Made by a program: the position numbers and the translations under genes. The notes under the pieces were generated by a model that worked only from the letters and a program-made list of their open reading frames with translations, was not told where the DNA came from and did no database searches. A stretch of 62,885 nucleotides of DNA, filler included, from Folioceros fuciformis (Eukaryota): the NCBI GenBank assembly GCA_049999805.1. It is 13 parts of 13 records of this genome, joined end to end, with 100 filler letters (N's around TTAATTAATTAA, not from the genome) between each part and the next. Parts side by side here need not be neighbours in the genome. Positions count along the whole stretch, not along the records: positions 1 to 4,315 come from JBNGIO010005579.1; positions 4,416 to 5,741 come from JBNGIO010005580.1; positions 5,842 to 9,575 come from JBNGIO010005581.1; positions 9,676 to 12,243 come from JBNGIO010005582.1; positions 12,344 to 15,257 come from JBNGIO010005583.1; positions 15,358 to 24,636 come from JBNGIO010005584.1; positions 24,737 to 29,513 come from JBNGIO010005585.1; positions 29,614 to 33,693 come from JBNGIO010005586.1; 5 more parts are not named here. One strand, 5' to 3'. The stretch's first letter is position 1; every line of letters begins with the position of its first letter. Shown piece by piece: positions 1 through 62,885 of this stretch.

Positions 1-3000
1 AGTCTTTTTCTGATATAGGTTCTTGAAGCGCTGTAAGCTGAGAAGACATGGAGGCGGGAGTAGTGCACGGCTTCACATTCTCCATGTTGAACTTCTTCAA
101 CACCTGAACCACGTAAGCCTCTTGTGATAATCTGATTTGCCAATTTGCTTTGTCTCTCTTCACATTAATACTAGGAAAGAGTGTGACTCTCCCAGGTCTG
201 TCATAGAAAACCTGGATGAGAGTATGCTCTTTGCTTTGGCTAGAGTTCCTGTTAGGCTATTGGACACCAATATGGTGTCATCAACGTAAAGCACAAGGAT
301 TACGAAGCCATCCTTGTCTCTAAACCGAAACACATTCAAGTCTGATGCATTTTGCTCAAACCCCATCTCAAGTAGGTAATCTTTATGCAGGCAAACCAAC
401 GATTTGGGCTTTGCTTAAGTCCATATAAAGCTTTTCTCAACTTACACACTAGGTGCTCATAGCCTTGCTTGACTGCATAGCCTTGCGGCAGCTCCATGTA
501 TATGTCTTCTTCGATTTTTCCATGAAGGAAGGCGGACTGTACGTCCATCTGATGAAGCTCTAAGTTTTTGTATGCAGCTAAAGCGATCAAGTACCTTACT
601 GAGCTCATTCTGACGACCGGTGAAAAGGTTTCTAAAAAGTCCTCACCAGCTCTTTGTGAATAACCCTTGATGACCAGTCTAGATTTGTACTTGTCCAATG
701 TGCCATCAGCTCTGTATTTAGTCTTAAATACCCACTTTGTGCTTATAGGTTTTCTGCCTGGTGGCAGAGGCACCAAGGTCCAGGTATCATTCTTTATTAA
801 TGCATCTAGCTCCTTCTGAATGGATTCTTTCCATATTTCTGAATTTGGCCCATTTATGGCCTCTTCATAGCTACCAGGATCCTCACCATGTTGTGCATCT
901 TCAGCTGCCAAAGCTGTTTCTTCCATAAGTGATCCTTTGTGGTTATACGTTAGCGGCGGCTCTTTCCATAAGTCCCTCGGCAGTCTAGTTCTGCTCGAGC
1001 GCCTAGGCACAGTCTGTTCATGATCTGAATGACTGTCTTCCTCATTTCCAGAGTGCGGGTCCATGACATTTGGTTGTTCATTTGCAGGCAGTTGCGGTGC
1101 ATTGATGTCTGGCACCGTACCTCCTCCTGGATTAGGAGATCCCACGGTTCTGGGTTGTGGAGACACATGCTGATGTGGTGTTCCAGGTCCTTGTGCAGGC
1201 CCTGGTTGTAGGACATCAGGGACGACGTCAACGGGTTCTGAAGGGTAGTGCCCCGACTCACCTTCATTCAAAGGTTCGGAGTTGAGATCTTCTCTCCCTT
1301 TTACCAACATCCACATGTGCTCCTCCTTAAAGATAACATTTCTACTGTAAACAATTTTCCTTGTTTTCGGGTCTATTAGCTTGAAACCCTTAACACTGCC
1401 TGAATATGAATAGCCTATGAACATGAGCCGCTGTGATTTTGGATCCCATTTCTTCCGAAGCTGGTCAGGTACGTGAGAGTACGCAACACAGCCGAACACA
1501 TGCATGTAGCTAAGATCTGGTTTCGCTCCCATCCATAACTCGTACGGCATGTGTCTGGGGATTTTATTTGATGGCAGCCTATTTTGAGCGTGGACAGCAA
1601 TAGCTATGCCCTCCGCCCAATATGTCTTAGGTAATTGTGCTGCTTGCAACATGGACCGAGCAGCATTGTTCAAATCCTTGTTGCGTTTTTCCGCGACTCC
1701 GTTCTGCTGCGGAGTATGAGCCACCGAAAAATGTCTGTGAATTCCATGCACCTTGCAAAATTCATTGAACTGATCTGAGATGTACTCTCCACCATTGTCA
1801 GATCTCAACACCTTCAATTGTTTCATGGTTTGTCTCTCGGCGTAACTGATGTACTCTTTGAATCTATCAAAGACCTCAGATCTCTTGTGCAGAAAATACA
1901 CGCAAGTGAAATGGCTCTTGTCGTCTATGAACGTAACATAGTAGCAGCTGCCACCCAGGGACTGGTTCTCCATCGGTCCGCACACGTCTGTGTGCACCAA
2001 GTCGAGAAGCTGTTCTGACTTGGTTTTACTCTGGGGATGTGGCAGTCGTTCTTGCTTTCCGAATATACACGGTTCGCAAGAGAGATCTGTCGCAACCTTA
2101 AATGGCTTAACACCGTGGGCAAGCTCTCCTTGAACGAGATCACTTAGCTTGCGGAGAGATGGATGCCCCATACGCCGATGCCACAATCTGGTGAGAGATT
2201 CTTCTTCAGTTGTGTTGCAAGCTTCATGAGACTTCAGGGACCTTACGTCCAATAATATTAACCCTTTATCGGGTGATCCAGTCATGAGAGGTACGCTTGG
2301 ATTGGTCTTAAGACTGAGTGTTGTAACATCATCTTCTATTAAAATTCTGTATAGCTTCAGTTTGCCAAGACTAATCGTGGACATTAAATTCTTCCTTAAT
2401 GCAGGCACAAATAGAATTGGATACAGGTACAACGTTGAGCCGGATAGTAGCTTAAGAGCTACTTTGCCCTGCCCAAGTATTAGACAAAGTCTGTCATCTC
2501 CAAGTGCAACTTGTCTCGGCGGGTTGAACGGTTCGAACTCCCTCATAATTCCAGCATCGAAACAGAAATGGTTCGATGCACCGGAGTCGAGAAACCAATG
2601 AGCACTATTTGGTTGTGAGGATAAAGCACACGTAGCAATAAAGCAACCTGCAGACGACGGCTGCGAGCTCTGTGTGGTTTTCGTAGAGGTAATACCCCTC
2701 TTTTGATCATCGAATTTCTTCTTACGGCATTCTTTCCAAAAGTGCCCTGGCTTCTTATAGTATGAGCACTTGAAGCCGCGCTTATTGAAATTCGGATTGC
2801 TATTAGACCCTTGTTGGTCTTTGTTCTGAGTCCAGTTCTTTCTATTCTTCTGAAACCGGCCTCTCGTGAACAGGGCTCCACCTCTGTCGGCTGAGTGCGG
2901 GCTCCCCGTAAGTCGTTTTGTATTTTCGTGTTGATACATGGCAGATATTACCATAGAGACCGTAAGATTCGGTCTACCTTGTTGAGAGGTAATAAAGACT

Positions 3001-3605
3001 GACCATGAAGATGGTAATGAGGCCAGCAATATTACTGTAGCATGCTCTTCAGTTACCGTTGTACCGAGTGAAGCCAGCTTCGAACGATTTACTCTGAACT
3101 GTGTTATGTGTTTTTCTACGGTGTCAGATTCACTCATCTTGCATTGATAGAAACTTTGTGTTGCCATCACTAAGGCGAGTGTATCCTTCAAATCATAGCT
3201 GTCTTGAATCTGATCCCATGCTTCCTTTACCGTAGTTGTGCTTAGCATATGGTGCATTGTCTCTGTTGACAATGCCTGCATCAAAATAGTTCTTGTTTTT
3301 CATTCGTCTTTGTCCCATGCTGTTGTATCCCTCGTCTCTGCTGCTGTTGAACGTGCAGGATCTGTAGGAACTGGTCTGGCATCTTGTCCTGTGACATGGC
3401 CCCAGATTTCCTTGTCCTCTAATATAGCCTTTAATCTTGTGGCCCAGATTTCGAAGTCCTTGCCCGTGAACCTGTCTTTCTCCTTAAACTCAAATGTAGT
3501 GTAATTATTTACTGTTGCCATCCTTGGTCTTCTTCCTCTTCTAATTACAATCGGATGACGGGTCGGTGTAGGTGGGTAAGGTGGCGGAGTCGGAGGCGAG
3601 GACAT
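1..3605 (-). pseudogene. copia gag-pol polyprotein, disrupted
   Basis: Motifs: FKEKDRFTG..W gag N-terminus, degenerate CCHC (CSYYKKPGHFWKEC), WFLDSGAS protease, HTDVCGP/RSDNGGEY integrase, KSRLVIKG..QMDV..LYGLKQ and LYVDD RT. In-frame TGA at 3300-3302; frameshift near 390. Confidence 0.95.
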
Positions 3606-3611
3606 ACACCT

Positions 3612-4167
3612 TTACAGCTTCAGACATGTGTCTGGCTGCTCCGGTGCTGCAGCGATCAGTGTCGCTTCTGTTTTATGGTCCGCCTCTGAACAGGTTCGTG
3701 TGGGTGACTCTGTGAGTTTCACTAAATTTGGTAGCAGGGTGTTAATCCTGTCTAATGACTGATTTAGTGTGTTCCTCACAGCGTCCACAGCATCTACCAG
3801 GTCTTCTGATTGAAGGCAGATCGCTCTTTGATGCCTGTCTTCGTGAATCGCCTCAGACCTGGTTAGGTAAGTTAATTCCAGCAGACGATCCACCTTCGCT
3901 TTGATTTCTTGCACTGATTGTTGGGTTAGAGAGGTTTTCTCTCGTCTGAGCAGAAAGTGAGTGCCTTCTCTGATTGGCGCGCCTTGCGTACTGCGTTGCC
4001 TGGAGAGGATCCCGTCTCCGCTTAGATTCTAGGTACTGCCTGCGTTGCTGCAGCTGGCTCGAGCAACGGTGAAGCTCCTCAGCCCTTGCGAGCCAATCAA
4101 GATCAAAATTTCTAGGTGTTCGGCTTGATCCGTTACTGCTCGACCAGATGAAAGCGTCGTGTGACAT
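3612..4167 (-). pseudogene. Extra 5' ORF (ORF0) of element A, about 185 aa, one frameshift near 3915
   Basis: ORFs 3853-4167 and 3612-3914 overlap and fill the PBS-gag gap. The stop lies 6 nt before the gag ATG. Confidence 0.6.
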
Positions 4168-4251
4168 TGCGCAGCATGCGGCTTAGGTTACGAAGCTTGG
4201 GGAGATGGTGCGTATGCTTGATTCGCAGAATGGCCCAGATCGCACGCGGGT

Positions 4252-4263
4252 GCTCTGATACCA
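4252..4263 (-). promoter_or_regulatory. Primer binding site (tRNA-iMet)
   Basis: TGGTATCAGAGC immediately after an LTR-terminal CA. Confidence 0.95.
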
Positions 4264-4315
4264 TGAGCGACAAATTGTTTATATGAACACACACTTCATT
4301 CATCGAATAATGTTC

Positions 4316-4415
4316 NNNNNNNNNNNNNNNNNNNNNNNNNNNNNNNNNNNNNNNNNNNNTTAATTAATTAANNNNNNNNNNNNNNNNNNNNNNNNNNNNN
4401 NNNNNNNNNNNNNNN
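4316..4415. other. Artificial contig linker (first of 12; others at 5742, 9576, 12244, 15258, 24637, 29514, 33694, 46062, 51170, 57145, 59468; each 100 nt)
   Basis: Identical N-run/TTAATTAATTAA/N-run cassette. It puts stops in all six frames. Confidence 0.99.
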
Positions 4416-5741
4416 TATTCAGTAATTAGGTTAATTAGGAACCTTAGTAGTAAACCCTAATATGACAGTTATTATGGTTGTAACTACATTGTGCGGTGAC
4501 GCTGACTTAGCGTTCAATCGCCTAAGGAAATCTATCGATCCTAAATATCTTTCCATGGTATCAGAGCACAGTCTCTGCAATGTGTCCGGTCTGCAATAAT
4601 TCTGCGTGCTGCAATGCGATCACTGTCACTGAATTGGGTCGTTTACTCTACCTCCTTCAGATCAAGTGGCCGCATGTTGCACCAGCAGTAATTTGGGAGA
4701 TCATCCGCTCAGGTTGCTTCCCCAATTTGACCGATTGACACATTTCTCTCTTGCTTGCAATCTCTGCTAGCAACTTCTGCCAAGAAATGATTCTGCACCA
4801 TTAGTCTTCACCAAATCTTTACAAGAAGTTGCTGTAAACAAATGAGTTCCAGATTTTTCCCTGGAATAATGTATTGCAGCAGCATCTTGGGAGTATGGCG
4901 GGGCTCCAGAGGCAGCGTCGACTTGCTAGAAGGGCAGCAAGGCAAGCTGCAGATGCAGCATATTATCATCAAGAAGAGAGATTTTATCAAGAAACACTTG
5001 CACCTGGCAACAGGTGGCAGCAAGTGTGGATCAGATTGTGCATCATCCTAGAATTAATGGCAACCAACCTAGTTCAGGGATTTGACGCAAATGATGGGTA
5101 TGACTGGAGTCGGGTTGATATCTCAGATCTTTATCAGTAATAAACATGAACTCTTCGAAGTCCACGTTTGTCTTAGAATTACCTGCATCACCAAATCATG
5201 TTCAGAATATCATCTTTTCCTCTTTAGATAGCATTTACCAGCATCAACCTGAACTACCAAGTCCTCAATACATTTGGTCATATACTCACCACATAGTCGC
5301 TAAAATTCATTCCGAATTTTGTTTCGCACAAAGCATTCGCCTGCAGGTCCTCCTCGAAGTAGAGAGTCTAGTAGGTCAAATGCACTCATGTAAGGCTAGA
5401 TTTCATCCAATCCCTGAGTCATCCTAAGTGCACAAGACATGGCAAACCAACAGCCATCTCAAGGCCCAGTCATGCTGGCCAAAGAGGACAAGTTTGATGG
5501 CGAGAACTTCAGCTTGTGGAGATTCCGAATGGAGGAGCTGCTGAAGTCAAGAAACCTGTGGGAGTATGTTGGTGCTGAAGTTATCAAGGCAGAGCCACCT
5601 GCCACAGCACCAGCTGATGAAATATCAGCATGGAAGTCTGCAAATCAGCAGGCACGGACATCCCTAACAATGAGCGTAAAAAGCTCACATATTGCCTCTT
5701 TAATGGGCACAAAGACAGCTGCCAATCTCTGGCAGCAGCTC
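4416..5741 (+). mobile_element. Ty1/copia element B 5' end (LTR end 4555, PBS 4556-4567, degraded upstream ORF 4842-5427, gag from 5439)
   Basis: CA-TGGTATCAGAGC junction; gag LAKEDKFDGENFSLWRFRMEELLKSRNLWEYV. Confidence 0.93.
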
Positions 5742-6166
5742 NNNNNNNNNNNNNNNNNNNNNNNNNNNNNNNNNNNNNNNNNNNNTTAATTAATTAANNN
5801 NNNNNNNNNNNNNNNNNNNNNNNNNNNNNNNNNNNNNNNNNCCTAGCCACCTCTTGCTCCTTCTTCTTCAGTCTTTTCTTGACAGCCTCGTCCTCCGAGG
5901 ACTCCTCCTCTAGGCTGTCCCCTGCTGAAGATGAAGAGGTCTCTGCTGCTGATTCTTCTGAAGAATCGCTCTCCTCGGAGGAATCTTCATCTGAGGAAGA
6001 TGACTCCCTCTTCTTCTTCCCCTTCCAAATGCATCAATACTCTGTCACACGCGCATTTCCCGGCTGCAACCTTTGCGCTGCGAATTTCTTTTTTCAAGAT
6101 TCGGAGCTATGGCGTTTTCTCTCCTCGCTAGCATTGTGGGTCACTACTACGACTGACCCTCACGCT

Positions 6167-6931
6167 ATGCCGAGAGTGAGAGGAAGACTACCAAAAGATC
6201 CCTCCTTTGGTAGGTTTGGTGTGTTGGAGGAGCAATATCATCTCCAAAATTTGAACCGGTTCTCCACAAATCCCTGCGTTTTTACTTCCCCGACAAGTCA
6301 CAACCAAAATATAGGTCAGTACAGTCACCACACACATGACAATCGATTTAGGCACCAAGCCTCTAACCCTCTTGCAGCACTCAGAAAAGAAGTAAGACAA
6401 AATGTGCAGAATGCACGTACTGTCTCATCTCAGAGAGCACGCCAACTTACGCATCCTGCCGTTTGCAGCCATTGCACGTATGACCCAAATTCATTTCCAA
6501 CAGCAACAGATCATTTGTTAATAGAGGTCTGCAAACTAATTAAATCACAAGCAACTCAATCACTACAGCGCTCTGTCGATTTTACAAATAGAGTCAACAG
6601 CACAAACAGGCTTACTGTCAACTTGTCTTCTCAGATCAGAACTGTTACCTTGTCTACTTTAATTACTACAATTGTTGAACCCCTTGCACAAGCACCGATT
6701 CAAATCTTGAAGGAAGAGGCTTTGACAGATTGGATGAAGATGGTAAAAGTTGTGCAAAACACATTTCCAAGCCACGTGGAGCAGCTTGAAGACCTTGAAA
6801 TCAAGGCTGGGTTACAGGCCGTTGTAGACAGCAGCATATGTCATACAACGCTCTTGGTCGTGGGAGCAAGAAAACACGGGGTTCTAGAAGAATCAGAGGT
6901 TTGGGCAGAGGAAACACAACACCACCTGTGA
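6167..6931 (+). CDS. ORF0 of copia element C (254 aa, MPRVRGR..., CxxC, coiled-coil-like)
   Basis: Uninterrupted ORF from ATG 6167, directly upstream of and overlapping the gag frame. Confidence 0.6.
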   Translation: MPRVRGRLPKDPSFGRFGVLEEQYHLQNLNRFSTNPCVFTSPTSHNQNIGQYSHHTHDNRFRHQASNPLAALRKEVRQNVQNARTVSSQRARQLTHPAVCSHCTYDPNSFPTATDHLLIEVCKLIKSQATQSLQRSVDFTNRVNSTNRLTVNLSSQIRTVTLSTLITTIVEPLAQAPIQILKEEALTDWMKMVKVVQNTFPSHVEQLEDLEIKAGLQAVVDSSICHTTLLVVGARKHGVLEESEVWAEETQHHL

Positions 6932-7250
6932 CCAATCCTTCAGACGCTCTTTCCTTATTTGGTCCCACATCCCAACCTTCTTCCTCACAATGTAGTTCAA
7001 CCACGGTAGACCCAACACTCACTGCTATTCAGAGAGCACGTCTTGCACAAGCAGCCACTGTTGCACATAATACTCGCTCTACACTAGTTGCTTGCACACT
7101 AGCAGCCCAAGTCATTGCAACTATGGAGCAGCATCATCTAGTTGCCCCTATCACAAACACTACTATAGTCAACAACGTGAAGATTGACTTTAAAGAGAGA
7201 GATCGATTTGCTGGAACACAGTTTGATATTTGGGCTTTACGAATGTTGGC
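6838..7250 (+). pseudogene. copia gag N-terminus (element C), truncated
   Basis: IDFKERDRFAGTQFDIWALRM, then an abrupt junction with a minus-strand RT. Confidence 0.8.
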
Positions 7251-7253
7251 CCA

Positions 7254-8054
7254 CCAACATTCTGTACGGAACATGAGACATCTCCTAGATTTCTACTTGG
7301 GAGCTAGGGCATTGTTCCTGCGTGAGTATTGCTCCAACTGCAACTCGAGTGGCTGCAGGATTTGCATCTTTCATGTTAAGCTTATCCAGAAGTCTGTCTA
7401 CGTAATGTTTTTGGTGTAGCACAATTGTTCCAGATTGCTTATTAATCATAGCTTGTACTCCCAAGAAGAAAGTGCACTTCCCTAGATCCGTCATCTTAAA
7501 CTCCAGCAACAGGATTCTTTTAACTTCATCGAGTATATGCATGGAGGACCCTATAATCAGGGTGTCATCTACATAAAAAGGTAAGTATGTCACCTCATTA
7601 CCTCGCCTATAGATGTAGACACTTCCATCAGCTGCTGACTGCTTGAATCCGTGCTTAAGCAAAAAATTATGCAACCGCCTGTTCCAGCCCCTGAGCGCTT
7701 GTTTTAGCCCATACTGTGTTTTCTTCAATCTATAGACACATTTAGGGTGTTTCTTACTGACAAAGCCTTCTGGTTGGCTCATATAGACGGTCTCCTCCAA
7801 CACACTGTTGAGAAAAGCAGTCTGTACATCCATTTGATGTACATTATATCCTTTGGCAGCTGCTATGGCTAACAGTGTCCTAACAAATGATGAGCGTACA
7901 CAGGGGAAAAGGTTTCGTTATAATCAATGCCTTCACGCTGGGAGAAACCACGCACCACTAGTCAAGCCTTGAAGCGTGCCGTGGTGCCATCGGGATTAAG
8001 TTTACGCTTGAAAACCCAGCGGTTTGAGATTGGTGTCCTACCAGGTGGTAAATT
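7254..8054 (-). pseudogene. copia reverse transcriptase fragment
   Basis: QMDVQTAFL, QYGLKQ, FYVDD, MTDLG motifs. Confidence 0.93.
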
Positions 8055-9575
8055 TGATGAAACCTAAGGGTGGTTAGGTGAAGAGTGTTATCAGCATATT
8101 AAGAAATATAATTAATTATGTTAAGTCAACTTACCGTTTCATTAGGGTTACGTCTTTTGGCGAATAGACATACCTTTTTATATTAGTCTAAATTGGACTT
8201 ACCTGAACATACATAGTAATTGTACTTGAAGTTTCTTGACAAGATGTAATTATTTAATAGTTTAATATCTAATTAACCTACACTAAATGCTTTAGTTTAT
8301 GATGGTATCAGAGCTTTAGAGGTGTTGGTTGCATTCTAGAGAATGCACATCAAATTGTGCATACTTAGATATGCACAAACATGTGTTTTGGTTCATATCT
8401 TTTCAAGAAAATGTTTCTTGAAAATATAAACAAAACACATTCAAGAAACTAAACTTTGATTGTTTATTTGAATTTATTTGCTTGATTTTACAAACCTGAA
8501 AAAATTCCTAGCAGACCTTTTAGCAATTATGATAAAGGTCCGCTAGGACACATGTCAGATCATGAAAATAAGCATTTGAAATTGATTTATAAATTTAGAA
8601 TAAGAAGAATGCATTCCTATTCTTACAGTCAAAGTTCCAGCCATTCAGATGGCATAAAATTTAGAGGGCTACCAACGGCGACCTTATGCTGAGCGCCACA
8701 ATCCCTTGAGGGCTGGAGAGACAAGCATTTTAGAAAGGCTTCATCAAAGAGCCCAAGAATGGATCTACTGAAATCAAGACAGGCCTACCCAAATCATAGA
8801 GCTTGAACGGGCATTCAACACAATTGTGGAAAAGCTGTATCCAGATTTCCAATACCTGGCCTTTGAATCCATTCCTTGGGGACGCCCTCAAGAAGTAGCT
8901 GGTAACCCTAACAATTTTCTAACAGCGCAATCTGGCTCAGAGAATTGAATTACACTCACAGTATATTGATAGGCGTTATGCACATACAAACAGAACTATT
9001 TTAACTATGAGCATAGATGTAAGAGATGTGCAGGAACAAATTAGGCACATAGATTTCAAACTTCAAACCTTATTGAAGGCAGAGCTCTTACATTACCCTG
9101 TGTTTCATTCAGCTGCCATGAAATCTGTGAAAAATACAAACAATAGATATAAGTTTGCTGAGCCTAATGCTTGTCCTTCCTGTTCAACATATGCTCACAA
9201 CAGATGGACTAACAGAAGTAGTCAAATCATACAGAAGGAGAGAGAGCAACTTACCTCTCTGCATGATCCTATAGGGCCCGTAGAAGCCCTATGATCTGAT
9301 TTATTAGGTCTGGTCTAGGTTGATTTAGTTTCTGTTAGAGACAGCAACATTCCTACCTAGACAAATTATGGATTAATAAGGCATTTAGTATTTAGTTCAG
9401 CAATTATGCTATGTCTACGTTTTCGCAAGATAGTGATGCTGAAATAGAGACAGAAGAAGATACAGTGCCTTACGTTTATCCTACTAGAGCACATACCTCC
9501 AACATGGCAGACCTAGCACCTACGTTTGTTGCTATTTCATATGATGCCTTCAAGGAGAAGGACAGATTTGGAGGT
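8055..9575 (+). mobile_element. Ty1/copia element D 5' end (LTR about 8055-8302, PBS 8303-8314, ORF0 8649-9294, gag from about 9411)
   Basis: TG-start LTR inserted into an RT; TGGTATCAGAGC; FKEKDRFGG gag start. Confidence 0.9.
8649..9294 (+). pseudogene. ORF0 of element D, degraded
   Basis: ATG 8649 frame with stops and a frameshift. The C-terminal part (IDFKLQTLLK...KFAEPNACPSC) is homologous to 11157-11387. Confidence 0.7.
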
Positions 9576-9675
9576 NNNNNNNNNNNNNNNNNNNNNNNNN
9601 NNNNNNNNNNNNNNNNNNNTTAATTAATTAANNNNNNNNNNNNNNNNNNNNNNNNNNNNNNNNNNNNNNNNNNNN

Positions 9676-10282
9676 GGGGGGGGGGAGGGATATCACCGCT
9701 TCGCAGGGACTTTGAGTCTTGGGTGTTCCTATGGGACCTCCTCATTTTGTTCGTAGGTTTGTGGATGCAACGTTGGATGAAGATTTAGCTCATATCATGA
9801 AGCTCTCACAAATCAGTGATCCTCATATTGCGTTCGGTATTCTTTTCTCTTGTTTTGCATGGCGACTAGGTTATCCCACTCGAACTATTGTGCCTTCTCC
9901 ATTTTTCTTATCAAGTCTCAGTAAGTTTGACAATCAAGTTATGCAAGCTCTTGGGGACATCATAGGTCCTGGCACCTTCGAGTGCGCCGTTGGTGATTTG
10001 GCTTGGAAGCAAGCTTCCTTGCCGATCGCCTTTAGAGGGGTTGGCCTAGCTCCCTTAGTAGTTGGGCCCTCTTGGCTCCAATTTTGGCCTCTCAATTTTT
10101 GCTGCAAGATTTCCCTCTTCTTGAAGGTTTTATCTCAAGCATTAAGGATGTCGGTTTCCCTTTACAGGTATCTCTTAGGTGAGCGAGGGATTCTTTACCT
10201 TTGGAGGCTTATGAGGCTCTACTTTCTTTTACTTTCCAGGAAAGGGTTGAGGCATCAAGGGGTCTCCAAGCTAAAGAATACA
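9676..10282 (+). mobile_element. Non-LTR retrotransposon fragment (CRE/R2-type, post-RT region)
   Basis: VLGVPMG..FV...DPHIAFGILFSC...WKQASLPIAFRGVGL resembles the thumb and post-RT motifs of RLE-type LINEs. Confidence 0.7.
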
Positions 10283-10284
10283 TG

Positions 10285-11380
10285 TGTTGGATAGATGATT
10301 AGGGTTCAGTAGTCTAGTTAAGTTAAGAGCTTTCAAAGACATACCTCTTCATTAGGGTTACGTCGTTTGATTAGATCACAACGTTTCAAAGGTGACTTAA
10401 GTTATTCTTATGACTTATACATTATTATTGCATTCTTGACACAATGTGATTAATTTCGTATGCTTAATTGATCTGTAATTACCTAAATTTGTTATGGTAT
10501 CAAAGCAATATCATAGCAATAGGATGCAGGTTGTGCTGTAATGAATGCACATTTAAAAAATGCATTTTAAAGAATACATTTATATATTTTTCTTGTTTAT
10601 TTTGATCTAGAAATTAAGTTTCTTGATCAAGAAACAACAGAGAATAGAAAACATATATTTTGTGTTGATTGTTTATGAAGATGCACTTATAATTTCTATT
10701 AGGTTAAGGGAGTGATCCCGACGCATCCCCTCCAATTTGCTGCCTCAGCAAAATCAACAGGTATGCGCTAGGACAACTACCTAATCTATAGTCAGATTAT
10801 TAGTGGCATACATATATAACACAAAATATTTAAAAAGAAATTCTGTTTAAACAAAAATCTGGCCAAATGAATGGTCGATCGAATGGATGTCCGACATCAC
10901 CTTGCTGAGCGGATTCATCACCAGAATCGTCGCAGGGGGCCAGAAGTCATTGCACAGGCATCATGGAATGCTGCAGCAGAACGACTCCCACAAAGAAACT
11001 ATAATCATAGAGGTTTCCTAATTTCTCATTTCTCTCAATCACCTACAGTTGACGAATTGATAAACAAGATTGAGGCACACCAGCAACAAGTTGACAGGCG
11101 CTTTAATAGTATCTCACAAAGGATAACTGCAGTGACTGTTGACTTGCATGATCTAATTGGAAAAAATAGATCATTTGGACTTTAAACTACTAACCTTGTT
11201 GAAGCCTACCTTGCTTGCTAATCCTGCTTTCAGAGGAGCACCTTGTAAGCACACTAAGAAAACAAGTAGAGTTCATAAGTTTAACGATCCAAATTTTTGT
11301 TCTTCTTGTGCACTACATTCATACAACATAGTGGAGATTAGAAATCAGAGAATAGGGAACACTGCACAGCATCAGGGGTT
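10285..11380 (+). mobile_element. Ty1/copia element E 5' end (LTR about 10285-10494, PBS TGGTATCAAAGC, ORF0 10871-11387)
   Basis: LTR shares TTCATTAGGGTTACGTC and other blocks with element D; the ORF0s are homologous. Confidence 0.85.
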
Positions 11381-11387
11381 AGTGTAG
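10871..11387 (+). pseudogene. ORF0 of element E, frameshift in the A-run near 11161
   Basis: ORFs 10871-11185 and 11157-11387 join; LDFKLLTLLK...KFNDPNFCSSC. Confidence 0.7.
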
Positions 11388-11885
11388 AGGGAAAAAACTT
11401 TCGGGACTCCCCTTTTGAAGAGCAAAATAAACAGGTTGTGATTTTTTGTGCGAAGATGCGAGTGAATCGGCTTAATATGGAAATAATGCTTGGGTATTTA
11501 TACCGAAACGGCTCCTTGGCTCTTGGTGTTTTGATAGGATTGAGTGACAGGACCAAGTAGAAGCGAGTGCGAGAGTGTCCTTGGCCCTTGGTGGTTCGGG
11601 GGGCACTCTGGTGTCTATATATGCACCCCCCCCTGAAAAAAAAGAAATAGGGGTAGGGGCTTAGGTAGTTGTGGACTTAGGTGAAAAAGACGGAGTGTTG
11701 TGACTGGGCAACAGTAGCTGGATGGGCGACCATCATGGAAGTAGAACCGGCGGTAGTGGAACGGGAACGGCAGTATAAAACCCTAGAGAGACATAGGGGA
11801 ACCTAGGCAGTAATCGAGGCAGGAGCATCCGCAGGTTGAAACGGGAGCGGGATGAGGCCCAGAGCAAGGAGGCAGAGGCGAGAGG

Positions 11886-12190
11886 TGTTGAGTTATCGAG
11901 CTCTATATGAGCTAAACTCATGTGGTGTTAGTTATCCCAGTTGGGTTCATACTAGACTAGTTCTAGTTATTAGTGAACTTAGGATAGTGTAGATTATCCC
12001 ATATTGAACCTGGAAGTTGTGTAGCCCTAAATGTACTACTTAAATGGAGACCTCGGACCTCCATAGTAAGACAGTGGTGATGTGTATTGTTTTCATGGTT
12101 GTGATCACCAATACCACCCTCTCTTCTCTCCTCTCCTCTCCTACACTTGCACGTAGATTGAAGTCGATCCTATTGACATGTTATCAGAGC
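11886..12190 (+). repeat. 293-bp LTR (11886-12178) plus PBS
   Basis: TGTTGAG...TTGACA followed by TGTTATCAGAGC; near-identical to 15391-15695. Confidence 0.95.
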
Positions 12191-12343
12191 CCGGTGCAGG
12201 CGGTGCAAGATCGGCGTAGGAGGTGCTGCAAGAGGCAGCAAGANNNNNNNNNNNNNNNNNNNNNNNNNNNNNNNNNNNNNNNNNNNNTTAATTAATTAAN
12301 NNNNNNNNNNNNNNNNNNNNNNNNNNNNNNNNNNNNNNNNNNN

Positions 12344-15257
12344 GTTAATATCTGGCCTTGATGAGATTACGTTACACCATACTGATGGTGCAACTACAGC
12401 AGTAGAAGCTTGGAAGCAAATAAATGACATTTATCAATCCACCAACGTAATGACACTGGTCACCATACGACAAGAGTTTTATACTCTTCGTATGCAACCA
12501 GGCGATAGTATTGCCCACCATGTGAGTCATTTTTGGTACCTCCGGGCACAATTGGCTTCACTAGGCACTACTATATCAGAGTTCGATGCTGCTGTACAAC
12601 TATTGGCTAGCCTTCCGGCTAGCTTTTAATCTTTTGTCTCTTCACAGAACCAGTCCGTCCGTATCTCTTAGCAAGCTGTGGCAACAGGTGGTCAATCCAC
12701 ACTTACTGTGTCAGAAATTATAGGCGCGCTCCTCCAAGAGGAGGCTTCTCGCTTTAATTCCGGCACGTGTAAGCATGGTGGTGAGCGCGTGATGTTTGTG
12801 ACACGAGGGCAGTCTCAACATTAGCCTAAGAAAAGAGACAATACTAATAGAAGGATGCCTTCTAGTAGTAATTCCAAACCTGCTTCTTCTCCCTCTACCA
12901 CCAAGACCCAGAAGCGTCCAGGCACGTGTAATTGGTGCCAGATTCCGGGCCATTGGGAGAGGGAGTGTAGGAAGAAGCAAGCTGGTGAGGCTAAGAGGGA
13001 GCCCAAGTCTGCCAATACGGCTGTTGCTCCCAAGGCCAAGAATCAGTCTAAAACAGAGATTGCTCCTACAGTGTGCCTAGTTACCTCATCGTGGCTCATT
13101 GACTCTGCGGCTGCTGCTCACATTTGCAGTTCCAAGCATATGTTTACTACCTATGAGCTGTCTTCTGATCCTCCTCGGTATGTGCTCTCAGGAGATGACT
13201 CCGGTCTTGCCATACATGGCATAGGGAATGTGACTTTCAAATTAGAAGATAATTCTATCCTTATGCTAAAGAATGTACAACATGTTCCGCAAATGGCTAA
13301 GAACCTTATTTCAATTCATCATCTTATGCACGTTGGTCTCTTCAAACTGGAGTTTGACAAAGGGGATTGCCTACTCTATTGCTCCTCTAAGCCACATCAA
13401 GTGGTTGCACGACGACGTCTTCAGAGTGATCTGTACATATTTTCAAGCACCCTTGTGTATTCCTCTAGCACAGCTGTTGTGGATTCAACCCAGGCTGCAT
13501 ATATTCGTAGGCAATTGTCCTCCAGGCAAGCCTTCTTATGGCATTGTAGGCTCGGGCATTTTAATTCTGCCAAGTTACTTGCCATGTCCATGCAGGATCT
13601 CTATCGTGATAAGTTACCATCCTTGGCCAAGACTCCACCTTTCTGTGAAGCCTGTGTGTTGGCCAAGCAAAGAAGTGCACCATACTCTAGGCTTCCTGCA
13701 CACAAGGCGTCTCAGCCCTTGGAACCAGTTCACGTGGATCTGTGTGGACCTCTTCCTGTCACTTCTTTAGGTGGAGCTTGCCATTTTATGACTATAGTGG
13801 ATGATTATTCCCGTAATTCCTTTGCGTATCCATTGCGTCTCAAGAGCGACTCTTTTGCTGTGTTCCAGCCTTTTGTCTCGATGGCCGAGTTGCACACCGG
13901 GTGCAAGCTGCGGTGCATTCGTTTAGACAATGCATGGGAACTCAACAATAGTCTCTTCCATGCATTCTGTGAAGAACGTGGGATTACTCGTCAGTTTACG
14001 GTTCCCTACACTTCTGCTCAGAATGGCGTTGCGGAGAAGGCCAATGGCGATCTTATGGCCATGGCCAGGGCAATGCTAGCCCAATCTCGTTTACCCAAGT
14101 CATTTTGGGCTGAGGCTATATCCACAGCCACTTATATTAAGAATCGGCTTCTTACAAAGGCAGTAGTTGGCCGTACTCCTTTTGAATGTTGGTTTGGTTA
14201 CAAGCCACTTATTACTCATCTTCGGGTTTTTGGCTCTCCAGCCTTTGCCTATGTCCCATCCCCATTACGTGACAAGCTTTCGTCTCGAGCACGGAAACTT
14301 GTATTTGTTGGCTATGGGGAGGACCGCAAGGCTTATAAGCTCGTTGATACTCACTCTCATACTCCGGTCTATGCTCGAACGGTGACTTTTGATGAAGGTT
14401 ATGTTCTATCTCATGGCCCTGTTCTGGATGGCGAAGAGGATGACAGTTCTCCCACCAGTAGCCCTCGTCCTCTTGACGATCATTATGTCTCCTTTGACTT
14501 CAATTCTTCATCCTTTCCTGATGATTCCACCCCTATGGATCCTTCCTCTCAAGCAGCTCCGGATTCTCCAGCTTTTGCTCGAGGGGGGGAAGATGAAGGT
14601 GAAGCTGTAGAAGAGGGCCCCATGGGGACTGCTCAAGATCTGGATCCTCCTAATGATATACTTGTACCAAATGTTCACATTTCGCCGTCGAGGACAGGTG
14701 ATAGTGCTCCAGAGTGCAGGTATCCTTCTCGTCAGAGACAACCAAGACATTTGTGGGGTGAAAAACCTTTTGATATAGAATATAATCAAGCGGGATATAT
14801 TGGTATTTATCCCACTGTGTATTCTCTTGCTGTAATCTCTGCTCTTTCAGAGGGAGATCCTCTCACACTCCGAGAAGCATACTCTAGAGCGGATGCTGAT
14901 AAGTGGAAATTAGCTATTGACGATGAGTACAACTCTCTAGTCAAAAACAACACTTGGCAACTAGTAGATCTTCCTGCAGGCAAGACTATAGTCAAGTGTA
15001 AGTGGGTACTAAAAACCAAGTTTCAAGAGGTAGAGCCTCGGATAAGATACAAAGCCAGGTTAGTGGCCAAGGGTTATAGCGAGCGAGAGGGAGTAGACTA
15101 TTAGGGTGACCAGGTTTACTCACCTGTTGTCAAAGCAACGTCTATAAGGATGCTTCTGGCCCTGTGCGCTGAACTCAACCTTACCATCTATCAACTAGAT
15201 GTCTGCACAACCTTCCTGTATGGTCATTTAGAAGAAGAAATCTATATGGATCAACCT
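12344..15257 (+). mobile_element. copia gag-pol (gag with stops, CCHC, PR, INT, start of RT)
   Basis: CNWCQIPGHWEREC, WLIDSAA, HVDLCGP, YKARLVAKG. Confidence 0.96.
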
Positions 15258-15390
15258 NNNNNNNNNNNNNNNNNNNNNNNNNNNNNNNNNNNNNNNNNNN
15301 NTTAATTAATTAANNNNNNNNNNNNNNNNNNNNNNNNNNNNNNNNNNNNNNNNNNNNCCTCCTACGCCGATCTTGCACCGCCTGCACCGG

Positions 15391-15695
15391 GCTCTGATAC
15401 CATGTCAATAGGATCGACTCCAATCTACGTGCAAGTGTAGGAGAGGAGAGGAGAGAAGAGAGGGTGGTATTGGTGATCACAACCATGAAAACAATACACA
15501 TCACCACTGTCTTACTATGGAGGTCCGAGGTCTCCATTTAAGTAGTACATTTAGGGCTACACAACTTCCAGGTTCAATATGGGATAATCTACACTATCCT
15601 AAGTTCACTAATAACTAGAACTAGTCTAGTATGAACCCAACTGGGATAACTAACACCACATGAGTTTAGCTCATATAGAGCTCGATAACTCAACA
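15391..15695 (-). repeat. 293-bp LTR (15403-15695) plus PBS, second copy
   Basis: Reverse complement of 11886-12190 with about 2 differences seen; different flank. Confidence 0.95.
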
Positions 15696-17851
15696 AAAAT
15701 GAGTTTAGAGAACTCTCCTAGCTTTATAGGAGATCCCCTCTCTCTTCACGCTCTCTCTCTCCTTAGGTTAATACTATAAAAATCAACTAAATTAATGAAC
15801 CTCTTGGCTCATTGACCTAGGCCTGCCTAGAAAGTAACTCGGTGTCAGAAGTCTTAATGGGCCTACCATTTAGGCCTAATCACCACAAGCCAACATAAAC
15901 TAAGTCTAAACAGTGGGGTCTGACCCCACTCCTGACAGTCCTCCACCAGCTATGTCCTTGGGAGGGAACCTTCTGATCTTTTGCTGGCTGCAATTATCCT
16001 CCTCGTCCTCCTGTGCTGTCACCTCATTAGTTGGTCTCTTCCTTGTGGTTGACTGAGGTGCAATTGCTGGGCTGCTCTCCAAAGGCATAGGAGGGAGAGA
16101 CTCCTCTTGTCCTATAGGCAACACAAGCGACAGATGCACGTGAGCTTCCGTCCTGGGGTCAAGTGTCCCCAAGATCTCTTGTCTGTCAAATGTGCATTCC
16201 ACATCTATCGAGCTGCCCCTCGCATCTTGGGTGGGCATAGGACCAGTGCTGTATGTAGAGCCATTCTATCATAATGTCAGGATTTGCAGCATAGGGACAA
16301 AAGTCCCACAAATCCTTGAGTGACACCTGTCCTGCAAGGCACAAAAATTGTATCTTCTCCTGCTTGGGGCCTTCCTTGGCACTAGAGGGGTGGAAGTGGA
16401 GTCCACTTGTCCCTTTGTCTCACCCATGCCCTTCTTTGTCTTCATGTTTCACTGGTTGAGCCCCAAGTCCAACCACTGTTGACCACACTTCCATCCGGCC
16501 AAGAGCAAACCACCTCAACGTTGGTGAATCCTAAAGTACGAGCCCACAGCACCCTAAACCCCTCACAGCACTGCTTGCAGCTCCTTCATGAGCTCACAAA
16601 CCAGCCTTCATCACCCCCCTACAATTGCTAGATCACCTGCACCTACGAAGGAAAAGAAAAAGAAAGGGGGGGGGGGAAAGAAAAAGAACAGGAGGCCAAG
16701 AGCCACACCCCCTCCTTTACACTCAGCCATAGCCCGTGGAGATTGAGGCACCTGCCTCACTTCCTGCCCCTTGCCTGTGAGAGAAAGAAAGGAAAAAACA
16801 CACAAAAAGACCAGGATCTGCACCCCGTTCCCCTTCTTCACAACCTAATCCATCAGCTCTTGTGGGCAGCCCTCTAGAGGGAGCTTGGCTGGCTCCACAC
16901 GCTACTCTCCACACTAAACTCAGCAGATCAGGGGAGTGCAAAAACCCCCACTGAGACCCGCTCCCCTTGATCAGCAAATTAGAGAGAAAGGCGGAGTCTT
17001 GGGAGGTGGCTCTTCACTCCCTTTGCTCACAGCCCTCCTCCACGCTTCTTCAGCCCTCCTCCACGCTCCTTCAGCCAGCCTCGCATGCAGCCTAGGCCTC
17101 CTCCAGCTCACAGATCCCTAGGATCTTGCCCCTAGATCGCTCCTTGATCACAGAAAGGAAAAAAAACAGAAGGAGGAGTAGCCGCCGCGTTTCCTCTCCC
17201 CCTTGGCAGCCTCACTGCCTCTCCAATATCCAAGCTCGTTGCCTCTCCACTGTGACAGCCTCCCTGCCTCCTACAACTCACAGATCCTTGCTGTCTGTCC
17301 GTTCGACACAAACGGCTACTTTTACTAAGCTCCCAAGCACCTGAGGACTTAGAGTGGCTGCATGTCACATGGAAACTTGGAGCGCTTGCAGCTTGGTGAC
17401 TTGGAGTTCTCGCATGCCACTTGGGGACTCAAAGTGCCGGCATGCAATATGGGGACTTAGGGTTCTTGCATGCAGCTTGGTTTAGCAGGTTCTTGCCCGG
17501 ACCTCTTACCAAACCTATTGGTTCCGTACCAAACCACTTCTGCCCCCCTGACAAATCCATAAGACTCCTATTCCTCGGACAGATTCTTCTCCTTACCATG
17601 CGTGAACACACCCACTCACATATATAGCCGCTGAAAAAATAAATATAGAAAATAAAACCAAAACTAACTAGGAAGGAACCAACCTTCCCTATACTAGCCG
17701 CATTTGTACAAGTTGTACCAAAATTGGAACACTGGCCCAAAATTCTATGTTCCACATACTCCCCTCCTCAGCTGTTTGCGTCCTCGCAAACACAAGAGGG
17801 CCTCCCCCTCTAAGGCTTGAAATACTTCTTGACCCTCCAACCATTCACCCT
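15696..17851 (-). mobile_element. Ty3/gypsy-like 3' end: integrase C-terminus, PPT (about 17758-17772), long LTR starting about 17757
   Basis: Minus strand reads VNGWRVKKYFKP*, then GAGGAGGGGAGTA-TGTGGAAC. Confidence 0.6.
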
Positions 17852-17854
17852 TGT

Positions 17855-20800
17855 TGTCAGAAGGTCACACTCAGTTCTCGCAATGACAGATTTCCTAGAG
17901 CGGAGAGCGAGAGAGAAGTTGTATATTCGACAAAATATAAATTACATTAATCAATCAACAAAAGTGTTTAAGTACAAAATTGACTAAGTGACTGTTCATA
18001 TTAGGGCTAGCTGAATTGATAAATATATAAAGCCCTAGTGACGTGGTTACCTATACCTAGGTAGGTTTCTCAACACACCCCCTTAACCATGACACGATAA
18101 CTGCGACAACTCCAGAAAAATGACGAGCTCGTTCGACTTGGCGCTCTCCATCTGTGCACCCGGAATCGCCATGTTCCTCCTCACAAAGCATGTGCAGAAG
18201 GAACTGCAGAGATGGACATGCAAACTGCAGGCAAGGAGAACGACCGACGCCCACTAGAGAAACTACGACTCAAAGAAAGAGGTCACTCTGGCTGGATGGA
18301 AAGTCCAACTCGCGCTGTCCTTAACCATCAGCCCACCAGCAAAAATTGCAGCGCTGGCAAGGGCGAAGAGAAGACGAGCCCAGCTGGCGGACAGATTGGC
18401 AAAAGCAGCAAGAGTCCCATTACCAGAGTAGCAACAAGAATTGCGATTAAAAGCTGAAGGTGATGGTTCATCCGCGAGTACCTGTTGCGCATAATTGCAG
18501 CATAACCTGAGATGCCTAGCGCTATGATGGAAGAATGCTAAGATAGTCTGTGAGTCCCATTTCCTCAAGGAAGAAGCTGTGCTTAGATTTGGGCAGCGCC
18601 TTGGTAAGCAGATCAGCTAGGTTCAAATCTGTGGGTATGTACTCTATCTTGACAATCTTCCTTTCTACTGAATGACGCACGAAGTGGTGCTGGATTTCTA
18701 TGTGTTTCGTGCCTGCGTGGAAACGAGGGTTGCCCACCAGAGCTATTGTGGATTGATTGTCGCAAAAGACTGTGGTAGGATAGGCTTGTGGAAACATAAG
18801 GCATGCCAGGAACTCCGTGCCCACTCTGCCTCCGTGGCAGAGTCTGTGAGTGCCTTGTATTCGGCCTCAGTTGAAGAGAGGGCCATGGATACCTGCTTCT
18901 TAGTGCTCCAGTTCACGACTGCACCAGAAAGAGAGAAGCAATAAGCAGACAGGCTTCAACGTGTCTCAGGGTCCGATGCCCAATCTGCATCGGCATACCC
19001 TTGTAGGATAAAGTCTGTATCAGGTGAGGCACCACGATAGCAAAGTCCATAAGTAGATGTACCCTTTAGATATCGTAGCACTCGCTTAACTGCTCCCCAG
19101 TGATCTTTGCCAGGCTTCTCGAGAAACTGGGAAACGCTGTTCACAGCATGCTGGATATCTGGTCTAGTCCAACAGGCTATATAATTTAGGCAGCCCACGG
19201 CATGCTGGTATGGAATATCAGCCATGTCTTGAAGCTCTTCATCAGTCTGTGGGGACTGCTGCGAGGTAAGCCTAGAACCCACAACTCCTGGTGTGCTAAC
19301 AGGTTTAGCGTTGTCCAAGTTAAAACGCTTCAAGGTCTCATTTACATACTTGGTCTGATGTAGAACCAGGGTCTGATTCCCACGATCCCTAAGCAGCTGG
19401 ATTCCAAGTACAAAAGTAAGAGCACCAATATCCTTCATATCATACTGCTTGTGCAGCATCTGTTTAACCCAATCCAGAAGCTCACGATTGTCTGAAGCTA
19501 AAATAGCATCATCTACATACAATGCTAAATGACAATATGCCCATTTCTTGAGTAGATGTAAACGTTGGCATCTGCAGAGTTCTGGACAAAACCTATCGAC
19601 TTCAGGTAAGCATCGATTGTTTTATACCACTCACGGGCACTCTGTTTTAGTCCATAGATTGTCTTCTTGAGTCTACACACCCATGTTGGATGTTCAGGGT
19701 CGACGAAGCCCTTGGGCTGCTCCATGAAGATATCCTCCTCAAGCTCACCATATAAAAATGCAGTGGAAACGTCCATCTGCTCAAGATCCCAGTCACGGGC
19801 TGCAGCAAGAGCAAGGATCATTCTAATTAATTGTGTTTTCACAACAGGGCTAAATGTCTCCGTATAGTCCACTCCTGCAACTTGGGAAAAACCTTGAGCA
19901 ACTAGCCTAGACTTGTATCTGGCAATCTGGCCTTGGGCATTCAGCTTATGCTTGAAGACCCATTTACAACTCATTGCCTTTCGTCCAGCAGGTAGAGGGC
20001 ACAGCTCCCAAGTTTCATTTTGGATGAGCGAATTGTATTCATCCCGTATAGAGGGAATCCGTTTGTCCTTATCTCTGCATGTGTGATTGCTTCCTTGTAG
20101 GATCTAGGTTCTGCAGGGTGCTCAGTAGAAGAGGAGAATACAATTGGTGAGTTGAGTGCCATTCTTGACGACTTAGGGTTTCTAAAGTCTATGGCCTCAT
20201 ATGGCCTTTCATACCCTTGATCCCTAGGGTTTCTAGTTCTGCTAGGATATCTACGCTCCTCAGGAGCAGGGACAGGTGGCTCTTCAACTCATGCCGTTGG
20301 TGCAACAGGATCAGGATCCTCCTGTTCATCGCCATCATCGAAAGATGCAGCTATGTCAAGAATATCATGTAAGTCTTCAGCTACGGGAAAATGCTCTAAA
20401 TCATCAGCATTGACGTGCTCATCATGTGCTGCAAGAGGTTCAAGCTCATAATCTAACAGCGTATCTATCTGGTCTTGCAAAATAGGTTGTGTAGGTTGGA
20501 CAGCAGTTACATACTGTTGAGCAGCAGGAACAGGGTGGGATGCAGATGATGGGAATCCACCCCCTGAACCACTTGTGGCTAGTGAAGCACCCCCTGAAGA
20601 CGGAACCATGAAGATATCTTGAGGATACTCCGAGACAGTAGTGTCAAAATCATCTTCAGGAAACTCAGGAACAGCAGAAGCAGAAGCAAAATGTGAAACT
20701 GCTGGTTGAGTGAGCTCTTTGAAAGTGACGCTGCGAGCAAATATGCAAGACCGAGAGGTAGGGTCATACAATTTACAAGCCTTGGTCTCTTCACCATAGC

Positions 20801-22150
20801 CAATGAAAATGAGGGGCTTGGCCTGAGCATCCAACTTCTTAAGTTGTTCTGCAGGGATATATGCATAGGCTGGCGAGCCAAAAACACGCAAATGAAGAAG
20901 ACTTGGACGTCGCTGCCAGAAAACCTCAAATGGAGTCCGCCCCTCGACAGAACTGGTGAGAAGGCGATTGAGAATATAGGTGGCAGTGACAATTGCCTCA
21001 GCCCAGTAAGCCTTGTGCAAACCAGACCATTGAAGCATGCTGCGAGTCATCCCTAACAAAGTTTGATTCCTTCTCTCAGCAACACCATTTTGCTGCTGGG
21101 TGTAGGGAACAGCAAGCTGGCGCAAGATACCGTGATCTGCTAGATACTGGTCGAAAGCATGGTTGATGAACTCCGTACCGTTGTCAGATCTCAAACAACG
21201 AAGAAGCCGACCAGTCTGCCGTTGCACAATGGTAAGCCACTCTTGAAAGACTGGAAAGGTATATGATTTCGTCCTTATAGGGTAGGTCCAACAATACCTA
21301 CTATAGTCATCGATGAGAGTAAGATAATAGTTGGACTTGCCAAGAGAAGAAACATGGATCTTACCAGATATATCTGTATGCACCAGATCGAGAACATTCG
21401 ATGTTCTATGGGCAACATCAGACGGGAAAGGAAGCTCTTTTTGTTTGGCAAGGACGCAAGAATCACATAAGGGAAGTTCTTTAAAGCACTTGGGCAAAGG
21501 CTCTTTATAACATTCCGTACTGAACATCTTAATAAGCTTATTCTTATTAGCATGTCCCAAACAAGCGTGCCAAAGCTGTGCTAGTGCTTACTGTGTTTTG
21601 GCAGCCACAAAAGCACTCTGAGCAGATTGGCAACATAAGTCCAATTGATATAAGTCATCGACCAAGAGCCCTTGAGCAACAGGATCACGCGCACCCTTAT
21701 ATTTGAGAGTGCAGCCCTCAGCGGCAAATAGAAGATCAAACTATCGAAGTTTCATCAATTGACTAACCGAGAGAAGATGCTTGGCCATCGTTGGTACGTA
21801 GAGAACGTGATCCAAGTGAAGCGTTGAGACATCTTTGAGTCGGAAAGTGCAGGATCCTGTGCCGAAGATCTTTAAACATGTACGGGTAAGCTCATCTCCC
21901 AACAGAACTTTCTTATGAGTCACGTTGCTGGAGTAAAATTGCTAAGCAAGTTCCTGTTGTGACATACATGAGAAGTGATGCCCGAATCCAAATACCAAGA
22001 GTCTGGCTCACAAACAGAGGTAGAATGGCAAACGGTCATCACTACAAGCTGCTTGCTAGAAGAAGAGGCCTGTGAGGACCTGTCCTTGGAAACCGAGTGT
22101 GCCTCAACCGCCTTCTGGGTCTTCTCGGCCTTTTTAGTTGGAAGACTACA
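17855..22150 (-). mobile_element. copia element (PR-INT-RT-RH, 3' UTR, PPT 18076-18086, 3' LTR about 17855-18075), decayed
   Basis: WYLDSG, HTDISGK, RSDNGTEF, QMDV, YVDD, YADADWA, KHIEIQHHF; several stops. Confidence 0.96.
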
Positions 22151-24636
22151 TGCGGAAGCGTGTCTTCAATACAAAAGATAAATTAAGAATAATACAAAAT
22201 ACAAATAGTTTTCCTTTTATAGGTATCACCCTAAAGGGTGTGACTTTTCACTAGCCTAGCAAATTAACATAACTCTTGGTTGGCTAAACTAGCATGACTT
22301 ATGGTTACTTAACTCTAGTGGACTGGTACCCCCTCTAACTCTCCCTCTCAGTCACGTAGAGGTTATGAGAGCTCTATTAGAGGTCAGTGCTTCAAAAGTT
22401 TGTAGCAAAGAGCTATCTACTTCAGCTCAGCTGTCAAATCTTCCAGTCGCTGACACTGTCAAGAAGTCTGTCGCTGGCGACAACCTCCACAGTAGCGCAC
22501 TGGTCATGACTAGAACAGAAGTAATACTCCAATTACAGCTACCCTTGCACTAGATGAAGCAAGAAGGAATATCATTACCACGTCTTCAAGTTTTCTTAGG
22601 TAACATAACCACTACAATCTACAAGGCCAAGTCCTTCCCTATGAAAACAGTGTCTAAACTTAGGAAGTGACTTGGTCAGAACATCAGCTACATTGAGATC
22701 TGTAGGTACATACTGAATCTTTACTAAGCCCCTCTCAGCAGCATCCCTAACGTAATGATGTTGGATCTCGATGTGCTTAGTGCGGGCATGAAAAACAGGA
22801 TTAGCCACCATAGCAATGGCTGACATGTTATCACAGTTGAGGATGGTAGGACCCTTTTGGAGCATTCCCAGATCCTCACATAGCTTCCTTTCCCACTCAG
22901 CCTCCTTTGTAGCTTCTGTCAATGCCTTGTACTCTGAATCTATAGAAGACAGAGATATGGAGGCTTGTTTCCTGCAAGACTAGTTTATTACTGTGGAGCC
23001 AACCAGAAAACAACAAGCAGAAAGGCTTTTGCGGGTATCAGCATCAGAAGCCCAATCAGCATCTACATAACAGCTGAGCTGTAGATGCTTCTTCCCGTTG
23101 GGTTTGTAACAGAGACCGAAATTAGGAGTATCCTTAAGGTATCGCATTATTCTTTTAACTGCAACCCAGTGGTCTCTTCCTGGATTCTCAGAGAATTGTG
23201 CAACTGCATTCACAGTGTTAGATATATCTGGTCTGGTCCAGTTGCTTAGGAACATGAGAGTGCCTACTGCCATTCGATATAGCACACTCTCCATCTCCTT
23301 TTTATCCTCTTCAGACTGCGGACAGGATGAGGAGGACAGCTTAGTGCAAACGGCACCTGGAGTAGCAGCAGCTCGTGCATGTTCCAAGTTAAACTTCTTC
23401 AACATTCCAGCTACATATCTTCCCTGATGAAGATAGATAGCTCCTGTAGACCTATCTTTATGAACATGCATACCTAGAATATACTTTACTTGACCAAGGT
23501 CTTTCATCTCAAATTCTTTACTGAGATCTGCCTTGATCTGGTTAACCAGCTCCACATTATTTCCAGGGATGACTAAGTCATCAACATATAATGCTATTAA
23601 AACAAGTGAACTGTCTCGTCGCAGTACATAGAGATTAGTATCAGCTTCACTTTGCACAAAGCCAATCTTCTTAAGATATGTATCAATTCGCTTGTACCAA
23701 AGGCGTGGGCTTTGTTTAAGCCCATAAATGGAGTGAAGAAGTTTACACACCTTAGGAGGATGTTTCTTATCTTCATAGTCCTCAGGCTGATCCATATAGA
23801 TTTCTTCTTCTAAATGACCATAAAGGCTGTGCAGACATCCAATTGATAAATGGTAAGGTTAAGTACAGCGCACAGAGCCAGAAGCATTCTTATAGATGCT
23901 GCTTTAACAAGAAGTGAGTAATCCTGGTCACCCTGATAGTCAACTCCCTCTCGCTGACTATAACCCTTGGCCACTAACCGGGCTTTGTATCTTATCTGGG
24001 GCTCTACCTCTTGAAACTTGGTTTTTAGCACCCACTTACACTTGACTGTAGTCCTGCCTGAGGGAAGATCTACTAACTGCCAAGTGTTATTTTTGACTAG
24101 AGAGTTGTACTCATCATCAACAGCTAACTTCCACTTGTCAGCGATCGGTCTAGAATATGCTTCTCTAAGAGTGAGAGGATCTCCCTCTGAAAGAGTAGAG
24201 GTTATGGCTAGAGAATACATAGTGGGATCAACACCAATAAATCCAGCTTGATTAAATTCTAAATCAAATGGTTTTTCCCCCCACAAATGTCTTGGCTGTC
24301 TTAAACGTGAAGGATACCTCCGCTCTGGAGCACTATCCCTTGTCCTGTCACCTGTCATAGGCACATCTGGTATAGGAGTTGAAGTAGGTGGATCTATGTC
24401 TGGATATGCAACGTCTTCGTCTTCATCATCATCAATTTCCCCCCCTCGAGCAGCATCCGGAGAATCTGGAGATGCTTGAGATGAAGGTGCCTCTGGAACA
24501 GAAGCATCAGGAAAGGACGAAGAAGTAAAGTCAAAGGAAACAGGAAAGGACGAAGAAGTAAAGTCAAAGGAAACGGATAGATCATCCATGGGATGAGGAC
24601 TAGAAGTGTGAGAACTATCATCCTCGTCGCCATCCA
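22151..24636 (-). mobile_element. copia 3' half (RT-RH, LTR about 22151-22340), same family as 12344-15257
   Basis: LYVDD, YVDADWA; shared RQPRHLWGEKPFD and KTKFQEVEP motifs. Confidence 0.95.
24510..24574. repeat. 33-bp tandem duplication in the INT-RT linker
   Basis: GGAAAGGACGAAGAAGTAAAGTCAAAGGAAAC twice (VSFDFTSSSFP x2). Confidence 0.9.
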
Positions 24637-24889
24637 NNNNNNNNNNNNNNNNNNNNNNNNNNNNNNNNNNNNNNNNNNNNTTAATTAATTAANNNNNNNN
24701 NNNNNNNNNNNNNNNNNNNNNNNNNNNNNNNNNNNNTCTCTCAGATCATTCCAGCAACCCTTCAAAGACACATCTCACCTCACCATTAATCTAGCTACTA
24801 ATCTTTCCTAATCTTTTAACTTTTTCACCACAGGGTTCACTTAGAGATTCCCAAAAAGAGAAATCCTACCATTTTCCAAGGACCTATTC

Positions 24890-25480
24890 AGGATGTGGAG
24901 TCCACAAGCATCTTTCCATGTTACTCCGCATAGGAAGTGGTTTAGTACTTATGATGCTACTAGAAAAGGATGTGTTTGGCTTGGAAATAACTACGCATGC
25001 CAGATTGGTGATGTGTAGTTGAAGTTCGACTATGGATCTTCATTTGTACTGAAGGATGTTAGGCATGTTCCGAAGTTGACCAAAAGCATGATTAGCGTAG
25101 CGAAGTTGGATGACGCTGGCTTCCACTGTTGGTTTGGAGATCGTTCTTGGAAGATCTCCAAAGGTTCTCTTATGTTAGCTCGTGGATCGAAGTGTGGCAC
25201 TTTGTACTCACTTCAGGTAACCACTATCCAAGATCATGTGATTTGTGTAACGAAACAGCCAAGTGTTTCCTTGTGGCATAGTCGGTTAGGACATATGTCT
25301 CAAAAAGGAATGAAGATCTTATCTCGTTTTGGTTACGTCCCTGCTTTTGACTTCTCTGATTTCTCCGTGTGTGAGCACAGTTTGTATGGGAAACAAACGA
25401 AGTCACCACATGGAGCAAGAGGTAAACACACAAGTAAACCTCTTGAATTGGTCCACAGTGACGTTTGTGGACCTATGCCC
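24890..25480 (+). pseudogene. copia protease / GAG-pre-integrase fragment (different lineage)
   Basis: DVRHVPKL, LWHSRLGHMS, LVHSDVCGPMP; interrupted by an LTR at 25481. Confidence 0.9.
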
Positions 25481-28400
25481 TGACAAGTATCAAGTACGCT
25501 GGTGAGCGATAGGTGTAGGAAAAGATAGATTGATGAACGCGTTACACGCCGCTGTCTTGTGCATGCGGCAGACGGTTACTAACCATTAGGGTATTCCACT
25601 AACCTACGACCTGGACACCTAACCTACCTTAGGGTTAGATGCCCCTATATTAACACTCCCACTCAGGTCTAGAGTTAGGATGTATAATGTTTTATAGTTT
25701 TTTATCGTTTATTAGCTAAAGAGAAACTCGTCAGCCCTAACTAGAAAGAAGCTCTTCAGTCTTCGGCTTCCCAGCTCACTCTTTGTTCCGCCACTGTGCT
25801 CCATCGCAGCTCCTTGCCTGCTGATCGCATCCCCATTCCACTCGCATGCTCATAGTGCTTGATGCGCCCGAGTGCCTTCGTCAGAATGTCTGCTGTCATC
25901 GACTCAGTGGGGCAGTACAGGATCCTTACCAGGCCTTGAGCTACGATTTCGCGGATGTAGTGGTGCTCAATTCCGATGTGTTTAGTCCTGGCGTGGAAGC
26001 GTGGATTCATTGTCAGCGCTATTGCGCTTTGATTGTCGCATAGCAAGTCTATTGGAAGCTCTTGCGGTATGCCCAGCTCCCTCAATGCTCCCACTGACCA
26101 GGTAACCTCCTTGCAAGCCTCGGTCAAGCTCTTGTACTCAGCTTCTGTAGAGGACAATGCTATGGTGGATTGTTTTCTGCTACTCCATGAAACTACGCCA
26201 CCTGCCAGGATTGTCACGTAGCTGGATATACTTTTGCAGCTATCTAGGTCACCACCCCAATCCGCATCGCTGTACACTGTCAGGTGCAGGGCCTTCTTTG
26301 CCTTGGTGCTATACAGGATCCCCCAATCTGCTGTTCCATAAATGTACTTGTAGACCCTTGTCATCAGGTCTTGGTGTGCTCTATTAGGGTTGGACACGAA
26401 TCTAGAGGTCAGGCCTGAAGTGTAGGCTAGGTCAGGTCTGCTCCCAATCATAAGGTGCATCACACTCTCGTTTTCTGATGCGTACTGCTCAACATATTGT
26501 ACATCCTCTTCAGGTACTCCTCCCACTTGCTGAATATACTTCACGTTTTGTTCAACCGGGGTTGCAATAGGTTTGCAGTGCGTACTTATGCTGATGTAGG
26601 AAGATGGTGCCCTCGCCACGATTTTGGAGCAGTTGCATACCTAGGCAATATGCTAATGCGCCGGCCTCTGTGATCTCGAAGGCTCTTCGCAGGTGCTCTT
26701 TGAGCTCATGTATCATCCGCAAGGAGTTGCTAAGCACAATGATATCATCTACATAAATGGCAAGAGCCAGAAAAGTTGTGCCTTCCTTTTTCACATACAC
26801 ATTGTTGTCAGCATGGAGGCCTGCATACCCATGCTCTGTGAGGTAAGTGTGTATCCTTTCATACCATGCCCGAGGACTTTGCTTTAGTCCATATATTGTC
26901 TTCTGGAGCTTACAGACTGGACGTGGTATGTGTGCAGGTACTCCAACTCCTGCGGGGACCTGCATGAAGATCTCCTCCTGGAGGTTCCCATACAAGAATG
27001 CTGTCGTCACGTCTAACTGTTCAAGTTCCAGGTTGTTTACTGCAGCAAGTGCTATGAATATTCGCAAAGTGTTCAACTTCACCACTGGACTAAACGTGTT
27101 GTCATAGTCCACGCCAGGTATTTGTGAATACCCCTTCGCGACTAGCCTTGCTTTATAGCGCTCAATACTGCCATCAGCTTTGAGCTTGATCTTAAACACC
27201 CACTTGCTGCCAACCTGTTTTCTGTCTGCAGGGAGACTGGCGATTTTCCAAGTTTGGTTTTCATGCAGGGATGCTAGCTCAGACTAGATAGCCTTGTACT
27301 AGTGTTCAGCATCTGGGAGCTCAAGGCTGCTTCATATGTAGGCGGTTCATATAGAACTGTATTGGCAGCTAGGCAGTAAGTGAGATGGGACTTAGGGTGC
27401 CGAAAGTCCTCTGGTGCATACATGTTTGGAGGTCTGTGTGTTCGCTAAGACTGCTTGGGCTCAGGATGAGCATGCTTTGGTTTCCTTCTATGCTGTCCAA
27501 TCGGTGGAGCTGAAGGAATGATAGTCTCTGCCTCCTCAAAATGCAACGACCCAACTGAAGGTGAATCTTGCAAGTTTCTGCTGCGAATGATGCGTCCAGG
27601 TGTCCGCAGTGGTGTTTGCTCGAGTGGTGACTGTGGTGCTGGTACCACTTGTGCTGCAGGGGCTCCAGGTGCCACAGGCGCAGCGGGAAGAGGAACGCAT
27701 CTAGATGTCTCCGACCATCATCTCCTCCTCCTCTTGTGCATAGCCATCATCGGAACTTGGAGAGTCATCAGGTGACGTTGCTCCCACTGACTGTTGGGAC
27801 TCCACGCCTTCGACAAAGACAACATCCCTGGAATGGGTAACGACCCTTGTTTGTTTGTTCAACACCTTGTAGCCCTTAATGCCTTTTGTGAACCCAATGA
27901 AAATGCATGAATTTGACTTGGGTTTGAACTTTCTGCGCAGGTCCTTATGGATTTGTGTGTACACAGTCGAGCCAAACACCCGAAGGTGAGAGAGATTGGG
28001 CTTCCTACCTATCCACATTTCGTAGGGAGTTTTTCCCTTCACTGACTTGTGAGCAATCCGATCCTAGATGTAAGCAGCATAGCTGACTGCCTCTGCCCAG
28101 TAAGCTTTGGGCAGGTTTGCATAGTGGAGCATGCTGGAGGCTGAGGTCTCCAAGGACTGATTTTTGTGCTTCGCCATCCCATTCTGCTGTGGGGTATATG
28201 CATTTGTCAGCTGCGTTGCTATGCCATGTGTCTTGCAGAATGCATCAAATTCACTAGAGGTAAACTCTCCTCCATTATCTGACCGCAAAATCTTGAGGCG
28301 ATGACCAGTTTGAGTTTCTGCCCACGCCTTGTACTCCATAAAACAGGCGAACGTTTCGGACTTGTGCTTCAGGAAATAGACACGCGAGTGTAGTCGTCAA

Positions 28401-29513
28401 TGAATGTGGTAAAATATTCCTTCCCTCCTAATGATACTAGCAACTTGCCACAAACATCGCTGTGCACCAAGCCTAGTATTTCAGTTGCTCTTGTGGCTTG
28501 TCCAATAGGGAAAGAGGAACGCTTGTGCTTGCCAAGCACACAAGCTTCACAAACTCCGAAGTTCTGCAAATTATCCAAGGTGATGCCCTCGACCAGCTTG
28601 TCCTTATACATGTTGACCAACTTCTGGAAATTAACGTGACCCAGGCGGAGGTGCCACAGGTACGTAAGCGAGGGCTGTGCATAGTGTGAGGAGTCTCCAG
28701 CTGAATATGCCTTGGCTTCCTTCATATCAAGGTGATACAAATCATCCTTTTGCAGATGTCCAGTGGCCAAGAGAGTGCCACTTTTGGTCTCAACAACTGA
28801 TCTGCCTTCTCCAAAACATACATAACAGCCTGATTGATCTATTTTACGTACTGAAACCAAGTTCTTGGCCAGTCCGGGCACATATAGGACGTCGGAAATC
28901 TCCAAATGCTGATCACGTTGCAAGTCTAGCTGTATGGTCCCTCGTCCTGCAATCTCGTGTTGTGAGTCGTCTCCTAAACAAACGTACTTCGCAGGGCTGC
29001 TCTCTTTTACCTCAGTGAAATATGCAGCATGAGGTGTCATATGCTGCGAGGCCCCACTGTCGACATACCAGGCATGATCAGGTTGGCTGGCAAAATAGGT
29101 AACTACGTTGCACATGCTTTGATTGTGATCTCGAGGTGAAGTCACTTGTGTGTCAAGAATGACACTAGCATAGAATGCTCTACTATACTTCTGCATTGTT
29201 ACTGCCAGCTGCCTTGAGGGTCCTCCTTCTCCAGCCAGTCGTTTCCGACAAACTTCCTAGGTATGATTATTCATACCACAGAATCTGCATGGTGGCCTGC
29301 CTTTGCTTGTGCCAAACGCTGGAGGCCTTGGGGGCATGCCTCTGCCTCTGCCCCTGCCTCGTCCAAAGGGGCGACCTCGTCCCCTACCTTGTCCAGGTTT
29401 GCCCATCCACAGGGCCTTGTCAACTCCTCCTGAAACACAGGTATGCACTATTTTCCTTCGAGATTCTTCAGTGAGCATTGCTGAAATAACTCGGTTTACT
29501 GATATTGGCCTCA
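25481..29513 (-). mobile_element. copia element (gag C-terminus to 3' LTR 25481-25655, PPT 25656-25666)
   Basis: RG-rich gag, [34 protein letters not shown]...CA 175-bp LTR. Confidence 0.96.
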
Positions 29514-30362
29514 NNNNNNNNNNNNNNNNNNNNNNNNNNNNNNNNNNNNNNNNNNNNTTAATTAATTAANNNNNNNNNNNNNNNNNNNNNNNNNNNNNNN
29601 NNNNNNNNNNNNNAACACTTTAAAGGTGGCTATCTAGATTGACTATTCCTCCACCTCTCTGGGTTTATACTTAAACGGAGATGCAAACCCAGCATGGTCT
29701 CAAGATGCAAGGCAACCTTTCACATCTCCAAACATACACCTTCAACTTTTAGTAGGGTCTCTCAAGATTGACAAAGGGTTGAAGGAGACTTGAGTAGAGG
29801 CCATTGATGATGACTATGTCGAAACTCCAACAATATGATGGCTATGTGTAGCAAAACCTTTGGATCCTTGTTGTGAAACCTTGGGGCACATATTCAAGAT
29901 TCTACTGAACGAACATCTCATAGAGTAAGAGGCTATTATTGCTTCCCTAATACTTGAAAGACCAAGATGTCTAGCCACGTGATAGTGATTCAACAGCTAA
30001 TAATTGTGTTAATAGAATCAAGAGTGCAAGGTCCCATTGTGTCATTCGTGGAGTAGAATCAGCACTAGTTGATGGCCTACGAGAGTTAGTGAGTACCAAG
30101 GGACATGATCTAGTCCTCGCAGTTCCACAGGCATTTCGGATCAGCAGTTGGACAAGGACGACAAAGGCCTGACGTTTGGTGCCGTGCAGCGCTCAGGGCA
30201 TTCGATGTCCTCGTCAGTTGCTGTGGAAGGAACTTGGTAAGCAAAGCGAACCCTACCCGGACCTTGTTTCTTTGAAAACAGAGCAGTGGACTCCGCGTGA
30301 AAATCACGTGCGGAATCTTAGCATCCCACATCCACCAGAGCATAGAGATAGCGACTGGGAAG

Positions 30363-30545
30363 GCCAAGGTGTCCCAGTCTCTACTTCTGTGTCACCTAGC
30401 TTGCACCTTCCCAGTCCAAGGTGTCCCATCCTCTACTTTTGTGTCACCTTTTCACGGAGAGGAAACTAGCTTGCATCTTCCCAGTCCAAGGTGTCCCATC
30501 CTCTACTTTTGTGTGTCACCTCTTAACGGAGAGAAACTAGCGTGC
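30363..30545. repeat. About 70-bp tandem repeat, about 2.5 copies
   Basis: CCAAGGTGTCCCA.(C)TCTACTT.TGTGTCACC three times. Confidence 0.85.
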
Positions 30546-30829
30546 ACCAAGCTGGAACCAAAGAAAGAGGGAACAAGGCGAACAGCAAGCATGCAAGCGG
30601 GCAGATCATTGTTAGTCATTATGTAGACTTGGGTCAGGCAAAGGCAGTTATTGCGGATCGGGAGTAAGAGAGGAGACAGCTGCACCTCGAGTTGATCTGG
30701 TTGGTCGGACGAGGATACCATCACCTCAATTTGAGTGCTGCAGTCACTTGGGATTCATTCATTAGTCTCTTACCATGAAGGGCCATGAAGAGGACAAGGA
30801 GACTCATCAGCGGTACAAGAATGATCGAC

Positions 30830-32916
30830 TCAGGTCCGGTCGCTCGGGGAGCCAGGAACAGCCAGGGAAGGAAAAGGCGCCATGGACACGCATATGATGG
30901 GGGGGAGGGGGGCCTTTGTCTTTCTGGAGTTTGTGACTGCCACTTCGTCTCTACTACTGCCTTCATCCGTTTTCGTACCAGTCCCGACCTCCTGCCTCTC
31001 TGCCAACTTCATAGGGGTGGCGGCTGGATTTGGCAAACGATGCACCACCATGGAAGCCATGAAGAGAGGAAGATAAAGTAAGCTTGACAGGAATAGCTTG
31101 CGTACCGTCGCAGACGACGGCTGGAGATAAAATTGAGATGCCATCAAAGCCATGCCAGTTGTCAAATGCTTGTCTCCATCGTGATGTACTTGGAAGTTGT
31201 ACCCCCTGTTCAGGAACGTGACAAGATAGATGAAATTGCATCCGAGAGAACACAACCCCCCAGGCAATACGGCACATGAAGCTTCGACCCGTCACTACTT
31301 ACATTGGTAAGCTAAACACCCCAGAGGAAAGAGATAAATGCAATTCCGAAGAGCTGCGGGAGCCGTTCTTCTACCAGAAACATCAAGAAGTGAGAGCATC
31401 TTGTACCTGAATCACGACGTCTTGTCAAACATCAGAACTAATTTTGCCGAAATCTCTGAGACAGGCTAGTCGTCTCCAATACTTAGATTGAATACGTTAA
31501 TGAAGCAAAATACCAGAAAATGAAAGAGCCTAAGCCATACCCTCCAGCTGCATAATCACTTCGGCAGAGAAATGCCAAAGCCATGAAATGCGGAATCTGC
31601 CACAAGTACTAAGCACCAGCAAGCACCCAGCTTGCCGGATCAAGGTGTCCAGAGGCAGCAGCCCATCTGCCATCAGCGAGTAAAATCATGAGTGGCAAAG
31701 AATAATCTTCCAATTAAGCTAACCCTGAAGGCACACAGCTAAAGCACAACAGGAAACGCAGTAACACTGTTGACTCTATAACACAACAGAACATGGACAA
31801 CAACATCACGCAAGAGGTAGGCCCGCGCATGACCAACTACAATTTAATTTGCAAGTGGTGCCACAAATTCAACCTACCCCATAAGCGGAGGAATGGCACC
31901 AACAACTGCCGCAACCCAAGTATTAACAGGATGGATCTGCTTGAGAGGAGTGTATGCGACAGTGTACAACGCGATATTCGCAGCTCCTAAGGTGGCTGTC
32001 AATGCGTTAGTCTGCAACACACTTGAGAAAGACATTTCCCATCAAAACCGAGAACGAGAGCTTTGACACAGCAAACAGGAAATATGTTTGTCAGGGCGGA
32101 CGCCAAAAAGAACAGTCACTCCACCATCCCGTGCTCGGAAGAGTTCGAATGGAGAGAGAGCAACCTTCCAGGATAGTACAGTAATGCCAGTAACGCCAGG
32201 ACAGGCGGCCCACACCTAAGCATGAGACACAGTCAGGCGCCCTGACGGCAGCGGCCTTCGCATGGTCCGCTTCATAACAGCATCGTTGCCAACTTCCATC
32301 GCCTGCGGCCATCAATCCATGGCATCAGCCTGGAACCAAAGTTCACGGAATTCATGCATGGGCAGCGTTCCCCGAGCTGCAACATCATCTGCAAACCGCA
32401 ACAACTAGCACCTGGTTGAATGAGTTGGCAGATGCAGCAGCCATCACGGTCCCAGCTGCTGTCCACAACCTCTCCGCTTCCCATTACAAATCCTACTCCT
32501 GCAGTAGACACGACCAGCATGCTGCAACCAGCAGGGAGGGTGGATCCACATGTCAAAATCCTGCAATTGGCATCCAGGCGAGACGCACTTCTATTGTTCG
32601 GCAGATCTCACCTGAGCCGTGCCTTGGATAGCTGCCAATAGCATTGCCCGTAGTGCCGGATGGCCTCCGCCAGCGGCCTGGACGCATGGGGCAAGACCTC
32701 GGTCTGTCCGGCAGCTGGTGCTGCTGCTGCCAGAGCTCCACAAGCTGAAGCAGAAGATCGGCGCACACCGAGGACCAGGAGAGCGCCGCTTCTCCAGGCC
32801 CCCGCCGCTCTGACCAGTGCTCCCAGCGTCGTGGCCATTCCCACCTGCCAGAGCGCGCGTCGACACCAGCAAGGAGCACCAGGAGCATTGAACAACTGGA
32901 CGCGACGGGAAACCAT
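30830..32916 (-). pseudogene. COX10: Protoheme IX farnesyltransferase (heme O synthase), 7 exons, disabled
   Basis: [57 protein letters not shown]. Lesions: frameshift deletion near 32463, TAG at 32216-32218 and 31609-31611, 1-bp deletion near 31165. Confidence 0.9.
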
Positions 32917-33793
32917 ACGGTGACCGGACGCGCCGGTGGGAGGGGGACCCCTTGGTGACCGGATGCAACGATCATCTCAAGCCCTATTCTCATCATCTTC
33001 GGTGACGGAAGAGCGATCGCTATGCAGCTGCGGGATAGGGTAGGAAGGGAATGAGTTGCATCGTATGAGTTGCAGAAGAAGAAACAACGAGAACAAGTAT
33101 GGAATCCATTTATGGAGATCCTTGCCCTACATGTTGTCCATCAACCGGACATGTAAGCTGAATTTTTTTGACTCAGGTCACTTGATCCGATTTGGTGGTC
33201 TCCCCTTTGTTTGGACGCGCAGTGATGCCGTATCTGCAAGATTTCATCGCAAGTATGTGATGTTCTTACTGAAAGATCTTTTCCTCCGATTTCAGCCGTT
33301 GCTGTATTGCAAGCCTTCCGTTTCTGATGTCTCCCGAAACCCTAAGGCTTGAGCCATGTCTATATTACGTGTTGTCCTCGAGCCGTTTCTCTTGTAAGCT
33401 TGAACGTCAATCCCTCGCGGTTCTGATGAAACTATTTCGGCAGGTTTGGGAGGGCTGCCTGCACATCTTCAGAAGCAGTATGGTCTCCTCGGACAATTGG
33501 ACCTGCAGTTCCAAGGTGATGGACCAGTTTTTTAGCCACTTGGATTCTGGTGCCAATTCGCATCAACCAGTCAGTTGTTTGGCATCATAATTCATCAACC
33601 ATTGTGTAACATGCTTTTCGCGGCATTTTTTTCAGAGCATGACAATGCAATGCTGGAAAAGTGTGTTCAGGGGCACAAGGAAGTCACAGAAGCNNNNNNN
33701 NNNNNNNNNNNNNNNNNNNNNNNNNNNNNNNNNNNNNTTAATTAATTAANNNNNNNNNNNNNNNNNNNNNNNNNNNNNNNNNNNNNNNNNNNN

Positions 33794-34126
33794 GGATTAG
33801 ATGGTTTGACGTATCGAACTTACGCAGGTGGTAAAGGATCCATGAAGGATGACAATGGCATAATGCTTCCTTACTTGTTTGAAGAAGAGCTCAAAGTTTG
33901 CCTGGAATCTGCAAGACTACAATTAATTGAACTGTGTTCAGCTCCTACAGATATTGGTGGATTTATTATGCTTGAAGAAAGCCAAGATCCAGAAACTTGT
34001 CCAAGTCAACTTAATGCCAAGTGTGTGATAGCTTTTAGTGATGAGGAAGCTTTGTTAGATCAACTGTTTTCTTGTACAATACCTGGATGCTATAATTTGT
34101 ATCCCCACAAAATGTTAAAAATTTAA
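33794..34126 (+). CDS. 3' part of an unidentified AT-rich ORF
   Basis: Open from the contig edge with protein-like composition; family not recognised. Confidence 0.3.
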   Translation, partial: GLDGLTYRTYAGGKGSMKDDNGIMLPYLFEEELKVCLESARLQLIELCSAPTDIGGFIMLEESQDPETCPSQLNAKCVIAFSDEEALLDQLFSCTIPGCYNLYPHKMLKI

Positions 34127-34914
34127 ACTTTACTTATTTATTTTGTCTTGTCAAAGTAAGAAATAAAAAATTATCTTGAATTAATTTGATATTTTTATTT
34201 TTATCATTCTTAGTTTATTTAGTAAATTTTTTTCTAATTGAAGAATATGATTGATGTACTAATCTATCAAGATATATATAATGTTTTATGAAAAATAATT
34301 ATTTTTATAGAAGCTAGATTTGATGGAAGACTAAAGGGTATTAATTAATATACAACTTAAAAAACAAACTATAAGATGGCTGTCACTAACCACAGGTCTA
34401 TTTCATTGTTGCGAAACGCACTAACCAAAATGTGTCTGGACTCCAATGCGTGGAAAGGAGAAACCTTTTGAATCCAGCTGTGTAACTTCAAATCCACAAT
34501 GACACGGTCTGCGTTTCTAACACACAACACAATACACAGGTAGCCCATAGAGATGCCGAGGCCATCAGGAATGAACGTTCGGATGTTGTCCCCAGCGGTG
34601 CAGTGCACCCCCGGCCGTACCCACCAACACCTTAGGGCTCGGGATAGGCTGACAGTTCGGGGGCCTTGCGACGGTCCTTGAACGGACTCCGTGTTTCCTG
34701 ACGGAGCCGGTAGGAGTCGGAAAGGGACATCTTGGACAAAGTCGGCACACCTTAAGCGTGTCTACGTACAGAAATGTCTCAGCTGCGGTAGGCTTGACGC
34801 TGTGTTGCTGCAGGGAAATGGATCAACCGAGCTAACTGAACCCCCACGCAAAGAAGCAGACTGCGCCACAGCCAAAGGCAGTTCCGGGTTACAAATCTCA
34901 CGGTTTGCCATGGC

Positions 34915-37597
34915 ATGAGGCCCAGCTGCTCGCAACCGGACTTTCTGTGTTGTGCATCGTCGGTGACAATGTCATCAAGCAGTGGCTGCACCAGCCCAGC
35001 TGCTTGCTTCCACTCAAGGGGGACTAAGCATATATTTTTGGGGAGTTATTGGTCTGCCTCCACAGACCTGCGCTTTCCCAAGTCTTTTCCGTGTAAGGGA
35101 GCTCGCCGTGCATCAGTACTGAGGGCGTCTGCCGAGAAAGGGAAACAGAGGGGACCCAAGGACAGGAAACCTGGGGAAAAGCAGGGCAAGAGGAAAGACA
35201 ATGTTTGGAGTGCAGACAATGAGGCTGCAAGGTCAGGTGCAGGCTATTCAGGGAGCAGGAAAGATAATGTCTGGAGTGGAGATAGCAATGCTCGGGGCTC
35301 AAGTGGAGCTAACGCAGTCAAGGGAGGCAAGACGGGTGGTAAAATCACTCCGTCCGGGACCGGGGTCCTCCCGACTGGAAGCAGGGCAGGGAGTTTGGGT
35401 GGCGAGAATGGTGTAGGCCTTTCGGCTGATGGTTTTTCTGCGACGGATTCTGCGAAAAGAGACTCGGAGAACGATGTGGGCAGTCGTTTGCAGAAGTTCG
35501 AGGATGTGGTGGAAGGTAGTGGTCGTTACGCAGAGAATAGTTCCCAAGGCTCCTCTTATGCAAGGGTACGGATTTCAGCCTCCTTGCCAACTAAGGTTGA
35601 GGCTGTGCTGCAGCCTGAGGTACTCTTCGTTACCATGTGCTCCATACACGTCCATCCTTTTAACCTTGAAGTGACCTGCTTGTGTTATGATCCCCTGATG
35701 ATGCATTTTTCATGTAGGAGCTGGCTGCTTCTCCACTGTGGAAAACATTTTCAAGCAGTGTCTCTGGAGTGTGGAGGGGTGTCGGAGCAGCTTTCTCTCC
35801 CATCACAGCTGACATGGAGGCAATGTCTCTCGGAGAAGATAATGAGTACCTTTACGATGCACATGTCCTTTGTATTGTTCAGCCCACTGAAGTCAAAGAA
35901 CAAGATGGGATCAGTCCAAGGCTCGCAAGAAAGGTTTTCTCGAAATTTGACAATCCTCACGGGGAACAGGGCCTGGGCGAGGTGGTTGTGCAACATGCAG
36001 ACGTGGACGAGCTGGATTTGATGGAATCTGGTGTATTGAGGGGCGAGGCTGGTGAGGCCGTCCTTTTGGATGAATTTACTCCAGTTGGACTAATAGGCAC
36101 AGAAGAAATCCAGTCTGTAGAACAGGACATGCTACCAATTCCTTGGGAGGATCAGGACCAATTTCTAATTCTAAGTGACCTAGAAGGTGTGGATAGTGTT
36201 CCAGATACAGAGTGGGAATCGGAAATAAACGTGGCAGGAGAGATTGTGGTGGACTGGGAGAAAGGGGAAGGAGCCTTGTCGAATTTAGGGCTTCCAAAGG
36301 AGCTTGTCGGGGACCAAATTACTGCTGACTGGAGAACCATCATAGAAAACGATGAAAAGGTGGAAAAGCGGTGGGATGCTGTGTGGGATGTTACAGAGAT
36401 TGAAGTGTTTGAAGGTCATGTAGAAGCTTTTTCCCCTGAGGAAGTTTTTTCGGGCAGTTCCTCCCTTGAAAATTCCGAAGCAGCATGGACAGAAAATATA
36501 CAGGAACATTTCTCCCCTGCCCCTGCTAGCACTGAAGGTATTGAGGACCATAGTTCAGAAACAGTCCACGGTGATTGGGATGACGTGATGGAAGAAGATT
36601 TGATGGGGCAAGAACCGGGCTTAATTTTCTTTGAGGTTGGCTGAGACCTTGGCGATCTGTAGGTGCGTTTTTGGTTTGGACTGATTCAATCTAAAGTGAA
36701 TGTAACGCTTCTTGCAGGATGGGTCATACTCGAGGGGCCCGCTGAGACTCTTGGCACAAGCTACCAGCAGGGGCGATGACCAATATGCCTTGCCACCAAC
36801 ATTCAAAGTAGAGCATGTCCGTATTGTTTACACATACTAGTTCCATCCTGTCGCTCTTAAGGTGTCAGTTGGATGAGTGTATGGGGGAAAAAAAAAACTC
36901 TGATCTAATCTACCCTGCATCAGTGCCTAGTGTCGGGAGGCCACAGACGGCTGCGAGTAGTTCACACCATCTCCATCGAAGACGGCGGCGAAGAGGTACA
37001 GGTGCTACGTGTTGTTGCCTATGAAGAGGAATGGGTGGGTCCTGCATCCATGCCATCGATCAGGTGCGTGGTGCAAGTGTGCTGTATGGTACTACAAGCT
37101 ACTTCCGCGGTGTTCCTTTAACATTTAACACTAGACGCGCCGTGTGTCTTGGCCGTGGCAGTGGAAGCGGTGGCCATAAGTTGGTGCCATTTTCTCGGCG
37201 CCCCAGGCTGCTTCCCGATCAGTTGACAGGATCTTGGAAGTCGTTTGCGAAGATTGCTTCTGTTGGGTGCCCACCGCGGGGAGAGCCATCAGTTGTGTTC
37301 TCCACCAAAGAGGCCTCCGTCATGCGAGAGCCCCCACCTTTGGTCTCTCTTCCTGAAGGAGAAGAGAAAGCAGCCCACATCGGGGACATCACGGACGTGA
37401 GCATACTGTGGTTGCCTGGAGGTATCTCAGCTACTGTAGATATTCAGGAGGAGGGCGTTTTGACAATTGGCGCTAGCTGGTTGCTTGCAGACGGTACCAG
37501 AATAGCTGTCGAAAGGGATTATAACACGGAAGGGCACCTCGCCGAGGTTCGCACACTGTCTGAAGTGAAGGGAGGTTGGATAGGAGGCAGGATGTGA
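34915..37597 (+). CDS. Plastid-targeted DUF3598-like protein; exons about 34915-35619, 35718-36635, 36718-36816, 36924-37063, 37163-37597
   Basis: Transit-peptide-like N-terminus; SGVWRGVGAAFSP, FFEDGSYSRGP, GGHRRLRVVH, LWLPGG motifs; GT-AG introns keep the frame. Confidence 0.75.
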
Positions 37598-38582
37598 AAC
37601 TTTTCCTGACGCCAAGTGTATCAGGGTGTGTGCCCGCTCACTTCTTTGCGTCCACATTTACAAACTGACACTAAAACCAGTACGCATACTCGTACGCATA
37701 CTATGGGCATAGACGGTCTAACATTTGGGACAGAAGGCCTTAGACAAAATACGTATTTAGTTGTATGATAAACTCAAACTTTGTCCTGAAAACACTACCG
37801 CTATAAACCGCCAGCTGCCTGAACCTGCAACCTGTAATTAAGGGGGAGAAAAGAACGGTACAGTTCTGCACTTGAACAGGGGAAATCCTATCTACATCTG
37901 TCTCCTGCGCCTGCAAAACATGGAGACTTGATCAGAGAGTTCTTGTTCAGAGCAACTGGCATAAGAGTGGTCCTCCCCCCTCCTGCAAAGCACATCCCCG
38001 TTATCACCGAGAAGCGGTCAAGTTCTCCACCGGTCGTCGCGCGTCCACCTGTACACAGATATCATGTTAGCATGCAGCATGCCATGTCACTGGAGATTCT
38101 CACCTACCTGAGACCTGCAGCAAACTCAGAAAGGGAACATTACGTGGTTGAAAGTGCACATTCCCTATAAACAAAGTCATATCCCATGAACTGGTCAAAG
38201 ATTTAACCAGAGTGACCGCAAGTGTTGCTGGCAGCTGCACACAAGGGCAGGTGACCTGCTCATTCATTACATACACTAGACGCAAACAGGCAGACGCACA
38301 CAATGAACCTGGGAATGCATTCTTTGAACCCGGCATGCGCACAAACCAGGAAATGCACAACTAACATTAGCAAAGTCCCAGCCCAAGAACCGAAAGACTT
38401 CAGATTGCAGGGCACAGCATCGTGATCCTGCACACCACCTGCACAGAGTAAAATGGTCTGTGAGCTGCTACCACCTCAGAGACTTCCAAGAGGAAAGATA
38501 GCTTGGGTGGACCTGGACACGCTACCCAAGTGCAGTAGGCCAGGAATGGGACAAACCAAAACAATTCCAGTCCTCAGGCTCT

Positions 38583-39938
38583 TCAAAACACGTCTCCATT
38601 GGCCACTGAAGCACTTCCATTTCCAGCATGTTCCTCTCCCCGGTCCCTGTTTTCCCGTTCCTTGTTCCACTGCTCAATCCTTGCTCGCCTCTCTGCACTT
38701 CCTTCTCTTGCTGGACTGCCCCTGTTACGACGACCTAATGGGCTACGACTTCTGCGCCGACCTGCAGGATTGTCACTGTACTCAGGCCTTGCCCCGTACT
38801 CAGGCCTCCAGGGACGCCTATCATCTCGATCTGGGCGACGATCCTCCCGCTCAGCATACCTCCTGTCATAGCCCCTGGCTCCCCGCGGAGGCCTTTCATC
38901 ATACGCACGATCATGATAACGATCATACCTGTCATGGTCCCTGCGAGGACTCACACTCCTAGTCCTACTTCTGCTCCGGCTCCGACTGAACCTTTTCTGA
39001 TATCCAAATAATTTCCTCCTAAGTTCCCTGCAAACCAGAACTTCCAAAAATCAGCTGCGCTGCTAACTGATAGAACAACACAAGGTAGTGAACGATCATC
39101 TACCTGCCAATTTTCTTCAAATGCATGAAATTGCAATAGCCACCACGATTACAGGTATTTTCCTCGTACTGCCTGCAGGTGGCTTCTCGAAAATCAGTAA
39201 CTGGAGAAAAATCAACTAGGATTGGTCGGCCTGCAAATGGACAAGACGGAGTAACCACCAGTCAGTCTCTCCACAACGACATGGCAGCAGTAGTAAAACC
39301 TAGACCTGCTTGAACCCAGGACATGCCTGCGTAGAATCGTCCTGATAGAGCCTGAAGTGCTGCTGCAGCTTGTTCTTCCTCTCGGAACTGCACATAAACG
39401 TTCCCAACCTGGAAGACCAACAAGAAGAACAACACGGGAGGACAACTCGTCTCAGTTCACCATCTCCACACAGGTCCAAACAAACAACCTCGCGAACAGT
39501 ACACGAACGACTTACCATGTGGTCAGCAAGGTTATCGCAAACGTTGAGGCTCTCCAGCTCTCCATACTTGCTCAGCTCCTCATAGATGTCCTCAAAAAAG
39601 TCCTGTGCATTACCCGGACAAATCAGAATCAGCAAGATATCCCCCAAGTTAGGTCGACAAAGCATTACACGAGTTTCCATCCGATGCAGGCAGAAGCATA
39701 CCTCAAAATGCTGCTGGACCTTTCGCGGATCCATATTTTGACCATTTAGATCCATTCCGGGTGTAACCATGTCTGGACGCTGATACATGTTGGACAATAA
39801 TAAAGTAGGACTGATGGTAGGTCGATTGTGAAGCCTCGAGCATCGATCACCATGTCGGCAAGCACCGATCTTAAAGTAGAAGGGACAGTTAACACGGTCC
39901 TTCTCTGTGCCAAATATGGACGCAAGATGCTCCGCCAT
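38583..39938 (-). CDS. U2AF35: Splicing factor U2AF small subunit; exons 39938-39702, 39602-39516, 39408-39327, 39230-39104, 39027-38583
   Basis: [36 protein letters not shown], second CCCH, RS domain, [12 protein letters not shown]; frame intact after splicing. Confidence 0.97.
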
Positions 39939-40739
39939 AGTTTGTATCTCGCCCTCAAGTACTCCAAGGGCGAGACAGCGCAACGTACCTACCTACAATA
40001 CTCCCAGGAAAGGATACACACAGACAAGGTGGAGGTCTGTAAACACAAGCTGGCGAGGCGAAGGACCCCGCCGGCGTCTGCAAGCACAGCCTCAAGCGAT
40101 GGTGCGCAGGCGGACGAGGGTTGGGGCATCCTAGCTTTTCAGAAGTGAAAGGACTGCGCAGTTGGGGGCACGTCACCACCGTCCCGACTCCTCAACCACA
40201 GCGAGGACCGCTTGGTTGGCTGCCAATACACGTATGTCTAGTCTAGGGCTCTCGCAGAATCTACGAATTAGGTCATCCCTGTATGAACCTGATTATTTGA
40301 AACTGATGGACATGGTGTTGGCCCTCCCTAATGGGAAATTCGATAATCGAAGATTCTTCGCTTCGTGCGATCCTTTCCTGTATATGCTTACATATATGCT
40401 TGGGACCTCTCGACTTGCCTCGCTCCCGTGTGAGAACGAGATGCAAAATCCCACCCATTCTTAGGTCAAACTCCTATGAATAACTATTTTCGTTATGTTA
40501 AAATATCATAAAATACGAGCTAGTTGTAAAATAATGAGGCAGACATGTAGAAGAAAGTCAGAATTTATATTATTTTTAACTCTGAAAATGATGAAAATCT
40601 AATTGGAACCCTTGTGTTAATGGTCCTTTCCATATAAACCCAACTATGCAAAATTTTGTGGGTTGCTGCCACTAGGCCTAAGGCCACATAGGTCAATGTT
40701 TCCCATGTAGCTCATACAAGTCCTTTGGCAGTGGCACTT

Positions 40740-43700
40740 TGTTAAAAATAAATGATTTAGTTAAACCTAACACACAGGTTAAGCTATCTAAGGTTGACAT
40801 ATGAACAGTCACTTAGAAAGTATTTAAACAATTTTGCACTCTCATTTTCAAGATGATAATCATGTTTTATGCTTTAGCTATTCTTTCGCCTCCACTCGTA
40901 TTTTGCACATGGTATCATAGCCATGCTTTGTTTATTAATACAATTCCTGAAAGATGCCGAGAGTGGGTGGTTCATCTAGATGTCCGAGTCATGGTGGGAT
41001 CTCGAGACACTCTCGGCAAGTAAGACACCCACCAAGATAAAAGGCACCGCTACAAATCGATATTGATACGGCGCTCGATATCTATAAACAAAACTACCCC
41101 ACTCATTGGCTGCAGAGGCTTGTTGAATCACATAGTAGAAGGGGAGCATTTGATTTTTATGTAATAAAAAATCGAGAGGTTGATCGCCTCTATAGAGAGC
41201 GTTGTTATAGGAGAGGGCAAAACCCTGATTTGCACTACTCTCCTAGATCAGAAACATCTAGTCCAGCAGATTTTCTAAGAGCGCCTATTTTTTATGCATC
41301 ACACCCTTCACTACATACTTCCAACAAATCAGCCACAACGCAACAGCCTGCAACAACACAGGCTAGAGATAGCGTTAGCCCCTGCACTGGATTTAGAAGA
41401 GTATTCGACATAAGTACAGAATCTCTTCTAATTAGAGTTCAACAATTGCTATCACACGTAATTACAAACCAAGAATTATTGAAGAACATAGTTCTGACAC
41501 GACATCCTGAAATTGAGCAAGCCATTACTGAGAGCACACAAGAAATCTCAAGAGACATCAATGATGTATCTGATTTTTTTAAATTGATTGACTTGAGGCT
41601 TCACGAGCGAGAACATGGCTTCTCTCATTCAGGATCAAGCTCGATTCTTCGAGCATTGTGAATCTTCCGCTGCTGCAGAGCAGGGGTCATGCAGGCGCAA
41701 GAGTGCTCCTCTTGCATCTTGATCTGAATTGATGCATTCTTCCCCTGCACCTTCTGATTAGACAGCATTCTTCAGCAAACATTGGTCCACTTGTACTTGT
41801 CACTTCAGCAGACAGTCATGACGGTTAGTTTTTGTTTTTAACCTAATTTTTAAAAAGGCTTTTCATGAACCGTTATCCAAGTTAGGGTTTGCAGGCATGG
41901 ACATGACCTTTCACGACAGGCATGCTTGAATAGCATGCTGAGGAGCTCAGCAGGAGCTGATCCTAGCAATAAAAGCTAGCACCCTTATTTCCAGTTGAGC
42001 AGCCCAGCACTCCATTCCTACATGAATTGGTTAGTGTTTCTACAAATCTGAGTGCGGAGCATGAATGAAAACTTAGCTACATTAGGAGGAACCATAGTTC
42101 TTCTTAATCGTCTAGTTTCTCATGTCCCTTGAAGCCAAGCTGAACGCCCTCATCAATAACTTAAACAATCTTACGTTACAACTTGCAAACTCACCACTCC
42201 AACCACCCATCATAGCTGCCCCTTCTACATCGTTCACATTAGATGTCAAAGGCAAGGACAACTTCGGTGGGACTGGTTACCAGGTCTGGAGAGTCCGAAT
42301 GAAGGCTGTCCTTATTGCCAGAGGTGTGTGGACAAGTGTTGATGGGAGTCTTCAGAAGTCTGACCCCAAAACAAAGCCAGATGAATACGCTAAGTGGGAG
42401 TACCACAATAGTGTGGCCATGGCTTTGCTCATCAATGCTTTAACTGCAGACCTTGTCCCTGATGTTGAATTCTCGACATCGGCTAAGGAAATTTGGGATC
42501 AATTGGAGACCACCTACCACTCCACAAACATGATGTCACTATCAACTGTCAGGATGAAATTCTACTCATTGAAAATGAAGGAAGGAGAAAAGATAGCAAC
42601 TCGCACAAGCAAGTTTCGGTAGTTGAGAGCCCAGATCACGTCGTTGACTGGCAACAAGATGCCTGAAATCGAGGCTGTGTCCCAGCTGCTTCTCAGCCTC
42701 CCTCCTTCATACCAAAATTTCATTACCAGCCAAAATGCCTCCATCAAACCTGGTGTAGCTGCTGCCAACGCCCCCACTGTTGAGAAGGTGAGTGGAGCAC
42801 TCTACCAGGAAGAGCAAGCAAGGCTACTTCATGGCTTTGCTGTTTCTAAAGCAGCACGACCCAAGAAGGCGTTGGCTGTGAATTTTAGACCTCTTAAAGG
42901 CAAGTCTAAATTCAGAGGGGGAAACCAAGGTGGAAGCTTTTCTGGTCGATCTGAATCTGCCAGCTCTTCCACCAAACGTTCCGTCACCTGCAATTGGTGT
43001 GGAACTCCTGGCCACCGGGCACGAGAGTGCCGCAAACACAAGGCAGGTGAGCCACAGAAGCAGCCACGTGCCAACGTCGCTGTAAAAGAGAAGCAAAATG
43101 TTTACAAGGCACCAATAAAAATTCTTACCGTTTGCTTGTCAAATTCTCTTCACGATGATGGCTGCTGGTATCTTGACTCTGGAGCTACAACACACATCTG
43201 TAAGGAGAGGGAGTTGTTCTCCACCCTAGACCTTGTGCATATCCATGACAAGGTGCTGCTAGGTAATGAGCAGAGTAAGTCTAGCCTGCACATAGAAGGC
43301 AAAGGCACTTGTGTCTTTAGACTGCATGACAACACAGATCTCACATTAGAAGATGTGTTGTATGTACCCAACATGGCCAAGAACCTCATGTCCATGAGTA
43401 GGCTGATGCAATTACGTACCTTTTGTATGCGTGCTGACTTCAACCATTGTTCATTCTACAGGAAGGCATACCCTGAAAAATGTGTCTTCAAAGGCATACT
43501 AGATCATGACCTTTACAGATTGAATATAGTGTGTTGCCAGCCACCTACTCCCAAGCATGTTGCACACTCCACTACCACACAAACGCTTAGTTCTAAGCAG
43601 GAGGCAGTCCTATGGCATGCTAGGTTAGGTCACGTCAATAGAGCCAAGCTAATTGACATGTCTGTTACTGAATGCCATAGAGAACCCTTGCCAAAGTGCT

Positions 43701-46061
43701 TCAAAGACTTACCTGTTTGTGAGTCTTGCATCTTGGCAAAGCAAAAGGAATCCCCATTTCCTGCTGCCCCTACACATAGAGCCACACAAGTGCTGGAATT
43801 AGTCCATGCTGATATATCTGGAAAGATACATGAGCCATCCTTAGGACGATCTCATTATTTCTTCACCCTAACAGACGACTCCAGTAGATACACATGGACA
43901 TTCCCAATGTAGCTTAAAAGTAATACCTTCAGCATTTTCAGAGACTAGCTCTCTACAGCTCAACGACAGTTTGGCATGCTTCTGAAAATACTAAGGACAG
44001 ATAATGGATCGGAGTTTGTAAACGCATCCTTTGATGAGCTGCTCCAGAAACATGGTATCCTTCGCCAACTAACAGTTCCCTACACACCACAGCAAAACGG
44101 TGTATCTGAGAGGAAAAATCAGACATTGCTCGGCATGACTAGAAGCATGCTCATTTGTGCAGGCTTACCACAAGGATATTGGGCCGAGGCAATTGTAGCA
44201 GCCACATACATCTTGAACAGGGTTCTTACGAGCTTTGTCCCACAAAAGACACCATATGAGGTGTTCTGGAACAGGAGACCTAGCTTGTTACATCTAAGGG
44301 TATTTGGCTCACGTGCAGTCACATACATCCCCATTGAAAAACGAAGGAAGCTGGAACCTTGTGCTCAAGGACTAAGTTTTGTCGGTTATAGTGAGCATGT
44401 GAAAGCCTACAAGCTATACAACCCACTACAAGACTGCATGCTGCTTGTCCAAAGTGTGACATTTTTGGAACCCAATTCACCAATCTCCAGTACAACACAA
44501 GAAGTTTTACCCATGACAGCAGATGGCAATGACACCACATCAGCTGATCCTGCTGAATATCCCTTGGATGACATGGAACTGGTTGATATTCCACCTATCA
44601 TTCCTGCAGCTGCTGCTGTTGAAGCACAGGAGCCTGACCTGGAACCTACAGTGGAGCAACAGGCCGACCAGCAGTCAGAGAACGATGCACAAGATGACGA
44701 AAATGGCAGAGTTGCTGCAGAACAAGATGATGGAGCTGATGTAGATTTTCTGGTTGATGACTTACCTGTCCAGGATCATGAGGGGGCTGAAGCTGCAGAC
44801 CTAGTAGATGACCTGGATCTGTTTGTCAATGAACCAATAGAGGAACCACCTGCACCTACCTTTGAACCTAGACGATCAACTCGCTATCGTCCACCTCCTT
44901 TCGAATGGGCAGAGCCTAGATACCAATCTGTGGACTTTAGGACCAACCTTGCCGTTAAGACCACTTTGCCGGATGAGCCCACTAGCCTGCAGCAGGCCTT
45001 CAATGGGCCTGAATCTGAACAATGGGAAGCTACTATCAAGGATGAGTACCAGTCTCTTGTGAAAAATAAAACCTGGATCCTGACAGATCTTCCACCAAGG
45101 CGTAAGGCCATCTCCTGCAAGTGGATTTTCAAACTCAAGTTAAATGCCAAGGGTGAGGTGGCTAGATTCAAAGCTAGATTGGTTGCACGAGGGTTCACGC
45201 AGGTTGAGGGTTTGGACTACCAAGAAACGTTCTCACCTGTTGTGAGAACACAATCCATTCGAATCCTCCTCGCTTAAGCCACAGAACATGACCTTGACCT
45301 ACACCAGATGGACGTCTGTACAACGTTCTTGTATGGAGCCTTAGATGAGGAGCTTTACATGCTCCAGCCTGAAGCTTATGAAGACCCTGCACACCCAGAC
45401 AAAGTGCTCAAGCTCTTGAAGTGTATATATGGCTTGAAACAGAGTGGGAGAGTGTGGTATTTAACCATGCATCTCTACCTAATCAGCATCGATTTTGTCC
45501 AAAGTGTAGCAGATACGAATGTCTACAGGCTTACCCGTGGCTCTTCTCTTGTCCTTCTTGCACTTTATGTAAATGACGTGATCTTTGCCACCAATGATCA
45601 GAAGCTGCTGTCAGATGTCAAGGCCAAGCTCTCTGGCAAATTCGACATGAAGGATATCGGTGAGTTAAAGTTTTGCCTTGGCATCCAGCTGCTGCGCGTT
45701 CGCTCCAAGGGCCTCATGTACATCCACCAATTCAAGTATGTTGATGAGATCTTGCGCAAGTTTCACTTGGACCAAGCACGCCCAACAGCTACACCATATG
45801 CAACAAGAGTCAAGCTCACGCGAGAACAGTGCCCTGAAACACAAGCTAACAGAAAGGACATGGGGCTGATGGACCTTATCGACATGCTGTCGGCAGTTTG
45901 ATTTTTGTGGCCAACTGGACCAGGCCAGACATCCAATATTCAGTGAGCACTATATCACAGTTTCTTGAGAATCCTGGCAGGCCACATTGTGTGGCTGTCA
46001 AGCGCATCTTTCGTTACCTAAAGGGCACACATCGTTATGGGCTTATGTACAAACGAAGTGG
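40740..46061 (+). mobile_element. Ty1/copia element F (170-bp LTR 40740-40909, PBS 40910-40921, ORF0, gag-pol 42122-46061 with stops)
   Basis: TG..CA-TGGTATCATAGC; CNWCGTPGHRAREC, WYLDSGAT, HADISGK, QMDV. Confidence 0.97.
40954..41661 (+). pseudogene. ORF0 of element F, 235 codons with one internal TAA (41038-41040)
   Basis: ATG 40954 (MPRVGG...) is in frame with ORF 41230-41661. Confidence 0.7.
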
Positions 46062-46394
46062 NNNNNNNNNNNNNNNNNNNNNNNNNNNNNNNNNNNNNNN
46101 NNNNNTTAATTAATTAANNNNNNNNNNNNNNNNNNNNNNNNNNNNNNNNNNNNNNNNNNNNTGACCGCCGGACAGCGAGGCCTGTCCTACGCCTGATCGG
46201 AGCTGGAGGGGAGCCCTCGAATCCATCATCGAGTCGATCAAGTCCGACCCTCCATCCACAGCAGCAAGGAACCCCATCGCTCCTTCGTGGGAACGAAACC
46301 CAATGTCTCCACGACAGTGGGATAAGTGTGGCCACTAAAGGTGGAACCCGTTGGCAATCAGTGCCCGGGGTTTCGCCTCCACAACAACAAAGGG

Positions 46395-48830
46395 TCAAGT
46401 TAGATTACAAAGCTCATAAGTATGTCTTCATTGGATATACAGAAGGCATTAAAGGGTATAAGCTGTTTGATCCCTCTTTTAGGACAACAACACATGCACA
46501 TAGTGTCGTGTTTAACGAGCAGTTACTTCTAAACTCCACTATGGGACATACCTTAGTAGATGAATCACAATCTGGCCCGGATGATAGCCAAGAGGGCATT
46601 ACAAGTCAGTCAGCCAGCCTCCCTCATCTTCCAGTCAACTAGAACCCAACCAGTTCAAATTCACACCACTCTGATAGTGACACAGAGGAGGAACTGTCGG
46701 ACTTCCCTGATGATGATTATGAGGGATGTTCCGATAATGATACATCTACACCAGAGATGGTCACTGGTCAACCCCCCGTGGAAGAGGACTCGGTAACTGA
46801 AGAACTACAAGGTAGCATACCTGAACCCGAAGAGGCTAAAGCTCCAAGGTGAAGCTCTCAGAGACACACATCAACTCTTGCAGACTGGAAGGAACCCCCG
46901 CTGTCATACCAATTATTTCTCGTACAAGACGGTGCTGAACCTCTGGACCTTGGAGAGCCACAATCCTATCAAGAAGCTGTTAACTCTGCAGACAAAGAAA
47001 AATGGATTGCTGCTATTCAATCGGAGTATCAGTCCATTGTGGACAACAAGACCTGGGTACTTGAGGACCTACCCCCTAGACGAAAGCCAGTCACCTGCAA
47101 ATGGTTGTTTAAAAAAAAGTTGGCTGCAGATGGTACTGTTGCACGTTTTAAGGCAAGACTCGTTGCCTGAGGATACAACCAAGTTGAAGGGTTGGATTAC
47201 ACGGAAACATTCTCCCCTGTGGTACGTGCTACCTCGATTCGAGCCTTGCTTGCAGTAACTGCACAACACGATTACATGTTACACTACATGGACGTCAAAA
47301 CACCCTTCCTGAACGGAACACTTGAAGAGACTATATGCAGCAACCTGAAGGCTTCGTCGACCCTAAGCAACCAACAAAAGTTTGCAGACTTGTAAAAACT
47401 ATGTACGGCCTCAAGCAGTCCCCTCGAGAATGGTATAAGCGTATCGACACTTACCTGAAAAACTATGGGTTTGTCCAGAGCACTGCAGACTCCAATGTAT
47501 ACATGCTACATGATAGTAAGGGGTCTGTTTCCTTGCTTTATATGTCGACGATGCAGTGATAATTGTAAGTAGTCCTGAGCTAATGTCAAAAGTCAAAGCC
47601 ATTTTGACATGCGAGTTTTCAATGACAGATCTTGGTTAGCTTAAGTTCTTCTTAGGTGTACAGATCCAGCAAAACCTGTCTAGACACACGGTCTTCATTC
47701 ACCAAGCACACTTTGTGCATCAAGTCTTGGCACTTTTTAGGCTCCAAAATGCATCCCCTGCAGCCACACCCATGGCAGTAGGAGAAAAACTATCCCTTGA
47801 GCAATCACCCAAAACTGAAGATGAAAGGATGCAAATGAAAAAAATACTGTACAGATCTGCAATGGGAGTGCTGATATATTTCCGGAACTAAACACATCCG
47901 GAGTTGTCTCATGCAGTTGGAGTCACTTCCCAATTCCTCACCAACTATGGCTCAGCTCATTGGGCAACTGTACAAAGGTGCATGCGTTATCTTGGAGGGA
48001 CCCCGAAGCTTGGGCTACTATACAAACAACGACCTACAAACCTGCTCCTAACATGCTTATGTGACGCAGACTGGGCTGCTAATATTGACAGCCGACGCTC
48101 AATCTCAACCAACTGTCTGATGCTACTAAAGGACGAGCATCAAGCCACAATAATCTCATGGCACAAAAAGAAGCAACCCGTAGTAGCTCTCTCCTCCACC
48201 AAAGCTGAGTACATTGCTGCAACAACGGGAGCACAAGACATCTTGCATGGGAGAGAGTTATTGGACTCACTGGGAGAAACACAATCAACACCTACCTTGT
48301 TGCTGAGCGACAACCAGTCAGCCATTGCGCTAGCCCAGAATCCAGTCCTCCACTCTAGAACAAAGCATATTGAGATCAAGCATCACTTTATCAGACAGGT
48401 TGTAGTAGAAGAGCAGGCCTCACTACAGTATGTGTCCACGCACGAAAATATATCAGACTTGCTCACAAAATCACTACCCCGGGACAAGCATGAGAGATTC
48501 GCAGAAGCCATGGGGTTAGTGGAAGAACCATATGCATACTCTGCATTATCCACCTAGCTAGCACTACTTCTAATCCATAGCAGCACCAGCTCGCCTTCGG
48601 CCATCTCTCAAAAACCTACAAAAGGATTCAAGCAGACTGTGAAGTTACTGGAGAGTAAAAGCAGATGTAATACTGGCTAAGTGGGAGTGTTAATGTGAGT
48701 ATAGCCAACATTAGATTATTACTTAAGTAATTAAATTAGGCTAAATAATTAATGGCACCAAATATGAATCAATAGATTCATATCGGTGCCGCTAAGGGTC
48801 GCACCCTAAACCAAATCGACGCCGTTCACG
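46395..48830 (+). mobile_element. copia 3' half (INT C-terminus, RT, RH, PPT about 48679-48687, LTR from 48688), decayed
   Basis: FIGYTEGIKGY, FKARLVA, MYGLKQ, CDADWA, KHIEIKHHF. Confidence 0.93.
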
Positions 48831-49044
48831 GGACACAATCCCAACAGTTGCCCTCACATGTTTTTAAGCGGCCCCACAGCCTTATGCAAATAACCCTTTC
48901 TTCAAATCTGCCTCTCTCTCGCGATCCTAACTTAGCCTTTAGGTCCATCCAGAGCAAGCTCAAAACGTTATGGAGACAGGACAAGATGATTTGGGTAGGT
49001 TTGTTTGCTTGGTGCTGCAAACTTTTTAAGGCCCCCTAGGCATC

Positions 49045-50340
49045 TGTAACGTTTATGCCCCCAACGTTGGGTCGGAGATGAAGGACCGCTAGAGGAGCTG
49101 CATGGTGAAGGAGAGGAGAGGAGAGGAGGAGGCAAGGAGGAGAGGAGAAAGAGAGGTCACACTCTCAGTGTCTCACATTGCAAGGGAGCTCAAGGGGGTA
49201 TCTATACCCTCTAGAAAAGCTCCCTATGAAGCTTCACAAGAAGTTGCGCAAGAAGCTTCCTACAGATTAGCTTAAGCTAATCTAAACTAATGGTACTTAA
49301 CTAGATACTAATCTTAAACTAAACACATTAGTCTAAGCACATTGGCCTTTATTAACCCTACAACCTCCCACTTAAAGGCCAATTTACCTTCATAGGAGAT
49401 TGGTCTACCTTATGCCCATGAGTGTCTGAGCTTGTGCGAATTGCTCCGAATCGAGCTCCTTGGTAAGAATATCTGTAGGGTTCTGACTAGTGTGAACTTT
49501 AACAAGTTGTACCCTCTTGTCTTCCAACACCTCTCAAATGAAGTGATATTTCACTTCCACATGTTTGGTCTTTGCATGAAACACTGGATTCTTCACCAAT
49601 TGGATAGCACTTTGGCTATCATAATGCAACACTCGCAGCTCAACCTTGATCCCCAAATCTCCCACTAAACGAGCAAGCCACATGGCTTCCTTGCACGCCT
49701 CAGTCGCTGCAACATACTCAGCCTCTGTGGTAGATTGCGTTATGCACGATTGCAAACAAGATCGCCATGAGACTGCCCCTCTAGTGCACATGAAGACATA
49801 ACCTAATGTGGACCTCCTTTTGTCCATATCCCCTGCATAATCAGCATCTGTATATCCCACTACAAATGCATCTTCACTACCAAAACATAAGCACAAAGCT
49901 TTTGTACCATTTAAGTACCTCATAACTCCTTTCACTGCCTCCCAATGCTTCCTGCCAGAGTTTGACATAAACCTGCTAACCACTCTCATTGCAAAGGCAA
50001 TGTTAGGACGTGTAGCAATCATTGCATACATCAAACTCCCTACAGCTGATGAGTATGGAACCTTCTCCATTTCAGCTTTGTCCTCCGTAGAGCTTGGGCA
50101 ATCCTTGCTTAACAGTTTCACATATGAAGGCAACAAAGTACTCAATACCTTCCCCTTCTCCATATTGAAACGTTGAAGCACCTTGTTAATGTATTCAGTT
50201 TGAGACAAGTACAGCAAATGCTTCTGTTTGTCTCGACGAATACGCATGCCAAGAATATGGCTTGCCTCTCCCAAGTCTATCATGTCAAAGCGAGCATTCA
50301 ACTTTGACTTCAACGCTGAAATCTCATCACAACTAGTTCC
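49045..50340 (-). mobile_element. copia RT/RH end with 3' LTR about 49045-49362
   Basis: VPYSSAVGSLMY, GYTDADYAG, KHVEVKYHF; PPT AAGTGGGAGG then TGTAGG. Confidence 0.92.
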
Positions 50341-51269
50341 AGCATGTGGACTCCACATGCTGAATAGACCCCTAGAAAATGGTAGGTTTTTTTTTTTTTT
50401 TTTGGATTTGTGAGTGAGTGCTGTAGAGGAAAGGTTGGGAGATTAGGTTAGAATAGTAGCTAGATTTATGGTGAGTCAATAGGGTAGGTACCTAGGTTGT
50501 GTGGTAGATAGGACACGGGCTCTGGTTCCTCAGGGTAAGGTAACGGAGGAATAGGAAACCCGAGGACGGGTCATGGAAGGCGAGCCGGGGGTCCTCTGGC
50601 TGTTGCTGGGAGAAGCGGGAGATGGAGATCGAGGTGCTTGGGGCCGAGGACCTAGGAGTAGGCAGCCGGGTTGGCGGCTGTTGGGAAGCTTAGGCCGCAA
50701 CCTAGCCCGGTCCAGTCAGGCAGGAAGCAGAGGTGGTGTCGGATTTGGGCTAGGCGAGCCTTGGTGGATCCAAGCGTTGAGGGCTGGCAGACGTGGCGTG
50801 TTAGGCCGAAGCGGTCGGTTTCAGCAGGAGGACGGCGCTGGACTAGGACGGATGGGACTCGACTGGGCCATGCAGCAGGCCAGCAAGGTGAAGGCAGACT
50901 CGAGACCAGCGCAAGCGGCCATGCAGCTGGGCTAGGCGATGCTGGGAGGCAGGTCAGGTCCATCCTGCCGAGGGTTGGGCTGGTAGGGGTTATTCACGAC
51001 CGGAGCCAGGATTGGAGTGGCTGGCTAGCTTAGGTAGATGGCGGCGATGGCAGCAGCCCGGGGGGGCTCCTTGACGGGGGAGGATCCAGGAGATGAGCAG
51101 ATCCGGGCCGAGGGCAAGACCGGGTAGTGGCGGCTCTCGTGAAGCGATCAGTCGGGTTGGCTGTAGCAGNNNNNNNNNNNNNNNNNNNNNNNNNNNNNNN
51201 NNNNNNNNNNNNNTTAATTAATTAANNNNNNNNNNNNNNNNNNNNNNNNNNNNNNNNNNNNNNNNNNNN

Positions 51270-51735
51270 CAAAAAGTACCCACAGAAAGTTTGTAGGCTA
51301 CTTAAAACGATTTATGACTTAAAACAGTCTCCTAGGGCTTGGTATAAGCGAATTACGAAGTACCTTAAACAGCTTGGCTTTCTTCAGTCTCCTGCTGATA
51401 GCAATGTGTTCTTCCTTCCCGCTGGTGCTCAGTTTGTCATCCTTGCGTTGTATGTGGATGACTGTGTGCTATTGAGCACCAACCTTGAGCAGCTTGCCAC
51501 AATAAAAGAGATGTTGCGACGGGAATTCGAGATGATAGATCAAGGAGATCTTCAGTTCTGTCTGGGCATTCAGATATTGAGAAATAGGTCAGCTGGCATA
51601 ATCACTATGCATCAGACTAAGTATTTGAAAGAAATCCTATGTCATTTCAACTTCCTACTCCCTCAGCAATGGGGGTTAGGTTGACAGTCAAAGATCAGAC
51701 TTCTCATGACAAGGCTGAGATGGTAGCTGTCCCTG
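51270..51735 (+). pseudogene. copia RT fragment
   Basis: LKQSPRAWY, LALYVDD. Confidence 0.9.
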
Positions 51736-51924
51736 GTTAGTATCAGCCGGCTCAGTTTTCTTTGGATGAAGAGGTGTGCGTTACGACGTTTCTTATCTTC
51801 AGTGTGTTTAATAAGTCTTATGTCGTAACTGCCTTAATTGCTTGAAAGGAAAGTAGGGGAGTTTGGCGTGAGCAGGGTGTAACTCCGGGTTATTTCCCTT
51901 CCCTCGCAAAACCCCTCAACCCTC

Positions 51925-53510
51925 ATGGCTACAACTGCCTTCCCAACTTTTGCCTCAGAATTACGTGAAAAGGATAGGTTCAAGGGGGACGGTTATTCCA
52001 CCTGGCGTGTAAGAATGAAAGCCACTCTACTGGCACGTGGTGTATGGGGTACTATGGATGGGTCATACCCTAAACCTGACCCCACGGCTACTCCAACTCC
52101 GAGGCACCACTGGCCCTTCACCTGGTCAAAGAGGGGACACTCAAGTTCCTTCCAAACGTCCCGGCAATTGCAATTGGTGTGGTATTCCTGGACATTGGGC
52201 AAAAGAATGCCGTAAGAAGCGGGCAGGTGAACCTCAAAAACAACCTAAACAGGCTGCTAGTCTTGCAGTCAAAGAAGCATAAGGAGGATTGAAAGCACAG
52301 GTGAAGATACTCACAGTATGCTTGTCAAGTTCTCTGAATGATGATGGTTGTTGGTATCTCGATTCGGGAGCTACCACTCATATCTGCAAGGATAGAAGCT
52401 TGTTCACCACCCTACAACCTGTATCAGGAAGTGATAAGGTTTTGTTAGGAGATGAACAAAGCAAAACTAGCTTGCAAATACAGGAAAAAGGTACCTGTAC
52501 TTTCAGCCTTCACGACGGAACGGCCCTGCTTCTTGAGGATGTTCTTCTTGTCCCAACTATGGCTAAAAACCTCATGTCTTTAAGCCAGCTCATGCGTCTA
52601 CAGTTTTTTAATTACGAGCAGATCATGAGAATTGCTGTTTTTATCGACAATCTTCCCCTGGAACATGTGTTTTTAAAGGACTACCTGTACAAGACCTATA
52701 CAGATTAGACATTACTTGTCAACCAGCTGCTGATGCACAACATTCAGCCCATTCAATAGGATACCTTCAGTCAAGTTCAGCAAAGGAAGCTATTTTGTGG
52801 CATGCCAGATTAGGGCATGTCAACAAATCTAAGCTAATTGACATGTCCGTTACGGAATGTCACAAGGAACCTCTTCCAAAGTGCTTCAAACACTTAACTA
52901 TTTGTGAATCTTGCATATTAGCAAAGCAAAAGGAATTCCCTTTTCCAAGCGCTTCCCTACATAGGGCAACACATCCACTTGGGTTAGTACATGCGGATAT
53001 ATCAGGAAAAATTAGTGAACCTTCCCTGGGAGGCTCAAAATACTTTTTTACCTTAACAGATGATTATAGCCGCTATACGTGGACATACCCAATGCAATCT
53101 AAAAGTGACACATTTAGTTTCTTCAAGGATTGGTTTTACACAGCTCAAAGGCAATCAGGACAACTGCTTAAAACATTAAGGACTGACAATGGTACCAAAT
53201 TTGTCAATTCTTTCTTTGACTCCTTCCTTCAAGAAACTGGTGTCCTTAGGCAATTGACTGTGCCCTACACACCTCAACAAAATGGTGTATCAGAACGTAA
53301 GAATCAAACTCTACTTGGTATGACCAGAAGCATGCTATTGTGGGCAGGTCTACCTCAAGGATACTAGGCCGAGGCTGTTGTTGCAGCTACCTATATGCTG
53401 AATAGGATTATTACAAGCTCAGTTCCACACATGACACCCTATGAGGCATTCTAGCATAAGAAACCAAGTTTAGCAAATTTTAGAGTTTTTGGATCTAAGG
53501 CTTTTGCTCA
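51925..53510 (+). pseudogene. copia gag-PR-INT, relative of element F, with internal gag deletion
   Basis: LREKDRFKG, CNWCGIPGHWAKEC, WYLDSGAT, HADISGK. Confidence 0.93.
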
Positions 53511-53595
53511 TCCCATTGCAAGGGGAGGCTTTTATTTCCGGTGGAGTGTCGACCCCTCTTACGAATGAGGGTTTCCACTTGATTCTGAATCAACC

Positions 53596-54978
53596 ATGGC
53601 AGCCTATGATGAGTCTGATGAAGATGACACCCCGTTGATACGGAGACCCAGGGAGCAGCAAAGGGATCGAAGGCTACCATCAGTCACCACCCCCACAGCC
53701 CTAGATTCCACCCCAACTGAGATGGAGTCAATGAGGGATCTTGGACCAAGCCAACCAATAGTTGAAGTAGGGTACCAGGTAGGGGATTTGGCGATGACAA
53801 TAGTAGTGCAAGCACAAAGTGGAGCACCAAATTTGGGGAGAAGGAGCCCAATGAAATGGAAGGCAGCCCGGGGAGCACACGCCACGAGCCAAGGTAACAA
53901 CACTTCGTTGGGAGGGTGGAGCAACATCATTCGGTGTGGCCAACAGCTACAAAACATCAATTGGGGAGAGGCCCGTGCAATGATTGCAGCCCTACTACAG
54001 GAGGACATAAGTCGGGATGCAAACCAGGCACGACTAGAATCCAAAGTGCAGGAATTGGAAAAGGAGCGAGAACAGTATCTCCTCAAGGACGGTGAGCAAA
54101 GGCAAGGACTGGAGAAGTTGACCCAGCAGGTGAGCACGTTGTAGACTTCCCAACAAGGTTTATCACATGAGATCATTGCATGTCGAAGGGACCTCGCCCA
54201 GTCTGAGGAAACTAGGAAGGCGGTGGAGGAACAGCTACGGGAACAAGTCTACCTTGCAAAGGATTTACAAGGCAAGTGAGATGAGTTGGAGGCACAGAAT
54301 GCTAAAGCGAACCAGGAACTCCAGCAGCGCCTTGAAGCAGGGCAAGGAGAGCGAGTGGAGAGGGAACAATTGACCATCCAATTAGAAGACCTTCGGCAGG
54401 AGAAAGCACAACAAGAAGCTGAGCACCAGACCAAGATTCACAGGATGCTGGTGGTTCAAGCTCCTAGGTTTCGTGCTGACTATGCCTACTTGACGGGGTG
54501 CATGACCAAGCTTCATGCAACTCATCAAGAAGACCTTGACCTACAGTTGAAGGTAGGGCCGATGGAGGCTGAACGGGATATCTACAAGAGTAGCTGCAAG
54601 GGTGGGGATTGGGTTGTTGACATGGATACCATAGATCTAGCTCAACAGAATCGTAACCTCCACCTACACCAACGTCTACTAACTCATCACAAGGAACTGG
54701 CAGCATTAGCAAGGCGAGGGTATCTTGGGCCACATGATGACGATCGTGAAGCCCTGGAGATAGTGCCCCTACCCACAGACTTTCAAGAGAGCAGCAATAT
54801 GGACCTAGAGAGCTCACAATGGGAACCGGAGGAGCTGCTTTGGGCTAGGAAGAGCACGCAACAAGGGGTACCTACTCTCGTAGGGAACCTACCTACAAGA
54901 GGAGGGGAAGGAATGGTAGGGACCCTACCTACGGAGGGAGCAACAGGTACCCTACCTACGGAAGGAGCCTCAAGTTGA
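53596..54978 (+). pseudogene. About 460-aa coiled-coil accessory ORF of a probable LTR element
   Basis: 53596-54144 and 54286-54978 share one frame with two stops (TAG, TGA); followed by a purine tract near 55102. Confidence 0.6.
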
Positions 54979-55113
54979 GGAATAAGGGGATCCCTCCCCT
55001 ACCAAACTTGTAGGTGGTGGTGAAGGGATAGCCCAAGAGAACCACATAGAGGATGGTAGGGTGAAAGCTTGTGGATCCTAAAGAAGGCGAATCCCAATAA
55101 TGAAGGGGGGCCT

Positions 55114-56099
55114 AGTGGCTCAGCCTTCAAACTCTGCCTCCCTTCAGGAGCCATCCTAACCACACCTTTTTGAAAAGGGGGTCAACGAATCTTCTATGGC
55201 AGCACCGATAGTCCTAATCTTCATCGGCGCGCACTGCCCTAGCAATTATTGGTAGGACTTAGCCTCTTGGTAGGTGTGCGTAGTTAAAGTTGGCCGCGGC
55301 TAGTGGTAGGTAGGAAGCCGTCTGCCATCCTATATAAATAGAATGAAGAACTTGAGCCAGAGGGCCCCGTTCTTTGATTGTAAGTGTTTCGTGACGAATA
55401 GAGAACCAATTTTCGTAAGCTTGCGTGGACATCCTGGCAGAAGGAGGAGCTGCGAGTGCCCTTTCTGATGCCGATCACAAAGGTTCTTGTGATGTCTAGT
55501 TGGGAGTCTTGAACGTAGGGAAACGCGGGGTTGGATCGTGTAGAAGGTGTTGTGAGGAGACTTGTGGGGAAAGGTGCTGGGTGTAGGTAATTGGAAGTTG
55601 GTAGGGGGAGGTACTGGGGCCCTTCCAAGTGAAGGAATGGTGCCTTCCTACTGACAGGAGGTGTTGAAGGTATGCGCTAGGGAAGGTTGAATGTCGAGGG
55701 TGAGCGATAAACACAGTTGGAGGGAGTGGAGCAGGCTCGGAGGAAAACTTGGTCGCTGGGTGTAGGGAGACGAGCAACTAGGTTGTGGGTAGAGGAAGGT
55801 GTTGTAGGGAGCCTTGTGAGGAAAAGGTATTGAGTGTAGGGAGATAGAAATCGGTAGGGCCTCCAGAGGTACTGGGGCCCTTCCAAGTGAAGGAATGGTG
55901 CCTACCTACTGACGGGACGTGTTGTAGGATTGGTAGGTACGTGGTTGGGAGAGTTGACTATTGTAGGGGAGTGATAGACGTAGCTGACCATGCTTAGAGG
56001 GGAGCGATTCCAGGGAAGCCTACCACGACCGTGGGATTGATGTGGCCATGATACATGTGAGTGGGTGCCTGGTAGGGATACCACACCCGCTTGCCCACA
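55114..56099 (+). repeat. Probable LTR of about 1 kb with an internal duplication of about 255 bp
   Basis: Follows AAGGGGGG and ends CCCACA at the junction. GAGGTACTGGGGCCCTTCCAAGTGAAGGAATGGTGCCT occurs near 55609 and 55867. Confidence 0.5.
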
Positions 56100-56463
56100 A
56101 TGCAAGTTGAGGGTTTGGACTACCAAGAAACATTCTCACCTGTTGTGAGAACACAATCCATTCGAATCCTCCTTGCTTATGCCACAGAACATGACCTTGA
56201 CCTACACCAAATGGATGTCTGCACAACATTCTTGTATGGAGCCTTAGATGAGGAGCTTTACATGCTCCAGCCTGAAGCTTATGAAGACCCTGCACACCCA
56301 AACAAAGTGCTCAAGCTCTTGAAGTGTATATACGGCTTGAAACAGAGTGGGAGAGTGTGGTATTTAACCACGCATCTCTACTTAATCAACATGGACTTTG
56401 TGCAAAGTGTAGCAGATGTGAATGTCTACAGGCTTACATGTGGCTCTTCTCTTGTCCTTCTTG
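56100..56463 (+). pseudogene. copia RT fragment, close copy of 45197-45560
   Basis: Near-identical DNA and protein (QVEGLDYQETFSPVVRTQSIRILLA). Confidence 0.95.
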
Positions 56464-57283
56464 ACAATCATCAGATGCGACGTAGTCACGGTAGTAGGCC
56501 CAAAGATAGTTGAATACATTATGGCAGTTACACACTCCGGTGTCATGTGTACGCGATGGACGGTTATTGCTGTTACTAGGTCACTTAACCTAAGACCTGT
56601 ACGTGTCGCGCAGCAGCCGCATAGCTGCATGCCTACCTAGCCTGTCTACCAAGCTAGGTCACTAAGCTTCCGCCTGCCTGCGATCTCCTTGGCCTTCGGC
56701 CCAGGAGCAACAATCCTAGCCTTAATTTGTCGTTGGCCTATGGCCAAGAGCAAGGCTACAAAAAGAGACTAGGTTTGCCTAAGAGAGGCAGACCCGGGAC
56801 CCGTCAACAGGTGAAATCAAGCTGGAAAATTCTCCCAACCTGGCAATGCAACGAACCACAAGAACCTCTAGGAGACAAAGACACAGCAGGGACGAAGTAT
56901 GGCTGTCTATTGGAACAAGACAAACAACAACAATCCGAGTATCCATGGCTGGGTGCCTACATATATAGGCAAAAACCCCCAGGAGTTCTCGATGAAGTGT
57001 CCACCCGTATCGATGGTGGGCACTTTATAATCCTACTTTCCTTGATTTATGATTTTTATGTATTTTCTAATATCTTCTAATATAAATCTGCTATCTATAT
57101 GTGTGGCATAGCACCGCGCCTTTCATGCACAACCATGCATATAGNNNNNNNNNNNNNNNNNNNNNNNNNNNNNNNNNNNNNNNNNNNNTTAATTAATTAA
57201 NNNNNNNNNNNNNNNNNNNNNNNNNNNNNNNNNNNNNNNNNNNNCCTTCTTCGTATCAACACGTTATTGCTTTATTAATCTTA

Positions 57284-57335
57284 ATTCCAATTCCAATTCC
57301 AATTCCAATTCCAATTCCGAGTCCAATTCCAATTC
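57284..57335. repeat. (TTCCAA)n microsatellite
   Basis: About 8 imperfect hexamer units. Confidence 0.9.
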
Positions 57336-57410
57336 GTATTTACCATGCGTGCGAAAGAATGCATCGATGACCGTGCTTACACGCTCACGTTACAAGTGAG
57401 CTTTCCAAAA

Positions 57411-58587
57411 CTACAGTCTGCACTCTTGCATGAACCAAGCCGGTATGATGTCGGATTCATGCACACACAACATCTTGTGAGTCTTCCTGAGCGTACTCGC
57501 CGCCACGTCGCATGCCTTGGCAATGATTTTGAGTGAGGTGGCTTGGTCATTTGAAATCCTACACACCATGTAGATCACGGCGGCGGCGATGGACGTTGGG
57601 GAGCTCGTGGGGTTGAGTTTTTCAACGGCGCTCAAAGACTCAACCACGGCTCTTGCACTCGTCTTAGGCAGTTAGAGCTTGCAGCAAAACCGCGGTGCAA
57701 AATCCCTAGGCCGCAGAGCTTTGGACGTGCGCGCTGGATTTCCTCGCATGCATGGCTTGTCATGTGCATGCACGTCGCTCGATTCCAGGAGGCCCACCAA
57801 CTTTTTGATGTCCCCCCGGACAAGAGCGTAATTGCGGGGCACCCAAGAAGTTCTCGTAGATGTCTTGGGCTGACCAAGGAGCGCGTTCTTCTCGACAAGC
57901 CACGAACGTGGCAGGAGCCACGCACATGTCTTCATCGTCGCCCCCTTTTCCCAACCTCACTAGTTCCTTGTACAAGAACTTTGCGCGCACCTGCCTGTTG
58001 CTCGGAAGTGCCATTCTTTCAGCGAGCTCTGAAATCCTATCGAAAGCGCATCCCATGGTGGTGGCATCGTGATTGGGAGCCAACGCATTCACCCTGCGCA
58101 TTGTGGATGCAATCCCCTTGTCCTTTGCGCGTGTAGTGTCAATGCAAGTGGTTAGCCCACCGTGGTCGAGCAAGCCATCCGTACTCGTGACGTGTCCCAC
58201 ACGCTCCTTTTCTTGGTGCTCCGTATCATTCTCAAACCTCCTATATTCCGAGGTTTCGTCGATACAACGGTCTCCCAACACCATGCCGCACTCTTTGCAA
58301 ACGGTGTCTCCCGTACTGTGGTCGTCAAGGATGTCCGTCTCTTTCTTGCACTGCGGGCATACGAGGCCCGTACTCTCGGCTCTCTGCGGTGGAAAAAAAA
58401 AAAAAAAAAGGTTTAGTTTCGACAAACTCGAATCATTTCTTGCGAAAGAGCATCGATCCAAATCCAAGGAGACGTAGGTAGGCCAATCACGTACCGGTGG
58501 GAGGCTGCCCTCGCGCTTCGCACGCAAGACCACGGCTTGGCATGTGTGCTTGGGGAGCGTCATGTGAATTCTTGGTGGAGGCCTCAT
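57411..58587 (-). pseudogene. TFIIB-related transcription initiation factor, disrupted
   Basis: Zn ribbon CPQC..DHSTGDTVCKECG..IDETSEYRRF and two cyclin folds (PTSIAAAVIYM). Intron 58384-58494; frameshift near 57830; TAA 57672-57674. Confidence 0.85.
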
Positions 58588-58706
58588 AGCTAGGTTATGG
58601 ATAGGAGCTATGGGACTTAGCTAAGCTTAGCTTCCTAAACCCGAAGCAAAAAGCACAAGCGTCTGCGCGTTTGGCGTTTTGGAAAAGAATGCACACCCTC
58701 CTGCGC

Positions 58707-58713
58707 TTATATA
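58707..58713 (-). promoter_or_regulatory. Candidate TATA box of the TFIIB-like gene
   Basis: TATATAA about 120 nt upstream of ATG 58587. Confidence 0.4.
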
Positions 58714-58783
58714 GCCAAAGGTCCACATTAGGAAACACCAAGGGCCAAGGACGGACACGACCGTCCTACATGGTACCCAACTA

Positions 58784-58942
58784 AGGAACCCCAAGGGCCA
58801 AGGACCTAATTCATTGGGTGCCTGCACCTGGCCGCGAGTGCAACCACCACGCCTCCTTCGTCATAGAGGCTAGGAACCCCAAGGGCCAAGGACCTAATTG
58901 ATGGGAGAGGCCTGCACCTGGGCCGCGCGTGCAACCACCGCG
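58784..58942. repeat. 88-bp-period tandem duplication
   Basis: AGGAACCCCAAGGGCCAAGGACCTAATT at 58784 and 58872; partial third copy near 58738. Confidence 0.85.
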
Positions 58943-59786
58943 TGCGCATGCGCGTGCACGTGCGCGGGCACGCCTCTCCCACCGCGGCCGGGGGAAAGGA
59001 AACGTTCGCTAGGTCCGATTCCCGCACCGCCGTTTGAAACTACGTCCACCCCCTTTTGTGCGATGTACTGTACGTACAATTCTTTCATCAAGCAAGGTGG
59101 TTCGGGGTTTGCTAAGGCTTGCCAAGAGCATGTTGTTACACTAACGTGGTCCTCCAATCATGGTGGATTGGCGGCACTCATTATGAGTTATGATAGAATC
59201 TTGAAACCCCGCCGCCAAAAACCGCGGCCATGGAGAGGGGAGTGGGAGATACACCTAGCAGGTCGGGTCGGGTCGATCGCAAGCAAGTGGCCGTGCGCGT
59301 TTACTCCCCGGAGGCGCAACGGCCGCGCTCCTTCCACTATACAGCCTCCCGGCTCCGCACATGGGAGGGTTGAACTTTCAGCCCTCCCAATATGCCATAA
59401 CGAGGGAGGCCAAACAAAACCCTACTAGGTAGGCCCTTTGTGAGGGTGTCCACACCCCTTTTTGTTTNNNNNNNNNNNNNNNNNNNNNNNNNNNNNNNNN
59501 NNNNNNNNNNNTTAATTAATTAANNNNNNNNNNNNNNNNNNNNNNNNNNNNNNNNNNNNNNNNNNNNAAGAAGATTAAGGAGGAAAGGAGGCTGGAGGAT
59601 GAAGAGAAGGCTTTTGGTTCAGGAGTGAAGCCACACCAAGAAGATCCGTCGCCCGACACCGATTCCAAGACTGATACTGAAGATGAGTCAACTCACGATG
59701 TTTTAAAGTCAGGAGTTGAGATAGAGATTCAGGACATTATTGATTCTGATAACTCTAACTCCTCGGGCTTTTAGGAATATTGTGTG

Positions 59787-61278
59787 TTACTCTGAACTGG
59801 ATAGGAGAGCTTCTGCCTCTCCCATTCCCAAACGCTGTATATGCTTGTGATGAGCTTCTTTGCTCAAAACCTTTGTTAGTATGTCCGCTGAGTTGTCCTG
59901 TGTCGGAACATATTGCAAATCAATTTTCCCTTCCGTCACAAGCCCCCTTATATAGTGGTATTCAACCTCCACATGTTTTGTACGTGCGTGAAATACTGGA
60001 TTTCTTGCTAATGCCATTGAGCCCTGATTGTCTATGTGGATTGTTGTGCAAGTAGGTATCTGAATTCCTAATTCCTTGAACAAAAGCTTACACCACACTA
60101 TTTCTTTGGCTGCTGTTGTCAGGACCCGGTACTCGGCCTCTGTTGAAGAAAGGGCAATCGTTGGTTGCTTCTTACTAGACCAGCATACAGGCCCTCCAGC
60201 AACTGAAATGACATAGCCTGAAACTGATTTTCTATTGTCTATGTCTCCCGCATAGTCTGAGTCTGTAAATACCTCAAGATCTAGAGGCTTTCCTTTTTTA
60301 TTCTTATATGCTATGCCAATTTTTGCTGTGCCTTTTAGGTAACGGAAGGCACGTTTCAAGTTTGTCCAGTGTTCCTTCCCCGGGTTTTCCAAGAACTGTG
60401 AGAGCACACTGGTAGTATATGCAACTTCTAGTCTTGTAGTATTGCTTGCATATATCAGTTTGCCTACACCTTGCCTGTAAGGAACTCCTATCATTTGCTC
60501 CTTGTCTTCTTGAGTTGAAGGTGACATGAGCTTGCTAAGTTTCTGACCAAATGGCATAGGTGTTCATACAGGTTTTGCATCCTTAAGACCTAGTTGCTCA
60601 GCACAATCTAAAAGTTAACGGGGTTGTGTTAGTGTCATTACGCAAGTCTGCCTATTTCTTTGAACATGAATTCCTAGACAACTCTGTAAGGGTCCTAGGC
60701 AATTCATTCTGAATTTTGTTGCTAACGCATCTATACTTGTGATGAAGGTCTGACTATTGCTTGATAAAATCAGGTCATCAACGTAAACTACCGAGTAGCA
60801 TATGACATTCCCTTTGAGGTAAATATACAAGCTACTATCTGCTTGACTCTTAGTGAACCCTAGCTCTAGCAATTCTGTTTCTAGGGCTGCATTCCATTTC
60901 ATGGCTGACTGTTTTAAGCCGTATAGACACTTGATTAGTCTGCAAGCTTGGTGCTCTTTTCCTTTAACCACATATCCAAGCGGCTGCTCCATGTAGATTT
61001 CAACATCTAACTTTCCATATAGAAATGCTGTTTTCACGTCATACATCTGGAGCTCATAGTTGAAGTGTGTGGATATGGCTAGGATGATTCTGAGAGTTGA
61101 AAGCTTGACCACTGGAGAGAAAGTTTCAAGATAGTCCAATCCAGGGATTTGGGAGAAGCCTCTTGCAACCAAGCGAGCTTTATACCTGTCAAAGGTACCA
61201 TCTGCTTTTACTTTCAGCTTGAAAACCCACTTACAAGTCACCATTTTTCTGCCTGGAGGTAAATCAACAAGCTCCTAA
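59787..61278 (-). pseudogene. copia RT-RNase H
   Basis: YKARLVARG, YVDD, FTDSDYAG, KHVEVEYHY. Confidence 0.95.
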
Positions 61279-62885
61279 CGTAGTTATTGCGTGACCAGAA
61301 TCACCGTGGGCAGCACCATGATCAAGAGCATGAAGAAGCTAAGGCGTTGGCGTAAGTGATAATTACATTGAGGTTTTTAAAAAAGCTTAAAACAGAGAGC
61401 TAGTTGTAACCGTCTTAACCTAACTTAAATACGAACCGTTATTGGCTTAGTGTCTGAATAGGTAATTGCCAATCCTACACGCCCCCTCAGGCCTAATGCC
61501 AATCTAATCACATCAGCGAAAACTTGAGACGAAGCGCAAATTCTGGTCTCCACACAGCTAGTTTTGGTGACGCGAACGCACTCCGAATTCGCGCCCCCTT
61601 GCTATGGCTTGTGCATGCTGGCTAACCGCTCTCCTATGTCCCATGCTCACCGCAAGGTGATTGAGAGGTAGAGCAGTACCCGAGCATCAACCATGTGTGA
61701 AGATCCGCTGCAAGCTCGGCTGATAAAAGCTAAAATAGGCGCGTGCCTCTTCCCATCATAGTAACTCATGCCTGCAGCATTGGTATGGCAATAAAACTAA
61801 GAGGTTCGTGAGTCCTGATTCGTTTACCTTGATGCTTCATCCAGGACTGATTCATGTGTGTGTAGGTGATGTAGGATTGGCTCCAGTGACTGAGCTGTGC
61901 GTAACACACAGGGGACGTGTTCTCTGCGGAAGCCAAAATGCTGCATCAGAATCTTAGGCTGCTGTTGCTGTGGCATGTTGCTTGTTTTCAAGATAAGTTG
62001 TTGTTCCCGTTAAGCCCAATGTGGTGCGATGTTGTGCATGTGTTGCCTTAGGAAGGCCCTTAGTTAACAGGTCGGCAACATTCTCTGTTATGTGCACATA
62101 TTGAAGCTGGACCATGCCTGTTTCAACTGCTTGACGAATAAAATGGAACTGTATCTCAATGTGTTTCGACCGAGCATGAAGAATAGGATTAGCTGTGAGA
62201 GCAATAGCGGATTGATTGTCACAAGCTAATATTGTGGCTGCCGGTTGCTTCCACTGAATGCCCTCCAGGAATTGACGGACCCATATGATCTCACGTGCCG
62301 CATGTGATAGGGCTCCGTATTCCGCCTCAGTTGATGAAAGGCTCACTGTTGTAAGTTTCTTAGACTGCCAACTAATGGCAAATCCACATAACAGCAGACA
62401 ATATGCAGCAATGGATTTCCTTGAATCCACATTGCCAGCCTAGTCTGCATCTGCATAAGAAGTAAGTATTCCGCTTCCAGCAGCTGTATATTTCATAGAA
62501 AAAATCTTGTGTACCTTTTAAATAACGTAGGATTCTTTTGACGGCTGTCCAGTGCTTCTGACCTGGGTTGGAGAGGAAACGAGACACTACACCTACAAAC
62601 TGTGAGATGTCCGGACGAGTCCAACCAGCCAAGTACAAGAGACTACCTACTGCTTCTCTGTAAGGTACTTTTGCCATTTCTGCAACGTCTGTTGGTGTGG
62701 TAGGACAGTCCTCTATGGATAACTTTTCTCCAAATGCTATAGGGGTGGTAACGGGATGTAATGCAGAAAGGTTGAATTTGGACAGCAACTGTCTTATGAA
62801 GTGTGCTTGGTGGATGGTGACGCAGGTCCTATCAGGGTTAAAGCTAAATTGAATGCCTAAGGCGAACTTCAAGGGACCTACATCT
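61279..62885 (-). mobile_element. copia 3' end (RT/RH, about 470-bp 3' UTR, PPT 61480-61490, LTR about 61279-61479)
   Basis: VPYREAVGSL, SSTEAEY, KHIEIQFHF; GAGGGGGCG-TGTAGG. Confidence 0.92.

Follow-up and report, generated by a model that had tools for sequence, protein, structure and literature searches.

Extra sense reading frames ahead of gag in copia retrotransposon fragments of Folioceros fuciformis

Introduction

Do copia elements of Folioceros fuciformis carry an additional sense gene in the leader that runs from the primer binding site to gag, and do such genes form one family? The question was raised by an initial annotation of a 62,885-nt stretch of assembly GCA_049999805.1 (the window), which described six elements (A to F) of one copia lineage sharing a recurrent 'ORF0', put forward as a candidate undescribed gene family. 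The window consists of 13 contigs of 1.3–12.3 kb, linked by N44-TTAATTAATTAA-N44 spacers. Because these spacers are artificial, the six 'elements' are separate fragments and the neighbourhood of A to E is not real.

Results

Copia identity and leader length

The window was scanned with a 12-nt motif that we take to be the tRNA-iMet primer binding site. There were seven matches against 0.32 expected, and none of 100 shuffles reached seven. A site of this type lay upstream of the leader frames in five elements (A, B, D, E and F); none was found by the 12-nt scan upstream of the C ORF. Pfam recognized DUF4219, Retrotran_gag_2, Pol_BBD, gag_pre-integrs, rve, SH3_retrovirus and RVT_2 in A and F, in copia order, and placed DUF4219 18–47 residues into the proposed Gag, its usual position in copia elements. 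The pol regions of A and F were only 31–35% identical over 426–457 aa, indicating deeply split clades, so the single copia lineage of the initial annotation is not supported.

The leaders of these mostly dead copia elements are unusually long, measuring 0.73–1.2 kb from primer binding site to gag where both are present (A, B, D and F). A sense frame was found at all six places where one had been described ahead of gag, but the contig of E contains no gag. The ORFs, given as about 170–255 codons, proved more broken than the initial annotation had them: C is whole at 254 codons, whereas the frames of A, B, D, E and F are interrupted. Five ORFs had been said to follow directly on a primer binding site; this is loosely true of F (32 nt) and A (84 nt) but not of B, D and E, where the leader ATG lies 327, 334 and 364 nt past the site. 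Between 5 and 25 ATGs precede gag. The leader ORF starts at the first or second ATG past the primer binding site in A, C and F (no site having been found for C), in B, D and E many ATGs come before the ORF, and the leaders are not depleted of ATG. No tandem repeats occurred inside any leader ORF.

Three leader frames exceed chance length

The longest sense frame of each leader was compared with 2000 first-order Markov sequences per leader. Composition alone would give shorter frames than those seen in C (262 codons, p=0.001), F (206 codons, p=0.0005) and D (123 codons, p=0.0075); values for A, E and B were 138 codons (p=0.065), 104 codons (p=0.096) and 102 codons (p=0.29). The sense frame was longer than the antisense frame in five of the six leaders, E being the exception, and the longest antisense frames in C, F and D were 78, 88 and 62 codons. 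Pfam-verified pol ORFs had codon-usage scores from +0.076 to +0.165; D (+0.076) and the E1 piece of E (+0.055) fell at or just under the lower limit, and F scored +0.006.

Elements A and B

4252–4263, minus strand: A primer binding site, exact tRNA-iMet type 12-mer
3853–4182, minus strand: A upper leader frame, 109 codons stop to stop, ATG at 4167
3612–4028, minus strand: A lower leader frame, 138 codons, in the gag frame with one TAA between
336–3611, minus strand: A gag-pol, copia domain order, one in-frame stop at 3300–3302
4556–4567, plus strand: B primer binding site, exact 12-nt match
4838–5427, plus strand: B leader, frames 4838–5140 and 5119–5427 of 100 and 102 codons
5439–5741, plus strand: N-terminal part of B gag, Pfam DUF4219 and Retrotran_gag_2, ending at the contig edge

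The A leader holds two overlapping frames whose joining needs a frameshift. The length of the upper frame is itself within chance and its codon score was −0.067, while the lower frame scored −0.004; the A leader frames are indistinguishable from chance. The two B leader frames differ in phase and would also have to be joined by a frameshift. The second ends 11 nt ahead of the gag ATG at 5439, and the first in-frame ATG of the leader is at 4895 rather than at 4842 as annotated. Given the length p value of 0.29, the B frames cannot be told from chance either.

Elements C and F

6167–6931, plus strand: C ORF, 254 codons, beginning MPRV
6838–7235, plus strand: start of C gag-frame ORF, −1 frame relative to the C ORF, 94-nt overlap
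40910–40921, plus strand: F primer binding site, one mismatch
40954–41661, plus strand: F leader ORF, 236 codons, in-frame stop at codon 29
41662–42121, plus strand: F non-coding spacer between leader ORF and gag, 460 nt, with 7, 13 and 11 stops in the three frames
42122–46061, plus strand: F gag-pol, copia domain order, ending at the contig edge

C is the sole intact ATG-to-stop leader ORF among the six. In the gag-frame ORF that overlaps its end, the gag N-terminal motif can be recognized over only about 28 aa, an antisense RT fragment follows, and there was no Pfam match. No in-phase slippery heptamer was present within the overlap. The C ORF lies in a single-copy unitig (6143–7410, depth 8–10) whose edges, at 6142 and 7410, are high-copy repeats. 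Being single-copy, lacking a primer binding site and having a short gag stub, C may be no part of any element.

The F leader ORF is open for 206 codons past its stop (41041–41661). With one stop in 236 codons, as against about four stops or frame changes in the approximately 1310 codons of F gag-pol, and with a stop-rich spacer between them, the ORF stayed open as gag-pol did, unlike the spacer. The C and F ORFs begin with the same 12 nt, the only thing common to the two; in F this string is one arm of an 11-bp hairpin.

Elements D and E are homologous at the protein level

8303–8314, plus strand: D primer binding site, exact 12-nt match
8649–8922, plus strand: D leader ORF, broken upstream part (ATG GCA TAA, a second stop, frame change near 8933)
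8923–9294, plus strand: D leader ORF, open part, 123 codons, homologous to E
9411–9575, plus strand: D gag start, reading MSTF...FKEKDRFGG, a match to the short gag N-terminal motif only, ending at the contig edge
10495–10506, plus strand: E primer binding site, one mismatch
10871–11387, plus strand: E leader ORF, frames 10871–11185 and 11157–11387, one frameshift, colinear with D
11886–12223, plus strand: end of an LTR from another element, whose own primer binding site is at 12179–12190; 99.4% identical to 15695–15358

Reading the whole D leader ORF requires passing two stops and one frame change; another copy of the D family has 26 additional nt after 8933–8934. The likeness of the broken upstream part to the E N-terminus was not significant (p=0.13). 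A spacer of 116 nt with two to five stops per frame separates the D leader ORF from the gag start, in which Pfam gave no match. E ends before any gag, the LTR of the other element beginning by 11886.

D and E share a colinear block of 98 codons, in which 40 of 98 residues (41%) are identical at 52% nucleotide identity. The BLOSUM62 sum was 207 in frame, whereas the two remaining forward frames, with 8–14 stops, gave −16 and −30; this comparison is biased by the alignment having been located via the protein frame. Mismatches by codon position numbered 47/37/58, a skew that is weak alone (chi-square about 4.7, 2 df, p about 0.1). In blastp the pair gave E=2.4e-9, and no similarity between leaders was detected at the DNA level. 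As judged from sequence comparison, the D–E similarity is protein-level conservation and reflects real homology. The layout is also common to both: in each, the ORF begins at the ninth ATG, which lies 334 (D) or 364 nt (E) past the primer binding site. With eight ATGs ahead of it, this start would be reached poorly by simple scanning. Within the D family, at least eight variants fell in 8923–9294 among the 40 listed of 227 variant rows, distributed 3/4/1 over codon positions 1/2/3, which gives no sign of constraint among dead copies. The predicted fold of D is of low confidence (pLDDT 58), with helices at 4–28, 33–55 and 85–112.

The leader ORFs do not form one family

Among 33 pairs of ORF pieces compared across elements, only D–E1 and D–E2 beat all 400 shuffles. 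As no other pair was significantly alike, the notion of a recurrent ORF0 family fails beyond D and E, and the recurring motif that had been described holds only for these two; its supposed occurrences in F and A lie within the shuffles (D–F, p=0.16; lower A frame–D, p=0.37). A D/E profile run against 1152 ORFs of the window placed no piece of A, B, C or F above background, and semi-global alignment of C with F gave z=0.04, under the reversed-sequence control (z=2.8).

Profile and fold searches returned no homologue, domain or confident fold. There was no Pfam domain in the leader ORFs and no match to them among PDB sequences, and predicted proteins of similar length included no relative of C or F. 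Against 1.84 billion representatives the D/E profile yielded one marginal match (E=3.9e-4), which is probably spurious. For C, the AlphaFold pLDDT was 41 and the ESM Atlas recognition 1221, most known families reaching 2300.

Discussion

An extra protein-coding frame was once present in the leader of three or four elements, and a genuine extra sense ORF, separate from gag and ahead of it, is supported in some of them. Our preferred explanation, to which we assign a probability of roughly 55%, is that the leader ORFs are lineage-specific, fast-evolving 5' sense extra ORFs, with at least three independent cases (C, F and D/E). The fragments would come from the 5' ends of Ty1/copia elements of one plant, belonging to at least five distinct and mostly dead families, and their active ancestors would have carried a real sense ORF of roughly 170–255 codons, apart from gag, in C, F and D/E. 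These would be mutually dissimilar, lineage-specific orphans of the eORF-5'F type, with only D and E homologous, and the A and B frames may be just chance frames in a long untranslated leader. The leader ORF would probably be the cistron that comes first on the full-length RNA of the element, encoding a mildly basic, mainly helical protein that might act on the element's own RNA or particle. Because 5–25 ATGs come first, gag would presumably be reached by a route other than scanning, such as reinitiation, shunting, internal entry or splicing.

The leaders might instead be long untranslated regions with cis-acting RNA signals, their frames being chance or relic and never a functional protein. 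The chance-range frame lengths of A, B and E, the many ATGs that come before the leader ORFs of B, D and E, and the absence of a homologue, domain or confident fold from the search results are all consistent with this, and the 12-nt string of C and F, a hairpin arm in F, resembles an RNA signal more than a protein motif. We nevertheless consider it unlikely, since the C and F frames far exceed composition (p=0.001 and 0.0005), the F ORF is as open as F gag-pol beside a stop-filled spacer, and the D–E likeness is limited to one frame at 52% nucleotide identity. C above all, and perhaps other frames, could be host or captured sequence set beside a truncated gag fragment by transduction or chance juxtaposition. 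C has an intact ORF next to a truncated gag of some 28 residues that runs into an antisense RT fragment, no primer binding site, and single-copy depth (8–10) between high-copy repeats at 6142 and 7410. We rate this origin as quite improbable: C has no relative among near-length predicted proteins and no Pfam domain, its start shares 12 nt with an F ORF that itself lies 32 nt past a primer binding site, and a single contig carries both primer binding site and ORF without a break in each of D, E and F.

That the frames are remains of a Gag N-terminal extension, with stops and frame changes as later damage, would suit the A lower frame (3612–4028), which is in the gag frame with a single TAA between, in a copy shown to be damaged by its in-frame stop at 3300–3302, and also the overlap of the C gag-frame ORF with the leader ORF end. 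It is very unlikely, however, because the spacers of F (460 nt, 7–13 stops per frame) and D (116 nt, 2–5) far exceed the damage of the coding parts, gag and leader ORF are in different frames in B, C, D and F, the C overlap has no in-phase slippery heptamer, and DUF4219 sits 18–47 residues past the gag ATGs, as in ordinary copia Gag.

Extra frames ahead of gag or a polyprotein occur elsewhere. Ogre, of the Tat clade of Ty3/gypsy, carries ORF1, an extra sense ORF ahead of gag that is a stable part of the element; the position is that seen here, the superfamily differs. Retrosat2 is likewise a Ty3/gypsy element. Badnaviruses and tungroviruses encode one or two small, partly coiled-coil, nucleic-acid-binding proteins ahead of the polyprotein, which is reached on the full-length RNA via non-standard translation; their upstream ORFs are nearly without internal ATGs, permitting leaky scanning. 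The likeness to these viruses would be an analogy of function only, and the present leaders, unlike theirs, are not ATG-poor.

To call the leader ORFs undescribed would be too strong, as the eORF-5'F class was set out by Neumann et al. (2019; PMC6317226), in a survey with a threshold of at least 250 codons, which only C passes. As in REXdb eORF-5'F, the present ORFs are sense frames between the 5' LTR and the polyprotein with heterogeneous orphan products and no domain common across elements. That survey counts extra ORFs in 582 Ty1/copia elements in 45 similarity groups, all four positions and orientations pooled, and describes the extra ORFs of plant LTR retrotransposons as very diverse, resembling one another little even when they come from one lineage. 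In the sections consulted, no copia group is named with a characteristic 5' ORF; only SIRE is named, with a 3' ORF. Extra ORFs are given there as a feature of the Ogre, Tat, Athila group, and a plant mobile domain is present in those of 57% of Ogre elements (PMC6317226); none was found in our leader ORFs. The rice Retrosat2 ORF0 diverges among homologues while gag-pol is conserved (Gao et al., 2012; PMC3485330) and, like the present ORFs, lies between 5' LTR and gag-pol with no assignable function (PMC3485330, PMC4093653); the Retrosat2 LTRs exceed 3.2 kb (PMC3485330), and the comparison is by description, not sequence. The env-like ORFs of SIRE (Sirevirus) fall into 19 mutually dissimilar groups (PMC6317226, PMC7264820). 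SIRE thus parallels the present elements as a Ty1/copia lineage whose accessory sense ORF occurs in many dissimilar groups, although its ORF lies 3' of pol and those described here lie 5' of gag (PMC6317226).

Results

Copia fragments with open frames ahead of gag

Ty1/copia fragments are the dominant content of the window. Six of them, elements A–F, carry one or more sense frames in the leader, the stretch between the primer binding site and gag. These leader ORFs are listed with the contigs that hold them.

3612-4182 (-), leader ORF of element A, contig 1-4315
4838-5427, leader ORF of element B, contig 4416-5741
6167-6931, leader ORF of element C, contig 5842-9575
8649-9294, leader ORF of element D, contig 5842-9575
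10871-11387, leader ORF of element E, contig 9676-12243
40954-41661, leader ORF of element F, contig 33794-46061

Twelve identical spacers (44 N, TTAATTAATTAA, 44 N), at 4316-4415, 5742-5841, 9576-9675, 12244-12343 and eight more positions, split the window into 13 contigs of 1.3–12.3 kb each. The adjacency of elements A–F is therefore artificial, and neighbourhood readings across spacers are void.

Primer binding sites were sought with a tRNA-iMet-type motif, complementary to the 3' end of the tRNA. Seven sites with at most one mismatch were found, against 0.32 expected, and five of these lie upstream of A, B, D (exact), E and F (one mismatch each); the same motif search of the window gave none upstream of C. 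Pfam identified gag (DUF4219/Retrotran_gag_2) and pol domains in copia order through RVT_2 in A and F, with integrase preceding RVT_2, which is not the Ty3/gypsy pol order, and gag domains in B. In C and D, gag is a short N-terminal motif only, detected by blastp to A and F gag over 21–28 residues and without a Pfam match. The E contig has no gag; by 11886 the LTR of a different element has begun there, which matches the start of contig 6 at 99.4% identity. A 3' LTR is reached in none of the contigs. In the four elements whose leader has both ends, the primer binding site and the gag ATG are 730 nt (A), 871 nt (B), 1096 nt (D) or 1200 nt (F) apart.

Only C has a complete leader ORF, of 254 codons. 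That of F spans 236 codons, is interrupted by a stop at codon 29 and has 206 codons open. In each of A, B and E, two overlapping frames of 76–138 codons would have to be joined by a frameshift, and D starts ATG GCA TAA, followed by a second stop and a frame change, so that it is open only over its last 123 codons (8923-9294). The longest sense frame of each leader was compared with those of 2000 first-order Markov sequences of matched composition (Table). Tandem repeats do not account for the open frames, there being none within any leader ORF. The initial annotation had reported sense ORFs ahead of gag in six copia elements; the frames are present but less intact than this implied, four of the six being broken and two indistinguishable from chance.

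Table. Longest sense frame of each leader, with its p-value against simulated sequences, and the position of gag relative to the leader ORF.
Leader; longest sense frame; p; gag
A; 138 codons; 0.065; same frame, one TAA between
B; 102 codons; 0.29; -1 frame, 11-nt spacer
C; 262 codons; 0.001; -1 frame, 94-nt overlap with gag-frame ATG at 6838, no in-phase slippery heptamer
D; 123 codons; 0.0075; -1 frame, 116-nt spacer
E; 104 codons; 0.096; –
F; 206 codons; 0.0005; +1 frame, 460-nt spacer

The leader ORFs are not one family

Blastp among all leader frames matched D to E only, apart from short matches at the gag start, and blastn revealed no DNA similarity among the leaders. All 33 cross-element pairs of ORF pieces were then scored by Smith–Waterman alignment against 400 shuffles. 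The pairs of D with the two E frames, E1 (10871-11185) and E2 (11157-11387), were the only ones at the floor p-value; the next best, C–F, had p=0.022, unremarkable among 33 tests. A profile built from the D and E ORFs (the D/E profile), run against the 1152 stop-to-stop frames of the window of at least 30 codons, recovered only D and both E pieces, with all other frames at E=3.9 or higher. In their N-terminal parts, D and E are not significantly alike (p=0.13). Homology of the C and F proteins, raised by a shared MPRV start and colinear motifs in a MAFFT alignment, was rejected, the semi-global score having z=0.04 against z=2.8 for a reversed control; for the C and F gag stubs, z was 6.5.

By these sequence comparisons, the six leader frames do not form one gene family, contrary to what had been proposed. 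The motif said to recur in D, E and F, and weakly in A, is real in D and E, while its occurrences in F and A are pattern-matching (D–F, p=0.16; lower A frame, 3612-4028(-), against D, p=0.37). Nor do the carriers belong to the single copia lineage initially envisaged: the A and F pol proteins are just 31–35% identical over 426–457 aa, and the leaders share no DNA similarity.

An exact 12-mer opens the leader ORFs of both C (6167-6178) and F (40954-40965), the remainder of which is not significantly similar. The F copy pairs with its complement 42 nt downstream (41008-41019), and the resulting 11-bp hairpin hides the start codon (-27.7 kcal/mol, z -2.55, 5 of 200 shuffles equally good); no pairing partner for the 12-mer was found near C. 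It could be a common cis-acting RNA signal or a common N-terminus.

Evidence for and against coding

D and E are colinear over 98 codons, spanning the E frameshift, with 40 of 98 residues identical and 52% nucleotide identity. The nucleotide alignment has a BLOSUM sum of 207 in frame, as compared with -16 and -30 in the other two forward frames (8–14 stops), a contrast that is inflated because the alignment was found via the protein frame. Mismatches fall 47/37/58 on codon positions 1/2/3, a skew that is weak on its own, and dS is saturated, so no dN/dS ratio is given. Selection on the protein is, judging from this alignment, the best explanation for 41% identity in a single frame when the leaders cannot be aligned elsewhere.

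The second strong case is F, whose leader ORF has one defect in 236 codons and whose gag-pol has about four in ~1310 codons, while the 460-nt spacer between ORF and gag holds 7–13 stops per frame. From this defect rate and the stop-filled spacer, the F ORF appears to have been maintained like a gene, clearly separate from gag. A codon-usage score, normalised for stop-free frames, was +0.076 for D and +0.055 for E1, level with or slightly under the lowest values of Pfam-verified pol ORFs (+0.076 to +0.165); F scored +0.006, and the A frames -0.004 and -0.067. C was not scored since its stop-to-stop frame enters the spacer.

Logan contigs over 5842-9575, which derive from the only runs listed, two DNA runs of one sample in one study with no RNA run among them, and which offer copy-depth and variant hints only, show D to be multi-copy (depth 25–90, many variants). 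At least eight variants, drawn from 40 of the 227, fall in the D open frame, 3/4/1 by codon position, consistent with neutral decay of dead copies. Among the variants listed, another D-family copy has 26 extra nt after 8933-8934, where the window copy changes frame. One contig, X1 (depth 10), joins 8090 to 9384 via 19 other letters and so bypasses the leader of D with its primer binding site and leader ORF; it could be a derivative with a deletion, belong to another element or be an artefact of the unitig. A run guessed to be RNA, X4, contains one 41-nt piece matching the conserved gag motif.

Searches for relatives and structure

Nine leader ORF pieces searched against Pfam at E up to 1 gave sub-threshold noise only, with no plant mobile domain and no Transposase_28. 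No near-length protein relatives of C or of F were found, and the F gag searched among longer proteins had no match. Against 1.84 billion representatives, the D/E profile had one match, P0001, a repeated zinc-finger protein (E=3.9e-4 summed over 4 repeats). The U1/matrin-type C2H2 zinc finger consists of C-x2-C followed by two His ligands at the family spacing; D and E keep the C-x2-C and have no His at the ligand positions aligned with P0001, and the match was rejected because of these missing ligands. PDB sequence searches returned nothing below E=0.1, metagenome contigs (D/E, F) and viral contigs (D/E) contained no related loci, and the whole window had 0 Rfam matches. That these searches turned up no resembling protein from outside the window counts against the leader ORFs as genes.

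AlphaFold predicted three long helices for D/E at pLDDT 58, which fits the earlier impression of a helical, coiled-coil-like protein, albeit at low confidence. The C model had pLDDT 41, and the C protein found no usable match in the ESM Atlas. A complex prediction for two copies of the D ORF scored 0.02.

Relation to gag and rival explanations

Stop-filled spacers separate the leader ORF from gag in D and F, as does a difference of frame in B and C. Because the arrangement differs element by element (Table), a common frameshift or fusion mechanism is excluded. Programmed -1 frameshifting from ORF into gag was rejected specifically: a usable overlap exists only in C (94–133 nt, as against ~10 nt in B and none in D), where it lacks an in-phase slippery heptamer, while gag is in the +1 frame in F and in frame in A. 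Leaky scanning through an ATG-free leader was likewise rejected because the leaders are not depleted of ATGs; they have 5–25 each, and eight precede the ORF start in both D and E.

These arrangements bear on the proposal that the leader frames are a decayed Gag extension. It is rejected for D and F, where gag lies in a different frame beyond a spacer, and is possible for A. Alternatively, the frames, and most of all C, could be host sequence, either captured or neighbouring. In the Logan contigs, the segment of C (6143-7410) forms a unique unitig of depth 8–10 with high-copy sequence at both bounds, and C has no recognizable primer binding site. The leaders might also be purely non-coding. The frame lengths of A, B and E and the codon-usage scores of A and F sit comfortably with this, and the frame lengths of C, F and D, together with the D–E block, do not. 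On balance, we put the probability that at least two independent leaders contained real former genes at about 0.55.

Discussion

The initial observation is partly confirmed and its interpretation partly supported. Several copia families of this genome, unrelated to one another, have long leaders. We propose that the active ancestors of at least C, F and D/E would have encoded a separate, lineage-specific protein there. We favour a model in which a basic, helical helper protein would have been translated as the first cistron of the full-length RNA, with access to gag by way of reinitiation, shunting, internal entry or splicing. The data support the existence of the ORFs only; every functional step of this model is conjecture, and we hold the mechanism with far less confidence than the former genes themselves. 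It is unlikely, in our estimation, that deeply split copia clades of this poorly sampled plant lineage are bicistronic as a rule, with a fast-evolving first cistron in a 0.7–1.2 kb leader that is translated and needed for the element cycle. Were they so, a role as an RNA-binding or particle-associated helper, or as a counter-silencing factor, would be plausible, and a 5' accessory gene would be a recurrent, perhaps repeatedly gained, Ty1/copia trait rather than a peculiarity of Ogre and Retrosat2.

The ORFs had been taken for an undescribed gene family. In the accessible text of Neumann et al. 2019 (PMC6317226), however, a 5'-forward class of extra ORFs (eORF-5'F) is defined, and extra ORFs of at least 250 codons are tallied in 582 Ty1/copia elements, in 45 similarity groups whose heterogeneity is stressed; the SIRE 3' ORF is the only one called characteristic of a copia group in that text. 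The accessible part of the review of Vicient and Casacuberta 2020 (PMC7264820) mentions upstream extra ORFs only in passing. In the main text of openly available papers, our search for copia elements with an ORF upstream of gag, an extra ORF or an ORF0 found no 5' ORF family described in Ty1/copia. This makes the leader ORFs new orphans within a known but loosely defined class.

Against the eORF-5'F definition, C alone reaches 250 codons (254); F has 236 with one stop, and the pieces of A, B, D and E have 76–138. All leader ORFs are free of tandem-repeat origin and are sense ORFs upstream of the polyprotein, separate from it in B, C, D and F; that of A is in frame with gag behind one stop. Rice Retrosat2 has an ORF0 between 5' LTR and gag-pol that is divergent among homologues (PMC3485330, PMC4093653). 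From this ORF0 and from Ogre ORF1, both of Ty3/gypsy, the leader ORFs are set apart by the copia pol order of carriers A and F and by the lack of a common Pfam domain, a distinction drawn on pol order and Pfam content.

The present value of the analysis is mainly corrective, as regards the single family, the intactness of the frames and the novelty of the class. If translated, the leader ORFs would add copia cases to the small set of LTR retrotransposons in which a gene precedes gag, and how gag is translated behind a cistron of 170–255 codons and 5–25 upstream ATGs would become a question. The D/E block, a small orphan protein domain apparently kept in two families, offers a concrete experimental handle.

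Other features of the window

Several features lie outside the leaders.

11886-12223, end of contig 4, LTR stretch
15358-15695 (reverse strand), start of contig 6, LTR stretch
12179-12190 and 15391-15402, primer binding sites ending these stretches
34840-36021 (+), open frame of 393 codons
35718-36644 (+), open frame of 308 codons
37025-37597 (+), BFA1 C-terminal domain
39300-39992 (-), CCCH zinc-finger ORF
57760-58620 (-), TFIIB zinc ribbon
9716-10294 (+), open frame of 192 codons
51270-51684, copia RT fragment, contig 11
51935-52250, gag start of an F-related element, contig 11
5794-6033 (-), acidic, serine-rich frame

The two LTR stretches are 99.4% identical over 338 nt and belong to a single LTR family, found here at the ends of two contigs; they may come from one locus that was assembled twice or from two separate copies. 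The 393- and 308-codon frames overlap and have no Pfam family; the latter has a codon-usage score of +0.157, among the highest in the window and similar to verified pol ORFs. The three domains assigned by Pfam are probably host gene pieces. BFA1 is a chloroplast ATP synthase biogenesis factor, and the CCCH ORF presumably resembles the U2AF small subunit (U2AF35-like). Taken together, the three indicate that the host is a photosynthetic eukaryote. The 192-codon frame scores like coding sequence (+0.065) and lacks a Pfam match; it resembles the C-terminal part of a non-LTR (LINE) reverse transcriptase ORF.

On contig 11, ~250 nt separate the RT fragment from the gag start of the F-related element, whose pol protein is 68–94% identical to that of F; this relative is therefore 5'-truncated or without a long leader. 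The serine-rich minus-strand frame lies in CT/AG-rich low-complexity sequence (5842-6091) that is open on the plus strand too, continuing into the C ORF, and over which the Logan contig depth is 430–857, as compared with 8–10 in the neighbouring unique segment.
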